From positions 64,001 to 128,000 of the IMG/VR virus record IMGVR_UViG_3300048881_000698: 64,000 bases of DNA. The stretch is one strand, 5' to 3'. A program made the translations under genes and the position numbers. This document shows positions 1 to 64,000 of the stretch, piece after piece. Below the pieces are notes generated by a model. That model made no database searches. It was not told the origin of the DNA and saw nothing but the letters and a program-made list of their open reading frames with translations. Position 1 is the first letter of the stretch. Each line of letters begins with the position of its first letter. Origin of the DNA: a virus. Lineage: Duplodnaviria > Caudoviricetes.

Positions 1-873
1 GAAGTACTTTTTGAGCACAAAATTCCTATCATAAGTTTGACCAGAAAGATAGTCTTTCGACTCTGGATTGTAAAGCCATGCAAAAATTCTTTGCTTTGCT
101 TCTTTTCTTGATGTTGACCCCCTGTAAACATTCTTGGCATTCCACTCATGAATATCTTCTTTTGGTTGTTCTTTATCTGACAGAGCTAAAAGCGTTCGGA
201 GTTCCGCAGCGTTGAAATCGAACTCAACAAACCGATCATTTTTTGGTTTCATGATAGAACGATACTCCTTAGCCAGTGTGAGAATGGGGAAGCTATTTTT
301 CTTTGTTGTCAGCCTCCCCGTCTTTGTGCCAAAGATGTCATATTTTATATAAGGTTCGATGCCTAATATTTTATTGCGCATCTGCCTAGTTTTAAATTTA
401 TAGATTGTCTTGTCTAAAGGGGAAAGATCAATGTTCAACTTTTGGTTCTCTATTTCACAGATAACCTTAGATAAACCTAACAAGAAATCATAATTTTTTG
501 GTTCTTTGTAATTTTCAAAGACATGTTTTGTTATTTTATTTTTGACGTCGCAAAATTCTAACAAGAATCTCTCAGGGACTAAATCAAAAAAACAATTCTC
601 ATTCAAATCAACTTTAGCTTGTTCGAAAGACCTTAAAAATGCTTTAAGCTTATCCGATATTGTTGACCAGCGTCCCTCTAAGTGCTCTGGTAAAGCGGCT
701 TCAGCAGAAGTCCTACCACAATAGAGCCCAGCATATTTAATATCATGTCCATCAAGGTAAGGGGCATAAGACCAAGTTCCACTAAGAACTTCAGGAAAAT
801 TTTCTTTATATATTCTACCATTGCAATAAATCCCAACGCAATCTTCTTTGTTATCTAATGTCTGGAATAACAC
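1..873 (-). CDS. Divergent family A DNA polymerase-like protein (partial, runs off the window; absent from the ORF track)
   Basis: Manual translation from GTG at 873 (MLFQTLDNKEDCVGIY...) is open to base 1. It contains GTKTGRLT (cf. TxTGRLS), motif A-like FVEFDFNAAELRTLLALS, DIHEWNA, and motif B-like RKEAKQRIFAWLY. Confidence 0.8.
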   Translation of the reverse strand, partial: MLFQTLDNKEDCVGIYCNGRIYKENFPEVLSGTWSYAPYLDGHDIKYAGLYCGRTSAEAALPEHLEGRWSTISDKLKAFLRSFEQAKVDLNENCFFDLVPERFLLEFCDVKNKITKHVFENYKEPKNYDFLLGLSKVICEIENQKLNIDLSPLDKTIYKFKTRQMRNKILGIEPYIKYDIFGTKTGRLTTKKNSFPILTLAKEYRSIMKPKNDRFVEFDFNAAELRTLLALSDKEQPKEDIHEWNAKNVYRGSTSRKEAKQRIFAWLYNPESKDYLSGQTYDRNFVLKKYF

Positions 874-888
874 CTTAATACCATTTGT

Positions 889-2205
889 TTAAACACAGCC
901 TTGATAATTTTGACACAATCTGGTATCAGCTTGTGATTTCAAAATTTTAATTACATTATTAATATAATTCATTGTTGAGTTTTTGTCAAGTCTTTTCATT
1001 ATCAAGCCTGCATTTTTTAATATTCGCTTGTAATCAGCTTGTTGTATAGTGAGGCTTTCTTCCTGTATTCTTGCTCTCAAACATATTTCAATCCAGTACC
1101 CCATCTTGTAATCTCTTTCGAGCGCCTCTCTTGTTAGTTTATATCGCCTTTTAAAACTTTTAGTCAACTTTTCTGTCTTGCAAGAGACATTAACAATTTC
1201 AGAAAACGTTGGCGTGTTTGTTACGTAGTTATTATACCAGTTGTAAAAAATTTCTTTAAGCTCTTCGGCATCAGTGAGGTGTGTTTTTTCGTAGTACTGT
1301 TTGAACAAGTTGGAGGCACTGCCGGCGTTGATCACGAGGCCAAATCTTTTTTCTCTTTTTCCATAAGTTTGCATTATTTCTTTATCTTCTTTTCCTGCTT
1401 CTCTACCTTCCGTTATCTGTTCAGTACTTGGAAACACCGTTCTTTCCCACCGGTCTTGTATTTGTGTAGAAGAAATATCTGCGACTAATCTCCATGGCAT
1501 ATACTTGTCAACTAAAAATCCATATTTTATAGCAGTGTTTTTATAGAAACTAAAATTTGAATCAGAAATCCATTTCGATGCATTTTCGCTATCATTTGGA
1601 TTCAATCTGTCTAGTTCTATCATCATCCCGCTTATAAGAGGTGAAGCTAAATTAGATTTTAAGAAGCCCGTTTTTGTTAAAGGAATTTCATGCCCAAAGA
1701 AGTCATAAAATTTTTTAAATTGGTCCATGTAACCGTCAAAGTTTATAACTTTCTTATATCTTTCACTGCCTGGTAAAAAAGTATCTGTGAAAATGCCAAA
1801 AACATTTTCAAGATGTTTGTCGTATTCGAATTGAGGATCTATCCATCCAGCCTTCGGCTCTAATTTAATCATTTCTTGCACGCCGCCGGTGGCCAGCCTT
1901 TGGAATGCCGTTGCTTTCCTAAAGTGTTTTTGCATATCTCTAAAAGCTTCCGCTACAAAATTTAAAGCAAAAACAGGAGGAGACACAGAATCTAACTGTT
2001 TTATTGTAAAAACGTCACCATCTTCCATGTTGCTCTTGGGGATCTCTTTGTTAGTTAACATAACAGCATTTTGATTCTCATCGACTCTGCCATACAGCCC
2101 CACATCGTATTGAAAGTCAATAGGCTTTACACCATCAGGATAACCTTTCTCCTTAATGGTCCGGTTGTGGAAAAAATTAGAATATGAATTAAATGATTCT
2201 GCCAT
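889..2205 (-). CDS. Hypothetical phage protein, 438 aa
   Basis: Long ORF co-oriented with the module; no recognisable motif. Confidence 0.75.
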   Translation of the reverse strand: MAESFNSYSNFFHNRTIKEKGYPDGVKPIDFQYDVGLYGRVDENQNAVMLTNKEIPKSNMEDGDVFTIKQLDSVSPPVFALNFVAEAFRDMQKHFRKATAFQRLATGGVQEMIKLEPKAGWIDPQFEYDKHLENVFGIFTDTFLPGSERYKKVINFDGYMDQFKKFYDFFGHEIPLTKTGFLKSNLASPLISGMMIELDRLNPNDSENASKWISDSNFSFYKNTAIKYGFLVDKYMPWRLVADISSTQIQDRWERTVFPSTEQITEGREAGKEDKEIMQTYGKREKRFGLVINAGSASNLFKQYYEKTHLTDAEELKEIFYNWYNNYVTNTPTFSEIVNVSCKTEKLTKSFKRRYKLTREALERDYKMGYWIEICLRARIQEESLTIQQADYKRILKNAGLIMKRLDKNSTMNYINNVIKILKSQADTRLCQNYQGCV

Positions 2206-2235
2206 CTCTAAATAAATATCACAAATTATTATTTT

Positions 2236-5200
2236 TTACTTGTTATTCGGATTTGTATCGATAGAAACACTTCTTTTTGTGCCCCCGAAAGAATTCCAAA
2301 TACAATTTGCGTCAGTTGTCCAATCAAACTTGTTTCCTCTAAGGATTAATGAGTTTCTGACTTTCGTAATGAAAAAATACCCTCCTAGTCCAAGCCTGCG
2401 TGAAGGAGAATGTAGGGTACCCGGGAGCCCAAAATGAGGAAGTCTAATGTAGATATATTGACCAGGTTTAATTACTGTATTGCCATAAATACTAAAATTG
2501 CATTTATACGGCTCACTTAGTTCTATGGGGTCATCTTTGAATCCCGATTGTGCACCTTTGGCCTCTAAGTACCAGGGCATATCTTGTTTATCAAAGCTTA
2601 TACTTTCAACAGGAGTGCCATCTGTACCCACTTCTAAATAGAGAATGCCATTTTTAATATCTTTAGCTTTGTCACCGCTTAACAGGGTCACTGCGGTGTC
2701 CGTAGTCGCACAAACATAAATAATTTCTTGCGCATTTTTTTGGGTATCCTTACCAAAATTCTCATAAATGCTCTGGCTCTCAGTCAGGGGCGCGAGCATG
2801 TGGGCATGTTCCTTAAGACGCTGCACAGCACCATCAGTCTGATGTGTTTCATGCGCTACGGCAGGGTCACCCGCGGCTGGCACGGTGTCGCGTATCTGGG
2901 CTCTCCACACTCTATCTGCTCCGCGTTCGTCATTATCTGCAGCTGAACTAACAAAATCTCCTACTGGTCTAGCAGCATAAACTTTCCTTGGCGCGTCTGA
3001 GGCGAGAGATATGTGAGCAATATGAGGTCTAATTCCCATTACTGGTTCACCAGTTAGCACACATTTGTTAGTGAGGGCCGCGACAACTAATTCGTTCATT
3101 GCATCTTTTAAAAATGCTTTAAAAGAATATTTTTCTCTCATCTCGTTAACGACGTGAGCAAACCAAAATTCTCTAAACAACTCATAAGATATTGGTAAAT
3201 CCGTTAAGTTGATTGTCACTGGTTTACCTTCTATGGGGTCAAGGTAAGTAACATCCCCCAAAATCACCCTTAATGCACCGGAAGAATGTGGCTTGTATAT
3301 CGGTTGATCGCTGCTATCATAGTTTGGGGCATACCATATGTCTAAACCCATCCCATCTCTAGCTCCGGAGCGAACTATATTTAAAGCTGCGTCGATTAAG
3401 TCCCCAAAATAAAACCAAGTGATGTTTTTCATCCCGCGGGTGGGAGCCTTCGACTTATTCTGGAGGTTTTTTTTCGCCTGTTGAAATTTCTTTGCCGGGA
3501 CAGCACCTTTAGTTCTTTTTCCATCAACGTAGGTTTGCACATTATTTGTGTAATTTCCGGCTTTTGTTTTGTCGCGTTGGACGAGTTTTCCGCTGCTGTG
3601 CTCGACCTTATCATGAAGTTTTTTCAAGATCCTTTTTCGCATTTTGTATACACTATCAGTGCTACCGGCAACGCCATAGTTTACGCGGGCGTCTCGTCTT
3701 CGTCTTACTTCTTCTATTTTAGCGCGGGATTTTTCTCCTCCGCCCTCTTGCCCAATTTCTTTAATCTCCTCTTGTTCGGCTTCTGTAAGCATTCTCTCGA
3801 CGCTTATTTTTCTCCATGGGAGGATGTCCGCTGAGGCATCCAGAGCAATAGTATATATTCTACTGGGCCTAGTTACATTCGTAACGCCCGGGCGGCCTTT
3901 TTTTTCTGATAATTCCTCAAGAATTCTTCCGTATCTTCGTGCCCTAATTTGTGCATCGCTAATACCATGTTTTCTAAGTTCCTTGTCCCACATTCGTTTG
4001 GTTATATAATACGCATGAAAAACATCGACCATAGGATGTTTTTCGCCGTAGCCCCAGGTCTTTAACGCTGAGGACTTAAACCGGCTGGTATTTATTCCAG
4101 TCTCCTCGGGATTATAATCTCCGCGGTTGGTGGGAAAGGCTTCCGAAAAGGAACCCATGATTTCAAAAAGCTCTTCGCTCTTTTTATGCTTCAAAGTCTT
4201 CGACCCCGCGAGGCCGAAGCCTTCTTTGTCTTCAAAGAAAGTAGAAAAATTATATTTGGAAGGATCGAAACTGCCGTCATTATTGGAATTGTTTATGATC
4301 TTCTCATGGAGCGTTTGCAACCACATGTAAACCGGTTCCTTCCTAAGCTTCTCAAGCTTTTCGTTCGAGTGCTCTTCAGATCTTAAAATGTTAGCGTCTC
4401 TCGAGTATAGCGCGGACTCCACAGCACCATTATATTTTATATCCAGTTCAAACGGACCAGAGGGGACGTCTGAACGGAAACCAAAAGTGTGTCTTAGGAG
4501 ATTAAGGAAAAAGCTCACCTTGACACTGCTGATTGCTTTACGAAGATTCTCGGCATATTCCTTGCTGGTCTCTTTCCCAAACATGGATAGTTCTTTATGC
4601 GCCGACTCCAGAAACTCGTCAGTTGGCGGAGCATAGCCAATGTCTATCCGGATTCTAAAATATTTAGGATCCCATGATAAATGTCCAGGTTGTGGGTGTT
4701 GAGGATCATAGCCCCACGTGGGCCTTGTAATTAAATCTGCGAAAGAAACGTATTCATGCTCTAGTCTTCCGTCGGACCAGGCGCCTGTTTCATTAAGAAC
4801 TTCTTTCACGGCTGGCGGCAGAGGATACTTATGAAACATGGCGTCGACAGTTGAAAACCAAAGTTTCATCTGAACGTCTATGAAGTAATCAACCTCCGCT
4901 GGATTGGTACCCAGATAATCATAAGAAAATTCTTTTAACCCAACTCCTAAGTGCCCGGGCGAGGCAGCGTTGAGTCCAGAATAAGCAGCACCTTCCCAAG
5001 TAGTGCCCATTCCTTTGTTCTCCGAGGGGTTCAAAAAATTGTTAAATGGCAACTCTATTGGAACACCTTCTTTGTCCTCGGGACCTCTATAATAAATTTT
5101 AAAAATCTTTATCTCAGGTTGTAAATTGGCCATCAATTCTTTTGGTACACTTTCTATCATCATTTGTGCGTGAGGAGAACTAAGTTTGCTCACAAAAGTT

Positions 5201-5436
5201 AATGAACCCTCGCTGGCTTTATTTGTCGATGAAAGATCAAAGCTCTTATTTAAATCAAGCCGATCTACTTTTAAAATGTTCACAGGCTCGCTTACCAGAC
5301 TATGTTTACGATCAATCTTTGCATCATAATCAGAATAATCTTTCCCGTGAACTCCGCTAAAAAATGACATAAAATCTTTTATAAAGCACTGTTCTGAGTA
5401 AGGGCCAATTCCTTTGTCTTCGTCTGTTACCGCCAT
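2236..5436 (-). CDS. Baseplate hub protein (gp27/Mu gp44/GPD-like), 1066 aa
   Basis: C-terminal YGNTVIKPGQYIYI...LGLGGYFFITKVRNSL...WTT matches the hub-protein C-terminal pattern. It follows the tape measure, tube-initiator and LysM genes. Confidence 0.6.
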   Translation of the reverse strand: MAVTDEDKGIGPYSEQCFIKDFMSFFSGVHGKDYSDYDAKIDRKHSLVSEPVNILKVDRLDLNKSFDLSSTNKASEGSLTFVSKLSSPHAQMMIESVPKELMANLQPEIKIFKIYYRGPEDKEGVPIELPFNNFLNPSENKGMGTTWEGAAYSGLNAASPGHLGVGLKEFSYDYLGTNPAEVDYFIDVQMKLWFSTVDAMFHKYPLPPAVKEVLNETGAWSDGRLEHEYVSFADLITRPTWGYDPQHPQPGHLSWDPKYFRIRIDIGYAPPTDEFLESAHKELSMFGKETSKEYAENLRKAISSVKVSFFLNLLRHTFGFRSDVPSGPFELDIKYNGAVESALYSRDANILRSEEHSNEKLEKLRKEPVYMWLQTLHEKIINNSNNDGSFDPSKYNFSTFFEDKEGFGLAGSKTLKHKKSEELFEIMGSFSEAFPTNRGDYNPEETGINTSRFKSSALKTWGYGEKHPMVDVFHAYYITKRMWDKELRKHGISDAQIRARRYGRILEELSEKKGRPGVTNVTRPSRIYTIALDASADILPWRKISVERMLTEAEQEEIKEIGQEGGGEKSRAKIEEVRRRRDARVNYGVAGSTDSVYKMRKRILKKLHDKVEHSSGKLVQRDKTKAGNYTNNVQTYVDGKRTKGAVPAKKFQQAKKNLQNKSKAPTRGMKNITWFYFGDLIDAALNIVRSGARDGMGLDIWYAPNYDSSDQPIYKPHSSGALRVILGDVTYLDPIEGKPVTINLTDLPISYELFREFWFAHVVNEMREKYSFKAFLKDAMNELVVAALTNKCVLTGEPVMGIRPHIAHISLASDAPRKVYAARPVGDFVSSAADNDERGADRVWRAQIRDTVPAAGDPAVAHETHQTDGAVQRLKEHAHMLAPLTESQSIYENFGKDTQKNAQEIIYVCATTDTAVTLLSGDKAKDIKNGILYLEVGTDGTPVESISFDKQDMPWYLEAKGAQSGFKDDPIELSEPYKCNFSIYGNTVIKPGQYIYIRLPHFGLPGTLHSPSRRLGLGGYFFITKVRNSLILRGNKFDWTTDANCIWNSFGGTKRSVSIDTNPNNK

Positions 5437-5447
5437 AAAATTTCCTG

Positions 5448-5801
5448 CTACTGAGTGTTAGATGAATAAAATAAATGCAAAACATCTGATAGAGGGAACG
5501 GAATATGTAGGACGTCACCATGCTTAAAATCAGACTCCAGCGGCTTTTGATTAAACCATGGTATTATCCACCACAATTTTGTTGTGCCATATGCCTCGTT
5601 CGAAAGCTTAAAAAATTTATCTCCGGTTTTCCATATGTGACTTCGTGTGTTCAAGGACGCAATGTCTGCTGAGGATACATCTTTAAATTCTGCAGTGTTG
5701 TACTGGATTATGTGTGGGAGGCCTCTCTCTGCAAATATTTCACGGTATCTGGAGGAGCCATTATTAAAAGCTACCCTGTTGTCTAATCTTCTACTACTCA
5801 T
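5448..5801 (-). CDS. LysM-like baseplate protein (T4 gp53 / P2 gpX-like)
   Basis: HIWKTGDKFFKLSNEAYGTTKLWWIIPWFNQ...GDVLHIP is a LysM-type signature; synteny agrees. Confidence 0.8.
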   Translation of the reverse strand: MSSRRLDNRVAFNNGSSRYREIFAERGLPHIIQYNTAEFKDVSSADIASLNTRSHIWKTGDKFFKLSNEAYGTTKLWWIIPWFNQKPLESDFKHGDVLHIPFPLSDVLHLFYSSNTQ

Positions 5802-6697
5802 CCACTTCCTAGGCTCCTTTGCACAAGGGCTTCATTGACTCTACTAAGTTGATCCGTACTGACCACAGCCCAAGACTCTAAAAGAACATCGCCTTCAGAA
5901 GTATACGCATAAGGATAGTTAGGTCTTGTAAATTTTACTTTTGTGCCGCCAGGGCCCTCATCATATACTTTCCAGGCTGGCATCTGTTCGTTAAACGGGA
6001 AAAATGTAAAAGACAAGTTGATAAGCTGGGGATATAAAAATCCGGTGTCTCCTTCATCATGAAAAAATCCGGAAGGCAAATCAAAACTATAGTTTATATT
6101 TCCAATGTACCCTGTTAATCCGTCAATTTTGGCGGGGCCACGCGGGTTTTGGTTAGGACCAGTAATTAAATTTTTAAACTTAACCTTGAAAATTGGATCC
6201 CCTCCCGTTTTGATATGGGCACGTTTAACATTCCAGCCGTCGCCGCCGACATGAGACTCATCGGCAAGCGGATATATCATCTTAACCAATAACCCCAGCG
6301 AATGTAAATTAGTTTTAGCCTGAAAAGTGTTGCTGGCTGGTAGATCTATACCAATTTGTATTTGTCTGTCAACAGCTCTCATTTTTCTTATCGGCTCAGC
6401 ATGGCCAACAAAAGTATTGACATCCAAAGCTGTATCAAAACTATCCTGAAATGAGGTCAAGAATGCTTTAAAAACAACGCGGGCTTTAGCATGAAGTGCA
6501 TAAATATCAAGATACAAACCATGCTGATTGGTAAGGTGATCTGAATAATCTGTATATTTTCCAAGGTCAGGCTTAGGCCATGTTCTAAACTGTGCGAATT
6601 TGTCTCCCGCGAATTTGAAGGGATTACCTTCGCCAGATGTGCGTGTGGCGGATCCAACTGGGACTGGTGCCGCGACGGTGGGTGTGGGGTCTGCCAA
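5798..6697 (-). CDS. Tail tube initiator / tube-like baseplate protein (gp48/gp54-like)
   Basis: VFKAFLTSFQDSF...GHAEPI...RQIQIGIDL...GYIGNINYSF...PQLINLSFTF pattern; lies between tape measure and LysM genes; TTG start with AGGAG SD. Confidence 0.6.
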   Translation of the reverse strand: MADPTPTVAAPVPVGSATRTSGEGNPFKFAGDKFAQFRTWPKPDLGKYTDYSDHLTNQHGLYLDIYALHAKARVVFKAFLTSFQDSFDTALDVNTFVGHAEPIRKMRAVDRQIQIGIDLPASNTFQAKTNLHSLGLLVKMIYPLADESHVGGDGWNVKRAHIKTGGDPIFKVKFKNLITGPNQNPRGPAKIDGLTGYIGNINYSFDLPSGFFHDEGDTGFLYPQLINLSFTFFPFNEQMPAWKVYDEGPGGTKVKFTRPNYPYAYTSEGDVLLESWAVVSTDQLSRVNEALVQRSLGSG

Positions 6698-6722
6698 AAC
6701 TGCTTTCTCCTACTCTATAACT

Positions 6723-6730
6723 TAAATAGC
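6723..6730 (-). promoter_or_regulatory. Candidate late promoter GCTATTTA
   Basis: Member of the recurring intergenic ACTAnTTA motif. Confidence 0.5.
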
Positions 6731-6748
6731 CAATTTAATAAATTTTGT

Positions 6749-9100
6749 CTATGTGGGAGTCACTTTAATCCTGCCATTGTCATCCATGATAGTTAAAACA
6801 GCCTGAGTGAGGGCGCGCCCTCCGGCATTAAAATTAATTGGTTGGTTATAAACCTTTTGTGGGCGCGCGGCGCCGCCTCCGCCGCCTCCGGCCACCTCTC
6901 TTTTGGACTCGATCATATATCTTATAATAGATTCGCTGCTATCTTTTTTAAGATGGATGGTTGCCTTTGCATAGTTTTCTGCCGCTCTTGCAATGTCTCT
7001 TGTGCGAGAAGAATCGGAAGAATCAACTGCCTTGGTTGTGTTAACCATCTGTGAAAAAGTTCCTATCGTCTCCCGCGCAGCTGGACCAACTTCTGCCAGC
7101 CTCTCGGTCGCTCTTATCACTTCCTCGTACCCTGAAACTTGCATACCGAATACAAAATCTTTCGTTGCGCCGCCGACGCTCTTCATCGCGCTAGCTAGAT
7201 GAGATAACTGTGGCACTAAGCCTGAACCTGCTATACTCATGGCTGCAGTAGTGGCAGACCCCCCAAGTTGACGAAGGCCGCTCGAAAGCTGGTGGGATGC
7301 GTCCACAAGGTTTGGGGAACTTTTCTTTTCTACCATATTACGGTAAAGCATCGCTATTCCGCCAACGGCTAAAATTGTAAGGGCGCCATTGAGACCAGTA
7401 CTTAGTACTTTCAATGATGTTAATGCAACTGTTAATGATCTTACCACCTGTGTAAGTTTGACAAAGGCTCCTACTCCAGCCATAACTGCTACGACTGTTC
7501 GACCTTCAGTAGTTGCAGCAAATTTAGCAAACCAATCAACCATACCTATAAGCTTATTAAGCAAAGGCTCCATACTGGTGGCCAGAGTCATAAACGAAAG
7601 TCTGAGCCTGTCAGCAATTGCCTTTGTGCGGCGGCCGGCCTCTTCCAATTTTTCTTGTTTGGCGCGAGCGGCTTCCATTTTGGCTGTAGCCGCACTGAGA
7701 GAGTTACCAAAGAACTGGCCAGCATCTCCAACACTTCTAAACCCAGCTGCGGTTGCAAGAGCTTGTCTTTCAAACCTACCTAGAGATTGCCATGTTCGTC
7801 CGGAAGCCTGAAGTGTTTGGTGCAACAGCGCTAGTCTTTCTTTTTCATTTGCATAGACCATCTGAAGACTGTTAAGATACGTTCCCCCCAAGATACCGTT
7901 CAATCTACCAACAGCGTTTGCTGCGCTATCAAAAGTATCAAAATTAGCTGCGACTGTAAAAAGTGTCTGCATTGCCAAGCCAGAAGCTCTTGACTGTTTG
8001 GCTAGGCCAGTCAAAACGATTGTAGCTTGTTGTCCATATTTAGCCAGTTGAGGCATTAAAGCATTGGCTTGTTGCAGAGCAGAATTAACATTCAACTGTA
8101 AAGACTGAGCCATATTGACAAAAGCACTTGTAGCTTGAATTGCTCGCTGCCTACTCATGCCTAGAGTTTGTGTCATTGTTTGCATATAACTGGTTGTTGA
8201 CCGGATATCAACGCCAGCTTCGCTTAGCTTTGAAACAAACAAAGCTACCTCTGTTCTAGCTGACTCTGATGCTCCTTTGAACATTGTCATATTGTTATAA
8301 AGTTCTGCATGGGCGGCGCCTGCTGCGCGCGCATCTAAACCCAAGTTTTTTAAGGCAGTAGATGTTTGTATCACAGAACCTCCAAACCTATCGGCCGCGC
8401 CTGTAGATGCAAAAAATTTAGCACGTAGACCGTCTTGAACGACCATCAATTGTTCAGTGGTCGAAGCCCAAAAACCCATAGCCTTGTTAGCAATTGCAAC
8501 TGATGGCCCAGCCAAACTTCCAATACCTTGATAACTACTTATTATATTCTTTAATTGAAAAGCAATACCGCCAACAGCATTGGCCATGCCGCCAAGAACA
8601 GTTTGGTTAAAATTAGTTCCAACACCAACCAACCCTCCTAATTTACTAGCTAGTCCATTAAATGCTGCGGCCTGCTTTCCTAATTCAATGGTCGACTGTA
8701 CTTGTATTGAAAGTATTCTCGCCTGCTGTGTACGTACATTTTCGTTAACAGCTAAAAGCGATCTAATTAAATTTAACTTTTCCCCTAGGGCTGCGACTTC
8801 TTCCGCAGTCATACGGCTAGTCGCAGAAACGGTCGTCATAATTTTTTCAAGGTGATCTGCTTCACTCTGTAGGATCGTGTCTCCAGACTGATAAAGTCTA
8901 ATTAATTCTTGCCGCTCTCTCGTGAGGGATTGCAGTTTGGTGAGCGCTTGACCATAAGCGCTCGTTTCTTTCCCTTGCAGATGAAGAACCTTTTGCTGCA
9001 GCTCGATTTGTGCTTCGAGTTGCTTCATATACGTGCCCTGTGCCGCGATTAAAGCGGCAACATCTGCTGGTGATGGTGTTGGCGGAGGAGGAGCTGGCAT
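6749..9100 (-). CDS. Tape measure protein
   Basis: 783 aa, Ala/Gln/Leu-rich and helical with hydrophobic segments; downstream of tube and chaperone genes. Confidence 0.8.
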   Translation of the reverse strand: MPAPPPPTPSPADVAALIAAQGTYMKQLEAQIELQQKVLHLQGKETSAYGQALTKLQSLTRERQELIRLYQSGDTILQSEADHLEKIMTTVSATSRMTAEEVAALGEKLNLIRSLLAVNENVRTQQARILSIQVQSTIELGKQAAAFNGLASKLGGLVGVGTNFNQTVLGGMANAVGGIAFQLKNIISSYQGIGSLAGPSVAIANKAMGFWASTTEQLMVVQDGLRAKFFASTGAADRFGGSVIQTSTALKNLGLDARAAGAAHAELYNNMTMFKGASESARTEVALFVSKLSEAGVDIRSTTSYMQTMTQTLGMSRQRAIQATSAFVNMAQSLQLNVNSALQQANALMPQLAKYGQQATIVLTGLAKQSRASGLAMQTLFTVAANFDTFDSAANAVGRLNGILGGTYLNSLQMVYANEKERLALLHQTLQASGRTWQSLGRFERQALATAAGFRSVGDAGQFFGNSLSAATAKMEAARAKQEKLEEAGRRTKAIADRLRLSFMTLATSMEPLLNKLIGMVDWFAKFAATTEGRTVVAVMAGVGAFVKLTQVVRSLTVALTSLKVLSTGLNGALTILAVGGIAMLYRNMVEKKSSPNLVDASHQLSSGLRQLGGSATTAAMSIAGSGLVPQLSHLASAMKSVGGATKDFVFGMQVSGYEEVIRATERLAEVGPAARETIGTFSQMVNTTKAVDSSDSSRTRDIARAAENYAKATIHLKKDSSESIIRYMIESKREVAGGGGGGAARPQKVYNQPINFNAGGRALTQAVLTIMDDNGRIKVTPT

Positions 9101-9111
9101 CTAGTTCTTCC

Positions 9112-9456
9112 TTATCTCAGTGGCCATGCTAGGCCTGTTTGTGTCTCAAATTGTTGAATTGCGTTTTTTAAGCTGCTTGCGCTTTGTAAGGTACCCGGGT
9201 TATTCAATCCATACTTTTGATACTTGTCGATGTAACTACTTTCAGAAGTCAAAGCATCTACAAAGGACTGAATTTCTGATTTATTGCCAGTGAGGTTGAG
9301 GCCGCCGCCTGCACCAGCAAGTATTCTTTCGAGAGCTATAGCAACTTGAGCGCCGAAGGATTCCAAGTAATTTTCAGTCAACTTTCCGCGGCGCGCTGCA
9401 CTCAAATCAATTTCTATAGTTGTGGAAAGCTTTTCTTCATGAAGATTTTTCATCAT
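9112..9456 (-). CDS. Hypothetical protein, 114 aa
   Basis: GGAGG SD and an upstream ACTAATTA motif. Confidence 0.75.
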   Translation of the reverse strand: MMKNLHEEKLSTTIEIDLSAARRGKLTENYLESFGAQVAIALERILAGAGGGLNLTGNKSEIQSFVDALTSESSYIDKYQKYGLNNPGTLQSASSLKNAIQQFETQTGLAWPLR

Positions 9457-9486
9457 TTTCCTCCAAAAGTGATCAAATGTAATTAG

Positions 9487-9714
9487 TTATTTATATTTGT
9501 TTTGACTACTTTTAGTCGCGGTTTGCATTTCGGCATGCTCCATGTCTAACTGTTCTGCCAATTTATTGACAAACCAATCCCTTATTCTCACAGGAAGATT
9601 GTAGGCTTCTGTGAAACTCCAGCCGCCATAATATTTCATATAGAAGAACTGTTCATAAACAGATTCAATATATTTATCGCCTAGGCCAAAAAAAGTCCGC
9701 CGTAAACGGAACAT
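9487..9714 (-). CDS. Tail assembly chaperone C-terminal extension (probably reached by frameshift from the upstream gene)
   Basis: YEQFFYMKYYGGWSFTEAYNLPVRIRDWF resembles the second tail-chaperone ORF. It overlaps the upstream gene at a U7 run and has no SD before its ATG. Confidence 0.65.
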   Translation of the reverse strand: MFRLRRTFFGLGDKYIESVYEQFFYMKYYGGWSFTEAYNLPVRIRDWFVNKLAEQLDMEHAEMQTATKSSQNKYK

Positions 9715-10534
9715 CTACCTCCTCTTCGTACCCGCACGAAGAACATGTAAAAGATTGATCCAGCGCGATGTTTGGCATTATCGTAGAATACATAAGTCTA
9801 AGATGTCTGGAATCTTGAGCCGGCATGGCATCAACAAACGAAGCAACTATCTCCGTATTACTCTCACCATTAACAGAGACAATCATCAATTTAAACTGAT
9901 CTGTCAAGATGGCCTCTGACAAATTATGTTTTTTTCGTCTTTCAGAAATTTGTGCCAGCTTTTTTTCGTCACGGCCGGTCAAAAACCGTACTTCTAAATT
10001 AATTTTAGACACTGGAAGTTCAATCGTAAACGTTCCACTTTCTGTTTCCATGACATTAGATGATTCAAGTTCTCCACCAGAATTTAATTTTTTTTGAGTT
10101 AAATCAAACATGTAATTTACAGTTTCAATACATGCTGGGCAAGTGGTTTTTGTTTCATACTCCTCGCCATAGCCAGTTATTCTTGCTGCGACGATAAGTG
10201 CATTTTTATCCCCTACTAGCAAATCATCAACTTTAATACTTTTATCGACAAGAATATTTTCTAACATTCTTTCAATTGCAACGCCCTTCTTTAAGAGAGA
10301 CCTAGAAGTTAGGATGTCTTCATCCTTTGCTGTCATATATCGTATTTCAAGTGTATCAGTACCATGCAAGGGGTGGCCACCAGGATAGTATTTGCCACCA
10401 GATGGCAATTCTACAAATTCTGTAGGTGTGGTGAAACTAAAAGTTGATTCCCTTTGTGCTGGTTGTTCAAGAGAAGGCGGAGGTGGAGAAGGCTGTACAG
10501 CGCCTACCCTGTCCTCATTATTTCTGACTGTCAT
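9674..10534 (-). CDS. gp26: T4 gp26-like baseplate hub assembly / tail assembly chaperone
   Basis: VELPSGGKYY, IRYMTAKDEDILT, CPAC and CSSC zinc knuckles, C-terminal DFFWP. Confidence 0.8.
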   Translation of the reverse strand: MTVRNNEDRVGAVQPSPPPPSLEQPAQRESTFSFTTPTEFVELPSGGKYYPGGHPLHGTDTLEIRYMTAKDEDILTSRSLLKKGVAIERMLENILVDKSIKVDDLLVGDKNALIVAARITGYGEEYETKTTCPACIETVNYMFDLTQKKLNSGGELESSNVMETESGTFTIELPVSKINLEVRFLTGRDEKKLAQISERRKKHNLSEAILTDQFKLMIVSVNGESNTEIVASFVDAMPAQDSRHLRLMYSTIMPNIALDQSFTCSSCGYEEEVDVPFTADFFWPRR

Positions 10535-10555
10535 ATTTTACCTCATTCAAATATT

Positions 10556-10583
10556 ATTATAACAGATTTTTTTTATATGTTAA
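10556..10583 (-). promoter_or_regulatory. Sigma70-like promoter for the gp26-like gene
   Basis: TTAACA-16 nt-TATAAT with extended TGn on the minus strand, followed by GAGG SD. Confidence 0.55.
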
Positions 10584-10592
10584 ATCTTTTTT

Positions 10593-11147
10593 TTACGTAC
10601 CGATTGTACCGGGCGGCTTGGTATGGGTTTCCAATTCGGCAAAATCATAACGAATTGTCAACTGAATATCAAGCATCGCATCGGAATCATAAGCCAAGTT
10701 TCCAAACTTGACACTTTTGATCCAAGGGTTAACAAAACTCCAAGTTTCGAGCTTTGCGTTTTCGGCGCCACGTTGTTCAATTTGAATTTTTGGCCCAAGA
10801 GCGTCTACCGCTTCGGCCTTGGAAATGGTAAATAAACCACCGTCTTCAGTCCGGGCACCGAAGGTGCCGCCTGGCGCCCTGTACCCGGCCCTTCCCAACA
10901 CTTTCATTAAAGCTTGCGAGCTGTCAGGATCAACAGGGTCAACAAGAGTAACACTAAGCTCATCCCAACTCAACTGACCGGGATAATAAAAATAGTGTCC
11001 ATAAAAATTATGAGAAGTTTCATTGATGGAGAAGCCCGGCTTGTCAACTGACTTGATCACAAATGATTCTAGCTGAGAGTTTCTCATGAAAAGCAGCCAT
11101 CGATGTGATCGTTTTGGCTCCAAAGTACTGTCTGTCCAAAATCCCAT
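10593..11147 (-). CDS. gp19: Tail tube protein (gp19-like)
   Basis: EPKRSHRW, KSVDKPGFSI, YYPGQLSWDELSVTLVDPV, WIKSVKFGNLAY...LTIRYD; follows the sheath gene. Confidence 0.88.
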   Translation of the reverse strand: MGFWTDSTLEPKRSHRWLLFMRNSQLESFVIKSVDKPGFSINETSHNFYGHYFYYPGQLSWDELSVTLVDPVDPDSSQALMKVLGRAGYRAPGGTFGARTEDGGLFTISKAEAVDALGPKIQIEQRGAENAKLETWSFVNPWIKSVKFGNLAYDSDAMLDIQLTIRYDFAELETHTKPPGTIGT

Positions 11148-11175
11148 ATTTTTATTTCTCCTTAAATATCTATAT

Positions 11176-11183
11176 TAAATAGT
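11176..11183 (-). promoter_or_regulatory. Candidate late promoter ACTATTTA (tail tube)
   Basis: 29 nt upstream of the ATG. Confidence 0.6.
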
Positions 11184-11206
11184 GTTGCTTATTAAAAGTT
11201 TCTTAA

Positions 11207-14200
11207 CTAATCGTCAAAAGAAGCTCCTGAATCTGTTATGATGAAATCCAAGGCAATGAATTCAATTGCTTGCGCAGGTTTCAAAAATACCTTGGCATAC
11301 ATAATGTTTCTATCAATCAGTTCTGGGGTTGTTGTAGTCTCATCTAGAACAACCTTAAAATCGGTCAAACCTAGACCGCCCTTGACATTGGAGAGGAACG
11401 TTTCAACCTGGCCTTTAAAGCCATTCCACGTCGCCGAAACGTTCTGTTCGAACAGAGTGGTTGCGGCAATTCGCGAGACTTGCTTCTTGATAAAGATTAA
11501 CAAGCGTCGAACATTGATTCTGTCCAATGCAGATGCTGTTACTTGCAGCGTCTTCTGTCCGAAAATCACAATGCCCTCTGCTGGGAATGTGGCAATAGGA
11601 TTGATATTGGCTGCATAAAGCTTGTCCCTATCATCAGATGAAAGTTGTAGTTTTACACCAGTTACTGGAACTCCAGCTGCTCCAGTAGACAGTCCGCCGC
11701 GAGTAAAGCCTGCAGGAGCAAACCAAAGCTCACGACGGGCTTCACTTGAACCCATTGTGCCTAAGGCGACGACGGAAGACGGAACATATAACAAAGCATT
11801 AGAAATGGTATCTCTAATCTGAACCCATGGAAAGTAAGCACATCCATAACTCGAGTTAATTTGTCGAGCCTTCAGTTTGTTTACCGCCAGAATAACATCC
11901 GGTTTTCTGGCTGATTCTGTTAAGCCAGCTTCCTCACCATCATGCGGAGGCACATAATCTTTCTCGAGATCAATGATAGCTAAAGCATCTCCGCGATCTT
12001 CACAAATACTAATGAGGTGCTCGGTAAGAGCTGGCTGCGTGATTCCGGGCATTACGGCTAAGTTCATCTCTGCTACTTCTGCGTCCCTAACACTGTCAAT
12101 TGCTCTCTTGATAGAGTAGAAAGCATAGTTGTTGGTATCAGAGCCATTAGCAGTAATAAAAGTGTTTCTAAATGGGTCTTTTTCCGTAACATCAAAGCCG
12201 TCGGAGCCTCCGTGGAAAACGGTAGTGAACCGATTGTATCCTAGGCCACTTCCAGTTAACAGCGCACTTGAACCGCTCATAGAAGTAGCGGATCCGCGCA
12301 CCCAGGGCTTAGAATCGTCAACAAGATGTGTCGCTCGTGAACCAGATGTATACGAAGCTCCAATGCTGCCAGACTCGCAAAGATTGTCTAACGAGAAAAC
12401 GTACATGTATTCGAGTTCGGTGGGACTATCGGAAACGTCCGGGCCAAGAGTGCTTATCGGTCGGAGAGTTTCCAAAAGACTGCGGTCTAATTTGGTTGAA
12501 CCACTTTTGGCCAAGTCCACGCCCCAATATTGCATGGAAGGCTTCGGCAAGTTTCCTTGGGTTCCGTGTAATTTTAGAGGGATCTTGGGGAACAAGAACG
12601 AGCCATTTAAACCAGGTGTTGTGAGAATAGCATCGGTATGTGCGATTTTGAGGGCTGCTGTCCGCGGTTCGATTTGATTTTTCGTTGGGTCTATAAAGTG
12701 ACCGTCAGCCAAATCGGTGTCGACTGTAAGCCCGGTTTTGCCGCCAGAGAAGTTGTCGGCCACCGCCACGATAAGCGGCCGGGTCGACGCTAGGGGTGTC
12801 GTCCCGGTTATATTGCCAGCATTCCCGGTAGTAGTCATGGTAAGTGTTATTCTTGTGTCTGTAGTCCCTTCCGCAGCGGTGACGCCAGGAACACCACCAG
12901 TTGCCCCATTTCCCGACGTTGCGGCTGTGACATTAACATTTGTGTCACCATTAATAGCATCAATTATCGCCGCGGTAGCAGCGGCAGAGTCGGCCAGGGC
13001 TTGAATACCAACACCAATCGTACCCGGAGCGTCAACGTCATCACCATCAGTGCTGGTATGGCTAACATAAACCCAGGTGATTGTCCCTGCGCCGCCAGCA
13101 GCCGTAGGTATGGTAAACGAGATGTTGACATTCTCGGCTGCACCGCCGGGGTTGATGTCGTCGCACTCAAGTGCGTCAACCGATGTTGCGGCAACAGCAA
13201 TTTCTGTTCCAGCATCTTTAAGCTTCGGCGGCCCAAAGAAACCAAAGGGAAGTAATCGGTCTTCGACTCCACCAGCGTGAACAGTGTCATTCATCTGCAC
13301 GTAAACATATTTTGACATGTTGGTGTAGTTGCCAAAGTGACGATATCGCCTTTCAGACTCATCCCATTCAATGTACTTGTCACCAATCTTTCTAGCAACA
13401 TAATTTGCAGAGTTTGGATTCAAATCACATGAAGTAAATCTCTCGATAACTTTTGGTGCCTTATCAAGATCATCAATTTTTCTGAGGACTACAGTAAACG
13501 TACCAAAATCACTAAGTTTATTAGTTGATGGTTTGATTGCTTCAATTGATATTTTAACGTTTTTCTGCAACCATTCTCCTTCCTCATGGGCAACAAGTTT
13601 AAACAATTGTTGTTGATTCGCAGGTTTGAAGTTTGCGGGATCTCCCATATCCTGGCTGATAAACCATCCAGTGCGAGCTTTTGATGCTTCCCTCTGTCGG
13701 TCTGCGTATTCTTCGCCCGAAGAACCTTGGTTTGTAAGACCTACAAAAACACCATGAGTAACATCATTTAAACCTGACAAACCTGTACGAGGGGAGCCAC
13801 TTTGACCATAAGTTTCCTCAGCCATTAACGACCTTTCAAACGTTTCTCCCAAGAAATACGTCTTTTGTTCAGATGCAATTGTGATACCTGAATTCGTTAG
13901 AGTTGGGTTTGTGTTAAAAACTTTTCTAATATAGTTATCAGAATTTTCATCAAAATTGAAAACAAATCTTTCCGCTGTGTTGTCGCGGACCGCGTCTTGA
14001 CTGCCTATTTGAGCAGTGAATTCAGCGCCTCTATTGGCAGTGCTCACGGCAATTGGAATACATTGTGATGCAGTTGTGGTGTGTGAAACCGCATCGCCAG
14101 CTAAGTTTGTGTGCTGCGGCGCCTGCTCCATTGTTCCAGACAAAACAATCGCGCCGGATGCGTCATCAGAATAAAATACAGCTCCCAAATTCAATTTTTG

Positions 14201-14665
14201 TTCACCGGTAGATGAGGTGGCCATCAAGAACAGGCCATAGGCGCCGCCTTTATCAGCATTTGCTCCCGTGCCGGCGCCGCCAACGTTGCCCATGTCCCAG
14301 CCGGCGTTGGCAGGCGACGGAGTAGTAGGTGTGTCGCGGTTTGGATGATGATTGCCAAGAAGTCTTACAATTGTAGCAGGGGTGTTGTTTCTTAGCCAAG
14401 CTTGAGCTGCATAGCCTCCATACATTGGAGAGCTATAATTTCCATCTCTAAATACATCGCCGCCTCTTCCACCTGGAACTGGATTTCCAAATAGCTCTAC
14501 ATATTCTGAGAAAGACTTGACCATAACAGGCCTCATTGCGGGGCCACGCTCTGTTCGACCAATAATTACTGGACCGATTTCAGGCCCAACATTTGGCAAC
14601 TGCGAGTTGTCAATTTCTTCTAGAAATATTCCTGGCGAAACAAAATTAAACTTTTTTTCGGACAT
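11207..14665 (-). CDS. gp18: Contractile tail sheath protein (gp18-like) with an in-frame inserted module
   Basis: FVSPGIFLEEIDNS N-terminus; YFPWV, WFAPAGFTRG, INPIATFP, GQKTLQ, LDRINVRRLL, AIEFIALDF. Confidence 0.95.
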   Translation of the reverse strand: MSEKKFNFVSPGIFLEEIDNSQLPNVGPEIGPVIIGRTERGPAMRPVMVKSFSEYVELFGNPVPGGRGGDVFRDGNYSSPMYGGYAAQAWLRNNTPATIVRLLGNHHPNRDTPTTPSPANAGWDMGNVGGAGTGANADKGGAYGLFLMATSSTGEQKLNLGAVFYSDDASGAIVLSGTMEQAPQHTNLAGDAVSHTTTASQCIPIAVSTANRGAEFTAQIGSQDAVRDNTAERFVFNFDENSDNYIRKVFNTNPTLTNSGITIASEQKTYFLGETFERSLMAEETYGQSGSPRTGLSGLNDVTHGVFVGLTNQGSSGEEYADRQREASKARTGWFISQDMGDPANFKPANQQQLFKLVAHEEGEWLQKNVKISIEAIKPSTNKLSDFGTFTVVLRKIDDLDKAPKVIERFTSCDLNPNSANYVARKIGDKYIEWDESERRYRHFGNYTNMSKYVYVQMNDTVHAGGVEDRLLPFGFFGPPKLKDAGTEIAVAATSVDALECDDINPGGAAENVNISFTIPTAAGGAGTITWVYVSHTSTDGDDVDAPGTIGVGIQALADSAAATAAIIDAINGDTNVNVTAATSGNGATGGVPGVTAAEGTTDTRITLTMTTTGNAGNITGTTPLASTRPLIVAVADNFSGGKTGLTVDTDLADGHFIDPTKNQIEPRTAALKIAHTDAILTTPGLNGSFLFPKIPLKLHGTQGNLPKPSMQYWGVDLAKSGSTKLDRSLLETLRPISTLGPDVSDSPTELEYMYVFSLDNLCESGSIGASYTSGSRATHLVDDSKPWVRGSATSMSGSSALLTGSGLGYNRFTTVFHGGSDGFDVTEKDPFRNTFITANGSDTNNYAFYSIKRAIDSVRDAEVAEMNLAVMPGITQPALTEHLISICEDRGDALAIIDLEKDYVPPHDGEEAGLTESARKPDVILAVNKLKARQINSSYGCAYFPWVQIRDTISNALLYVPSSVVALGTMGSSEARRELWFAPAGFTRGGLSTGAAGVPVTGVKLQLSSDDRDKLYAANINPIATFPAEGIVIFGQKTLQVTASALDRINVRRLLIFIKKQVSRIAATTLFEQNVSATWNGFKGQVETFLSNVKGGLGLTDFKVVLDETTTTPELIDRNIMYAKVFLKPAQAIEFIALDFIITDSGASFDD
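12740..13195 (-). repeat. Inserted ATAT...FxGG module in the sheath gene (C-type)
   Basis: VAATSVDAL...IIDAING...GVTAAEG...ITLTMTTTGNAGN...NFSGG aligns by eye with the modules at 56863-57312 and 52633-53061. Confidence 0.7.
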
Positions 14666-14708
14666 GCTATACGTTCTCCTCGATAAATGTGTGTAAACAA
14701 TTCTTTAA

Positions 14709-14716
14709 TAAATAGT
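14709..14716 (-). promoter_or_regulatory. Candidate late promoter ACTATTTA (sheath)
   Basis: Intergenic, 44 nt upstream of the ATG. Confidence 0.6.
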
Positions 14717-14740
14717 CGGAAAACTTCTGAAAGGTAAAAA

Positions 14741-15595
14741 CTATTCTCTATAAAAACCTCTCTTATCAATATGTTCTGGTTCGTCTCCAGTCATAACTCG
14801 TTCACGAGGCATTTTTGCCTCGACAGCGTTTTCCCTAATTACAATTTTTGGCTGTTCTTGGTTCTTATCTTCACCAATTATATACCCTAATACTTTTATA
14901 TTAATATCCGCTTGATACATCTTTTCACTAGTGGCTAAATTTGCTGCATTTGTTGTTGGCGTGAAACTGTCTTCAATAAATGCTTCATACTTATGTTCAT
15001 TTCTTTTTAAGAGAAAATGGTTTACTGCCCCAGTTCTTGTGATAAAAGGGGTGACCATCTGATTCATTTGTTGCTGATATTCACATCTTAATGTAACTCT
15101 GTACATCATTTCTACGTATACGGGAAGAGGGATTGAAATATTTTGATAAACAATCTTCTCATTTTTCTTTGGAAAATTGACTTGTTTTCTTAACCTATGT
15201 GCATCTGCATTCGCAAAATTTGAAGTTTTATCTTGATTTATGATCCTTCCGATGGTGATGGAACCTCCTTTTTCATCTAGGCCCGGAGGAATATGAGCTT
15301 GAAAAATGCCCTTATTAGCCAAATTTTTGCTAAGAGAGGTCCTGTCAACTGTGATGATAGGTAAAATTAATATTCCTTTATCATCTCGTAATTCTTTATT
15401 ATTTTTTACTTGAAATGCTCTTTCAGCTGATAACCATATAACTGGTGTTTTTTTGAATCCCTTGTTGGTCTCACAAGAAATATCGAATTCGTTATTTATA
15501 TACTCAAACAACGCTTTATCTATGTTTTCCAAAGTAGAAGGTTGAATTAATTTTTCTTCCAATACATTGGTGCTTATCAAAATGTTATTTGGCAT
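14741..15595 (-). CDS. gp15: Tail terminator / sheath stabiliser (gp15-like)
   Basis: PVIWLSAER, LILPIITVDRT, LPVYVEMMYRVTL...QQMNQM; lies between neck and sheath genes. Start moved to the ATG at 15595, which overlaps the upstream gene end. Confidence 0.65.
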   Translation of the reverse strand: MPNNILISTNVLEEKLIQPSTLENIDKALFEYINNEFDISCETNKGFKKTPVIWLSAERAFQVKNNKELRDDKGILILPIITVDRTSLSKNLANKGIFQAHIPPGLDEKGGSITIGRIINQDKTSNFANADAHRLRKQVNFPKKNEKIVYQNISIPLPVYVEMMYRVTLRCEYQQQMNQMVTPFITRTGAVNHFLLKRNEHKYEAFIEDSFTPTTNAANLATSEKMYQADINIKVLGYIIGEDKNQEQPKIVIRENAVEAKMPRERVMTGDEPEHIDKRGFYRE

Positions 15596-16070
15596 CGAAA
15601 AGGCCCTCACGTGCTTTAATACACTCTGCTGAGATTTCAAATTTATGATCTATCTGGCCGAACAATTGTCTAGACTCGGCCAACGAAACAATTTCATAAT
15701 AAATATCACCATATAAAACAAAGTCGCCAACTCTAACAAACAGATCTTGATCCTCTGTTAATCTCCTTTTATGAAATTGAACTGTGATGGTTGATTCGCT
15801 ATCAATTCCAACATTGCCCATAAAAGTTGTTTGGACGCCGCCAAAAGTTACCAGGGCATATACTCTGACAGGTGGCAAAAAAGATTTGGTCATAGCTTCA
15901 CCATAAAGATCGTGAAAGTTTGTATGCTCCAGGCTTATTGGATAATACAAAATTTGCTGACCTATTACTCTTTCAATGAGTTCATCGTTTACTTGCTTGA
16001 CAAGATCGCGTTCTTTCTTGCCGATAAATAAAGGAGGCGGTGGCTGTTTTGGCTGAGACCATTTTGGCAT
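15585..16070 (-). CDS. gp14: Neck / head completion protein (gp14-like)
   Basis: ERDLVKQVNDELIERVIGQQILYY...DLYGE, VRVGDFV; synteny. Confidence 0.7.
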   Translation of the reverse strand: MPKWSQPKQPPPPLFIGKKERDLVKQVNDELIERVIGQQILYYPISLEHTNFHDLYGEAMTKSFLPPVRVYALVTFGGVQTTFMGNVGIDSESTITVQFHKRRLTEDQDLFVRVGDFVLYGDIYYEIVSLAESRQLFGQIDHKFEISAECIKAREGLFDAK

Positions 16071-16088
16071 TTGTCAGCTTCTCCTCCC

Positions 16089-17363
16089 TTATCCTACAAA
16101 CACAGGCAATGGTATTTTTGCTTGCAAGCTTACAGCTGTATCAGCCATGTTTGCTTCTAGCTCTGCTAATTTAGCATATGTTAGTTCATCAAGAACTCCC
16201 TTCAATTCATCTCTTAGCGCAATTTGTTCTGCTTGTGCGTGGCCAACTAGTTCTGCACCATTCAGACTTATCCCCTCGCCAGGAATTGGTATTGTTGCAA
16301 ACTTTCCTCTTATGTATCCTAACATTTCTTTACACAATGCAAGAGTAAACCTTCTAATCCATTGTTTTCCTATTGAATTTATGTGGCTAAATGGTATGTT
16401 TTCAAAGGGCAACGTGTTCATATTGTTAATGCCCGTAGTGTTAGTTTTCTTATCTTCGTCTTGGTCCCATGCATCTTTTTTGTTACGAATTGTATATTCA
16501 AACCACATCTTTCTTGGGCCAACTTCAGTCATGACGGGAAACACTCTAAGTTTATTGTTTCTTAGCTCAAATGAGTAGTGAGAATTCCTTGTGTAGATCG
16601 CACTTTCAAAACTTTTAGCTTGAAGTTTGTTTTGCCATACCGGTACAATTTGAAACTGTGAATCGTCGGCAAACTGACCGTAATTCTGAAGATTTCCTAC
16701 GGTATTCAGCCCTCCATAATAACCATAAAATCTCCACATAGCTTGTGGAGACTTATAATATACTTTCTTTATTAATATTTTACTGTTGTCTACTTTAGAA
16801 CCAGCACTTTCCTGCACAATACTTTGTAAGTCGTAATCTTGCTGATCGACAACTGTGTCAAAGGAAGCAGAATAGACTGTATCATATCCCCCAACGCCGG
16901 CTTCTGTGGAGAAGGCATCTCCTATACGTCTTGCGTATGTAAATTCGACATTAGGGAATCTAAGCGCAACATTCGAACCGCTCACTGATTTGCCAGTGGC
17001 CATATTAATGCTGCCAGAGTGTATAATTCCGTCATGGTCAAAGCTTCCTGTCGTTCCGCCAAGCATTGAGGATAATGAATTTTTTGCCTGGTGTACGTTT
17101 ACAATGTATGAATATTCTAAGCAAGCTTCTTCATAAGCTGCGTAGACGTTGCCTTCTGTAAGCTCTACATCTAAGACATCTCCGCCTAATTTCTTGTATG
17201 TGTAGGCGACCTGATCGACGGCACCTGCTTTGAAATCGGCTGCTCCTGACACGCGGAGATACATCCCAAACGATAAAGACGAGGAGACATTGCTGATGTT
17301 ACCTGTTACCGGAAGTCTTATAGCGCTTGTTGTGCTTGACGGTGTTAAACGTGAGGTTGCCAT
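16089..17363 (-). CDS. gp13: Neck protein (gp13-like)
   Basis: KKLGGDVLDVEL, WIRRFTLALCKEMLGYIRGKFATIPIPGEGISLNG. Confidence 0.8.
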   Translation of the reverse strand: MATSRLTPSSTTSAIRLPVTGNISNVSSSLSFGMYLRVSGAADFKAGAVDQVAYTYKKLGGDVLDVELTEGNVYAAYEEACLEYSYIVNVHQAKNSLSSMLGGTTGSFDHDGIIHSGSINMATGKSVSGSNVALRFPNVEFTYARRIGDAFSTEAGVGGYDTVYSASFDTVVDQQDYDLQSIVQESAGSKVDNSKILIKKVYYKSPQAMWRFYGYYGGLNTVGNLQNYGQFADDSQFQIVPVWQNKLQAKSFESAIYTRNSHYSFELRNNKLRVFPVMTEVGPRKMWFEYTIRNKKDAWDQDEDKKTNTTGINNMNTLPFENIPFSHINSIGKQWIRRFTLALCKEMLGYIRGKFATIPIPGEGISLNGAELVGHAQAEQIALRDELKGVLDELTYAKLAELEANMADTAVSLQAKIPLPVFVG

Positions 17364-17386
17364 TCATTAGATTCTCCTATACACAT

Positions 17387-17394
17387 TAAATAGT
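17387..17394 (-). promoter_or_regulatory. Candidate late promoter ACTATTTA (neck)
   Basis: Immediately downstream of a terminator, where re-initiation is needed. Confidence 0.65.
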
Positions 17395-17402
17395 TTGGCG
17401 GG

Positions 17403-17440
17403 AAAAGAAAACCCCACCTGAAATTAATCAAGTGGGGTTT
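17403..17440 (-). terminator. Rho-independent terminator
   Basis: AAACCCCAC...GTGGGGTTT stem followed by TCTTTT on the minus strand. Confidence 0.75.
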
Positions 17441-17471
17441 AATTTTAATAAATCGAAAAGTTTATTGGTTA

Positions 17472-18113
17472 TTATACAGCGGAGATGGCGAGGTGTGTGC
17501 TAGTGAACGCTCCACTTCCTAGCTGGCTTCCTCTCCATGCGATTCTCCAAAAGCCATCGACAGCACAATAAAACGCAAGCTCGGCGTCCTTATTCGTTTG
17601 ATTATTGGTGGCCACGCCGGTGAAAGATATTTTATTATGGGTGGTGCCATCCATGGTCCTTAGCCCGGAATGGGAGTTGGTGGCCTGCGTCCAGCTCGTC
17701 TGGATTGCTCGCTTAGTGATGACCTGACCAGCGCTGATATTCGAGACGTTAAGATTAATCGTTCCAGCGGCCAAGAGGTCACCTGACGCACAGGTGAATG
17801 ACAACACGTCGTCGTCATCGTATTGCCCGGTGAAGCGAAAGACCGTCAGCGCGCCTTGAGCCGCGGCCGGCAAGGTAAGTGCTGCAGTCTCAGTGCCGAT
17901 GGCAGCGCTTTCATAAATATATCCATCTACCATGGAAGGGCCGGCCTCGGTTTCGGCCGCATTTAATACCGATACGGTCATTCCATCCCAGTCTTCAGTT
18001 GCGAATCTAATGTAATTACTAGAAATTGTATTGGAAGTAAGCTCCTGCACATTTGCCTTCATCACAGGCCTCATAGACCTTCTTAGTAAATTGACTGCTC
18101 TTTTTGAACCCAT
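17472..18113 (-). CDS. Putative capsid decoration/fibre protein
   Basis: Directly after the MCP; Ala/Thr-rich beta-type sequence. Start re-assigned to the ATG at 18113, which has a GAGGAG SD. Confidence 0.5.
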   Translation of the reverse strand: MGSKRAVNLLRRSMRPVMKANVQELTSNTISSNYIRFATEDWDGMTVSVLNAAETEAGPSMVDGYIYESAAIGTETAALTLPAAAQGALTVFRFTGQYDDDDVLSFTCASGDLLAAGTINLNVSNISAGQVITKRAIQTSWTQATNSHSGLRTMDGTTHNKISFTGVATNNQTNKDAELAFYCAVDGFWRIAWRGSQLGSGAFTSTHLAISAV

Positions 18114-18167
18114 TATTTCTTTCTCCTCTAAATGAATGGAATTGCGGGCATGCCGCTTATACATCTA

Positions 18168-18175
18168 TAAGTAGT
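18168..18175 (-). promoter_or_regulatory. Candidate late promoter ACTACTTA
   Basis: Immediately downstream of the MCP terminator. Confidence 0.6.
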
Positions 18176-18187
18176 ATAGTCAATATG

Positions 18188-18225
18188 AAAAAGAAGGCCC
18201 CGAGTTCTCACTCGGGGCCTTTTTA
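18188..18225 (-). terminator. Rho-independent terminator after the major capsid gene (bidirectional shape)
   Basis: AAGGCCCCGAG-loop-CTCGGGGCCTT flanked by A and T tracts. Confidence 0.85.
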
Positions 18226-18271
18226 TGCCAAACTCCTAATTTTACTTAGGAATTATCTTTATCTTTTAGGA

Positions 18272-20041
18272 TTAACCCAAAAGGTCTTGCACAATGACGA
18301 TGCCATAGAAATCAGGTCGGACCATTTTCTTGGCATATCGAGTCATGACACCCTTACGGGGCACGAAGTCTTCAACACCGAAAATTGTCGGAGTGACCTG
18401 GAGAGGCACATAAGGAGCATAAACGTAGCCGCTCTCAAGGAACGAACCACCTTTACGACCTACAAGGAGTACATTCCTTGGGAAATAGGGGTCAACGTAG
18501 ACATCCCATTTCTTACTGAGGGAACCTGTCTTAACAGCTCCCACAGAGCCTCGATCAGTATCGCCAGTTACGTCGGCACGGAAGCCGCTGGTGAACTCAA
18601 GGACATTGGCAATCTCTGGTCCGCAAACAAGGAAGTTTGCGCCTCCGCGAAGAGTTTTACGATGAATCTGGGCAGACACATCATTAACCGTCTCAGCGAG
18701 AGTCTCGTACCATTCGGATACCGTACCAGTGAAATCGGGAGCAACCGTAGTTGCGCCAACTTCGTGACCACCTGTCCGATGCAAGAATTTGCCCGGGCTG
18801 CGAGACCAGTAATAGGTACCAGCAGTGGCGCCCTTGATAAGATCTTCAAGGATCTCACGGTCAATCTCAAGAGCAATTTGCTCAGAGAGAATACCAGTAA
18901 GCTCTACCTCGGCATCGAGGTTGTGATAAGCGTTAAGATCCTGACCAAGTTCAGGGGTCCATTTCGCCTTGAGCTTTTTGGTGACGGCCGTGACAGACAC
19001 ACTATCGACTTTGATGTCGATTTCCGGGATGAATGCATCATCCTCGAGGCCCCAAGTATTAGCCCCAACAACAGCACCTAGACCGCGTCCCGGAGTTTCC
19101 GTGACGTTATCAAAGTTATCAGTAATTGGGAAAGTGAAACCTAGTGAATCCGTCGAATCACGGGACGTGATGGTGTCGACGAGACGCGTGTCGTTGCCCT
19201 GGCCCGCATCATATTCGCCCGAGGGGGCTTCGAATACAAGCTGTAACATGAAATTGGCGCTACCCGGATCATCCGGAGCTGTAGAGCCAGAATGAATCGA
19301 AGTTAGTCGACGAATCAATCTAACACCACCCATGGTGGTTGAACCAGTCAGCGAAAGCCCGACAAGATTGTCAAGGTTAAGCTGAGCCAGGTGCGAACTA
19401 CCCGTCATTTTAGCAACAACACATACGGAGCCACTAAGATCCGGATCAAAACGCACAAGCTTATTCAGCGTTGTGTGAAGTTCTGGTTCCACACCTACGA
19501 CACCACCAGCGAGCAGCGCGAGGTTGTCGCTGTCGGCAAGAACGATTGAGCCAGTAGGCGAGGAATAGGCATTGTTAAGGTTGTAAAAGCCTTTCTCGGC
19601 ATTAGCGCCAGTAAGACTCACACCACCAGTAACCTGTTGACCTACAACTCCGCCGCCGTAGAGTGAATCTCCGGAAGCGCCGCCAGTATAGCCTAGACGA
19701 GTGTTGGTGTGCTGAAAATCCATGAAGAAGATCAGACCAGAGGGCAAACTCATGGGCTGAACACTTACTAGATCATTAGCGATGAGGCCGCCAAATACGC
19801 GTCGTACGAGCGGAAATGCTACAGCAGCAAACCCCTCGACGTCGCCCGCGGCCATTGTTGAAGCTTCTCGAAGAAGCTCCTTGGCTTGGTTCTCTAAGAG
19901 AACAGCCATTCCTGTTCGAAGGTTATCTTGGTCGATGCCCTCCAAAAGGCCAGTCTTCTCCCACTTATTAAGCAGGGCAGTACCTTCCTTTTGGAGATCT
20001 CGGTTAACGATACCCTCAGTTAACTTTTGTAATACAGACAT
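18272..20041 (-). CDS. gp23: Major capsid protein (gp23-like)
   Basis: PLVRRVF, VSVQPMSLPSGLIF, KLKAKWTPELGQDLNAYHNLDAEVEL, EIDREI, YAPYVPL, PRKGVMTRYA. Confidence 0.97.
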   Translation of the reverse strand: MSVLQKLTEGIVNRDLQKEGTALLNKWEKTGLLEGIDQDNLRTGMAVLLENQAKELLREASTMAAGDVEGFAAVAFPLVRRVFGGLIANDLVSVQPMSLPSGLIFFMDFQHTNTRLGYTGGASGDSLYGGGVVGQQVTGGVSLTGANAEKGFYNLNNAYSSPTGSIVLADSDNLALLAGGVVGVEPELHTTLNKLVRFDPDLSGSVCVVAKMTGSSHLAQLNLDNLVGLSLTGSTTMGGVRLIRRLTSIHSGSTAPDDPGSANFMLQLVFEAPSGEYDAGQGNDTRLVDTITSRDSTDSLGFTFPITDNFDNVTETPGRGLGAVVGANTWGLEDDAFIPEIDIKVDSVSVTAVTKKLKAKWTPELGQDLNAYHNLDAEVELTGILSEQIALEIDREILEDLIKGATAGTYYWSRSPGKFLHRTGGHEVGATTVAPDFTGTVSEWYETLAETVNDVSAQIHRKTLRGGANFLVCGPEIANVLEFTSGFRADVTGDTDRGSVGAVKTGSLSKKWDVYVDPYFPRNVLLVGRKGGSFLESGYVYAPYVPLQVTPTIFGVEDFVPRKGVMTRYAKKMVRPDFYGIVIVQDLLG

Positions 20042-20057
20042 TTTATTAATCTCCTTT

Positions 20058-21488
20058 TTATTTAATACCTGCTAAGATCTTCCAACGATCCGATATCGGA
20101 TCTGAAGGTTTTGTCACGTCTTGTTTACGTGGCAAAAGTGTCGAGGGGCGTCTAACTACTTCGCTAAGTGATTCCGGTCCACGATCTTTTTTAGTGGCCC
20201 GCACCGTGCTTTGAAGAGTTTCGTAAATAACTTTCGCCTCCTCAACTGACTGAACTTTTGAAATCGCATCAGCAATTTTGTTTTTTTGCCGCTCATTCAT
20301 GGAGTCGCTATTCAAAGTCCTGTTCGTGTAAAGCAATTTTGCATTTGTAAGATTGACTTCGTGAAGTCTATTCTTCAATTTAACAAGCAAGCTTTCATAT
20401 TGTTTATTTTTTTCATTTAAAGTTTTAAAATGTTTATCATATCTTTTTAAAGATTCTTTAAGTTTAGTATTTTCTTGTGTAATTTGTGTTTCAAGATTAG
20501 TTCCAACGCCTGGTGTCAATCTTGAAGGAGTTTCATTTCCTAATTGCGCATTGAGTATATCTAAATTTTCTTCGTCGAGCGCACGATTGCTGCCGCCGCC
20601 AGGTTGACCGGTCGGAACAGCTTGAACGTCTACAGCGAGTGCTTCTAGAATTTCAGCCAAATCAGACTCGTTAAGTTGCATTTCATCATCTTCTTCCTCT
20701 TCTTCACCCTCTTCATCGTCTTCATCGTCGACAGTGGCAGTATTATCAAATGGGTTGTCACCGCCTTCAACAGGCTCAAAGTCCATATCGTCCTCGTCGT
20801 CGTTGGTATCAACCGTAGTGGAAAGACCCTCTGCACCGGCTTGCACAGCTAAGCTATGTACTGCAGCCATGGCCAGAGAAGCTAAATCTTCGGGATCCAC
20901 GTCTTCAATTTCAATTGTGTTTTCGTCGTCTTCTTCGTCGTCTTCTTCATCGTACTCTTCATCGTACTCTTCTGGTTCTGGACCCATCAGCGGGCAATCT
21001 TCTAGTACAAGAAAGATTTCATCGTCGGCAAGTTCGTGTTCCATCATCATCATTTCTTCTCCTGGTGGGCCACCCATCATTTCAGGGCCCATGGGCGCGC
21101 CGGCTGGTGGCTGTCCCGCCGCTACTTGATCTTCGTCGGCCATTCTTCGAAGCTGACTGAAACTAATATCTACTTTTTCTTCTTCATCCGGACATGGGCA
21201 AAGTTCTTCACCTTCCGTTGCAGCTAAAGGAATTTCATCAACTAGGGCAGAAGGCGGTGCGGTTGGCGGCATGCCCATTCCCATTTCAGGCGGCATGCCC
21301 ATCCCCATTTCAGGCGGCATGCCCATTCCCATGGGATCTTCTCCTGGCATAGGCTGCTCGAGCAAAACTTCTATTGCTTCTTTAATTTCTTTAGAATACT
21401 TCTCAATAATAGTTTGCTCTGCGTTTTTGAGCGCAGCTTCTTTCAGTGCTTCTGCATCGACGATAGCCTGTTCCAACATTTGCGACAT
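20058..21488 (-). CDS. Prohead core scaffolding protein (gp22-like)
   Basis: Immediately upstream of the MCP; acidic low-complexity middle, C-terminal coiled coil, ends RWKILAGIK. Confidence 0.7.
   Translation of the reverse strand: MSQMLEQAIVDAEALKEAALKNAEQTIIEKYSKEIKEAIEVLLEQPMPGEDPMGMGMPPEMGMGMPPEMGMGMPPTAPPSALVDEIPLAATEGEELCPCPDEEEKVDISFSQLRRMADEDQVAAGQPPAGAPMGPEMMGGPPGEEMMMMEHELADDEIFLVLEDCPLMGPEPEEYDEEYDEEDDEEDDENTIEIEDVDPEDLASLAMAAVHSLAVQAGAEGLSTTVDTNDDEDDMDFEPVEGGDNPFDNTATVDDEDDEEGEEEEEDDEMQLNESDLAEILEALAVDVQAVPTGQPGGGSNRALDEENLDILNAQLGNETPSRLTPGVGTNLETQITQENTKLKESLKRYDKHFKTLNEKNKQYESLLVKLKNRLHEVNLTNAKLLYTNRTLNSDSMNERQKNKIADAISKVQSVEEAKVIYETLQSTVRATKKDRGPESLSEVVRRPSTLLPRKQDVTKPSDPISDRWKILAGIK
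21265..21332. repeat. 24-bp tandem repeat (about 2.8 copies) encoding MGMGMPPE
   Basis: ggcggcatgcccattcccatttca units. Confidence 0.9.
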
Positions 21489-21521
21489 TTAGCTTTCTCC
21501 AAGGGCATTATTAGCTAAAAA

Positions 21522-21529
21522 TAAATAGT
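21522..21529 (-). promoter_or_regulatory. Candidate late promoter ACTATTTA (scaffold-MCP)
   Basis: Intergenic, 34 nt upstream of the ATG. Confidence 0.6.
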
Positions 21530-21559
21530 ATGTTATACAGGTAAATGACAAAACTAGTT

Positions 21560-22036
21560 TTAATCAGAAATTCCAGGCCAGCCGACACCATCGGTATCCG
21601 ACTCGTTGGCGTAGAGGCGACCTAGTGATCCAGTTGGAATTGAGGTCAACTCAGCAAAAACTTGAAAGGCAGCGTCTCCAGAATAAGAACCATCGCCAGA
21701 AATATACATTCTATCAACTTTGACAGCGGCGTCAAAAGCATCTTCGTGTGTATCTAAAGTGATATAATGAAGATTGCCAATCACATTATTTGTATTGCCT
21801 TTGCTACAAAAATGAACTCTTATTTCTTTATCCGCTCGATTGATAACTGTGATTCTTCTTGTGACATACGGAAATTTGATTTCCATCTCTTGGTCGTTCA
21901 AATGATTAGCTGATCCGGTTATATAAGGGTACCCGGACACCATGTACGCTGACGTATTACCAATACCTTGTTGCCATTGCGTTCCAGAGCGACGTGGTAC
22001 TGCCTGCATTTCCCCCCAAGTTTTATGACTTCCCAT
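21560..22036 (-). CDS. Hypothetical (probable virion) protein, 158 aa
   Basis: GAGG SD, upstream ACTACTTA motif, located in the head module. Confidence 0.7.
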   Translation of the reverse strand: MGSHKTWGEMQAVPRRSGTQWQQGIGNTSAYMVSGYPYITGSANHLNDQEMEIKFPYVTRRITVINRADKEIRVHFCSKGNTNNVIGNLHYITLDTHEDAFDAAVKVDRMYISGDGSYSGDAAFQVFAELTSIPTGSLGRLYANESDTDGVGWPGISD

Positions 22037-22064
22037 CTTTATACCTCAATTTAGCTTGCTAATA

Positions 22065-22286
22065 TTAAGTAGTTTCGTCTTTTTCTTTTGCCCTATCTAT
22101 CGTATTCTTCCGTCTCTTGGCTGTTCTTCTTTTAACTTCGGAAGGTTTTTCATAATACATATTTTCTTTAAATTCTTCGATTATTCTTTCTTTCTTAATT
22201 TTTTTCGAAAATCTCTTTATGGTTCTCTCAATTGGTTCGTTCTTCTTTGGATATACTTCCACGTTTATAGGGCGGCGGCTACTCAT
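22065..22286 (-). CDS. rpsU: Phage-encoded 30S ribosomal protein bS21
   Basis: VEV...NEPIERTIKRFSKKIKKERIIEEFKENMYYEKPSEVKRR matches the bS21 consensus; 73 aa, basic. Confidence 0.9.
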   Translation of the reverse strand: MSSRRPINVEVYPKKNEPIERTIKRFSKKIKKERIIEEFKENMYYEKPSEVKRRTAKRRKNTIDRAKEKDETT

Positions 22287-22735
22287 TTTTTATCCCCAAC
22301 AAGACTCTTCCATACACCAGTCTTATCCATGAGTCCAGAAATATCTATTCCTGGATCGGAAGGGTCGCGGCCTGATAAAGGACTCGTATCGGGCAGATCT
22401 GACCTAGGTTCGCCACCTTTTGCTAGCGGCTCAGTATTCTCGAACAAATCAATTCCATTATAAGATGATTGCCCTATTGCTTCCAACATTTGATGTCTTG
22501 TTTCTTTTATTTGTTGCCTTTGTGCAACCTTATGTTGTTCTTGCAGATTTTGACCAGCTGCAACTGGAGGTTGGATATTTTTAGATTTGGTCCTGGTTTC
22601 TAATACAACGCCAGAACTAAGCCCAGTTACGACTTCGGAAATAATACTCGATAAAATGCCCTCTTCAAAAAGCACCTCTTTGATACATTGTTTTACAAGG
22701 GGTTTCAAAAGATTTCTCAACTCATTTTTTTTCAT
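22283..22735 (-). CDS. Hypothetical prohead core-type protein, 150 aa
   Basis: N-terminal LxxLLKxLVKxxIKEVL pattern; coupled to the protease gene. Confidence 0.65.
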   Translation of the reverse strand: MKKNELRNLLKPLVKQCIKEVLFEEGILSSIISEVVTGLSSGVVLETRTKSKNIQPPVAAGQNLQEQHKVAQRQQIKETRHQMLEAIGQSSYNGIDLFENTEPLAKGGEPRSDLPDTSPLSGRDPSDPGIDISGLMDKTGVWKSLVGDKK

Positions 22736-23343
22736 TACCCACCTCTAAGTATTTCATTAAGCGCTCTGTTAATACGATCCGCTTTGTTAAAGATCCTATT
22801 AAGATTAACATTTTTCCCTTCGCTCACCATAAACGCACCGGTTGTTGATGGTTCCGATACAAAATCAAAACAAATCAATTGAAAGTCATCTTCAACAATA
22901 GTATCTCCGTTTGCCTCTTTTACTGAACCTAAACCCCTAGATGATATCCCAAGCTTGACACCAGCTTTTACAAGCTCTTTCAATACCTGGCCTGATGGGG
23001 TATCAAGAACTTGAACTTTGCCCATAACATCATCACCATTCCACCAAACCTCCGTTACTAGATGCGACGCATTTTTAAGATTAATCACTTGATCGTCAGG
23101 GTGGTCTAACTCGCCAAGGGCCCTACGCTCTTTTACTAATTTTTTATAGTTTTCGACCTCTCTTTCTAGGATTTCTCTGCCATATATTCGACCATTGCCA
23201 TTTTTTACATTAGCCTTTTGCATAACACCTGTAAGAAACACATGACCATTTCTAACCATTTTCTTCTCTGCTTCAGTTAGAAAATCTTGACAGGCGCCGC
23301 CTTCACAAAGTTCATAATATTCCCTTAATAGTTGTTTTGACAT
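22735..23343 (-). CDS. gp21: Prohead core protease (gp21-like)
   Basis: KNGNGRIY, ALGELDHP, NASH, LDTPSG, GISSRGLGS, DFVSEPS. Confidence 0.95.
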   Translation of the reverse strand: MSKQLLREYYELCEGGACQDFLTEAEKKMVRNGHVFLTGVMQKANVKNGNGRIYGREILEREVENYKKLVKERRALGELDHPDDQVINLKNASHLVTEVWWNGDDVMGKVQVLDTPSGQVLKELVKAGVKLGISSRGLGSVKEANGDTIVEDDFQLICFDFVSEPSTTGAFMVSEGKNVNLNRIFNKADRINRALNEILRGG

Positions 23344-23345
23344 AG

Positions 23346-23402
23346 CTATGAGCCTTTACAGCAATGTCTTACTGGTTGTAACATCCATTTTTTAGTATAC
23401 AT
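23346..23402 (-). CDS. Unannotated 18-aa peptide MYTKKWMLQPVRHCCKGS
   Basis: ATG overlaps the upstream TAA (TAATG), preceded by GAGGAG. It fills the gap exactly and stops 2 nt before the protease ATG. Confidence 0.6.
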   Translation of the reverse strand: MYTKKWMLQPVRHCCKGS

Positions 23403-23713
23403 TATAATTCTCCTCTAATTTGCAAACCATTGTCATCAATTAACGAACATAGAGTATATGAGGTGCCTGAACTTAAACAACCTAAAAGAAGATAACTGAT
23501 CAATGTGTGCTCAAACGTAAATAGTTCTGTATAATCGTTTATTCCGCACAAAAATAGACCTGTCCAGAACCCCACGCACATTGGACAGTGAAGAAGTTCG
23601 CACAACCAGTCCGAACAGCTTGAAACTCCTTCGCGAACAAATTTAAAAATATGACTATAAACAATAATTGATGTCATGCCATACGCGCATAGGATAAAAT
23701 AAATAAGTTCCAT
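23402..23713 (-). CDS. Small membrane protein with CxxC (DUF1360-like)
   Basis: Hydrophobic segments and LLHCPMCVGFW. Confidence 0.6.
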   Translation of the reverse strand: MELIYFILCAYGMTSIIVYSHIFKFVREGVSSCSDWLCELLHCPMCVGFWTGLFLCGINDYTELFTFEHTLISYLLLGCLSSGTSYTLCSLIDDNGLQIRGEL

Positions 23714-24334
23714 TTAATACCTGTAAAATGAAGTCATACCGTACGGGCCACGAATATACCCAGGTCGCAAAGAACCCTTCTTTTCTTGGTGCGGAACTTC
23801 GCCAAGTTCCGTAGAATCTTCATCGTCTGGATTGGTAAGGTCACTGACGAGTTGTTTTTCCTGCCTCTTAAACAATGAATAAAATGGGGCTTCTTCTTTC
23901 ATAAATTTTCCTATAAGGAAAACCGCCATCTCTAAAGGATCTACAGTATCATCATAAGATGGAACCATTTTTCCTTCCATGGATCCGTAAACGTTGCCAC
24001 CATGCACACTATATGAATCTATAATACCTTTTTTTACTAAAAAATAAAAAAGTCTGTCTTGTGCAGGGTAAGTAGAATCTGTTATCTCATCCTTTGGAAA
24101 CGCAACAACTTTATTTTTAGCGGGCATGATTATAACATCGAGGTCCTCATGATCAAGAATCATAAGATTCCCATCAACAGATTTACGAATTTTGAGAGAC
24201 ATCTTTTCTTGAACTTTAGGTTTCGGCGGAGGAACCAGTGGCCCTGATGCTGGCATTGCCTCTCTGTCACCCACCCTAATCGTAATTGGATCTGGCGATT
24301 TTGCCGCATCTCCTATTTCAACATTAATTGTCAT
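23714..24334 (-). CDS. Hypothetical protein, 206 aa
   Basis: ORF in the portal operon. Confidence 0.7.
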   Translation of the reverse strand: MTINVEIGDAAKSPDPITIRVGDREAMPASGPLVPPPKPKVQEKMSLKIRKSVDGNLMILDHEDLDVIIMPAKNKVVAFPKDEITDSTYPAQDRLFYFLVKKGIIDSYSVHGGNVYGSMEGKMVPSYDDTVDPLEMAVFLIGKFMKEEAPFYSLFKRQEKQLVSDLTNPDDEDSTELGEVPHQEKKGSLRPGYIRGPYGMTSFYRY

Positions 24335-25157
24335 TTTCTTTTAACTCCAGTTCCTTAGTCAAACCTTGAACTTGAAGAACCTTCTTTATCATTTTGTTGT
24401 CAATTGCCTGAAGGTGGAAACTTTCCAGCAGTTCTAGGACTTCTTTAGTTTTTCTAATCATGTCAGAATCGTTTTTAATTTCTTTTACATTCAAGGAACC
24501 CTGAACCACTCGTTTTAATCTGCCAACTTCCTCATTCAAATACATTTTTAATTCAAGTCCGTTGTCTGCGAAAAACGAAATGTATTTAGACAATAACTCT
24601 TTTTGTTCAGCAAGTAGTGCTCCGGAGTATTGTTTATTAAATTTTTCAATAAATGTTTTATAAACCAAATTATCAATTGGCTTTAAATCCATTTTCTCTG
24701 TGTTTTCTTTTGATAGTCTAGAAATCAAATTTTCTTCTAAGACGACTCTTTTTTTAATAGAAATCTCATCATCAAATATCTGATTAATAGTAGCCAAATT
24801 TTTATAGTTTGGAACAAAATTTGAAAAAATAGATTTAGAAAACATTTTATTCATTTTATTAATAAGAGCTGTTTGTTCTCTAAAAAGCTGCTTTTTGTCT
24901 AAATCTGTATGCCTTCTACGAACTTCAAAAATTAACTTTTCCGCCACGTACGGAGTGACAGCCTCATCATCATGCAAAGTCTTATACAATTCCAACTCTT
25001 TTCCTAATAAAGTATTTTTATCAAAGTGTTCTTTAATCAAAGTAACAAGTCTACCTTTTTTTTGTTCGTTTTTTTGAACAGTAGCACTGGTTAACTCTTT
25101 GATAAGGGCTTCATAAAGAAAAGCAGTATTTCTTTTTTTATTATGTCTTAGCTTCAC
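24324..25157 (-). CDS. Hypothetical helical protein, 277 aa (portal-adjacent)
   Basis: MKLRHNKKRNTAFLYEAL; overlaps the portal gene end. Confidence 0.75.
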   Translation of the reverse strand: MKLRHNKKRNTAFLYEALIKELTSATVQKNEQKKGRLVTLIKEHFDKNTLLGKELELYKTLHDDEAVTPYVAEKLIFEVRRRHTDLDKKQLFREQTALINKMNKMFSKSIFSNFVPNYKNLATINQIFDDEISIKKRVVLEENLISRLSKENTEKMDLKPIDNLVYKTFIEKFNKQYSGALLAEQKELLSKYISFFADNGLELKMYLNEEVGRLKRVVQGSLNVKEIKNDSDMIRKTKEVLELLESFHLQAIDNKMIKKVLQVQGLTKELELKENDN

Positions 25158-27177
25158 TTTTTTTCCCTTTTATTTCTAATTCAGAAATTAATTCTTTAAT
25201 TTCTCTATCGACTGCAAACAACAATTCTTCATCGTTCTTATAATTAGTTTCTTCGCCTTCATAAAGACCTCTCCAAATTCCTTGGAAATCTGAATGTCCT
25301 GGATGTATTTTTCTAGGCGTGCTCATTTCGGGCCTGGCATGGCTTAAGTAGTTCTTTCGACGGCCGCCTTGGTACCGCTTATCATATGCAACAGGAGTGT
25401 ACCACTTGTCTTTGGAAGCGGCGGTTGTTGTTTGCGGCCGGCCAAGGGGGACTCTTTGCTGAGTTTTGTACCAATTAATATCTCGTTTGGCGGGAGGTGC
25501 TGCTAATAGAGCCGTTTCTTCACCTCCCTCTGCTGGTGCGCCTTCTTCTGCCGGTGTGCCTTCTTCTGCCGGTGCGCCTTCTTCCGCTGGCGCAGCGCCT
25601 TCTGCTGGAGCACCTTCTGCCGCTGGTTCACCGAGTGCTAGCGGATCGCCTCCTTCTGCTGGAGCGCCTCCGGGGGCTCCCAAAGGAGTCTGTTGCGCTT
25701 GTTGCATAAGTTCTTGAGATGTTAATTCGATTTCAGCTTCTAGAGCAACATCAAATTTTCTATCATGAAACATTTCTCTTTGGTTTCTAATAAACTCTTC
25801 ATCCGACATGCCGAAGAGATGTTCTGCAAGCCAACGTTTACTAAAAAAGCCTTCCGTAGCAGAACCGGCAGTATCAAATTTCATTCTCCAATGTTCCAGC
25901 TCTTGCAATTCTGCTATTTTAGATGGATTGCTTAACGAAAGTTTAAATGAAATGAGGTCTTTTCCGCGATAACCTATCGTATACAAATGAATAACGCCTA
26001 TTTTTTCAAGTTCTGCAATCAATGATCTTTGCAATCTTTGAATCGTTCTTGCAAAACGGATGTCTTTTTGTGCAAGAGTTGTTTTATCTTCCGTATCGGC
26101 ACCTTCGCCCTGGAAAAGATAAGCTTGTGGAACCTTAAGAGCTGCAAATAGTTTATTTTTTAGATATTTAATATCATCGATATCCCCAGTATATGCTCCG
26201 CCGGCTAGTGACTCAATTTTGGTAAACTGTGTTCCTCCTCGAACAGGGACAAAATAATCCTCCTCAATGCTTAGAGGATTGTAGCGTAAATCAACACGGC
26301 CAGTGTTTGAATCAACAACCTGATTGCGCTTCATCTGTGTCATGACTTTTTGCATATATTGCTCGACGTCTTCTGGGTTGACACCGCCAACGTCAACATA
26401 GAATACACGGCGTTCAGGTGAGCGAACAATACGATAAGCCATCACTGCATCTTCAAGAAGTGTTAACTGTCTCCAAATTCTCCTACAAGCTTCAAGAACG
26501 CTAGTGCCATATGGCGCATATTTGTCATTTCCTAAGATTCTAAAGTGTGCCATCTGCCAATTTTCGAAAGTTAACCCACCTGAATTCCATTGATATTGAA
26601 CATAGTTTGGATTTGTTTTATCTTCTCCCTCGAGTCTTTCTATTTCTGAAGTTGGTATACCTATCGCATTTTGAATTCCTTTTTCTTCATCCAAATCTAG
26701 ATACAAGAAAAAGTCACCAAACTTACACATTGTACGACACCAGCCAAATAAATTATGCTCGAGATTCAAGACCTTGTGATAAAGATCAGAGAGAAGCAAC
26801 TTAATTTCTTCGTTTGGACATTTAATTGTTAAAAGTGGTTGCAACTCTGATGACGTTGACATCTCATCTGCGTATATATCCAAAGAAGAAGCAATGATCG
26901 GTTCATATTCCATTTGCTCAAAATCAGCGTATCTTTCAACTCGATTTTGATTAGAAAGAATGTTTGAAGTTAAATTTTCGAATGTGTCATACGATGTTTT
27001 TTTAAATTGTTTTCCACTAGCAGATGTAAATTTGCTAGCAAACTTATCTAATTGCCTACGCTTATTTCTCCTAGGGATTTGCTTTCGATAGTTTACAAGA
27101 GGACCGGAAAATAACTTTGTTAATTGTTTAAATAAGGGAGTATCCGGATTTCTTGTATTTTTTGTATTTTTTGCCAT
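25141..27177 (-). CDS. gp20: Portal vertex protein (gp20-like)
   Basis: LLEDAVMAYRIVRSPERRVFYVDVG, EEDYFVPVRG, DIDDIKYL, ALKVP, DIRFARTIQRLQ. Confidence 0.95.
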   Translation of the reverse strand: MAKNTKNTRNPDTPLFKQLTKLFSGPLVNYRKQIPRRNKRRQLDKFASKFTSASGKQFKKTSYDTFENLTSNILSNQNRVERYADFEQMEYEPIIASSLDIYADEMSTSSELQPLLTIKCPNEEIKLLLSDLYHKVLNLEHNLFGWCRTMCKFGDFFLYLDLDEEKGIQNAIGIPTSEIERLEGEDKTNPNYVQYQWNSGGLTFENWQMAHFRILGNDKYAPYGTSVLEACRRIWRQLTLLEDAVMAYRIVRSPERRVFYVDVGGVNPEDVEQYMQKVMTQMKRNQVVDSNTGRVDLRYNPLSIEEDYFVPVRGGTQFTKIESLAGGAYTGDIDDIKYLKNKLFAALKVPQAYLFQGEGADTEDKTTLAQKDIRFARTIQRLQRSLIAELEKIGVIHLYTIGYRGKDLISFKLSLSNPSKIAELQELEHWRMKFDTAGSATEGFFSKRWLAEHLFGMSDEEFIRNQREMFHDRKFDVALEAEIELTSQELMQQAQQTPLGAPGGAPAEGGDPLALGEPAAEGAPAEGAAPAEEGAPAEEGTPAEEGAPAEGGEETALLAAPPAKRDINWYKTQQRVPLGRPQTTTAASKDKWYTPVAYDKRYQGGRRKNYLSHARPEMSTPRKIHPGHSDFQGIWRGLYEGEETNYKNDEELLFAVDREIKELISELEIKGKKSEAKT
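25497..25680 (-). repeat. Low-complexity PAEEGA repeats in the portal C-terminal region
   Basis: Imperfect 18-bp units (ggtgcgccttcttctgcc). Confidence 0.8.
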
Positions 27178-27182
27178 AAATA

Positions 27183-28763
27183 TTAACCTTTATATAACCA
27201 CATATATTTTTTCATTTCTTCTTCTTTCTCAGGACTAGGAGCGTTTGTTGCCTTATATCCTTTCATACCAGAAATTGTAGTATTAAAAGTCGATTCTGAT
27301 TTCATTATTGAGTTTAACATCGCTTCCTTATATTTTGTTTCACGATCTTTTTCTGCGTAAACAGTATCTTTTACCCAGCATGCGATTGCAAAAGCCATAG
27401 TTAGATCATCGTTATATCCTCTCATAGCCTGAGGTCTCCCTTTATCCCAGATAAAAGTCTTGAACTCATTATATAATCTAGCAGATCGTATTGTAATTAA
27501 TCTGTTGCGAACAAATTCTTCCATTTTTGCAATAATAATAGGTCTAGTCTTAAGGGATGTTGTGAACCCTGCTACTGAAGAATGATGAGTTTCAGCTACC
27601 AGTTGTTCTACATATTCATGCGTAGATTTTATAGAATAATAAATATTTGGATACTCCAGCTCTTTCAGCTTGTCTAAAACAGCAAACCCTATTGTGTTAT
27701 TCTCGACAACAATCATACAATTTCCGTATTGTTTGCCAGCATCAAATACCAAATTAGAAAAAATGTCTGGTGTTACTTTGCCTTGATATTCTCCAACGAT
27801 TTCCATGTTGTCCAGATCAATTATATGAAAAACGGAATTGTCTTGGCCGTCGCCCCTTGCTACATCAGCTGCTAACAAATAAGTGTGTTCGGGATCATAG
27901 TTTTCCCAAATCCAAAAGTTCCTATCAAACCCTACCCTGTATTTTGGACTGCAAATACCCTCTTCAATTTTCGCTATATCATCTGGGTGTATAACCGTTT
28001 CCCCAGAAGTGTTGAAATTACATTCAAGTTCTTGAGCGATTTGTCTTCTCGACATGTTTTTTGTTTCTTTTTCGTACCATTCTTCGTCGCGATCAGGGTG
28101 CACGTCCCATAGTAATTTTGTCGCGTGAAAGTCATTTATGCCTTGTTCCGCTTCTACATAAATCTTGTGAAACCAGTTTCCAACTCCATTGGGTGTTGAA
28201 AGAGCGATGCATCGGCCACCTGTCGAAAGAGTTGGGTACAAGCCTGTCCAAAGCTCCGTCAACCCTTCAACATGCGCAGCTTCATCAACGACCAACAAAG
28301 ATAACGCTTCTGAACGTCCAGCATCAGGAGAAGTAGAACTGGCTTTAATTTGTGATCCGTTAGTTAGCTCAAAACTTGTTCTATTATCGACTGACACATT
28401 AGCTATTTTGATCCATGGCGGCAAATTTTTAACTATCGCTTTGACTTTTTTAACAAGATTTCCTGCAGTTGAAAACTTTGTTGCCATAACAAGAACATTT
28501 TTGTCACGATGGAACATCATCAGCCACGTAATATAGGCAGCAGTTATTGTTGATATTCCAAGCTGTCTCGCTTTTAGTATAACGCTGAATCTATAATCAT
28601 TAAATTCATTTACGAGTTGTTCTTGATAATCGTATAACTTAAAAGGAATTAGCCCGTGCATCGGGTGAGAAATTTTTGCGTAACTGTCTATAAAATAAGC
28701 TGGATTTTTACCACACTTTATAATCTCTTTTGTGATCTCTTGTTTTGTAAGATGATAATCCAT
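27183..28763 (-). CDS. terL: Terminase large subunit (gp17-like)
   Basis: LKARQLGIST (Walker A), LLVVDEAAH (Walker B), LSTPNG, AADVARG, NDDLTMA. Confidence 0.95.
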   Translation of the reverse strand: MDYHLTKQEITKEIIKCGKNPAYFIDSYAKISHPMHGLIPFKLYDYQEQLVNEFNDYRFSVILKARQLGISTITAAYITWLMMFHRDKNVLVMATKFSTAGNLVKKVKAIVKNLPPWIKIANVSVDNRTSFELTNGSQIKASSTSPDAGRSEALSLLVVDEAAHVEGLTELWTGLYPTLSTGGRCIALSTPNGVGNWFHKIYVEAEQGINDFHATKLLWDVHPDRDEEWYEKETKNMSRRQIAQELECNFNTSGETVIHPDDIAKIEEGICSPKYRVGFDRNFWIWENYDPEHTYLLAADVARGDGQDNSVFHIIDLDNMEIVGEYQGKVTPDIFSNLVFDAGKQYGNCMIVVENNTIGFAVLDKLKELEYPNIYYSIKSTHEYVEQLVAETHHSSVAGFTTSLKTRPIIIAKMEEFVRNRLITIRSARLYNEFKTFIWDKGRPQAMRGYNDDLTMAFAIACWVKDTVYAEKDRETKYKEAMLNSIMKSESTFNTTISGMKGYKATNAPSPEKEEEMKKYMWLYKG

Positions 28764-28772
28764 TCAATTTTC

Positions 28773-29324
28773 TTATTGTTCCTTTTTTCTTGTTACGTTA
28801 GAAGGCTTTGGAGCGCTCTTGCCAAGATCAAGCCATTTTCTGATAGCTTTGTCTAGTCTATCTTTATCACTTCCCTGATTAACAGATTCTACACCATTAA
28901 TATTACCAATTTTATATATCTGGGAGGCCTGCACTATGGTCCTAACGCGACTTATGTATTGTACCAGTATTTCTGGGGGCCCTTTCTTCGTCAAAGTGAG
29001 TCCATTTTTAGTAAGCCTCTTATATTCTTTTTTAAGATACTTTACAACATCATTAATATTCGAAGCAACATCATCCTCAAACTTTTTGTCATGGGTATCT
29101 TTTAATTTTGTTTCTCCATGATATTTTACTACCAAATAATTACCATGAAAGCTGACATTAAATCCATCCATAACTCGGGCCTCAATATTTAAGTCGCCCT
29201 CTTCTCGCTTTAGGCCGGCTTTCTTTGGTACACCGTCATCCACAATTCTCTCGTCATGGGCGCCATCATATGCATTTGCGGCGGCTTGCTGAATCCCTTT
29301 TAATACATCATAAACTGTTGCCAT
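28773..29324 (-). CDS. Hypothetical protein, 183 aa
   Basis: AGGAG SD and ACTATTTA motif upstream. Confidence 0.75.
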   Translation of the reverse strand: MATVYDVLKGIQQAAANAYDGAHDERIVDDGVPKKAGLKREEGDLNIEARVMDGFNVSFHGNYLVVKYHGETKLKDTHDKKFEDDVASNINDVVKYLKKEYKRLTKNGLTLTKKGPPEILVQYISRVRTIVQASQIYKIGNINGVESVNQGSDKDRLDKAIRKWLDLGKSAPKPSNVTRKKEQ

Positions 29325-29352
29325 TGTTATTCTCCTGCAAAGTATTGTTTAA

Positions 29353-29360
29353 TAAATAGT
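29353..29360 (-). promoter_or_regulatory. Candidate late promoter ACTATTTA (terminase-portal operon)
   Basis: Intergenic, 29 nt upstream of the ATG. Confidence 0.6.
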
Positions 29361-29373
29361 TTGTGGCTCACTA

Positions 29374-29904
29374 TTAATTCCTTTCTCTTTTGGGTTTCCA
29401 CCCCATTTTTCTTTTTGCGCCATAAACATAGCGATCTTGGCGCTCTTCATCTTTGGGAAATTTCTTTTTCGCAGACTTTTCTAAGCCTGGATGCGCTTTT
29501 TCTGCTTCTTCTTCTCCTTCTTCCAAAGGATATTTTGCAAACTCGCTGCCTGGTGCGCCTTTAGGCTTTTTGGCAGAGGCCTCGGATTCGAGCAGCTCAC
29601 CAACCACTTCTTCGACGGTTTCTTCAAGGCCAAACATAGAGGTCCATGTCTTCGGGCTTCTCCAGTCAAACCTGCTCCCAGTGCCGGAATCCTCGGCGCG
29701 AGCTTTTTCTAGCGCCGCTTCCTTTTCCGCGTCGCTTGGAAGCGTGTATGGTTTGGGAATGCGCCTATATATGCCCCGCCCGCCTGGTCCACCTGTCTCG
29801 AACGGATCAGTTTCCCTGTCAATCTTACGAGGGCTAGCGAATTCAAGCAAGGTGTCAAGTTCTTCTTTAATTATTTTTATCAAGTCTTCTTTTGTCAACT
29901 TCAT
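29374..29904 (-). CDS. Putative internal head protein
   Basis: N-terminal MKLTKEDLIKIIKEEL leader and several L-x-E sites. Confidence 0.55.
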   Translation of the reverse strand: MKLTKEDLIKIIKEELDTLLEFASPRKIDRETDPFETGGPGGRGIYRRIPKPYTLPSDAEKEAALEKARAEDSGTGSRFDWRSPKTWTSMFGLEETVEEVVGELLESEASAKKPKGAPGSEFAKYPLEEGEEEAEKAHPGLEKSAKKKFPKDEERQDRYVYGAKRKMGWKPKRERN

Positions 29905-30286
29905 CTTTATTTGGTCTCCAGCCAGTTTTCCAGCGTTCTTCTCTTCCTTCTATAAATTCTATATAGCACTGATAGCAAGAAGAAAATTTAGCCATGTACA
30001 TATTATCTTTGATGTCGAATGAATAGATTTCACAAATAGGACATTTTCTTCTGCTCTCTTTGTTAAGTAGTTTTTTATTAATTAAAAAACCATCTTTTTC
30101 AACCTTTTCAACCTTTTCTTTTTTCTTGTTTTCTTTCTTGTACAAGCTCTTAAGTTGTTCTAAATACTCTTTTTCTTTTTCGTCGTCCCAGTTGGAGCGA
30201 GGATGTTGTACTGTTTCCTCACCATATTTTTGTGCAATAGCTCTTTCTAGCTCGGCTATAGTATTTAAATCTTTCTTTGGTGTAAT
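29867..30286 (-). CDS. Zinc-ribbon protein with probable non-canonical ATT start
   Basis: The frame extends 47 codons upstream of the tracked TTG (ITPKKDLNTIAELERAIAQKYGEETVQHPRSNW...); CPIC...CYQC. Confidence 0.6.
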   Translation of the reverse strand: MTPKKDLNTIAELERAIAQKYGEETVQHPRSNWDDEKEKEYLEQLKSLYKKENKKKEKVEKVEKDGFLINKKLLNKESRRKCPICEIYSFDIKDNMYMAKFSSCYQCYIEFIEGREERWKTGWRPNKDEVDKRRLDKNN

Positions 30287-30292
30287 CTTATT

Positions 30293-30321
30293 ATTCTATC
30301 AACAAACCATCATATTGTTAA
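30293..30321 (-). promoter_or_regulatory. Sigma70-like promoter
   Basis: TTAACA-17 nt-TAGAAT with extended TG. Confidence 0.55.
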
Positions 30322-30323
30322 AT

Positions 30324-31622
30324 TTATTCTACACCTATTGATTTTCCAATACTAGCCGCTTCTACCCCAATAAACTTGTCGATATTAGTGCCAGCAACGC
30401 CTATAATCGTATGAGAAATGCCTACCCTTGCCACTAAACATCGAAGAGTTAAGGTAACGCCAGGAACATAAGTTAAAGAACTATCTACAAATCGCAGCCT
30501 TTGGTTAGGTCCGCCAGTATCATAACACCCCATGTTTCTGTATGGGCCAAGAGAATCTCGTCCATCGAAAACGACACCGTCAAGATCATGAGACTGAGAT
30601 GCAATTATAGTATTGCTCGCGTGGCCAAATGCGCCGGCGGCGATATGACCGGTACCGGAACCAGAGGCCGGTGAAGCACATTTAAGATGAAAATCGTCTC
30701 CGGCAAGGTCTACAAACTGCGGATCAGTAGTGGCACAATCTGCAGTCGCTGAACCAAAGAGCCTACTGGTATTAAATATATTATCATATGCTAAGCTAGC
30801 ACTGATGGGAGGATCTGCTGAAGAGTTCATCAAATACCCCTTAGTATAACAGTACGATGCAACGCAATTTCGTATCTGTGCAACGCTTGCGCCAGCTGTG
30901 CTAACTGAAAATATGTGTTGGTTAGCATCGTCAACTACCCTGCAGCGTACAGCTGTACAATTTTCTATGGTCCCAAAGACCGCATCAAAAGTCGACTTCG
31001 AGGAAGTGCAGTCATGAGCAAGGCATGTCCGAAACGATGGCGAAGTTGAACCATTTGCAATTAATGGTCGAAAACAATTTTTGAAAACGCATCTCTCTAT
31101 TACCGATTGACCTGCTGAAGGCGTGTAAGGGCCTGGTACATCAATAACCTCAGAATTGGCGGAAGAGCCTGAACAATTATCAAAAGTACAGTTTACCACA
31201 TGAATAGGGCCGGTGGTACTGCCATCACCAGATATGACAGAGGCAGCAGAAGTAGGTGAGTTGGTTTGCTCTGGTGCTTTAGTAAAAGTAAACCCTTCAA
31301 TTTTAGTAAATAGATATGTTTTAATACCAACACTGTCGTCGTTATTTGTAAAATCAATTGCTACATCGTATGAACCCGTAATTGCTTTTAATGTTAATCC
31401 TTTTTGCAGTCGGCCGCCGACTTGGAGATTAATAGTGTTATTCTCCGCGTATGACCAATCGGCGCCGGCGGCGGGATATACTAGCACTGTATGTCCACCG
31501 CCATATGAGAGGCTGCCATGCGTAGTCTGTGCGCATGCATATTTTATGGTTAGATACGACGTCGAGATGGAGGTGCCATCGTTGGAATTGCTACCGGTAG
31601 GAGTTACATAATAAGTTGTCAT
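30324..31622 (-). CDS. Right-handed beta-helix (pectin-lyase-fold) protein, tailspike/depolymerase-like
   Basis: TYYVTPTGSNSNDG start, repeated NC-T/V-F stacks, DPQFVD...DFHL...SPA...DLDG...MGCY end motif. Confidence 0.7.
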   Translation of the reverse strand: MTTYYVTPTGSNSNDGTSISTSYLTIKYACAQTTHGSLSYGGGHTVLVYPAAGADWSYAENNTINLQVGGRLQKGLTLKAITGSYDVAIDFTNNDDSVGIKTYLFTKIEGFTFTKAPEQTNSPTSAASVISGDGSTTGPIHVVNCTFDNCSGSSANSEVIDVPGPYTPSAGQSVIERCVFKNCFRPLIANGSTSPSFRTCLAHDCTSSKSTFDAVFGTIENCTAVRCRVVDDANQHIFSVSTAGASVAQIRNCVASYCYTKGYLMNSSADPPISASLAYDNIFNTSRLFGSATADCATTDPQFVDLAGDDFHLKCASPASGSGTGHIAAGAFGHASNTIIASQSHDLDGVVFDGRDSLGPYRNMGCYDTGGPNQRLRFVDSSLTYVPGVTLTLRCLVARVGISHTIIGVAGTNIDKFIGVEAASIGKSIGVE

Positions 31623-32885
31623 TTATGCACTTACCTCAACCCAGGATTTGTCCGGATCGAAGTAGACAAGAACATCACTTGAATCATCATCGATAGCGTA
31701 TCCGACGATACGCACATAATCTGCATCACCGGATGGTGCCGTAAAATCAAAATGACCTGCAGTTGTTGAGATATACACAGGTAACCCATCGCATGCGCCG
31801 GATCCAGGTAAGTTCAATATTTCAGTTGATGGGATTCTTATAAACCCACGTGTTACCGCCCCAACTGTTCGTGAGGATCCGCCTAACCCAACACCAAGTA
31901 GTTGACTTGCACCGGTAGCAACAGCGTCGGCGTCTGCTTGATCCCAAGTTCCATCAGTATGTAAAAAGTAAATTTGACCAGCAGTTAAAGTATCGTCGGC
32001 GCCTGGAGAATATCTTAATACTTCGCCATTAAATTGCCCATCGCTTAACAGGCTTTCAAATGCAGTTGTCTGATAATCGTTTACTACAGTGAGGCCACCT
32101 CTTGCGGTGTCGGTGCCAATTCCGACTCCATTATTCCCACCATCAACAAACAGCATATGAGTGTTGCCATCTGATTCAACACGAAAATCACAATCGATGC
32201 TGTCATCATTAACAATTACCTCACAAGGCTGTGCCGCAGATGTAGCGCTTCCAGCGTGATTTGTCCCAGCGTCTTTACGCTCGCCTCCAATTGAGAAAAG
32301 GTTTTTCAGACCGGCAGTACCTGCAGTTCCGCCGGCCATGACGTTCATTACGATCTTACCACTTTCATCAGTGTGTGTGACGTCGGAAATAGTACCTACA
32401 ATGCTGCCAAACGTTGTAAACTGGTAAGTGTCAGAACCTACCGCAGCTGCGTCGGCTGAATCGTGTCCGCCAAACACAATTGAACCCAAGGTATCTTCAT
32501 CAGCGTTTGCTGTTGCCCAAGTTCCGTTCTTGGTATTCTTGAGCTGCAGCGAAAGTCCTGAAGCATTATTACCCTCATCTACAATTGCAAAATAACCACC
32601 ATTAATCCCCTGGTCGGAGAAGAAATTAAACCCCATACCTTCGCTGTAAACACTGGCTTGAAATTCTCCATAAGAGTTATATGTTATCCTAGAGTCTTCG
32701 CCAGTGCCCCATTGAATAAACTGGCCTTTATCTAGGATCATAGACCCGGCAGCGGGATCATCGGCGCTGCCGCCAGTTAACTTTCCGCTTTTGATACCAG
32801 CGTAAAGAGCAATTTTTGCTACGAGTTTTTGTTCAGTCCACTCCCCTATTGTTCCAGGGCGATGGGTATGATACCGCGATCCCAT
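31623..32885 (-). CDS. Tail/head fibre-like protein
   Basis: DFRVESDGNTHMLFVDGGNNGVGIGT fibre repeat; C-terminal G-x-P-V-Y-I-S...RIVGYA domain. Confidence 0.6.
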   Translation of the reverse strand: MGSRYHTHRPGTIGEWTEQKLVAKIALYAGIKSGKLTGGSADDPAAGSMILDKGQFIQWGTGEDSRITYNSYGEFQASVYSEGMGFNFFSDQGINGGYFAIVDEGNNASGLSLQLKNTKNGTWATANADEDTLGSIVFGGHDSADAAAVGSDTYQFTTFGSIVGTISDVTHTDESGKIVMNVMAGGTAGTAGLKNLFSIGGERKDAGTNHAGSATSAAQPCEVIVNDDSIDCDFRVESDGNTHMLFVDGGNNGVGIGTDTARGGLTVVNDYQTTAFESLLSDGQFNGEVLRYSPGADDTLTAGQIYFLHTDGTWDQADADAVATGASQLLGVGLGGSSRTVGAVTRGFIRIPSTEILNLPGSGACDGLPVYISTTAGHFDFTAPSGDADYVRIVGYAIDDDSSDVLVYFDPDKSWVEVSA

Positions 32886-32897
32886 ATGTTTTGAACC

Positions 32898-33329
32898 TCA
32901 CTGATTAACGGCGTACGCTATGCCTACAGTAATTAGAACTCCAGTTAAGATACCGCCTGTGAGCCACCAGTGAGAATATTCATTAGGTTGTTTTAAAACA
33001 ATATTTTGTAATTTATTGATTTCGTCGTCTTTTATCTCGACCATAGAATCGTATTTGATCTTAAAAGCATCTAAACTTATTTGCAAATTAGCTAAACTCA
33101 AATTACATTCAGCATCTAATCGCTCTTCTAGTACACGGAGGTTCAATTTATGTTGTTCAATCAGAAATTCTCTTTGTGCGATAGTTTCTGCTATAGCTGT
33201 TGGGTTATACAACACACCTGAGAAAGGGGCTACGTCTCCTTCGTTCAAAGGAGAGATTTTTGGAAGTTCATCTGCAAATAAAGTAAACGGAAAAAGTACT
33301 AAAAGTAATATTGCAATAATCTTGTTCAT
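32898..33329 (-). CDS. Secreted coiled-coil protein with C-terminal TM helix (spanin-like)
   Basis: Signal peptide MNKIIAILLLVLFPFTLFA, coiled coil, C-terminal WWLTGGILTGVLITVGIAYAV. Confidence 0.5.
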   Translation of the reverse strand: MNKIIAILLLVLFPFTLFADELPKISPLNEGDVAPFSGVLYNPTAIAETIAQREFLIEQHKLNLRVLEERLDAECNLSLANLQISLDAFKIKYDSMVEIKDDEINKLQNIVLKQPNEYSHWWLTGGILTGVLITVGIAYAVNQ

Positions 33330-33733
33330 TTCAGTATCTCAAACCCAAAAGCTTCTTTAACTAACTCTGCTAGCTTTTCCGGATCTTCACCGTGTTCTTT
33401 GACAATCTCTTTAACTTTTCTTTTTTTAGCAAGAGTCAACTTCTTGTTTTCTTCTTTAAGTTTCTCTTCAATAATCTTAATAGTTTCTTGATACTTTTTT
33501 AAGTTCTCATCTCTTTTTCTTATTTCTTCAGAGTGAGTACTGTTGAGTACATCAACTTCAGATTTGTGGGCTTCTTTGGCTGCGGTCAGAGCATCTAAAG
33601 CATTTTGTGCATTCTTACTAAAGAGCATGTACATTATTACGGTATATACTAATAACGCAATAATTTTCCAATTGTGTTTACACCAAAGCCAAACTTTTTG
33701 AGTCGAGTGTTTTACAACTAGCCAACTTATCAT
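33326..33733 (-). CDS. Membrane-anchored coiled-coil protein (inner spanin-like)
   Basis: Single N-terminal TM followed by a charged coiled coil; ATGA-coupled to both neighbours. Confidence 0.5.
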   Translation of the reverse strand: MISWLVVKHSTQKVWLWCKHNWKIIALLVYTVIMYMLFSKNAQNALDALTAAKEAHKSEVDVLNSTHSEEIRKRDENLKKYQETIKIIEEKLKEENKKLTLAKKRKVKEIVKEHGEDPEKLAELVKEAFGFEILK

Positions 33734-33927
33734 TGATTGCCATGTTTCCAGGCCGTGGCCATGTCAACAAGTGCTTGAGTTCCAATGTACGCTAGTGTAA
33801 CCGCAACCCAATTATCACTGGTGACTGAACCATGAATAGCCAGTCCTGTAGCAGTGACCCAAGCCAAAAATTTACGACTTATGAATCTCTCTACATGTTT
33901 GTCAGCAAAAGCTTTTAATCTAGCCAT
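33730..33927 (-). CDS. Putative holin
   Basis: 65 aa, SRKFLAW followed by two TM segments ending YIGTQALVD. Confidence 0.6.
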   Translation of the reverse strand: MARLKAFADKHVERFISRKFLAWVTATGLAIHGSVTSDNWVAVTLAYIGTQALVDMATAWKHGNQ

Positions 33928-33958
33928 TATTATCTCCTTTATTTCTCACGTGATATAT

Positions 33959-34168
33959 CTAGTAACCTTCTAAAAATAATTCATATTCTTCTAGGCTTTC
34001 ACCAAGTTTTTCTAAGACGTATTCTTTTTCGTTATATGAAGCGAACGCATCCTTATAAGTATCTCTAACTTGAGCTGCTACTTCTGCGATTCGTTCTAAT
34101 TTTGCAGCCTTCTTTACAAGTTCTTCTAGTGGTAGTTCACTAGTGGTAATTCTCTCAGCTGTTTGCAT
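33959..34168 (-). CDS. Hypothetical protein, 69 aa
   Basis: AAGGAG SD; fills the gap. Confidence 0.65.
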   Translation of the reverse strand: MQTAERITTSELPLEELVKKAAKLERIAEVAAQVRDTYKDAFASYNEKEYVLEKLGESLEEYELFLEGY

Positions 34169-34182
34169 GTATATTTTCTCCT

Positions 34183-37100
34183 TTAATAATTAACATAAGC
34201 AAAGTTGCCCTTCTTCTCGATCTCAATTGTCATATCTGCACAATCTTTTAGAGTGTCCAAATGGGAAATGAGAAGAACAGTTTTAAAATATGATTTGACC
34301 ATATCTAATATTCGTATGAAACCTTCCATATTTTCTTCGTCTAAAGCCGTTGCTGGTTCATCTAATATAAATAGATCTGGTTTCGGTAAACTTGATACAT
34401 TCAACAGTGCCAAACGAATTGCCATTGCGGCAATTGTTTTTTCTGAGCCTGAACCTAGTTCAATTGGTCTTGCATCAAATTTGGGGTGTTTGATAAAGAT
34501 TTCGAGTTTTTTATCTTCTGCTTCGAAGAAAACTTCAAAGTCGACGATGTTCGCCAACACTTTAGCTATCTCCACGTTGATAATCGGGAGGCGCTTTTTG
34601 ATGATGTCATATGCAATTCCGTTGGAATGTGTACACCTCATAAACAAGTCGTAAGCTGCGAATTCCTCGCGGAGAAGTCGAAGCTCTTGTTTACCATTTT
34701 CAAGATTTGTCAGCATCTGCTCAACTGAACCATGTTCTTTCGAAAGATCGATAAGGCAGTCTTGACATACTAACAAATTGTCTTTTTCTTTTGCCATAGC
34801 TCTCAAGAAATTATCTTTTTCAAAGTTTAGTGCTTCCAGGTTTTCAATCGCTAACTTATTCTTGTTATATTCTGCCACTTTTTCATTCATTTGTTCAACT
34901 TCTTTTTTGAATCCAACAATCTTTGTTTTATTTTTCTGAATTTCTAACTCATAAGAAGAAATTTCAGTATTTAAATAACTTTGTTTTTCTAGAAGCTTGT
35001 TATACTTTTCAATGTGTTCTTCGATCTTCTCCGGATCGATCTCTTGAATTTCAGCAGATGTTTTTGTTTCTGCATTCTTCAATTTAGTAATATCTTGCTT
35101 TACCTCGTCAAGTTGCCCTAAAGCCTCGTAAGCATCTTTGATAAATTTACAATGAGAGTATTCCTCACCGCAAGGAACTTCTTCTAAAAGTGCAGTTTTT
35201 CCTTCTTTAACCTTAAGTTTAGTTTCATACAGTTTGATATCGTTGGTGATCAGATTTAGTTGATTTTGTTTCTCGACAACAACAGATTTATTATTTTTAA
35301 TCTCTTCGATATCAAAACCGTCATTCAAAAAACTCTCAATTTTACGCAAAAGTTCATTATCAATTTTAATATTTTCAAAGAATTTTTTATTTTTTTCAGT
35401 CAATAAGTCTTTTTGTTTTTGATTCTCTTCTAAAGACTTTTCTACTTTATTTATATCAATCATTTCAACTGGAATAGTGTTTATTCTTTCTTTGACGTCA
35501 TCAACTTGCTTTTGATAGGTGTCTACTCTTTCCACCATGTCTTTGCAAATGTTTTCCTGTTTTTCAATTTCATTTTCAACATTAACGAGCTTTTCATTTA
35601 CTTCTTCAATTTGTTCATCAAACTCTGTGCCTTCCAATCTTTTAAGAGCACCTCTCAAATCGGTCGCATCTTCTTTTGCTAATTTAAATTTACGTTCAAA
35701 CATCTCTAAGTCAAGAAATTTGGCAAGAATTTCTTTTCTTCTTGTCGAGCCTTCACTGATAAACATAAGAGAGCCAAGTTGAGAAGCCATTGAAGTGAAA
35801 AGAAAATCATCCATTGTCCCAAACATCTTCCTTATGCTTCTATCGGTATCATTTCTTGATAACCCGTTCAAACTAATGTTTTCTCCAACAACTTCATCGT
35901 ACCTTGAGAATTCTATATCTGTTTTGGCTTCAACTGTTGTATTGCCGTGAAGTTTCTTTTCATACTTTTCTGAGGTTCTTTCGATTTCATAAATATTGTG
36001 ATCGACTGAAATCTTTGCCTTTGCTCGGCAATCGTCTTTCGTCTGATTAATCAAATGAAGATTCTTTCGGTTATTTTTAGAAGTGGAATTGTAAATTGCA
36101 TATAGCAAACTGTCAATAATGCTTGATTTTCCGGAAAAGTTCTTCCCAAATATGCCTACAACTCCGTTTAGTTTACCAAAATCGATCTTGTTTTTCTCAC
36201 CATAATTGAACAAATTATCCCATTCAATACTTTTGAGTGTCCAATTGATATTTCTTGCCACTTCTTCATCCTCTTCAACGACAGAGCTATATTTCTTGTT
36301 AAGCTCTAAAACTTTTTCCAGTACTTCATCGCTTGGATCGTAGTCCTTAAGGTAATCCTCAATAAGTCTTTTTTGTACTACCAAATCTCGCAGATTTTCT
36401 TGGAAAATATTTTTGATAGAATCGGCAATGTCAATTCTATCTCCATATGCCCTATTCAAAAATGTCACACTTTCTGGTTTGAACTTACTTTTTGCTACAT
36501 CGACCGCTTTCTTCAGAACATCTAATGAAAGATTGTTATTAGAAACTAAACGGAGGCGCGATCCATTTGGTACCTTTACCTTGTTCGGTATCCTTCCTTT
36601 TGGTGTAAGTTCGACTGTAACAAACGGCTTTGGGTTAACAAAGGCAACGTGTTCGACGTCCCAGTCATCGCGATCTCGAATATCCCAAATCAACAAACCT
36701 TTATCATTTGTCTCTCCTTGATTTTGCTGAATCGTGCTGCCTGGATAACGAATTCGACCTTCATGATCTAGTGCCTGATTTGTTTTGTGGATATCTCCAA
36801 GAAAGGCAAAATCATATTCTTCAAAAATTGATATATCGTTCTCGCCATGCTCCATTGTCCAGCCAAGATCAGTTTTAACTCCAGAAATAGAGCCATGATA
36901 AAGAGCAATGTTAATTTTGCTTTTATCGCTTGAATCAACCCAATTATCTTCGTCAAAAACCGAAAGCACGTTCAAGGTAAACTTGTCATTCAGTACAACC
37001 TCACCAGAAGCCTTCAGGAGGCACAGATTTGGGTGTTCTAGGGCCTCAACGATAGGAGTGATGGCATCCTGCCTACTCGAGTTTCTCAGGTTCCCATCGT

Positions 37101-37344
37101 GGTTTCCTGGGATTACATAAGTGGGAGCAATATCCGCTAAACTCTTAAGAAAATTGGACGCCATCTCGAAATACTCAGGACTCAATTGAGTCTTTGTATG
37201 GGCTAGATCTCCACAATGAATAATGCAGTCTACTTTCTCTTCTCGCAACTTGTCGTATATCTGGTCAAAAATTATACGATATTCATAATGATATTTTAAA
37301 TTACGGATATGCGTATCCGCAATGTGCGCAAACCTCAAATTCAC
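34183..37344 (-). CDS. Fused Mre11/SbcD-Rad50/SbcC recombination nuclease (T4 gp47-gp46 fusion)
   Basis: ADTH, GDLAH, GNHD, LGDIH phosphoesterase motifs, then GKNFSGKSS, coiled coil, GSGSE signature, ILDEP, LISH. Confidence 0.93.
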   Translation of the reverse strand: MNLRFAHIADTHIRNLKYHYEYRIIFDQIYDKLREEKVDCIIHCGDLAHTKTQLSPEYFEMASNFLKSLADIAPTYVIPGNHDGNLRNSSRQDAITPIVEALEHPNLCLLKASGEVVLNDKFTLNVLSVFDEDNWVDSSDKSKINIALYHGSISGVKTDLGWTMEHGENDISIFEEYDFAFLGDIHKTNQALDHEGRIRYPGSTIQQNQGETNDKGLLIWDIRDRDDWDVEHVAFVNPKPFVTVELTPKGRIPNKVKVPNGSRLRLVSNNNLSLDVLKKAVDVAKSKFKPESVTFLNRAYGDRIDIADSIKNIFQENLRDLVVQKRLIEDYLKDYDPSDEVLEKVLELNKKYSSVVEEDEEVARNINWTLKSIEWDNLFNYGEKNKIDFGKLNGVVGIFGKNFSGKSSIIDSLLYAIYNSTSKNNRKNLHLINQTKDDCRAKAKISVDHNIYEIERTSEKYEKKLHGNTTVEAKTDIEFSRYDEVVGENISLNGLSRNDTDRSIRKMFGTMDDFLFTSMASQLGSLMFISEGSTRRKEILAKFLDLEMFERKFKLAKEDATDLRGALKRLEGTEFDEQIEEVNEKLVNVENEIEKQENICKDMVERVDTYQKQVDDVKERINTIPVEMIDINKVEKSLEENQKQKDLLTEKNKKFFENIKIDNELLRKIESFLNDGFDIEEIKNNKSVVVEKQNQLNLITNDIKLYETKLKVKEGKTALLEEVPCGEEYSHCKFIKDAYEALGQLDEVKQDITKLKNAETKTSAEIQEIDPEKIEEHIEKYNKLLEKQSYLNTEISSYELEIQKNKTKIVGFKKEVEQMNEKVAEYNKNKLAIENLEALNFEKDNFLRAMAKEKDNLLVCQDCLIDLSKEHGSVEQMLTNLENGKQELRLLREEFAAYDLFMRCTHSNGIAYDIIKKRLPIINVEIAKVLANIVDFEVFFEAEDKKLEIFIKHPKFDARPIELGSGSEKTIAAMAIRLALLNVSSLPKPDLFILDEPATALDEENMEGFIRILDMVKSYFKTVLLISHLDTLKDCADMTIEIEKKGNFAYVNY

Positions 37345-37358
37345 CCTCTATTGTTATA

Positions 37359-37387
37359 ACGATAACACACGTTTATGACTTTGTCAA
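37359..37387 (-). promoter_or_regulatory. Sigma70-like promoter for the Mre11-Rad50 gene
   Basis: TTGACA-17 nt-TATCGT with extended TG. Confidence 0.55.
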
Positions 37388-37653
37388 GATCTTTTTTCTA
37401 CAAAACACTCTGCCACAACTTGAAATGCATCTTGCCATTGGGATTTTACAATCTCTAATCTATCAAATATTTCATTTGCTAAAATCATTTCAGGTCCATC
37501 AATTATATAAATTTTATTAGTAGTTTCATCATAATATTGTGCGTGCAGATCGACGAAATGTTCTAGTTTTATTTCAGCAAGTCTTTGTTCATAGTTTTCA
37601 TCAACTTCATCTTGAATTAAAGTCTCCAGTTCTGCTTCGGAATATATTGGCAT
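37384..37653 (-). CDS. Hypothetical acidic protein, 89 aa
   Basis: GGAG SD; ACTATTTA motif 27 nt upstream. Confidence 0.65.
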   Translation of the reverse strand: MPIYSEAELETLIQDEVDENYEQRLAEIKLEHFVDLHAQYYDETTNKIYIIDGPEMILANEIFDRLEIVKSQWQDAFQVVAECFVEKRS

Positions 37654-37655
37654 CT

Positions 37656-38585
37656 TTAAAGCTCCATCATTTTATAAAGTAAATAGTCGTCATTTTTAAT
37701 ATTAATTGCTTCTTGTTTTCTCAAATTAAACTCTTCTTTAGTCATGGCGCCGACATCATCAAAGCCAGATGTATCCACTTTAAAGACTTCTACTCCGTAT
37801 GACAATAATTTAAAAATAATTTTCTTACTTTTTTCTTCGGCATCTTTGTCTAACGCAATAAAAATTGAAGAATCGTTTTTAACAATTTCTTGAAAAAGTT
37901 TCGATTCTTCGCGAAGCGTTGAACCTAAAAGAGGTACTGAATTAGGTCCAGCTTTTATTGCGTCAAATGCCCCTTCAACCAATATTACATCCGAATCCCA
38001 ATCAATATATAAGTGATTAAAAACAATATCCTTAGATAAAGATGGGTTCAAATATTTTCTCCAGTCACTATTATAAGTCCTCGATACAAAATAGTTGATA
38101 TACCCTTCCTCGTCAAAAGAAGGAATGATAACTCTCTCAGCATACAAACCACGAACACAATAACCTATTTTCCATCGAATTATATCTTCTTGATTGATCC
38201 CTCTGTTCTCTAAATAATTTCTAGCCTTTTTAGAACAAAGTGTTGTCTCTTTTCCTGTCAAAGTTAGAAATTCCTTCGGAAGAGCAACCCTTTGTCTATA
38301 TTCTGGTGTGTATCGACGTTCAAAAATATCGTCAAATTTAGAAATATCTTCTTTATCACCATGTTTGTCCCATTCTTGCAGATGTTTAAACGTTCCAAAT
38401 CTCTTAATAAGCCTTCTAACACTTTTTCCATATACATCACAGACCCAACACTTGTAAGCACTTTTCTCTAAATTGATTGACAGCTTTCTCTTGTGATGTT
38501 TACAATATGGGCAATAAAACAGAAGTTCTTCGCTTGATGCGTGAAAATTGCCCAGAACTTCTTTTAAGATTTTTCTTTTATCCAT
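37656..38585 (-). CDS. DNA primase (DnaG/gp61-like)
   Basis: CPYC..H..CWVC zinc finger, YLENRGI, RVIIP, KYLNP, TOPRIM LVEGAFD and IALDKD. Confidence 0.9.
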   Translation of the reverse strand: MDKRKILKEVLGNFHASSEELLFYCPYCKHHKRKLSINLEKSAYKCWVCDVYGKSVRRLIKRFGTFKHLQEWDKHGDKEDISKFDDIFERRYTPEYRQRVALPKEFLTLTGKETTLCSKKARNYLENRGINQEDIIRWKIGYCVRGLYAERVIIPSFDEEGYINYFVSRTYNSDWRKYLNPSLSKDIVFNHLYIDWDSDVILVEGAFDAIKAGPNSVPLLGSTLREESKLFQEIVKNDSSIFIALDKDAEEKSKKIIFKLLSYGVEVFKVDTSGFDDVGAMTKEEFNLRKQEAINIKNDDYLLYKMMEL

Positions 38586-39091
38586 CCTGCTTTTGCAATT
38601 ACGTAAGAATCGGATTTATCATATGTTCCAGCTTTTGGGTTTCCGAATTTAGTATATTCTATCACAAAACTAGGTTCGTTGTCAAGAACATATTTCAAGA
38701 CAACCTCTTTTGCGTTTTCTCCCCTCGGCACTTTTATCCCACAAGCCTTTCTGCTCGTAAAAGCTGCAATATACTCTGGCATTTTCTTATATTGATCGTA
38801 GCAAATATAAGAAACTATACCATTAAACTGTACCAACATCGACAAGATTTTTGCTGAAGAGAATCCCGGTCTAAATGCCTGTAATGTCTTTTCAATATAA
38901 ATCTTGTCCGGTTTTCCATAGGTATTGAACAATTGATCGATTTTGTTTTTGACTCCATCAATTTTTGAGAACAAATCGGGGAAAGTTTTTTTATTCCTCA
39001 AATCCCAAGATTCATTATAAATCATTTTTCCATTGGAGTCTAGTATTGTTGCACCACTTATAGATGTGGACAAATCTAATCCTAGTATCAT
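38564..39091 (-). CDS. ruvC: RuvC-like Holliday junction resolvase
   Basis: MILGLDLSTSISG, IYIE, AKEVV, DKSDSYVIA. Confidence 0.85.
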   Translation of the reverse strand: MILGLDLSTSISGATILDSNGKMIYNESWDLRNKKTFPDLFSKIDGVKNKIDQLFNTYGKPDKIYIEKTLQAFRPGFSSAKILSMLVQFNGIVSYICYDQYKKMPEYIAAFTSRKACGIKVPRGENAKEVVLKYVLDNEPSFVIEYTKFGNPKAGTYDKSDSYVIAKAGWIKEKS

Positions 39092-39103
39092 TTTAATATG
39101 ATA

Positions 39104-41080
39104 TCAAATATCGAGCTTTAATTTAAATGTCAGGTCTCGATCTTCAGTCTTTTTTACAGGTGTGGCCAATTTTGCAATTGCAATTAAATTTTTATTTTCG
39201 TCGTATACACCAATTTTAGAAATGTAAGTTTGTTTTCTAAAACTTGCAGTATGGTTTGCATAAGAGCTGCTAACTATATTTTTGATGACCATCTTGTCAT
39301 ATTCTACATAAGATTGCGAAACATTAAAAACTGGCCAGTTTGACCCAGAAAATTTGCTATTGTCAACATACCCTGGACTTCCGCCAGTAAAAGCCTCGAC
39401 GCCATGGGCGCCCGCGGGCGTGGTGTTGTTAACTATCAACCTATCGCCACTCACCAGCGTGCCAGCAATTGCCTTATTTCCGACGGTGCCGGCAGTTTTC
39501 ATTTTTAAAGTTATAACGATGGGAGACTCGGCGTCATTGTTTTCAACGTCAGATACATACATGTCGATGTTGCCGGCATCGGCTGCTAAATCTAGAGCAA
39601 TTTTTAGGGCCTCGGCGAAATCGACAGCATTGCTAGCTTGCGTACCAGCAACGATGGTTGAACTGGTATTCTCGAATTCGGTGACTGTAATTGTATGTGT
39701 CGTACCATCAGAATTGGTTAATATTAATGTTAAATCTTCCAGGCTGGCACCACCGCCGTCGGTGGTCATCAGCGTAGCAGTAGCATGTGCTAGCGGCTTT
39801 GTTGCGTTTGATTCAATATAAGTGGGGTTATTAGAGTGATTAAGCTCTGCTATTGGAGCATGAGCTAACATGGTAACAACAGGAACACGATTCACTCCTT
39901 CAAACGCAAGAGAGAAACTTGATGACGGCAAATGAAAGGTATCAAGCGATCCTGTCGCAAATTTGCCATATCCACTGTGATCTTTCCCACCAGCGTCTGA
40001 ATTGGCGTGGCGCAGAGGAGCTGATCTTTCAATTCCTGTGCCAAAATAAACCCATCTAGGATTATCAGCTGATGGCGTGGTCGGCGATAATGGAACCTTT
40101 GTTTTATAAAACTCTGTGTGCGGTGACCTAGGATAAGCAGGTTCGTTAGTGCCGGGCAGGCTAGGTATTTTTGGGTCAGTCGTGTTTGTATCTGTTCTGT
40201 TTGTTAAGTCCCAACTTCCGGTTAACAAGATAAATCCTTCTTTATAAAGAACTGTGCCGGCAACACTGCCAGTCTGAGATCCGGTTACCTCGATCAGCTC
40301 TCCATTTTTATATTTGTCCATGCACTGTCCGATAAGCGTGCCAGATACATAAAATCTAAGATCTACACTGCCCTTTCTAATAGATGAACCATAAAAAATA
40401 GAAGGAATACTAATAAGGTTAAGTTCTGCTATGTTAAGGTCCCGTTCCGGATCTGACATTTTATAGGTATGTCCAGGGCGGTCGCGGTCACGCTGACTGC
40501 CGGTAAATGTATAATGCTTGCTCAAAGGTATATACTCATTTAAAACATTTCTAAGAGCGTCAATATGTGAATATTTAACAGGTACATTTTCAAGACCTGC
40601 ATACTCTTTTTGATGATCTGAAAATCTATCCTGACCTTCACTATAATATTCTCTTTGAATACTAGCTGACATCGGATAAGAAAAACTAGCTGTTAAAATA
40701 TCACCATATTGTAATGCATTAAACGTATCAGTAGTCACTGTTTTGAAAGTGTGGAGGCCGCCCGCTTTAGTTATAAATGGGTGAATAATAGTTTTTTTGT
40801 AGCCGGCGTCTTCATTCGCGGCGATGGATTGCGCATAGTCCCAAGTATGTGAAGGTCTATCCCTATCAACGTTCATTTCATATAAGCTTATGTAACCACT
40901 AGGAACGCTTGGTACATCTGAGTTTTGATTGTCTTCGGCCCAAATATTTCCTTTGGAGCCGCGTCGCGTTGGCATGTTATTATAAAAAATGCTAGCGCTA
41001 TAAATAAAAAAAACAGATTTAGGATTAGTCTCTATTTGGTTGTAAAAAATATCATCTTTGGAAAATCGATAATATGGCAT
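39104..41080 (-). CDS. Baseplate/fibre-attachment virion protein with inserted module
   Basis: LISIPSIFYGSSIRKGS, GTVLYKEG, N-x-SNNPTY, YISKIGVYDENKNLIAIAKLATPVKK; paralogous to the next gene. Confidence 0.6.
   Translation of the reverse strand: MPYYRFSKDDIFYNQIETNPKSVFFIYSASIFYNNMPTRRGSKGNIWAEDNQNSDVPSVPSGYISLYEMNVDRDRPSHTWDYAQSIAANEDAGYKKTIIHPFITKAGGLHTFKTVTTDTFNALQYGDILTASFSYPMSASIQREYYSEGQDRFSDHQKEYAGLENVPVKYSHIDALRNVLNEYIPLSKHYTFTGSQRDRDRPGHTYKMSDPERDLNIAELNLISIPSIFYGSSIRKGSVDLRFYVSGTLIGQCMDKYKNGELIEVTGSQTGSVAGTVLYKEGFILLTGSWDLTNRTDTNTTDPKIPSLPGTNEPAYPRSPHTEFYKTKVPLSPTTPSADNPRWVYFGTGIERSAPLRHANSDAGGKDHSGYGKFATGSLDTFHLPSSSFSLAFEGVNRVPVVTMLAHAPIAELNHSNNPTYIESNATKPLAHATATLMTTDGGGASLEDLTLILTNSDGTTHTITVTEFENTSSTIVAGTQASNAVDFAEALKIALDLAADAGNIDMYVSDVENNDAESPIVITLKMKTAGTVGNKAIAGTLVSGDRLIVNNTTPAGAHGVEAFTGGSPGYVDNSKFSGSNWPVFNVSQSYVEYDKMVIKNIVSSSYANHTASFRKQTYISKIGVYDENKNLIAIAKLATPVKKTEDRDLTFKLKLDI
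39380..39790 (-). repeat. Inserted ATAT...FTGG module (A/B-type)
   Basis: AHATATLM...TNSDGTTHTITV...ITLKMKTAGTVGN...AFTGG; absent at the equivalent position of the paralogue at 41107-42267. Confidence 0.75.
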
Positions 41081-41106
41081 TCTTGCATTTCCTACTAATC
41101 CTTATC

Positions 41107-42267
41107 CTAAAAATCTAATCTTACTGTGATAGATAAATCATTATCTGGTGTTTTTTTCAGAGGTTCAGACAGTTTAGAGACCGCTAATAGTTCACCAGCA
41201 GCAGAATATAAACCAACTGTTGTTAAGTAAGATACTGGATTGTCAGCTGTTGAAGTCTTTACTCTAATCGTGCTGCCAGTTAAATATGTCGGATTTGAAC
41301 TATAATTGTATTCATTAGAATTTGCTCGACAAAAATATTTTGTAGAATGTAATTCCACTGTATTGTTAAAATCTATACTCTTAAGTCTATGTCTGAGTTG
41401 ATTAGCCATAGTTTTAATAGTCGAACCGGTCATGAGGGCTCTAATTGAAGTAGAATTTGTTCCGTCCGCATCTCCAACTCCTAATGAGCCAGAAAGAAGA
41501 TTATGTTTATTCTCAGACGGAGATTGCGTAACGCCTCCGGAAGGATACATTAGACAACTAGCAGTAATAACCGCAATGCCTGCCTGATAAAATAATAGGC
41601 CGGCCGCGTTCTTATTACTAGACCCAGATAGGACAGCATATTCACCAGCTGGAGAATCTGTATAATATAAATCTGTTTGCCCTGAAGCAGGAGCTTGTCT
41701 CTTAATCGTTTCGACATCATTAAATCTATCATGATTAAGAAATTTAACCATAGAAGCCGAAGGGGAACCAAGACCAAGCTTCAAAGTAAAAGAGCCTTTT
41801 TTGATTTCGTCTTTCATTAACAAGCGAGAAAAATTAATGAAAAACGCTTCACGAATGGTCTGTCCGGACGGGAGTTTAAACTCTTTAATCGAGCCTGTCT
41901 CATCGTGTCCCATCAATATTTGTGCCATTTCATTATAAATATTAATTTTTTTTGCCTGCTGTACTGGCGTAGGATTTACCAATGACCCCACTCCTGTTAA
42001 AGAATCCGAAGCTGAAAAAGGGGAATTTGCTGAATATCCAAATGTGATATCAAAAAGATGATTCGCAGAAGAGCTTAAGTATGGATAATCATAAATCGAT
42101 TGGAACATGCCATGTGAATAATCTCGAATATTTGTTTGCAAACTTGCATGTGCTGCGTTTGTATATGTACCAGAAACAACAGAGCCTGTAATTGGTATTG
42201 CTTCGTGAAGCAACGTCCTTGTGGTTCTTTTGTCATTGGGTTCGAATATCTTAAGTTGTGTTGCCAT
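41107..42267 (-). CDS. Baseplate/fibre-attachment virion protein
   Basis: KDEIKKGSF, GLLFYQAG, NYSSNPTY, YLTTVGLYSAAGELLAVSKLSEPLKK. Confidence 0.6.
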   Translation of the reverse strand: MATQLKIFEPNDKRTTRTLLHEAIPITGSVVSGTYTNAAHASLQTNIRDYSHGMFQSIYDYPYLSSSANHLFDITFGYSANSPFSASDSLTGVGSLVNPTPVQQAKKINIYNEMAQILMGHDETGSIKEFKLPSGQTIREAFFINFSRLLMKDEIKKGSFTLKLGLGSPSASMVKFLNHDRFNDVETIKRQAPASGQTDLYYTDSPAGEYAVLSGSSNKNAAGLLFYQAGIAVITASCLMYPSGGVTQSPSENKHNLLSGSLGVGDADGTNSTSIRALMTGSTIKTMANQLRHRLKSIDFNNTVELHSTKYFCRANSNEYNYSSNPTYLTGSTIRVKTSTADNPVSYLTTVGLYSAAGELLAVSKLSEPLKKTPDNDLSITVRLDF

Positions 42268-42282
42268 GTTTTTTACCTTATT

Positions 42283-43284
42283 TTATCTTGTTGCAGCTAG
42301 TTTTACAAATCTTACTGGAAAATCTATTTTATATCCCGTTGTAATCCCGCGCACCCTTACCACTGTATCGATGTAGTGAACTACTGCGTCTCCTGTACTG
42401 TCCGTCCATGTTGCGTTCAAAACACCTATTTTTTCGAAAAGATCGGGACTGGTTCGAAGCAGTTCGCTAGAAGCGAACCTCAGCATTATATAGGTACCTC
42501 TAGGTCCTTTGATTACCTGGTCAGACCCTAGGTCGGTATCGATTGCAGATTTATTACCATTTTCATGTACGCCAGTGCCGCTAACAAGCTTATATAAAGC
42601 GATTTGGTCGTCATCAACAAAACTTAATGGAGCCTGTTGGGTGCCCACTCCGTCATCACACCACCAAACAGTTCCTAAGCGATTGTCCATTTCAACTGTA
42701 TATTCAGTTTCTTTAAGATCTGTGGATAAATTTTGAGAAGACGGTGTTGGTGAGTTGGTATTTAGTCCTTGATCAATTCGAATCCTAGGTTGAGCGGCGG
42801 CGCCTGGAGATATACCTTTCATCATGCCTATATTATTTTGAAATAACCCCTTAACAGTACCTGTGCTAAAAGGATTTGCTGTCTCTTCATCTACGGCGAC
42901 GACAAACTTGCCGCGCGCTTGAGGGTTGTTGCCGGTGCCGGCCGAATTTCTTTGCCATTCAGGTCTGGTTTCATTCAGCATTATAATAGGGAGGTGTATA
43001 TGAGCTGGTGTATTATATGTAACTAATCTAGATTTGAGATTTGCAGTATTGTCCGTAAAAGCTTCTAAGATTGGTGTCTGAAGGATATCTAAATCATAAT
43101 ATGCAGATCCGCTGGGGTGGGCGCCGCTGGGGTGATTTGAATTTCTATAAAGAGCATAATTGATTTCATCGTCCCCAAACGCATAATGTGTAACTGCAAA
43201 GGCACCTTGTGCTAGTCGCATTCTACCAGTGTCAGTTAACACTGCATCAAGAATTATATCTCCGCTATTATCTAAAAAAGCCAT
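42283..43284 (-). CDS. Virion structural protein (baseplate region)
   Basis: MAFLDNSGDIILDAVLTDTGRMRLAQG...YAFGDDEINY; GGAGG SD before the ATG at 43284. Confidence 0.6.
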   Translation of the reverse strand: MAFLDNSGDIILDAVLTDTGRMRLAQGAFAVTHYAFGDDEINYALYRNSNHPSGAHPSGSAYYDLDILQTPILEAFTDNTANLKSRLVTYNTPAHIHLPIIMLNETRPEWQRNSAGTGNNPQARGKFVVAVDEETANPFSTGTVKGLFQNNIGMMKGISPGAAAQPRIRIDQGLNTNSPTPSSQNLSTDLKETEYTVEMDNRLGTVWWCDDGVGTQQAPLSFVDDDQIALYKLVSGTGVHENGNKSAIDTDLGSDQVIKGPRGTYIMLRFASSELLRTSPDLFEKIGVLNATWTDSTGDAVVHYIDTVVRVRGITTGYKIDFPVRFVKLAATR

Positions 43285-43343
43285 TATCAACCTCCATTTA
43301 ATTATAACTAGTTTTTATTTATTTTTTAACATCCTTGCCGGTA

Positions 43344-43351
43344 TAAATAGT
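43344..43351 (-). promoter_or_regulatory. Candidate late promoter ACTATTTA
   Basis: Intergenic; a second variant ACTAGTTA lies at 43305-43312. Confidence 0.55.
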
Positions 43352-43377
43352 TCATTTCATTATAAAATTCATTTTTA

Positions 43378-46300
43378 TTATTTATGCTGTGTGTTGTTAA
43401 AATTAATATTAAAATCAATTTTCTTTCCCGTTTGTTTTGATATTAATCTAACTTTAAAAATTTTCCGATCATCGAAGATCGATTCTTCAGCAAGGCTCAA
43501 ACTATAGTTGCCGGCTTTATTTCCAGACCCGGGAGCTTTGTTGATCATTGTTTGTTCTAAAGTTGGAATGACACTAAAGTATCTTCTCACGCTTTTCATA
43601 TTTGTTCTTGCAGGCATTTCAGGTCTATACACTTCTACCAATAAATAAACGGCGCCGCCATCGTCCACCAACTGGATTTCATACATGGAGGACGGGTTGG
43701 AAATGTTTTCATGTATATCCTTTGCTCTAAATGTGTAATAATATTTTTTATTTGGCCTTACATTTTCTAAAAAAGTAGTAGAGGGCGCGCCATTCGTAAG
43801 CACTTTCTTATAAACAGAATTATTTTTAAAACTATCATATGATACTGGTGGGTAGTATTGAAACGTTTGGTTAACAAGTATCTCTGATTCGGTTTCAGGC
43901 GGATTAATTCTAAAAATCTCATAGTACGCAGGCGGATCGTCTGCTTCGTAAGTAAGTATCGGAGGTACTGTATCAACCCCTTGAGCAATCAATTGTTTCT
44001 CAATGGCTTGTTCATCTTCCGGTAGTAGTGCTATTGGTGTTGCCTCAACTTTTCCAGTTCCGGCATCGAAACTAAACAAAAATCTGTCATTGATCCCCAT
44101 ATAAGGTGTAAGGCGCACAATAGGAGGCAGAGGTGGCGAGTCAACCATGACAGTATTAATTTCGCCATAAGGCACTTCAATTATTTTAACAGACGGGCGA
44201 GATATAACATTAAACTCCAAATGTGCCTCAGAATTGGCTGTCGGCCCCCATCCTGTAACTTCTTGTCTAACCCCAGATAAGACTGTTACCTTTTGCCCCG
44301 GGGTGGAAGGGCCAAAATAATGATATCTGTCTCCGGCCATGGCGTTGGAGAAGGGGCTGGGTATGATGTTGCTTTCTTGAATAGCATTGGTATAAGTCTG
44401 CAAAAAACGAATAAAATCGTTGGTAACTGACCAAGAGTCATGGCTCAGGAATGGAAATTCAACTTCGCTTACATCGAGGCCACCCGACTCAAAAAACGGT
44501 TTGGCCCATGGGAATGGATCCCAAGCGCTGGTAAAACCTTCCCAGAGGGGGTAGCCAAGGTGGGGATCTACAAACTTTTGATGATCGGGCCAATGAATAA
44601 GTACACTAGGTTGGACACTATAGCCCGCGGGCATGTTCCATTTGCCATCAGGGTGATATGTGGTATTAATGTGATTTGGGTCCAGAACCGTGTCTTTATA
44701 CCTTGCATACTCTTCCGGCGTTATATAAACGTGTAAGTTGGTTTTCACTTCTCTCTCGATAGGTTGATATTCATAGTCTGAGCCAAAAACAGCAGTTATT
44801 GCATGGAGTTTGTATGTTATTTTCCTGCCGTACCCGACTTGTGTATCGACAAGTTTAATCTCATTTATATCTGGCTTGTTAATATAGTAAAAGCTTTGTA
44901 GCGGCGCAGTGGATTGCGAATCCCATTTAGAAACTCTCCAAAAAAGTACTTCAGTGCATGCCATTTTGCCTGATAAAATCTCCGGGTAAGATCTGGTTTT
45001 TTTCTCAACTAATTGTGCGAACTTTTTCTTAATAGTTTCCATGGAAGCTTGTAGGGCTTGCACAGTGGCAGCAGGGGGGACTGTGTTATTAAGATCTTCA
45101 TATTCAATCGATGTAGCCGCAAATAAATTAGGATCCTCACTATTTGAAACTATGAGTGCAGATGGAACACTATTATTATCTTTTAAATACCAGTATCCTT
45201 TAGTTTTGTCGGAGATGGCATAAGAGTACCCAATCGAGTCCGGATCTAATTTTTCCATGAAAGTGTAAAAATCGTATTCCTTAAGATTTTTTTTGCCAAG
45301 ACCTGCTTTTACGCTGGCGATGGTGCCGGTTGGGCCACTCTTAGTTGGGATTACGGATGTGGGAACCATGTAAGAATCTTCCCCATCCATAAATAATTTT
45401 AAAAATGCGTACCATAAGGGCATGGCGCCGACTTTCCACGAGTCTCCCCAGAGCGGTGGCGCCTCGAGTAAGAGTTGGAGCAGGCTATTCACATCTCCAC
45501 CGTAACCTTCAAGTGGTTCGACCCAGGATGGGGGCGGAATGGGTGTAAAATTTAGATGCATTTGCATGGGAAAAAATTCTTTCTGGCGTTGATATAACCA
45601 TGCCCAAAACTCACCTTTTTTTGGGAAAAGAATTTGATTTTTATACATGCCCAGCTTATTCTGGAAGATGGAAAATGTACCCTTGTTCTTAAGTCTTTTC
45701 ACTGCATTTGTCCAAGCGGTAAAGTAATTTTCAGTGTCTTGCTCGCCGATCTTAGTTCCCGCCTTAAGGCCCGGGGCTTTGGCGGCGTCTTCCGCGGATA
45801 GTAGTATATCTTCAAATGCTTTTATTTCATCATATAAGGTTATAAAATTGCGACGTTGATCCTTCAATTCATCAGTTTGCACTTTCCAGGATTTCATGTA
45901 TTCTGGAACAGCTTTCATGGAAAATTTTGGATCATTATCTTTGCCCATCATTTCATATGTTATTAATTCAAGGTGCGGGAAGAGATAGGAATGCTGCCAG
46001 GCAACGCTGATTTCATCTTCATATTCTTTATTATAGAAGTTATATTCAGGCTTTACATCATAAACCAAAGCATTTGTTTGGGGCGCATCAAGATATTCTT
46101 TATTGGAATATGGCATTGGGAATAAAAAGACATGATCTTCTTTGTATTTACTTATAGGATTTGTATTATCTCTTACAATTCTATTTTGAATTGTTTGTAG
46201 AACCTCAGCATTTTCGTCGGCTGTCCGGTTGGCATTAAAGACCGTTAAACGCACCCTATGCACAATATAAGGACGTGGATCCTCCGATTGGTATCCGGAG

Positions 46301-46887
46301 AAGAGGTTCAGGGCGACCAATTCGGAGCACGTAGACCCGACGGCACCGCCTTGGCAAAGTTGTACCGTTTTGTAGTGTAGATGTTGGGGCACGCCAAATA
46401 TTTCCTTTTGTGGAAGAAATAGTGCATCTGCAAGGTGGTTTCCCTCGTAGCCGCCCCACGTGCTCCAGTGGTCCGCCCACATGTTTGTCTGGCTGGACAT
46501 ATATCTAATGTAGTCAGAGCCCTGCGACGACTCGAGTGTATTGACCCAATATTGACCTAATATATATCTAATAGGATCCATGAAAACGCTGTAGGTGGAA
46601 GGAAATGGAGGATTTCCAGGATTCTCAGATTTCCATGTAGGTGTATCATATTTTAAAGATTCTCCCCAGGACTTTAAATGTTCCCATCCTTCAGAATTAT
46701 TAGGAATAAATAAACCGCCGCCGCCGAGAGCATATGCCCAGTTGTTTGCAACCATAATATTGCCGTTGCCAACATTATTATAGGTGCACGCCGGCGACGG
46801 GTGAGTGTGATCATGAGGAATCCAATCTTCGATAATCGGAATATTATTTGCCCACCATATAATTATTGGGTCATGTTGACCTGCCAT
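43378..46887 (-). CDS. Large hypothetical virion protein, 1169 aa, with FN3-like C-terminal region
   Basis: VDTQVGYGRKITYKL and NVRPNKKYYYTFRAKDIHENISNPS FN3-type motifs. Confidence 0.55.
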   Translation of the reverse strand: MAGQHDPIIIWWANNIPIIEDWIPHDHTHPSPACTYNNVGNGNIMVANNWAYALGGGGLFIPNNSEGWEHLKSWGESLKYDTPTWKSENPGNPPFPSTYSVFMDPIRYILGQYWVNTLESSQGSDYIRYMSSQTNMWADHWSTWGGYEGNHLADALFLPQKEIFGVPQHLHYKTVQLCQGGAVGSTCSELVALNLFSGYQSEDPRPYIVHRVRLTVFNANRTADENAEVLQTIQNRIVRDNTNPISKYKEDHVFLFPMPYSNKEYLDAPQTNALVYDVKPEYNFYNKEYEDEISVAWQHSYLFPHLELITYEMMGKDNDPKFSMKAVPEYMKSWKVQTDELKDQRRNFITLYDEIKAFEDILLSAEDAAKAPGLKAGTKIGEQDTENYFTAWTNAVKRLKNKGTFSIFQNKLGMYKNQILFPKKGEFWAWLYQRQKEFFPMQMHLNFTPIPPPSWVEPLEGYGGDVNSLLQLLLEAPPLWGDSWKVGAMPLWYAFLKLFMDGEDSYMVPTSVIPTKSGPTGTIASVKAGLGKKNLKEYDFYTFMEKLDPDSIGYSYAISDKTKGYWYLKDNNSVPSALIVSNSEDPNLFAATSIEYEDLNNTVPPAATVQALQASMETIKKKFAQLVEKKTRSYPEILSGKMACTEVLFWRVSKWDSQSTAPLQSFYYINKPDINEIKLVDTQVGYGRKITYKLHAITAVFGSDYEYQPIEREVKTNLHVYITPEEYARYKDTVLDPNHINTTYHPDGKWNMPAGYSVQPSVLIHWPDHQKFVDPHLGYPLWEGFTSAWDPFPWAKPFFESGGLDVSEVEFPFLSHDSWSVTNDFIRFLQTYTNAIQESNIIPSPFSNAMAGDRYHYFGPSTPGQKVTVLSGVRQEVTGWGPTANSEAHLEFNVISRPSVKIIEVPYGEINTVMVDSPPLPPIVRLTPYMGINDRFLFSFDAGTGKVEATPIALLPEDEQAIEKQLIAQGVDTVPPILTYEADDPPAYYEIFRINPPETESEILVNQTFQYYPPVSYDSFKNNSVYKKVLTNGAPSTTFLENVRPNKKYYYTFRAKDIHENISNPSSMYEIQLVDDGGAVYLLVEVYRPEMPARTNMKSVRRYFSVIPTLEQTMINKAPGSGNKAGNYSLSLAEESIFDDRKIFKVRLISKQTGKKIDFNINFNNTQHK

Positions 46888-49800
46888 CAGTAATCCCCCT
46901 CTGTCACTCTATAGTTTGTTATTGCATTGTCTGGAGGGGGTGGAGCGTCGGCCGAAGTTTCAGAAGCCCGAAAAGGAGGAGTCGGGGCTTGAGCAGCGCC
47001 TGCCTCGTCGGCCGTAGCAGGAGATTCTTGTTTAGCAGGGGTGCCTTGAGGAGGTAATTTTACTCTTTCTTTATTAGGTGGGGCGGTCCCATCTGCAGAA
47101 TGTTTGCCGGCATATTCTTTTGATGTGTCAATGTTAGCAGGGTTAACTCCGTCAGCTCCAGAATATCTGGATCGTGATTGATCGAGAGAACGCTGCAACT
47201 GCGGTGGTTCTGATATTGCTCCAGATCTTGCTCCCCCTTCCAACAAAAAATATTCATTATAAATTGGAGTTCTCATTTCTTGAGTATTCGAAATGCCAGA
47301 ATAATTTCTAGCATATTTGACAAGTGACACAATTCGCATTTCGCCGGTTGGAATTGAATTTAAATCTGACTGAGTGAGTCTTTTTAAATTTGGCGCGTTC
47401 ACAGAATTGTTTTCGAAACCTGTCAACATCTGAACTTCTACAAGATTCATAAAATTTTCATAATACCATGCCTGGTGCATTCTTGAACTTTCCCCTAATC
47501 GACAAAAATCAAGATTTAAAGCAACTTGAGCAACTTCTCTATTAGTTGCAATTGAAGTTAAAGCTTTTAGGTGGTTGGGCAATTCTTGAAAAGTTTGTCT
47601 TGTTCTGAATTTTGTTAATATATTGTATTTATTGTTATAATTGAATATAGTCTGGCTAAGCAGTTTTTCAAACCATTCGGCATTGTTCTCAGACATAAGC
47701 ATGCTTAATAACATAAATAATGAAGAGGTATTTGTTGCCGTACGGACTGTGTTGATCCAGGAGTTCTCCCATTCGGAAAACTCCGACGGAGTTGGAGGCG
47801 TATCACCTTTGCCTTCAGGTTCAAGCGAAGCCAACAGCTCCGGGTGGCCGAGCCGGTGCTCTACACTATCCATATGGGTATCGTAGGACAAGAAGTCGGA
47901 ATCTTCCATGGACCAACTGTGGTCAGAATCTTCCATTCTAAGGCCAAATCCACAGTTCGAAGTTGCGTACAATTCAGAAAGCATGTCGTGGAGATTGTCA
48001 CTATGTTTGACGGCTTCGGACATGCCGGGTGCTATATTTTCACTTAAGATCTTAACAAAGTTGATATTATATTTTTCAATGTCGTAGAAGCCTGGATTTG
48101 TCGGATCAAAAGAAAAATACTCATCACCCATTTTCAATGTCAAGGGGGATAAGTATGTAGTTTTAGCGTTCGTCAAATTAGCAGATACCTTCGTCCCTCT
48201 AGGACTCAGAGGTGTTACGCTACGGCCGGCAATGTCTACAGGACCAGTGATGCCTACAAGATCGCCTTCAGTGCCTTGAAGGTGGATATGAGGGCTCCTA
48301 GAAGAACTGGCGCATTCCGAATGAATTGGAACCTCTTCTATTCCTGCTTTAAATATTTTATTATGTTGATTTCGGATAAGAGCCTCGTAATCTTGTGTAG
48401 AAATACTAGAAAGGCCTGTTGGCGAAAGAGGCTCACCAATAGGCAAATATCCATACCCATTGCCTCTAGAATGTTCTGGATCATATTCATTATCGAATAT
48501 GTATGATAACATAGTATAGTTAAGATTTACAACGCTAGAAGAGGTACCGGTACGAGTCTCAGTGGCTGCAGCTGAATTTTTACTTCTGTTGGGCTGCGCT
48601 ATCATTCTTTGCAGACCAGCTAGAACCTTTGTCATAATCTGCCTTACTTTGTAAATGTTTTCTTTGGTGCCCCATTGCGGGTGGACAAGGCGCAATATTC
48701 TTTCTGCGTAATCGTAAACACTTATTGATCTTGTAGAAATCTGTGAATATATGTGTACAAAAGCAGAAATTATTGCAAAAAGTTTATCGGGGGTGAAACC
48801 GCGGGTAGCAGCATATGATAGAAAATCGCTAGAAAAAGTAGAAGTGTCGGCATTCCAGTAGGGTTTCCTTGTTCGAGCATTAACTGCCCTCGCAGCAGTC
48901 ATATAATTATCAAATATTCCCAATAGGCGTGGGATGGCTATAGTTACCCGCTGCAGAAAAGCCGTAGTTAAGTCTTCAACTTGCAGTGACGCGGCATATT
49001 CATACTTTCCAGAAAGTGAATTAACCTTCACGTCTGTCCCTGTAAAGAATCTTAAACTTTCATTAGACTGAAATATTTTTATTTCTTTTAAAGAACCTAT
49101 TACATCCCCCACGACCCCTTCTCGGTCAGGTTCTCTAAGAAATTGTTCAGATAACTCATAATTTGGCACGGCGTCGCCGGCGTTTGTTTCTTCCTCATTT
49201 TTAATCCGAGCAATTTTTTTGGGGCGGAATTCGCTTCGTTGATTGGGGTTTGAAGAAACTCTTCTTCTAATCACTGATATTTCTCTTATCCTGGCCAATT
49301 GGTTAAGCCCTATGATCCTTGAATTATCTAACAATCCAGGATAACGTACGACTTTACTTATTATTTCATGAAAATTGATTGCAAACGCAAATCGATTAGT
49401 TTGTCTTAAGTCATCCACTCTTGTAAGGGCGAGACCACTAAAAATACCCGCGGGTTGACGGATACGCGCGCGGTGTTTATTTTCGCCAAAATCAATTATT
49501 TCTGCAATAAAATCATTAAGAAATGTAGTATCTTGAATGGTTATATTGGGAACGGTGACGATGTTTAATGGTTCTCCGTCCCCGTATGGCGTCTCTGCTC
49601 CGGAAGCGTCAGGCAAATAACTTGGAGTTTCTGTGAAAACTTCTCCGTTTTGTTTATAGAAGACCACACCATTGGCAACGGTGGTACCATTCTCAATCAC
49701 TGCTTCTATAGTAGGGGTACCCCAGCTGGTGTCAGCGGCTTGTTCAGCCGTGGCGCATGGAAAAAATATATAGCTAAGGTGGTTTAGGGTCTCTTGTTCA

Positions 49801-50192
49801 TATTCAAACGGCTGAGTTAAACTATTCCAACATATTTCTAACGGGCCCGATGAGTTTGTTTCGTTCATCTGCAGGACTTTGGCTTTATACTCAGCGTGTT
49901 GCTTAGTTTTTATGTAGTAACTGCGATGTGTAATAAACTCCCTGTTTGTCTTGGAGTATATTATATCTTGAAGCGTGGACGTTAAAATATTCTTAGGTAG
50001 TTTTTTAAGTTGTTCTGCTATATCTTGACTAGTACATTGTACGACATGCACTGTGTACGGTGAGATCCAGTGCATGCCTGCAACTTGTGGATTGTCTATT
50101 ACAGCACAAAAATTGATATCAACTGATACCATAGTATCATTAAGACCGCTATCAAGTGTTATCCTTTTAACTTTTATTGAAGGTATCGTCAT
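46887..50192 (-). CDS. Large hypothetical virion protein (about 1100 aa)
   Basis: Long ORF; start moved to the ATG at 50192, which overlaps the upstream TAA. Confidence 0.65.
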   Translation of the reverse strand: MTIPSIKVKRITLDSGLNDTMVSVDINFCAVIDNPQVAGMHWISPYTVHVVQCTSQDIAEQLKKLPKNILTSTLQDIIYSKTNREFITHRSYYIKTKQHAEYKAKVLQMNETNSSGPLEICWNSLTQPFEYEQETLNHLSYIFFPCATAEQAADTSWGTPTIEAVIENGTTVANGVVFYKQNGEVFTETPSYLPDASGAETPYGDGEPLNIVTVPNITIQDTTFLNDFIAEIIDFGENKHRARIRQPAGIFSGLALTRVDDLRQTNRFAFAINFHEIISKVVRYPGLLDNSRIIGLNQLARIREISVIRRRVSSNPNQRSEFRPKKIARIKNEEETNAGDAVPNYELSEQFLREPDREGVVGDVIGSLKEIKIFQSNESLRFFTGTDVKVNSLSGKYEYAASLQVEDLTTAFLQRVTIAIPRLLGIFDNYMTAARAVNARTRKPYWNADTSTFSSDFLSYAATRGFTPDKLFAIISAFVHIYSQISTRSISVYDYAERILRLVHPQWGTKENIYKVRQIMTKVLAGLQRMIAQPNRSKNSAAATETRTGTSSSVVNLNYTMLSYIFDNEYDPEHSRGNGYGYLPIGEPLSPTGLSSISTQDYEALIRNQHNKIFKAGIEEVPIHSECASSSRSPHIHLQGTEGDLVGITGPVDIAGRSVTPLSPRGTKVSANLTNAKTTYLSPLTLKMGDEYFSFDPTNPGFYDIEKYNINFVKILSENIAPGMSEAVKHSDNLHDMLSELYATSNCGFGLRMEDSDHSWSMEDSDFLSYDTHMDSVEHRLGHPELLASLEPEGKGDTPPTPSEFSEWENSWINTVRTATNTSSLFMLLSMLMSENNAEWFEKLLSQTIFNYNNKYNILTKFRTRQTFQELPNHLKALTSIATNREVAQVALNLDFCRLGESSRMHQAWYYENFMNLVEVQMLTGFENNSVNAPNLKRLTQSDLNSIPTGEMRIVSLVKYARNYSGISNTQEMRTPIYNEYFLLEGGARSGAISEPPQLQRSLDQSRSRYSGADGVNPANIDTSKEYAGKHSADGTAPPNKERVKLPPQGTPAKQESPATADEAGAAQAPTPPFRASETSADAPPPPDNAITNYRVTEGDY

Positions 50193-51232
50193 TAACAAGG
50201 TTCTCCGATATCTTCTAGCTTCTTCTTGTATAAGTCTCTTGTACTGTCTGCGTCTGGGCAATCTATTATTCGTACCCCATCAGCTATGAGATTTTTCTTA
50301 TTAACTTCTGTAAGGTTTGCTGCACAAAAATATCTTGATGGTATATCTTCGTCTGCATTTATATCAAAATAGTATTCAACATGATTAGGTGTTGTTTCGA
50401 AGTCTATTTCTGGATCGTAAAAATACAATTGTTGTTGTATCTTTATTTCTCGCCCATTTGAATCTTCTTCTTTTCTGATTATGAAAACTTCAACATCAAA
50501 ATTCTCTTTCCAAAAATCAGCATTATGTTCCAAAACTTCTAAAAGCAGAAAATCTGGTTTTGTCTGTATGACGTTTTTCGGATTTGGTTCACTGTCTTCC
50601 TCTCTATCCAAAATAATACCTAATTCTCTTGGTTCTTCTTCCTCCAATATTAAATTCTTTAAATTGTCAGGTATATAATTTTTGATCAATTCCCCGCTTT
50701 CGTTGGTTTTAGTTAAGTAAGTTTTATAATCAACAACAGAAGACAACTGCGGGACTTGAAAATGCGCTAAACCAGAGCCGGACACATACCCAATAGAACT
50801 TGAGACATTTCCATAAAAATAGTTTACTTCCCATGATGGAGCGTAATTAGAGGCCAAAGAAGATTGCCCTAAAGGTGCGCCTATTGCATATTCGTTTTGT
50901 ACTTGTGGGTAAAGCTCAAACGTTCCCGGGCCGAATAAATTTATTGGATTTCCGTCTTCATCTACTGCGCCCTCGGCTGGTGTCGACTTAGATATGTTTT
51001 CTTCTATTCCAGCAAAAACATATTGTGTATGTGGTCTTGGTGTTTTATTTTTGATTCTACCCTCAGTCGCATTTTGAATTTCGTTAAAACCAGCGTAACC
51101 CGAATCATACAGAACATCATCATCAAAAAAAGCGTAAAAAGTTGGTTTCAGCTTGTTGCGCGCTAGTAAACTTTTACCATATTGGGTTAATTCAATATCG
51201 ATAACTTCTTCTTTTGTGTCAAAAAAGGTCAT
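50192..51232 (-). CDS. Virion structural protein (N-terminus paralogous to 42283-43284)
   Basis: MTFFDTKEEVIDIELTQYGKSLLAR...YAFFDDDVLYD. Confidence 0.6.
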   Translation of the reverse strand: MTFFDTKEEVIDIELTQYGKSLLARNKLKPTFYAFFDDDVLYDSGYAGFNEIQNATEGRIKNKTPRPHTQYVFAGIEENISKSTPAEGAVDEDGNPINLFGPGTFELYPQVQNEYAIGAPLGQSSLASNYAPSWEVNYFYGNVSSSIGYVSGSGLAHFQVPQLSSVVDYKTYLTKTNESGELIKNYIPDNLKNLILEEEEPRELGIILDREEDSEPNPKNVIQTKPDFLLLEVLEHNADFWKENFDVEVFIIRKEEDSNGREIKIQQQLYFYDPEIDFETTPNHVEYYFDINADEDIPSRYFCAANLTEVNKKNLIADGVRIIDCPDADSTRDLYKKKLEDIGEPC

Positions 51233-54200
51233 TGGGGATATCCTCCGCCGTTACTACCAGGGACACCAGGGCCGAATGGCGAGGCGCCGAATTCCGGGAG
51301 ATTGATGAGGGGGGTTTGCCCGGGGAGGGAATCTGATGTTGGTAAGGTAGGCTGTTGTGGCATATTAAAAAGTTCTCCGTCTCCCGTAAGTGCTATGGGT
51401 TTACTCTTCAAAGATAATGATTTTGCAGGATCAAATTCAAATTCAGCTTTAATATCAGCCAATTCAACTAACGAAAAGAAATCATAAGGCCAATTATAAT
51501 TATAATCTGGTTTCTTTTTTGAACCGCCAAGTTTAAACTCAAACGCAAAACGACTATCATCCTCTGAATCGGCGGTTACATTATAATAACTCATCTCAGC
51601 TCTTTTCTTGATTTTAAATACCATCCATTGGATATCTTTTGGTATTTTAAATCCTCCAAAAAACTCGTTTGAATCTAGATTGTGACCAACTACCACTTCT
51701 TGTTCTATTGCACTTCTTGCTATTTTGGGCATTAAATTTTGCCAAATATGGGACAGATCTTCTTTATCAAGTTCATGAGTAAATTCAAACACATAAATTA
51801 CAAACGGATTTATCGTTGAATTTTGTCTCATAAAATCCATATGCGGCGGTAAATAATAATTTTTAAGCTTAGCAACCATTTCTTTAATAGATTTACCAGG
51901 AAGCAACATATCTTTGCCAAGTTCTTGTTTTTTTGTTCCCATAGCTATGTCAAAAAGTACTTTATCAATAGTAAAAAAGTGTCTTTTGCTATTTTTTATG
52001 ACAAAAGGTACCGCAACAATGGCTTCAGAAATTAGCTTTTTATCAGCTAATTCGCCAATTCTTTCCTTCTCTGGTTTAAATCCACAAACTTTAAGCAATG
52101 AACGCGTGGCTGTCCCGGGGACGATGCCGCCGGCGTTAACAGAATCTGTTATTGCGGCCTCATCAAGCTTATCTGGAAAGCTCTCCCTCAGTGAAAGCCA
52201 AAGACCAGAATTAACAGAAGGAATTTCACCATAACCTCCCCACATCGCCCTTGTCCCGATTGAAGCTGTGATTCCATTCACCCATTGATCAGTAGTTAAC
52301 AAGCCCTGATCTGCTCTTTGCTCGACTAAGCTTTTAGCACTACTGCCTGAAAAATTCAAAGTCGGACATTCAAACTTAGGGCTAATCGTCCATACATCAA
52401 ATGCTGGATCTCCGGTGTCAGTTGCTTTAGTGGGTTTAAAACTCTCACCCCCACCATTTGAATCGGTTTCATATTCTATAGTTTTCAATCTAGTTTTACC
52501 AAACAAATTCATAGATGAAGAAAGTCTCATGCGATAGCGGCCGGCGGGGTAAAGATCTCTTTGTGCCGCATCCAAAAGTTTAGAAATGTACCGGCCGGAG
52601 CCGCACAAGCGACCATTATTGGCATTGGAGTTTCCTCCAAAAAGTTTACCAGAGCTAAGCTGATCTGTATCAACTATATTGCTGCCAACAGTCTGTATGA
52701 ATTCGATTTCATTTCCATGTTCGTTGGTATACCAGGCAGATATACTGATTTTAGGAGACGTGCCAGTAAGAGCAGTTATGCCAAGAATACCCCAATCCTC
52801 ACCAGACGTAACTCCGGCGCCATATTTCGCTACGGACGAATCATCGGTACCATTTATTGCTAAAATTAAACGGTCTCGTGGTTCAGTACCACTGCCTGCG
52901 CCATGGTACCAAATCTCGTTGGTGTCAGGAGTCCCAGAAGTGGTATTTTTCATAATAACTGTGACGGTGGTGCCCGTTCCGCCGGCTTTCATCGGAACGT
53001 TGACTGTAAATGCGTCCGCGTAGGCGGCGCTGCTTACGTCGAGGACATCGATTGCTGAAGGATATAAGCCTACTACAGGAATACCTGGTTTATTTTCGAG
53101 ATCATCTGTTGAGTGGCCGCTTCCGGTGAAAGTGGTCTCCACCATGGCACTAGCTACAATTTCATCAAGAGAGAAAGTTCTTACTTCACCTGGTGACATA
53201 ATGCTAGCAGAATGTGGAGAAAATGTAATTCTAGCAATTGCGTCTTGGTAAAAATGTGGGGGAGTGAATGGCGCAAAAGCAGGATCGCTGAAGTTTGCAG
53301 AGGCATCATATTTCGCGGAGGTTCCATCATTATTTCCATCAGGGAAAAAACGTGCGCGAGAATTAGACGTCGAATCAGGTGTCACTTGACATGGAGGGCC
53401 ATAAAGACAGCCTCTAATGTCCCATAGTATGGGCTTATTATCTGCTTGTAGCATCTGAATTCTTCTTGGCCCCTCTGACATGACAAAGTCATGAGTTTGT
53501 TTGAGGACAACATCCATATAATATATTGAACCGGATTCCATAGCCTTGAATTTACTTTGTGGGGCTGAAGCAAACGTTTTAAAGCTTTCATCCTTTAGGA
53601 AAAATCTCGGAATTTCCCCCAAAAAGTTTTGCATAGCTAGTGCATATTTATGATCATTTATACCGTGATAATCCCACCATGGGCCTCTTGGGATCGAACC
53701 AGACCTGTTCCACGCATAGAACATTGTTTTTGCCCCATCAGATTGAGACAAAGGAAGATGCCTATGGGGTTCAACTAATGCCTCGAAGGGCATTCTCCAA
53801 TTAAATAATTTTCCGTCTGCAGCAGTACCGGACAAATAGCTAGCATTGTACCCTGGGTATCCGGCAGCGGCAGGTTGGGTGCCAAGGTGAGAAGATGTTA
53901 CCATGGGCCAGTCAACAGCTACGCCACTTTTAACTGTGTTATACAAGATACCAGGAGCAAAAAATGGCTGCATCATTGCTGCTATTTGTCCACCATGGGA
54001 CGTCCCTGTTGTTCCGTGCGGAGTGTCTGCGGTTGAAAGAAGTGCGGCGTGAGAACCACTGATATAAGGAGCGAAAGAGCTAGAAAACATACTTCCAAGT
54101 TGTACGCTTCTAAGAACAGGATAAAATCCTTGATATGGGAGAAGCTTCTTAATCCCATGACATTTCAAAGTTATTTTTGTGAGTCCAGTGAGATTTTCAT

Positions 54201-57200
54201 GATCATCAGAGATCTTTCCGTAATATTTCATAAAATCAGAATGAGAATACACTTTGAAAAAATCATCTTTATAATCACTTTTTTCAGAATCAGCACTAGC
54301 AGATAATTCTGGATATGCACCCTCTAAAGTTAAAAACTTATTGTTAACAACAAACCCATTATCAATATAATAGCTCATGTTTTCAGAGATTCTAAATTCT
54401 GGTATGATTGTGTGATCTTTTGCCATGCATCTAATTTCTTGAGCATAATCTTCATATGAATTATACCATGGTTTAATTCCTGAAAGTTCATCTGTTCTAT
54501 AAAAATCATGAAGTGCTGCGTCCCATGGTCTGTACCAAACAAGCCTAGTGCTTAAGGTATAATATTGACTACTAAGACCTCCCGGATAACAGTATTGTTG
54601 CGAAGCTGTGGCCGCGGCGACCATCGGTGTGGCGGTGGTACCTAATCGAAAACCCTCAATAGAAGCATAAATCGATGGCGCATGTAATGCCATGAGTTCT
54701 CCTGCAAGATATGTGGCTTCATTAAACTTTTCTTTACCATTAAGACGAGGACTGGAGCCTCCATCCAAGGGCCAAATACTAAGAGATGGTAACATATAAG
54801 CAAAAGTAGAATCATGATCAGGAGTGCCCTCGCCTGCATGAGGCCAAGTGCCGCCCGGGGCTGGAGAGGAGCGCATATCCTGAATAAAGCCTAGTGAATT
54901 TGTTACTGATTGTTGTGATCCGCCGCGGCGAGCCGTTGGGGCATCTTTCCAGAAAGTTCTTTGAAACCCAATTTTTTTATTTGTCCAAATTCCCTTTTCG
55001 CGTTGCGAAGAAGAAACTTCCGTATAATCTCCGCGTTGGCGTGTTTTAGCTAAATACGTAAATTTTTCTTTTGGGTATATTTTTTCTCTATAAGTTAATT
55101 TAATTAATCCTGTTTCTTTATTTTTAATTGATTTGGTTAATTTATCATATACTACTTTGTTCTTGCCAGGTTTAACTATCTGTAGGTTTTCATTTAATTT
55201 TTCATAAGGTGTATAACTTAAAAGATTTCCATAAGAATGCTTAAGTACCATAGTGTTAACTTGGCCATTTTCATCAACACCAGCAACTGTGTGAACCATG
55301 GGCAAATATCTATTTGTTATTGGGGGGGAAATATAAGATTTTATAGCCGTTTTAAACATTGCTTTATTAAGCCTGTTCTTATCTTTTTCGGGATTAGACC
55401 AAAAAGAATTCACATAATAAGACTTATTTCTATTATCAGCATCCTTGTCTGCTTGGGTATATTTTATTTCTTCATATTCAATATATTGTATAATATTCTT
55501 ACTTCTGTTGTATCTCGCAACTGGATGGTCTCCTGCTCTAACCTGTTTCCAAGATGGGTACCCATATGGGCCTTGACGATGTAAAATGAGTGCGTTTAAA
55601 ATGGTTCCTTCGCCACCTGAGTCTGCGGTGGTGTTCGAATAAACCGGATAAATAGCCCAGCCATGGCTCGGGCTGTCGACAGTGGATTTTGCAACTGAAT
55701 TTAGATAATTAACATCACTAAAATTAGGATCATACCAGGAAACTTCCATGGAAGGGAATCCCAAAGTATTGATGCTGGCCGTATCATAATTGCGACCATC
55801 GGCTCCAAAAGAAGATGTGATGGGTTCATATATATTTAAATTCATTCCAGCAAAATCTACTGGTATCCTTTGAACAAAAGTCGATCCACCAACAGATCCT
55901 TCTCTTTCACCAGTTTGGTACCATGGTTGAGACCAATAACGTAAGTCGGAGTCGGCGCTGACAAAACTGCAAACCTCACTTCTACTAATAAACGTGAGAG
56001 CTTCGACATATGGAGTAGCTACGCTTCCTAAGTTAAGAGAAGCTTTAACTTTTCCATCGTAACCTAGTCTAGTTGATTGAACTCCTAACGGATCTCGCCT
56101 CAAAAAAGCAGAAGCTGTAATCCACGCATACTGTAAATCATTTCTTGGGATTGAATGCCGAACGTAAGCGTTATCATAAGTAGAGGCGGTGACAACAGTA
56201 TATGAAGCGCCATCATTTGTCGACGTTAACTCTAATCTTTTAAGCCGATTCCGATGAACTTTATGATATGCAGCTTTGGTCTGATAGTCATGCTCTCGCG
56301 CGCCTTTGCCGCCTCCGGTAAAGCTTACTACGGTCATGCCAGGTCCTGCTTCGGAGCCGCCCAGAGTAATATCCGTATTGCCAGCTGTTCCACCGGTGTT
56401 CTGCGTTATGGTTACAGTGGCGGAACTGTCGTTGGTTGCAGTGAGATCATCGTGGAGATTGAGAACGGTGGCTATGTGTCCGGCTTGAGTGATGTTATTA
56501 GCTGATCCGCCACTCGCAGTGTCGCCGGCAGAGAAAGTCCCGAGCAATGATTCACCGGTGGTATCAGACATGTCGTTGGTGTCTGCGTGAGCGGTGATTG
56601 TCACTGTATCTCCAGCAGTTGTGACAATTGATATGGTATCCTCGGCGTCGGGGTCAGCGAGTATTTGACCAGCGTCTGTAATCGTTATTGTTGCAGTGGC
56701 GGATGGAGAGTGAAGAGGAGAAATACCAAATTTTCCTGAATGTCTTGCAAGAAGAACATTCAAGCCAGCAAAGTCTTCCCCAACATGATTTGAAGTAGTT
56801 ACATGCTGTACAACGTGTACAGGAATATTCATTCTGTAATCATTTATTTTAAGCTTTTCTTTGCCGCCAGTAAGCTTATTGTCAGTAAGTTGATCTGTAT
56901 CAACTATATTGCTGCCAACAGTCTGTATGACTTCAATGTCGTTTCCATCGGCGGTGGCGGTAGAAGCAATAAGGGTAATCGGGTTCGTAGCCGTGCCTAC
57001 GGCGGCTGTTAAACCTTTGATACCGACGCCAACGACATTAGCGTCTGTAAGCGTGTCAGCTCCATTTCCATATTTCGCTACGGACGAATCGTCAGTACCA
57101 TTTATTGCTAAAATTAAACGGTCTCGTGGTTCAGTACTACTGCCTGCGCCATGGTACCAAATCTCGTTAGCGTCAGGAGTCCCAGAAGTGGTATTTTTCA

Positions 57201-60200
57201 TAATAACCGTGACGGTAGTGCCCGTTCCGCTGGCATCAGAAGGAACATTGACTGTAAATGCGTCCGCGTAGCCGGCGCTGCTTACGTCGAGGACATCTAT
57301 TGCTGTGGCTTTTTCGCCATCTGCCCTAGAAGTCACAGGTGTGTTTCCAAATGGAGTTGTTGCTCCGCGCCACTCACGGACACTAGATGCTACAGTCCCG
57401 CTACTGTTAAGCTGAAAATGGTAGCGCCATGGCAAAGCATTGTAAGCGCTATATTCTTCTGCTGCAGGGTCTAGATATCCCCTAGTCATTGTGGTAAAAT
57501 CTCCAGGTGAAGAAAACCGGTTAACAATCAAAAATTCATCTTTTGGCCGTACTGGAAGAGAAAAATCAATATTGATTCCATCAGTTTGTGTTCCTTCCAA
57601 CCGCAAAGATGGGTTCTCAGAAGCTGACTGTGCTGTAGTGTAATTTTCTCGAAGCCATTTATTATTATAAGTTCTGCCTGACGTTTGAAGGAAATCATAG
57701 TTGTGCTGATAGTTTCCTATTTGATTACCAGTAGTTGTTGCCCCTTCTATAGAACCGGTTGAAAGCCTAACATATTTGGTACTTACTGGCCTTTTTGTGT
57801 CCTCGCTTATAAACACTCTAGGCAAGGCCATATCTATAGTTCCGTTTAAATTTGAATCTGGTGGATATATTTTCACATCTTTGTGGACCACGCCGCCTGC
57901 AAAATTTACTACGGTCATGCCAGGTCCTGCTTCGGAGCCGCCCAGAGTAATATCCGTATTACCGGCTGGGCCGGCAGTTTTCTGCGTTATGGTTACAGTG
58001 GCGGAGCTGTCGTTGGTCGCAGTGAGGTCATCGTGGAGATTGAGAACGGTGGCTATGTGTCCGGCTTGAGTGATGTTATTAGCTGATCCGCCACTCGCAG
58101 TATCGCCAGCAGAGAAAGTTCCGAGCAATGATTCACCAGTGGTATCAGACATGGCGTTGGTGTCTGCGTGAGCGGTGATTGTCACTGTATCTCCAGCAGT
58201 TGTGACAACCGATATGGTATCCTCGGCGCCGGGGTCAGCGAGTACTTGACCAGCGTCTGTAATCGTTATTGTTGCAGTGGCGGATACAAACGGCCTTAAG
58301 TCACTGGCTTGTGTGTCAGCCTCAAACCTAAACTTTTCAGGTCTATCTCTAATGGTATCGAATTCGCCTGTAGATTTTGGTTGTATGTTCAAATCAACTT
58401 TTCTATGGATGGAACCGCCTGACCACTTTTGCGTTGTGTGGCCCTGTAAAGATGTGTTAAGGACTGTAGGTCCAAAATCTTTATGTAAATTACCAAAGTT
58501 GATGTCTGAGTCTCCTGTACCATGCTGATATATACTAACGATAGTGGGGAGGGTACCCTTCGCGCTTCCATAATCAGATGATTTATCGGCGTTGTTTTCT
58601 ATTTCAAACAAAAGTCTAGTCTTGTGTCCCGATCTGAGAATATTGTAGGATGGATCAAACTGGGGGCGGGCACGATCATATGGCCTGTCCTCTTCGGCAA
58701 GATGAGAAGTGCCGGCTTTAATAGTTATGTATTTTTGTATACTAGGGGGATTTATTGTACCATCTGGTCTAAGGCTTTGGGGAAATTCTCTTATCGTATG
58801 TTCTGCCGAATTATCCCCTGATCTTAATGAGGTCGCAACTCTTGCTCTAAATCTATATTGACTTTGTCCTCTTGGAGTGGGAAACTGAGAGTTTAAACGT
58901 CTTATTCCTGTATTTGTGTGAACCGGTTTTGTTGAATTAAATATTCTTCGTCTAGACTCATCAACTGCAGCGTCTCCAGAAGACTGTTCTTCTATCTCGT
59001 CTGCACCCAACGTTCTCCACCACGCGCGACTATTCGCTTGTGTTTTGGAGCTTCCCTGCATTGCTGGCGCAAATTTATTCTTTTCATCTTCTTCACGGGG
59101 CGCTGAATTTCCTCGTTCACCTTTCGCGGCAGCTTCGGCCCAAGCCGAATTGCCCTCAATGCGGCCTTCAGGTTGGGCAGACGCCAAAAGACCCATATTC
59201 CTATCTTCAATCGTGGGATATTTATTAGCATATTTATTTCTTTCTAAAATATGACTCTCGACGACTGTCCTTAACTTATTTGAAAAAGCTGCTGATGCAG
59301 GAAAAAGCTGTTCAAGTATATCATTAACAGCCTCGTCAATCCATTTATAATATTCAATATATTTGTCTAAATCTGGAGTATTCCTAACTTTTTGGAAAAA
59401 CATATGTCTTATTTTCGCCATCCTCTTGTAAGAAAGACGATATCGATTTTGCGGCTCTCCGATCAAGTTATTGAAATCTTTAATTGTTGCAAAGAAATTC
59501 AACATTTCTTCAGAAACGGTGCGATACATACTTTTTTCTGCAGCAAAGTAAAAACTTTCTGGCCTTGTATCACTTTCAAAATGAATATCATCGCTACTAA
59601 GCACTTTAATCATGTCAGAGCTGTTAAGGTGCTCGGGTAAAAGTTGTCTTGCAGTACTTATGTATTCTATGTCCGCAACATCTGTGTTTGATATTGGAAA
59701 GTCATAGCCCAAGCCAGTGTGGCGATACCCAGTAATAGCTCCAATCGGACCAAAATCGTTTTGTTTTCTTACAGCACTTCCATCGGAAGTAGTAAAATGT
59801 ATAGACCCGGAAGAGAAGTCGGAGACCTTAAATTCACCACTTGAATCTGAGCCCGTCACTTGATTAAAGTCCCAATGAAGAGCAAGAGTGTCCATTTGTG
59901 GTATGAATCCAAGTGAACTTGTAAGAACTAAACCGCCTGCTGAATCGGCCGGGAAATCCTCAGCTACATACGCAGCTTCAAAAAGATGAGCACTTTCATA
60001 TGGGTGCTCTGTTCCAAAATTTAACACGTCTCTCGCATGTGCATCGATAACATTGTTTGGAAGATAATCCATCCACACTCTTGCTGAGCCTACTTTGATG
60101 TCAGAAGTTTGCAACACTGTTCCGGAAAAGTCAGTCCTATGAGCCCCAACAAAAATTCTTTTTGATTTGTTAAGAAAGGCATCGCCAGCAACTTTTGTCA

Positions 60201-63200
60201 AAGAAGCTGTTAACAAAAAACTATTTTGTTTTATATCGGCTGCCGTATTGACGCCATAAAACTCAACATTGTAAGACGGCTGAACCGCGGGAGCTGTTGG
60301 AGAAGTTTCTAAGTAACTTCCGCTGATTCCTGGCGACCATGGATAATTTTCAGGCCTAATCTTTATCGCAAAATCCCATTTTTCGTTGTCATAGACATTA
60401 TAAAACAAAGAACTAGATAATTCTGGCATAAAGCCGCCGGCAGAACCGGTTAAAATAAACTTAACGTTGGTAGAGTCTTCTTTATCTCTAGCTGCGAAAA
60501 TCTGAAAATTTGCTAGATTGTCTTTTGACCACCCAAGATTTTGCGCGGGATAAGTACCGCCAAAGCTTGTCGCTGTAATTCCTCCGTTGATTGTTAATGC
60601 GTCGGCATCGCCGGCCTCAACGGCGGGGATTGTTGTATTTGCCGCGGGAGAGCCAGCAGCGACGCTCATTTGTGAGACTGTTATCGTATCGTTTGTGTTG
60701 GTGACAGTGCTGATTGTTGTAGTTAGTTTACCTGCGTGCCCATTAGCAGACTCAATAGCCTCTTTGAATTGTGCTGTATATGCGCTAATTGTACTGTAAC
60801 CTGCCAATTGAATGTGAGTATAGCCATAACCAGTGCCACCTGTGCTTTGTGGCCCAGCTCTATAAATTGCATACTCGACAGACGTGCCATCAGCTGATAC
60901 AAGCGTAAATCGCATTGAACCATCGTTCCCATAATCAGTTATTGTGTCCGACAGCAGTTTCATTGATGCAGTTGAATCTTGTATCGCTCTTTTTGCCGAA
61001 TGCACGCCTCCAATTGAAGATGATAAGCCTGGATAAGGATAGGCAAATTTAGAAAATGTACTTTTTGTTTTTGGGAACAAAGTCCCATATTCAAAAGTTA
61101 TTCCTACTCCTCGCTCTTTAAATGGTGTGACCACATCAACTGCGGTATCATCAGTGCCGCCAGACTCTTCATATGAACCAGCTGACCCAGATATATAAGA
61201 TATTGAATTTGTTATATCTTCATCCTGAAACTGAAATACGCATGCACTATTTCTAGACGGATGATTAAAATCTATGTATTTCTTCTTTGTATCTGTATAT
61301 CTTACCTTTTCTTCAAATTTATAACTAACGTTGTTGCCATAAATATTCAAGTTGATTAGTTCGTCATCTACACCAAAACACCTAACAAGATTTCGAAAAG
61401 ATTTTTCAGTACCCTTTGTTTTGGCAATATATGATAAATTATTATAAATGTTTTGATAAATTAGATTCTTGACTTTGTGTAAAGAATTTTCAAATAGGAC
61501 TTTTTCACCTCGATCCAAAAATTCCTCAAACACACTTGAGTTGACAAATAGATCAGGAGTTACAATACCAACATTTTCTAACAATCGGTTGCTAAAGGGT
61601 ATCGGTTCATGGCTGCCACTAGTATAAATTGGTTCTTTAATGTTTGGCAACTCTTTTATCTGTACTGCTAATGTGTCAAAATAGCTTGCCATAATTTGAG
61701 TTAATTTAACAAGCTCTGAGCCATTTTTATCATCTTCAGAAGTTATCCATTCCGGGAGACTTCTATAAATCGCACCATTATTTGTATAATCATGTTCTCG
61801 TCCGACGCCAGTTTTTTCTTCTAAGAGTGCTTTAACTTTGGGATGAGATGGATATATAATTGGATCTTTAAATTCCGTTACAGAAGCACTTGATTCTACG
61901 ATAGCAGAGCCAGTATTTCTGGAATTTGAAGTATACCCTTTCCAATAACCATTCGAGAGCCTTCCGGAATAATCTAAAACTCTTTCATCGGCAGAGGTTT
62001 TTCCAGTAATGCCTTCATTAAATTTAAAATAAACTCCTAAATCAGTATTTGCATCATCAACATTTGCGCCGCCGCCGACTTGACTACGATAAAATCTACC
62101 AATTTCTTCTGCATTTCTTCTCGCTTTCCAATATCTGAACTCGTCAATTGAACCTGAAAGTTTTCCATAACCAGCAGGTTCGGCGCCGGTGATCGTTCTG
62201 AACGCACCGAGCATACCCAGCATAGATCCAGAATTTGAACATTGCGCAGGAATAACCTCATTTATGATCCCAGTGCCGCCAGTAAATCTTGTCTCCCCAA
62301 CGTCCTCATTTATTGTTAACGCATCTTCATCGGCTCCTGTAATGGCAGGGATTGCTGTGTTTCCGTCCCGGCCTTTTGTAACTTGTGTAATCGTAATCGT
62401 ATCGTTTGTGTTGGTGACAGTACTGATTGTTGCAGTTAGTTTGCCTGCGTGCCCATTAGCAGACTCAATAGCCTCTTTGAATTGTGCTGTATATGCGCTA
62501 ATTGTACTGTAACCTGCCAATTGAATGTGAGTATAGCCATAACCAGTGCCGCCGGTGCTTTGTGGTCCAGCTCTATAAATTGCATACTCGACAGACGTAC
62601 CATCAGCTGATACAAGTGTGAACCGCATAGAGCCGTCGGTTCCGTAAGCGACGCTTTCATCGTTCTTAAGCGTCATTGTTGCTGTAGCTGCATCGTTAAT
62701 TGATTGTTTCTCTCTGAATGACCCATCAAAATATAGCTCTGTTTCCATCGCGGTTCCACTGTTCTTCAATGTTAAAGCATAATGATGCCACTTATTATCA
62801 ATCATCTCTGAATTTGTAAGAGATGTGTAGAGGGCGGAGCCTGTCACAGAACCTGATTGGTAAAATAAGAAAAGCGGGGTTGCTGTGTCAGAGGTATCTG
62901 CCGTCAAAAGGTCCACGACTAATCTACCGTAATGTTTATCGGCGGATGGGCTGCCGTTCCACAGGTCGAATATGCACTCTTCTGCGGTTTCATTTTCGTC
63001 ATCTGCTAAAGCTTCTTTTTTCATCCAAAATTCAACTGTTAAGCCATGACTAGCACTATATTGTAAATTAGATTGTCTATGTTTAGTCTTATCATAAACA
63101 TTTGCTCCATAAGAGCCGGAATATCTGTGCTTGATATCAGGAAATATTTTTTTAATATCTTTGTTATTAGGATCCTTATGTGGGCCGCCTTCGAAAGAAA

Positions 63201-63645
63201 TATATTCAATGTCGGCTGCAATGGGCAGACCAATATATCCTGCGCCCGCATCTATGCCAGCCCCATCTTTGGTTCCCCAACCTCCGGGTGAAAAAACAGC
63301 ATATCCATTTGTTCGTGGATACTCCTTCTCAAAAAGATATAAATCTAAGTAAGAGGAGCTATTTTCCCATGCTACTTTTTCATAAAGTGAGCCATCATAA
63401 GGATAAGTTTTCCAAATTCTTGTAATGGATTGCTCATAATATTCTTCAGCAGAACCAAATCTTGCAAAATTTTCCGGCTTAGTAAAGTCTATTTTTGGAA
63501 AAACTCTATCTTTCTTTTTTATACGTTCTTCAAGGTAGCGCTTAGATTCTGCCTGTTTACCAACTTCATCCGTACTTGAAATAGGCAAAACTTTTTTGGC
63601 TTTTGTGTCTTGAAAAAGTTCTTTAATTTTGTGATTTTTGCCCAT
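51229..63645 (-). CDS. Giant baseplate wedge-like virion protein, 4138 aa, with LamG domains and six inserted modules
   Basis: LamG motifs TVEFW...NKWHHYALT...LYFDG...GSIDEFRYW; wedge-like IAKTKGTEKSFRNLVRCFG; VESHILERNKY. Confidence 0.7.
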   Translation of the reverse strand: MGKNHKIKELFQDTKAKKVLPISSTDEVGKQAESKRYLEERIKKKDRVFPKIDFTKPENFARFGSAEEYYEQSITRIWKTYPYDGSLYEKVAWENSSSYLDLYLFEKEYPRTNGYAVFSPGGWGTKDGAGIDAGAGYIGLPIAADIEYISFEGGPHKDPNNKDIKKIFPDIKHRYSGSYGANVYDKTKHRQSNLQYSASHGLTVEFWMKKEALADDENETAEECIFDLWNGSPSADKHYGRLVVDLLTADTSDTATPLFLFYQSGSVTGSALYTSLTNSEMIDNKWHHYALTLKNSGTAMETELYFDGSFREKQSINDAATATMTLKNDESVAYGTDGSMRFTLVSADGTSVEYAIYRAGPQSTGGTGYGYTHIQLAGYSTISAYTAQFKEAIESANGHAGKLTATISTVTNTNDTITITQVTKGRDGNTAIPAITGADEDALTINEDVGETRFTGGTGIINEVIPAQCSNSGSMLGMLGAFRTITGAEPAGYGKLSGSIDEFRYWKARRNAEEIGRFYRSQVGGGANVDDANTDLGVYFKFNEGITGKTSADERVLDYSGRLSNGYWKGYTSNSRNTGSAIVESSASVTEFKDPIIYPSHPKVKALLEEKTGVGREHDYTNNGAIYRSLPEWITSEDDKNGSELVKLTQIMASYFDTLAVQIKELPNIKEPIYTSGSHEPIPFSNRLLENVGIVTPDLFVNSSVFEEFLDRGEKVLFENSLHKVKNLIYQNIYNNLSYIAKTKGTEKSFRNLVRCFGVDDELINLNIYGNNVSYKFEEKVRYTDTKKKYIDFNHPSRNSACVFQFQDEDITNSISYISGSAGSYEESGGTDDTAVDVVTPFKERGVGITFEYGTLFPKTKSTFSKFAYPYPGLSSSIGGVHSAKRAIQDSTASMKLLSDTITDYGNDGSMRFTLVSADGTSVEYAIYRAGPQSTGGTGYGYTHIQLAGYSTISAYTAQFKEAIESANGHAGKLTTTISTVTNTNDTITVSQMSVAAGSPAANTTIPAVEAGDADALTINGGITATSFGGTYPAQNLGWSKDNLANFQIFAARDKEDSTNVKFILTGSAGGFMPELSSSLFYNVYDNEKWDFAIKIRPENYPWSPGISGSYLETSPTAPAVQPSYNVEFYGVNTAADIKQNSFLLTASLTKVAGDAFLNKSKRIFVGAHRTDFSGTVLQTSDIKVGSARVWMDYLPNNVIDAHARDVLNFGTEHPYESAHLFEAAYVAEDFPADSAGGLVLTSSLGFIPQMDTLALHWDFNQVTGSDSSGEFKVSDFSSGSIHFTTSDGSAVRKQNDFGPIGAITGYRHTGLGYDFPISNTDVADIEYISTARQLLPEHLNSSDMIKVLSSDDIHFESDTRPESFYFAAEKSMYRTVSEEMLNFFATIKDFNNLIGEPQNRYRLSYKRMAKIRHMFFQKVRNTPDLDKYIEYYKWIDEAVNDILEQLFPASAAFSNKLRTVVESHILERNKYANKYPTIEDRNMGLLASAQPEGRIEGNSAWAEAAAKGERGNSAPREEDEKNKFAPAMQGSSKTQANSRAWWRTLGADEIEEQSSGDAAVDESRRRIFNSTKPVHTNTGIRRLNSQFPTPRGQSQYRFRARVATSLRSGDNSAEHTIREFPQSLRPDGTINPPSIQKYITIKAGTSHLAEEDRPYDRARPQFDPSYNILRSGHKTRLLFEIENNADKSSDYGSAKGTLPTIVSIYQHGTGDSDINFGNLHKDFGPTVLNTSLQGHTTQKWSGGSIHRKVDLNIQPKSTGEFDTIRDRPEKFRFEADTQASDLRPFVSATATITITDAGQVLADPGAEDTISVVTTAGDTVTITAHADTNAMSDTTGESLLGTFSAGDTASGGSANNITQAGHIATVLNLHDDLTATNDSSATVTITQKTAGPAGNTDITLGGSEAGPGMTVVNFAGGVVHKDVKIYPPDSNLNGTIDMALPRVFISEDTKRPVSTKYVRLSTGSIEGATTTGNQIGNYQHNYDFLQTSGRTYNNKWLRENYTTAQSASENPSLRLEGTQTDGINIDFSLPVRPKDEFLIVNRFSSPGDFTTMTRGYLDPAAEEYSAYNALPWRYHFQLNSSGTVASSVREWRGATTPFGNTPVTSRADGEKATAIDVLDVSSAGYADAFTVNVPSDASGTGTTVTVIMKNTTSGTPDANEIWYHGAGSSTEPRDRLILAINGTDDSSVAKYGNGADTLTDANVVGVGIKGLTAAVGTATNPITLIASTATADGNDIEVIQTVGSNIVDTDQLTDNKLTGGKEKLKINDYRMNIPVHVVQHVTTSNHVGEDFAGLNVLLARHSGKFGISPLHSPSATATITITDAGQILADPDAEDTISIVTTAGDTVTITAHADTNDMSDTTGESLLGTFSAGDTASGGSANNITQAGHIATVLNLHDDLTATNDSSATVTITQNTGGTAGNTDITLGGSEAGPGMTVVSFTGGGKGAREHDYQTKAAYHKVHRNRLKRLELTSTNDGASYTVVTASTYDNAYVRHSIPRNDLQYAWITASAFLRRDPLGVQSTRLGYDGKVKASLNLGSVATPYVEALTFISRSEVCSFVSADSDLRYWSQPWYQTGEREGSVGGSTFVQRIPVDFAGMNLNIYEPITSSFGADGRNYDTASINTLGFPSMEVSWYDPNFSDVNYLNSVAKSTVDSPSHGWAIYPVYSNTTADSGGEGTILNALILHRQGPYGYPSWKQVRAGDHPVARYNRSKNIIQYIEYEEIKYTQADKDADNRNKSYYVNSFWSNPEKDKNRLNKAMFKTAIKSYISPPITNRYLPMVHTVAGVDENGQVNTMVLKHSYGNLLSYTPYEKLNENLQIVKPGKNKVVYDKLTKSIKNKETGLIKLTYREKIYPKEKFTYLAKTRQRGDYTEVSSSQREKGIWTNKKIGFQRTFWKDAPTARRGGSQQSVTNSLGFIQDMRSSPAPGGTWPHAGEGTPDHDSTFAYMLPSLSIWPLDGGSSPRLNGKEKFNEATYLAGELMALHAPSIYASIEGFRLGTTATPMVAAATASQQYCYPGGLSSQYYTLSTRLVWYRPWDAALHDFYRTDELSGIKPWYNSYEDYAQEIRCMAKDHTIIPEFRISENMSYYIDNGFVVNNKFLTLEGAYPELSASADSEKSDYKDDFFKVYSHSDFMKYYGKISDDHENLTGLTKITLKCHGIKKLLPYQGFYPVLRSVQLGSMFSSSFAPYISGSHAALLSTADTPHGTTGTSHGGQIAAMMQPFFAPGILYNTVKSGVAVDWPMVTSSHLGTQPAAAGYPGYNASYLSGTAADGKLFNWRMPFEALVEPHRHLPLSQSDGAKTMFYAWNRSGSIPRGPWWDYHGINDHKYALAMQNFLGEIPRFFLKDESFKTFASAPQSKFKAMESGSIYYMDVVLKQTHDFVMSEGPRRIQMLQADNKPILWDIRGCLYGPPCQVTPDSTSNSRARFFPDGNNDGTSAKYDASANFSDPAFAPFTPPHFYQDAIARITFSPHSASIMSPGEVRTFSLDEIVASAMVETTFTGSGHSTDDLENKPGIPVVGLYPSAIDVLDVSSAAYADAFTVNVPMKAGGTGTTVTVIMKNTTSGTPDTNEIWYHGAGSGTEPRDRLILAINGTDDSSVAKYGAGVTSGEDWGILGITALTGTSPKISISAWYTNEHGNEIEFIQTVGSNIVDTDQLSSGKLFGGNSNANNGRLCGSGRYISKLLDAAQRDLYPAGRYRMRLSSSMNLFGKTRLKTIEYETDSNGGGESFKPTKATDTGDPAFDVWTISPKFECPTLNFSGSSAKSLVEQRADQGLLTTDQWVNGITASIGTRAMWGGYGEIPSVNSGLWLSLRESFPDKLDEAAITDSVNAGGIVPGTATRSLLKVCGFKPEKERIGELADKKLISEAIVAVPFVIKNSKRHFFTIDKVLFDIAMGTKKQELGKDMLLPGKSIKEMVAKLKNYYLPPHMDFMRQNSTINPFVIYVFEFTHELDKEDLSHIWQNLMPKIARSAIEQEVVVGHNLDSNEFFGGFKIPKDIQWMVFKIKKRAEMSYYNVTADSEDDSRFAFEFKLGGSKKKPDYNYNWPYDFFSLVELADIKAEFEFDPAKSLSLKSKPIALTGDGELFNMPQQPTLPTSDSLPGQTPLINLPEFGASPFGPGVPGSNGGGYPQ
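52633..53061 (-). repeat. Inserted module C2
   Basis: SAIDVLDVSS...LFGG; near-identical DNA blocks with 56863-57312. Confidence 0.9.
56311..56703 (-). repeat. Inserted module B2
   Basis: SATATITIT...FTGG; 393 nt, more than 90% identical by eye to 57892-58284. Confidence 0.95.
56863..57312 (-). repeat. Inserted module C1
   Basis: KATAIDVLDVSS...LTGG. Confidence 0.9.
57892..58284 (-). repeat. Inserted module B1
   Basis: SATATITIT...FAGG. Confidence 0.95.
60556..60975 (-). repeat. Inserted module A2
   Basis: STASMKL...SFGG; central ~240 nt nearly identical to A1. Confidence 0.9.
62275..62691 (-). repeat. Inserted module A1 (splits a LamG domain)
   Basis: AATATMTL...RFTGG, lying between LYFDG and GSIDEFRYW. 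Confidence 0.9.
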
Positions 63646-63647
63646 TT

Positions 63648-64000
63648 TTACTCAACTCGAAATTTAAATTCTTCAATTTGTTCTGACCAATCGTTGTTAA
63701 CGTAATACGCTAATTTAATTTTATATGCATATCCCTCCTCTAACAGCCCCATATCAAGATCAAAATAACTTCCGGAAACATCATAAGAAAATTGAGTATA
63801 TAACTCATTAGTAGAACTTCCGGTCCCATATGCTACTACATCAAGGTTGTCTATAGCTCTGATCACTTTAAAAGACCCACTTTCGATAGTTACGTTTTGC
63901 GTGGCACTAGATGCTTTGGTGTAAATGTTTGGATTCCAATTTTTCTCCCGCACAAACAATCTAAAAAGTGGTGTTTCAGTTCTAGAATACGTTGACTTTA
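63648..64000 (-). CDS. Virion structural protein, C-terminal part (partial; frame open to the window edge)
   Basis: ...KSTYSRTETPLFRLFVREKNW...SYDVSGSYFDLDMGLLEEGYAYKIK...FKFRVE. Confidence 0.65.
   Translation of the reverse strand, partial: KSTYSRTETPLFRLFVREKNWNPNIYTKASSATQNVTIESGSFKVIRAIDNLDVVAYGTGSSTNELYTQFSYDVSGSYFDLDMGLLEEGYAYKIKLAYYVNNDWSEQIEEFKFRVE

What the first reader, a model, noticed from the sequence alone, without database searches (positions are those of the whole stretch)
12740..62691. A mobile in-frame 'plug-in' domain inserted eight times into three unrelated virion proteins
Seen: a 131-152 aa module with shared termini and core. It starts A-T-A-T-like, has an amphipathic 'AIN/AIE' helix, then (T/I)-I-T-x-x-x-x-x-G-x-x-G-N, and ends F/L-x-G-G. 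It occurs once in the sheath (12740-13195), once in the 658-aa baseplate protein (39380-39790), and six times in the 4138-aa protein (62275-62691, 60556-60975, 57892-58284, 56863-57312, 56311-56703, 52633-53061). The copies are dispersed, not tandem, and interrupt host folds. A1 sits inside a LamG domain. The 658-aa copy follows NPTY, where its paralogue (41107-42267) has no insert. The sheath copy belongs to the same subtype as C1/C2, so modules have moved between genes. The modules look GC-richer than their flanks. Known: the pattern resembles the outer beta-sandwich domain of Mu gpL-type sheaths and the flagellin 'IN' motif. Such domains have adjacent N- and C-termini and so tolerate loop insertion. 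Inference: a family of virion-surface display cassettes that spread by copy-and-paste into permissive loops, either selfish or for adhesion/shielding. This is analogous to phage Ig-like domains but a different fold and inserted internally.
Basis: partly seen in the sequence, partly recalled or inferred. Interest (0 to 1): 0.88.

Follow-up and report, generated by a model that had tools for sequence, protein, structure and literature searches.

The report
Shuffled insertion domain decorating phage tail proteins
A compact 115-155-residue protein domain, absent from the family databases checked, is spliced in frame into loops of the sheath, baseplate and a giant tail protein of a probably marine T4-like phage; related phages carry it at other sites or not at all, so it is a new example of the known habit of phages of shuffling decoration domains among virion proteins.

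Summary
All eight modules lie in frame at the stated coordinates. The 185-kb phage genome has two more just outside the window: a third A-type copy in a 667-aa baseplate-region protein, and a divergent partial copy in a 928-aa fibre-like protein.

The copies form one homologous family in two clades, A+B+658-type and C+sheath-type. Deep profile-profile comparison links them (93 %, E 3e-7); shuffled controls fail.

AlphaFold gives a confident alpha/beta fold (pLDDT 94.5). Its best solved matches are middling: the insertion domains of simple tail sheaths (Z 8.3, 7.6) and FliD D2/D3 (Z 7.3).

No match in Pfam, NCBIfam or PHROGs. Only 47 of 1.84 billion representative proteins match.

Orthologues show precise empty sites in all four host proteins that could be compared. 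Different subtypes sit at one sheath site. Three other proteins, including the window's 386-aa and 346-aa proteins, are filled elsewhere. A module tree needs at least 38 host switches.

dN/dS of 0.11-0.40 argues for a working protein domain. I found no inverted repeats and no intein termini.

Verdict: an undescribed promiscuous decoration domain spread by recombination. It is a new member of a known kind (Ig-like domains, lactococcal-phage CBMs). Its function and mode of transfer are untested.

The parts
11207..14665 (-). Tail sheath gene (1152 aa), host of one module
   Evidence: Pfam Phage_sheath_1C E 4e-8 and phrog_23 E 5e-66. 80 related sheath loci were retrieved.
12740..13195 (-). Sheath module (clade II, C/sheath type), sheath aa 491-642
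   Evidence: In frame. Clade-II profile E 9e-32. The site is empty in L011 and filled with other subtypes in L008, L009 and L013.
39104..41080 (-). 658-aa baseplate-region protein, host of one module
   Evidence: ORF. Orthologues L002-L007 are 412-437 aa and lack q422-588. The L107 orthologue is 413 aa and has nothing after NPTY.
39380..39790 (-). 658-type module (clade I), aa 431-567
   Evidence: In frame. Reached from an A-only profile at iteration 2. Sister to a module in a 667-aa-protein orthologue, P0030, with SH-aLRT 99.
41107..42267 (-). 386-aa paralogue of the 658-aa protein; an empty allele here
   Evidence: Paralogous C-terminus, E 2e-8. Orthologues are filled at two or three nearby sites: P0006 (A type), P0036 (B type), P0039 (clade II), L105/L106 and L093/L103.
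50192..51232 (-). 346-aa protein downstream of the giant gene; an empty allele here
   Evidence: Its orthologue P0040 (520 aa) carries a clade-II module between the two halves that align to it.
51229..63645 (-). 4138-aa giant tail/baseplate protein, host of six modules
   Evidence: Single ORF. Orthologues of 2331-3230 aa carry modules at other positions.
62275..62691 (-). Module A1 (clade I), aa 319-457, inside a LamG domain
   Evidence: The site is empty in L088, L094, L095, L096, L099 and L100. Laminin_G_3 is unbroken there in the three orthologues scanned (L088, L096, L099).
60556..60975 (-). Module A2 (clade I), aa 891-1030
   Evidence: 93 % nucleotide identity to A1 over a 255-nt core and 86 % to A3. 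The site is empty in L088 and P0020.
57892..58284 (-). Module B1 (clade I), aa 1788-1918
   Evidence: 93.7 % nucleotide identity to B2, ending at the borders.
56863..57312 (-). Module C1 (clade II), aa 2112-2261
   Evidence: 80 % nucleotide identity to C2. Clade-II profile E 6e-40.
56311..56703 (-). Module B2 (clade I), aa 2315-2445
52633..53061 (-). Module C2 (clade II), aa 3529-3671

Best explanation
The modules are copies of one self-folding alpha/beta insertion domain, 115-155 aa long. Its order of elements is three or four strands, one long helix, then more strands. The fold class matches the insertion domain of simple tail sheaths and FliD D2/D3.

The chain appears to enter by the A-T-A-T strand and leave by F-x-G-G at nearly the same point. 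The domain can therefore sit in a surface loop of a folded host protein without breaking that fold.

In a clade of T4-like myophages known almost entirely from metagenomes (some of them marine), this domain has been repeatedly duplicated, swapped and newly inserted. The hosts include sheath, baseplate-region proteins, the giant protein and fibre-like proteins.

The likely route is ordinary phage recombination. This would be gene conversion or homologous exchange between existing copies, possibly helped by the conserved ~12-nt ends (GCN-ACN-GCN-AC... and TTY-ACN-GGC-GG). Rare illegitimate in-frame insertions into tolerant loops would then be kept by selection.

The domain is maintained for what the protein does. 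I take the most likely role to be many weakly binding outward-facing knobs that help the tail adhere to host or particle surface glycans. The second most likely role is lateral bracing of the tail lattice.

Shown here: one family, the fold class, sharp borders, empty and filled alleles, host switching, and purifying selection. Inferred: surface exposure, the adhesion role, and the recombination route.
For: Family and fold:
- AF2 with a 40-sequence alignment gives pLDDT 94.5 and pTM 0.90.
- The best solved matches are sheath insertion domains (A-1(L) residues 93-185, Z 8.3, rmsd 2.6 over 93; Mu, Z 7.6) and FliD D2/D3 (Z 7.3).
- The ESM Atlas gives TM 0.78-0.81 to viral hypothetical proteins and 0.61-0.67 to sheath, gp13-like, FlgE_D2 and FliD clusters.
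- BFVD gives 9 hits at E<1e-3, one annotated 'Baseplate protein J-like'.
- A published precedent reports that the XM1 sheath insertion domain resembles FliD D3 (PMC10457771).

Homology of the types.

Discreteness: DNA identity between copies ends at the borders, and the flanks are unrelated.

Presence/absence and replacement. At one sheath site the alleles are empty, clade II, short clade I and long clade I.

Host switching: the tree needs 38 label changes. Clades with SH-aLRT of 95 or more mix host proteins. Examples are {A1, A2 of the giant; A3 of the 667-aa protein; P0006 of the 386-aa orthologue} and {B1, B2; P0036}.

Selection: dN/dS is 0.11-0.40 among paralogous copies.

Termini must be close: in L011 the host chain runs straight through the site with no spare residues.

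Decoration role: relatives have what look like complete small proteins made of one or more modules between short conserved ends, and tandem arrays (P0045, P0053, P0016, P0025).
Against: - No experiment or host-protein model here shows that the modules face outwards or bind anything.
- The structural Z scores (7-8) are in the range this tool calls middling.
- Foldseek against the PDB gave nothing below E 0.01.
- No target-site duplication or clear microhomology could be read at the one well-matched filled/empty junction, because the hosts are too diverged.
- Synonymous sites between the window and the best-matched relative are saturated (pS 0.64-0.81). Recent transfer between phages therefore cannot be shown. 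The higher identity of modules than of hosts may reflect only tighter constraint.
- The GC3 excess is strong in this genome but weak in relatives (+0.03), and it is unexplained.
Confidence: 0.72

Rival explanations
1. Vertical descent with differential loss. The ancestor's tail proteins already carried modules at all these sites, and lineages have only lost them. Nothing moved between genes.
For: Most orthologues are empty (47 of 59 sheaths), as frequent loss would give. Synonymous sites are saturated, so no recent transfer can be shown directly.
Against: - More than ten sites in at least seven proteins compared here (plus a gp13-like Atlas cluster) would all have to be ancestral.
- One sheath site holds modules of both deep clades in hosts 66-81 % identical.
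- The 667-aa-protein site holds A-type modules in some phages and a C-type module in P0031.
- Well-supported module clades mix host proteins, and the window's A3 is nearer to A1/A2 of another gene than to same-site modules of relatives.
- Intragenomic copies share 80-94 % DNA identity with sharp borders.
Confidence: 0.07
2. A selfish in-frame mobile element. The module DNA would spread by its own copy-and-paste mechanism, as Rickettsia palindromic elements or homing elements do. The encoded peptide would be tolerated rather than useful.
For: Promiscuous insertion into many unrelated genes, even inside a LamG domain. Conserved short DNA ends. GC3 above host level in this genome.
Against: - dN/dS of 0.11-0.40 and a confidently predicted compact fold with conserved motifs point to selection on the protein.
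- There are no terminal inverted repeats and no shared flanking sequence.
- No Pfam, NCBIfam or PHROG family, enzymatic or otherwise, matched the module sequences.
- The ends are A-T-A-T and F-x-G-G followed by varied residues, which are not intein splice junctions.
- All copies sit in tail genes rather than across the genome.
Confidence: 0.08
3. Same family and same shuffling, but the role is structural. The modules would contact each other or neighbouring subunits and brace the sheath and baseplate lattice, rather than bind the host.
For: The matched domains in solved sheaths lie on the outside of the tail lattice, and extra sheath domains have been proposed to stabilise the tail (PMC9230969). 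The modules occur in parts that are near one another in a T4-like tail (sheath, wedge-region proteins).
Against: Most orthologous tails do without them. Subtypes are interchangeable at one site. Free-standing multi-module proteins exist. This is more typical of accessory adhesins than of lattice parts. Nothing here tests either role.
Confidence: 0.25

Closest known systems
Insertion domain (InD) of simple contractile-tail sheath proteins (phage XM1, Mu gpL, cyanophage A-1(L)) and FliD D2/D3 head domains
   Same: Best structural matches: Z 8.3, 7.6 and 7.3 over 93-104 residues. These too are alpha/beta knobs inserted in a parent domain with both chain ends at one point. The XM1 InD has already been likened to FliD D3 (PMC10457771). 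In 8 relatives the module sits near the N-terminal part of the sheath, where the InD lies. There is a weak sequence hint to phrog_165 positions 113-196 (E 0.05).
   Different: No significant sequence match to any sheath or FliD family. Here the domain is not fixed to the sheath. It also occurs in baseplate-region, giant, fibre-like and free-standing proteins, and it comes and goes between close relatives.
Ig-like domains on tailed phages (Fraser et al. 2006, cited in PMC9230969; from my own knowledge of that paper)
   Same: Accessory domains found on many kinds of virion protein, exchanged horizontally, dispensable for assembly, and proposed to bind surface carbohydrates weakly (as quoted in PMC9230969).
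   Different: A different fold: alpha/beta with a long helix, not an all-beta sandwich. No Ig-type Pfam hit. Inserted inside host folds, whereas Ig-like domains sit mostly at termini (my recollection of Fraser et al.).
Carbohydrate-binding modules decorating lactococcal 936-group siphophage virions, including 'evolved Dit' (PMC6669499)
   Same: CBMs have been identified in several different virion proteins of lactococcal and streptococcal siphophages, including Dit, Tal and the neck passage structure (abstracts listed). 'Evolved' Dit proteins carry CBMs that other Dit proteins lack. That the CBM is inserted internally is from my own knowledge.
   Different: A different phage type, host and fold. 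Binding is established for some of those CBMs, and nothing is known for this module.
Rickettsia palindromic elements and inteins (in-frame selfish insertions; from my own knowledge)
   Same: Insertions that keep the host reading frame and land in many unrelated genes.
   Different: No palindromic or inverted ends, no intein junction residues, and strong purifying selection on a folded domain.

Membership tests
Sheath insertion domain / FliD D2-D3-like fold | Three-dimensional similarity of the whole domain to solved examples | tested here: inconclusive
   VIA-align gives Z 8.3 (8kee_A 93-185, rmsd 2.6, 93 aligned), 7.6 (Mu), 7.3 (FliD) and 6.2 (flagellin), covering model residues 1-139. The theme is consistent across more than 15 top rows, but Z is in the range the tool calls middling. 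Foldseek against the PDB gives E 0.013 or worse.
Sheath insertion domain / FliD D2-D3-like fold | The domain is an insertion whose two chain ends meet at the parent domain | tested here: met
   Empty orthologues run straight through the site with no spare residues, for example L011 ...PKPKDV|TGLK.... The same holds for the 523-aa L088 orthologue of the 667-aa protein.
Sheath insertion domain / FliD D2-D3-like fold | Sequence-profile relationship to sheath or FliD families | tested here: inconclusive
   Only phrog_165 (tail sheath) positions 113-196 at E 0.05, for the sheath module. No Pfam sheath or FliD model hits the modules.
Flagellin_IN motif (PF07196) | Match to the Pfam model | tested here: not met
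   No hit at E up to 10 for any of nine modules. The only link is structural and indirect: an Atlas FliD cluster in which 18 % of members carry Flagellin_IN, TM 0.61.
Phage Ig-like decoration domains | All-beta immunoglobulin sandwich; Big/Ig/FN3 Pfam models | tested here: not met
   The model has a 12-residue helix packed on a sheet. No Ig-type family appears.
Inteins | Cys/Ser/Thr at the first residue, His-Asn at the end, and a nucleophile at +1 | tested here: not met
   The modules start A/S/T-A-T-A and end F/L-x-G-G, followed by D, T, V, G, K, N or S.
Baseplate_J (gp6/gpJ/gp47) domain | Match to PF04865 or to a solved member | tested here: inconclusive
   The module profile hits Mu gp47 residues 125-182 at E 0.003. 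Shared elements are I-T-V-T..A-G-x-A-G-N and F-S-G-G-A-D. PF04865 finds nothing in this genome. Three BFVD matches are annotated Baseplate J-like, one at E below 0.001.
In-frame selfish repeats (RPE-like) | Palindromic or inverted-repeat DNA ends, with no constraint on the peptide | tested here: not met
   No inverted repeats at module borders. dN/dS is 0.11-0.40.

The most novel reading that the evidence does not exclude
The module would be a domain-sized mobile genetic unit with a dedicated, repeatable way of pasting itself in frame into new genes. One possibility is recombination templated by its conserved 12-nt ends, perhaps aided by a phage recombinase. In that reading its spread, its GC3 excess and its insertion even into a LamG core reflect drive as much as benefit. 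It would be a protein-coding counterpart of a transposon that carries no enzyme of its own.
Probability: 0.1. Interest if true: 0.9.

Novelty: new member of a known kind. Interest (0 to 1): 0.6.

Why it matters
The finding defines a domain family that the Pfam, NCBIfam and PHROGs libraries used here do not recognise, and places it in a fold class. It shows unusually clearly, with natural filled and empty alleles, which loops of a contractile-tail sheath, a LamG domain and several baseplate-region proteins tolerate a 140-residue insert. That is a ready-made map of display sites for phage engineering.

It also offers a way to ask what accessory tail decorations do for ocean phages. In addition, it links sheath insertion domains, flagellar cap and hook outer domains, and possibly a Baseplate_J element into one pool of reusable knobs.

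The behaviour itself, promiscuous decoration domains on virions, is already known from Ig-like domains and lactococcal-phage CBMs.

Tried and rejected
- **First AF2 run.** With only the nine own copies it gave pLDDT 47. It was replaced by a 40-sequence alignment.
- **Searches that gave little.** The search for related loci with the mixed alignment failed for lack of a conserved stretch. The search for homologous proteins with the module alignment gave only 5 hits, because low-complexity words swamped the candidate list.
- **Contaminated profile.** The first iterative profile picked up a bacterial repeat protein (P0009) and a junk repeat (P0038). These were removed and the work was redone.
- **Shallow hhalign.** Comparison between types was weak, at 22-86 % and partly over short stretches. 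Only the deep profiles were decisive.
- **Junction repeats.** I looked for a target-site duplication or microhomology at the window/L011 sheath junction and found nothing readable.
- **Recent transfer.** The window against P0006's contig could not test this, because synonymous sites are saturated.
- **GC3 as a family property.** It is not general in relatives.
- **Sequence and feature searches.** The giant protein has no PDB sequence match. The Atlas feature search of C1 gave only unnamed viral clusters. PF04865 finds nothing in the genome.
- **Earlier notes of this scan.** The look-up returned nothing that bears on the finding beyond a duplicate of it.

Full report
**Setting.** The window is bases 64001-128000 of a 185,278-bp virus record with 40.5 % GC. 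Nearly all long ORFs lie on the minus strand. The 1152-aa ORF at 11207-14665 is a tail sheath (Pfam Phage_sheath_1C, phrog_23). Its nearest named relative is the sheath of Microcystis phage Mel-JY01, at 31 % identity. Upstream of the giant gene lie a gp25-like protein (Pfam GPW_gp25) and a 595-aa ORF with no Pfam match. The region therefore looks like the tail and baseplate block of a distant T4-like myophage. Related contigs include Tara Oceans scaffolds.

**The observation.** Every coordinate pair in the finding is in frame with its host ORF and yields a 131-152-aa module. An HMM built from the eight finds these eight in the genome's six frames. It also finds a ninth copy (type A, "A3") in the 667-aa gene just upstream of the giant gene, 1.2 kb beyond the window's end. 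A cleaned profile finds a tenth, divergent and partial copy in a 928-aa fibre-like protein upstream of the window (E 4.8e-7).
- Within types, DNA identity is 80-94 % and ends at the module borders; the flanks are unrelated.

**One family.** Between types, identity is only 20-31 % and the composition is biased (Thr 17 %, Ala 13 %, Gly 12.5 %), so I tested homology with care.
- Profiles seeded with type A alone reach B and then the 658-type. Profiles seeded with B reach A and the 658-type. C and the sheath type form a second cluster that stays apart at E 1e-5.
- Deep profiles of the two clusters (67 and 31 sequences) align over 98 collinear columns at 93 % probability, E 2.9e-7. Reversed or column-shuffled controls give below 1 %.
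- The family therefore has two deep clades: I (A, B, 658-type) and II (C, sheath type).

**Fold.** With 40 diverse sequences AlphaFold2 gives pLDDT 94.5 and pTM 0.90. The order of elements is strand 3-8, short helix, strands 23-27, 33-39 and 53-57, helix 64-75, strands 85-91 and 97-103, then short terminal strands.
- The exhaustive structural search puts sheath insertion domains on top: cyanophage A-1(L) residues 93-185 at Z 8.3 and Mu at Z 7.6. FliD D2/D3 follows at Z 7.3, then a domain of T7-like nozzle proteins and flagellin D2/D3.
- The tool warns that Z 7-8 is middling. The consistency of the theme is the argument, not any single score.
- Predicted-structure libraries agree. The Atlas gives TM 0.78-0.81 to viral hypotheticals and 0.61-0.67 to sheath, gp13-like, FlgE_D2 and FliD clusters. 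BFVD hits include Baseplate J-like proteins.
- The XM1 paper had already noted that a sheath insertion domain resembles FliD D3 (PMC10457771).
- By sequence the family is unrecorded. There is no Pfam, NCBIfam or PHROG match. Only 47 of 1.84 billion representative proteins reach E 1e-3.
- A marginal sequence hit to Mu baseplate gp47 (E 0.003) shares I-T-V-T..A-G-x-A-G-N and F-S-G-G-A-D. I treat it as a lead only.

**Filled and empty sites.** This is the core of the case.
- *Sheath.* The closest full-length orthologue compared, L011 (72-81 %), reads ...PKPKDV|TGLK... and lacks residues 485-643. L008, L009 and L013 carry a long clade I, a short clade I and a clade II module at the same point. Of 59 distinct full-length orthologues, 47 have no module, 8 have one at another site near residue 155, and 4 have one at the window's site.
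- *658-aa protein.* Six orthologues of 412-437 aa have about 11 residues where the window has 166. The L091 orthologue instead has two tandem A-type modules near residue 95. A syntenic relative (L107) has the 386-aa orthologue filled and the 658-aa orthologue empty, the reverse of the window.
- *386-aa paralogue.* It is empty in the window. It is filled with A, B or clade II modules at two or three nearby sites in P0006, P0036, P0039, L105/L106 and L093/L103.
- *667-aa protein.* A 523-aa orthologue is empty at almost exactly the module's position. Others hold A-type modules, and P0031 holds a C-type module at about the same place.
- *Giant protein.* The A1 site is empty in six orthologues, and Laminin_G_3 is unbroken across it in the three scanned (L088, L096, L099). 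This confirms that A1 splits a LamG domain. The A2 site is empty in L088 and P0020, which carry modules elsewhere.
- *346-aa protein.* The window's copy has a filled orthologue, P0040.
- *Other architectures.* Relatives also have collagen-like fibre proteins, tandem arrays, half-modules, and small free-standing proteins made of modules.

**Movement between genes.** A maximum-likelihood tree of 98 modules needs at least 38 changes of host-protein label. Branches with SH-aLRT of 95 or more unite modules from different hosts. Examples are A1/A2 (giant) with A3 (667-aa) and P0006 (386-aa orthologue); B1/B2 with P0036; and the window's 658-type with a module of a 667-aa orthologue. The alignment is short and many forks are open, so only the starred clades are used.

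**Selection and composition.** dN/dS among the paralogous copies is 0.11-0.40, so the peptide matters. Module GC is 49.9 % against 40.5 % for the hosts. Amino-acid make-up predicts 45.9 %, and the remainder is a GC3 excess (0.43 against 0.32). In relatives the excess averages only +0.03. I leave it unexplained. Acquisition from GC-richer relatives and biased gene conversion are both possible.

**Mechanism.** I found no inverted repeats, no shared flanks and no intein junctions, and no match to any known protein family in the module. Nothing I checked points to autonomous mobility. The simplest account has three parts: recombination between copies (the A1/A2 core at 93 % with more diverged ends looks like conversion), exchange among co-infecting relatives, and rare in-frame illegitimate insertions filtered by selection. 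A junction signature could not be read, and recent transfer could not be dated.

**Function** is inferred by analogy with sheath insertion domains, Ig-like domains and lactococcal-phage CBMs (PMC9230969, PMC6669499). I favour outward-facing accessory knobs, with weak multivalent adhesion as the first guess and lattice bracing as the second.

**Verdict.** The thing is a new domain family behaving in a known way. It is of real use to phage structural biology and engineering, but it is not a new principle.

Noticed in passing
outside the window: genome 128809-129225 (L001:1809-2225, minus strand), in the 667-aa ORF L001:648-2651: Ninth module (A3), 83-88 % identical in protein to A1/A2. Its host is a 667-aa protein between a 595-aa ORF and the giant gene.
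   Followed up: yes
outside the window: genome 49322-52105 (minus strand), 928-aa ORF, residues 532-641: Tenth, divergent and apparently partial module (E 4.8e-7 with the cleaned clade-I profile), in a protein with fibre-like repeats.
   Followed up: partly
window 34183-37344 (minus strand): 1053-aa ORF that joins a calcineurin-like phosphoesterase (Mre11-like) domain to AAA_23/SMC_N (Rad50/SbcC-like) in one polypeptide. A syntenic 1051-aa gene is present in a relative.
   Followed up: no
L036:944-3946 and L036:3988-6984: One related viral contig carries two full-length sheath genes in tandem (1001 and 999 aa). Both are homologous to the window's sheath and neither has a module.
   Followed up: no
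P0045, P0053, P0042, P0052, P0016, P0025 (metagenomic proteins): Small proteins of about 200-400 aa that begin with Met and look complete. They consist of one to several modules between a short conserved N-terminal piece and a C-terminal ...VPF.L...R.R..AYK tail. They are possible free-standing decoration proteins, and no counterpart was found in this genome.
   Followed up: partly
P0007, P0008, P0024, P0025, P0043: N-terminal halves (profile 1-63) and C-terminal halves (60-141) of the module occur on their own or in arrays. The domain may therefore be built from two exchangeable sub-units.
   Followed up: no
sheath orthologues L041-L043, L058, L071: These sheaths have 130-295-aa inserts near residue 150 that the module profiles do not recognise. 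Other cassette families may use the same hot spot.
   Followed up: no
window 12740-13195, 39380-39790, 56311-56703, 57892-58284: The sheath, 658-type and B modules have GC3 of 0.47-0.50 against 0.30-0.39 in their hosts. The A copies are near host level, at 0.34-0.38 against 0.28-0.30. The cause is unknown.
   Followed up: partly
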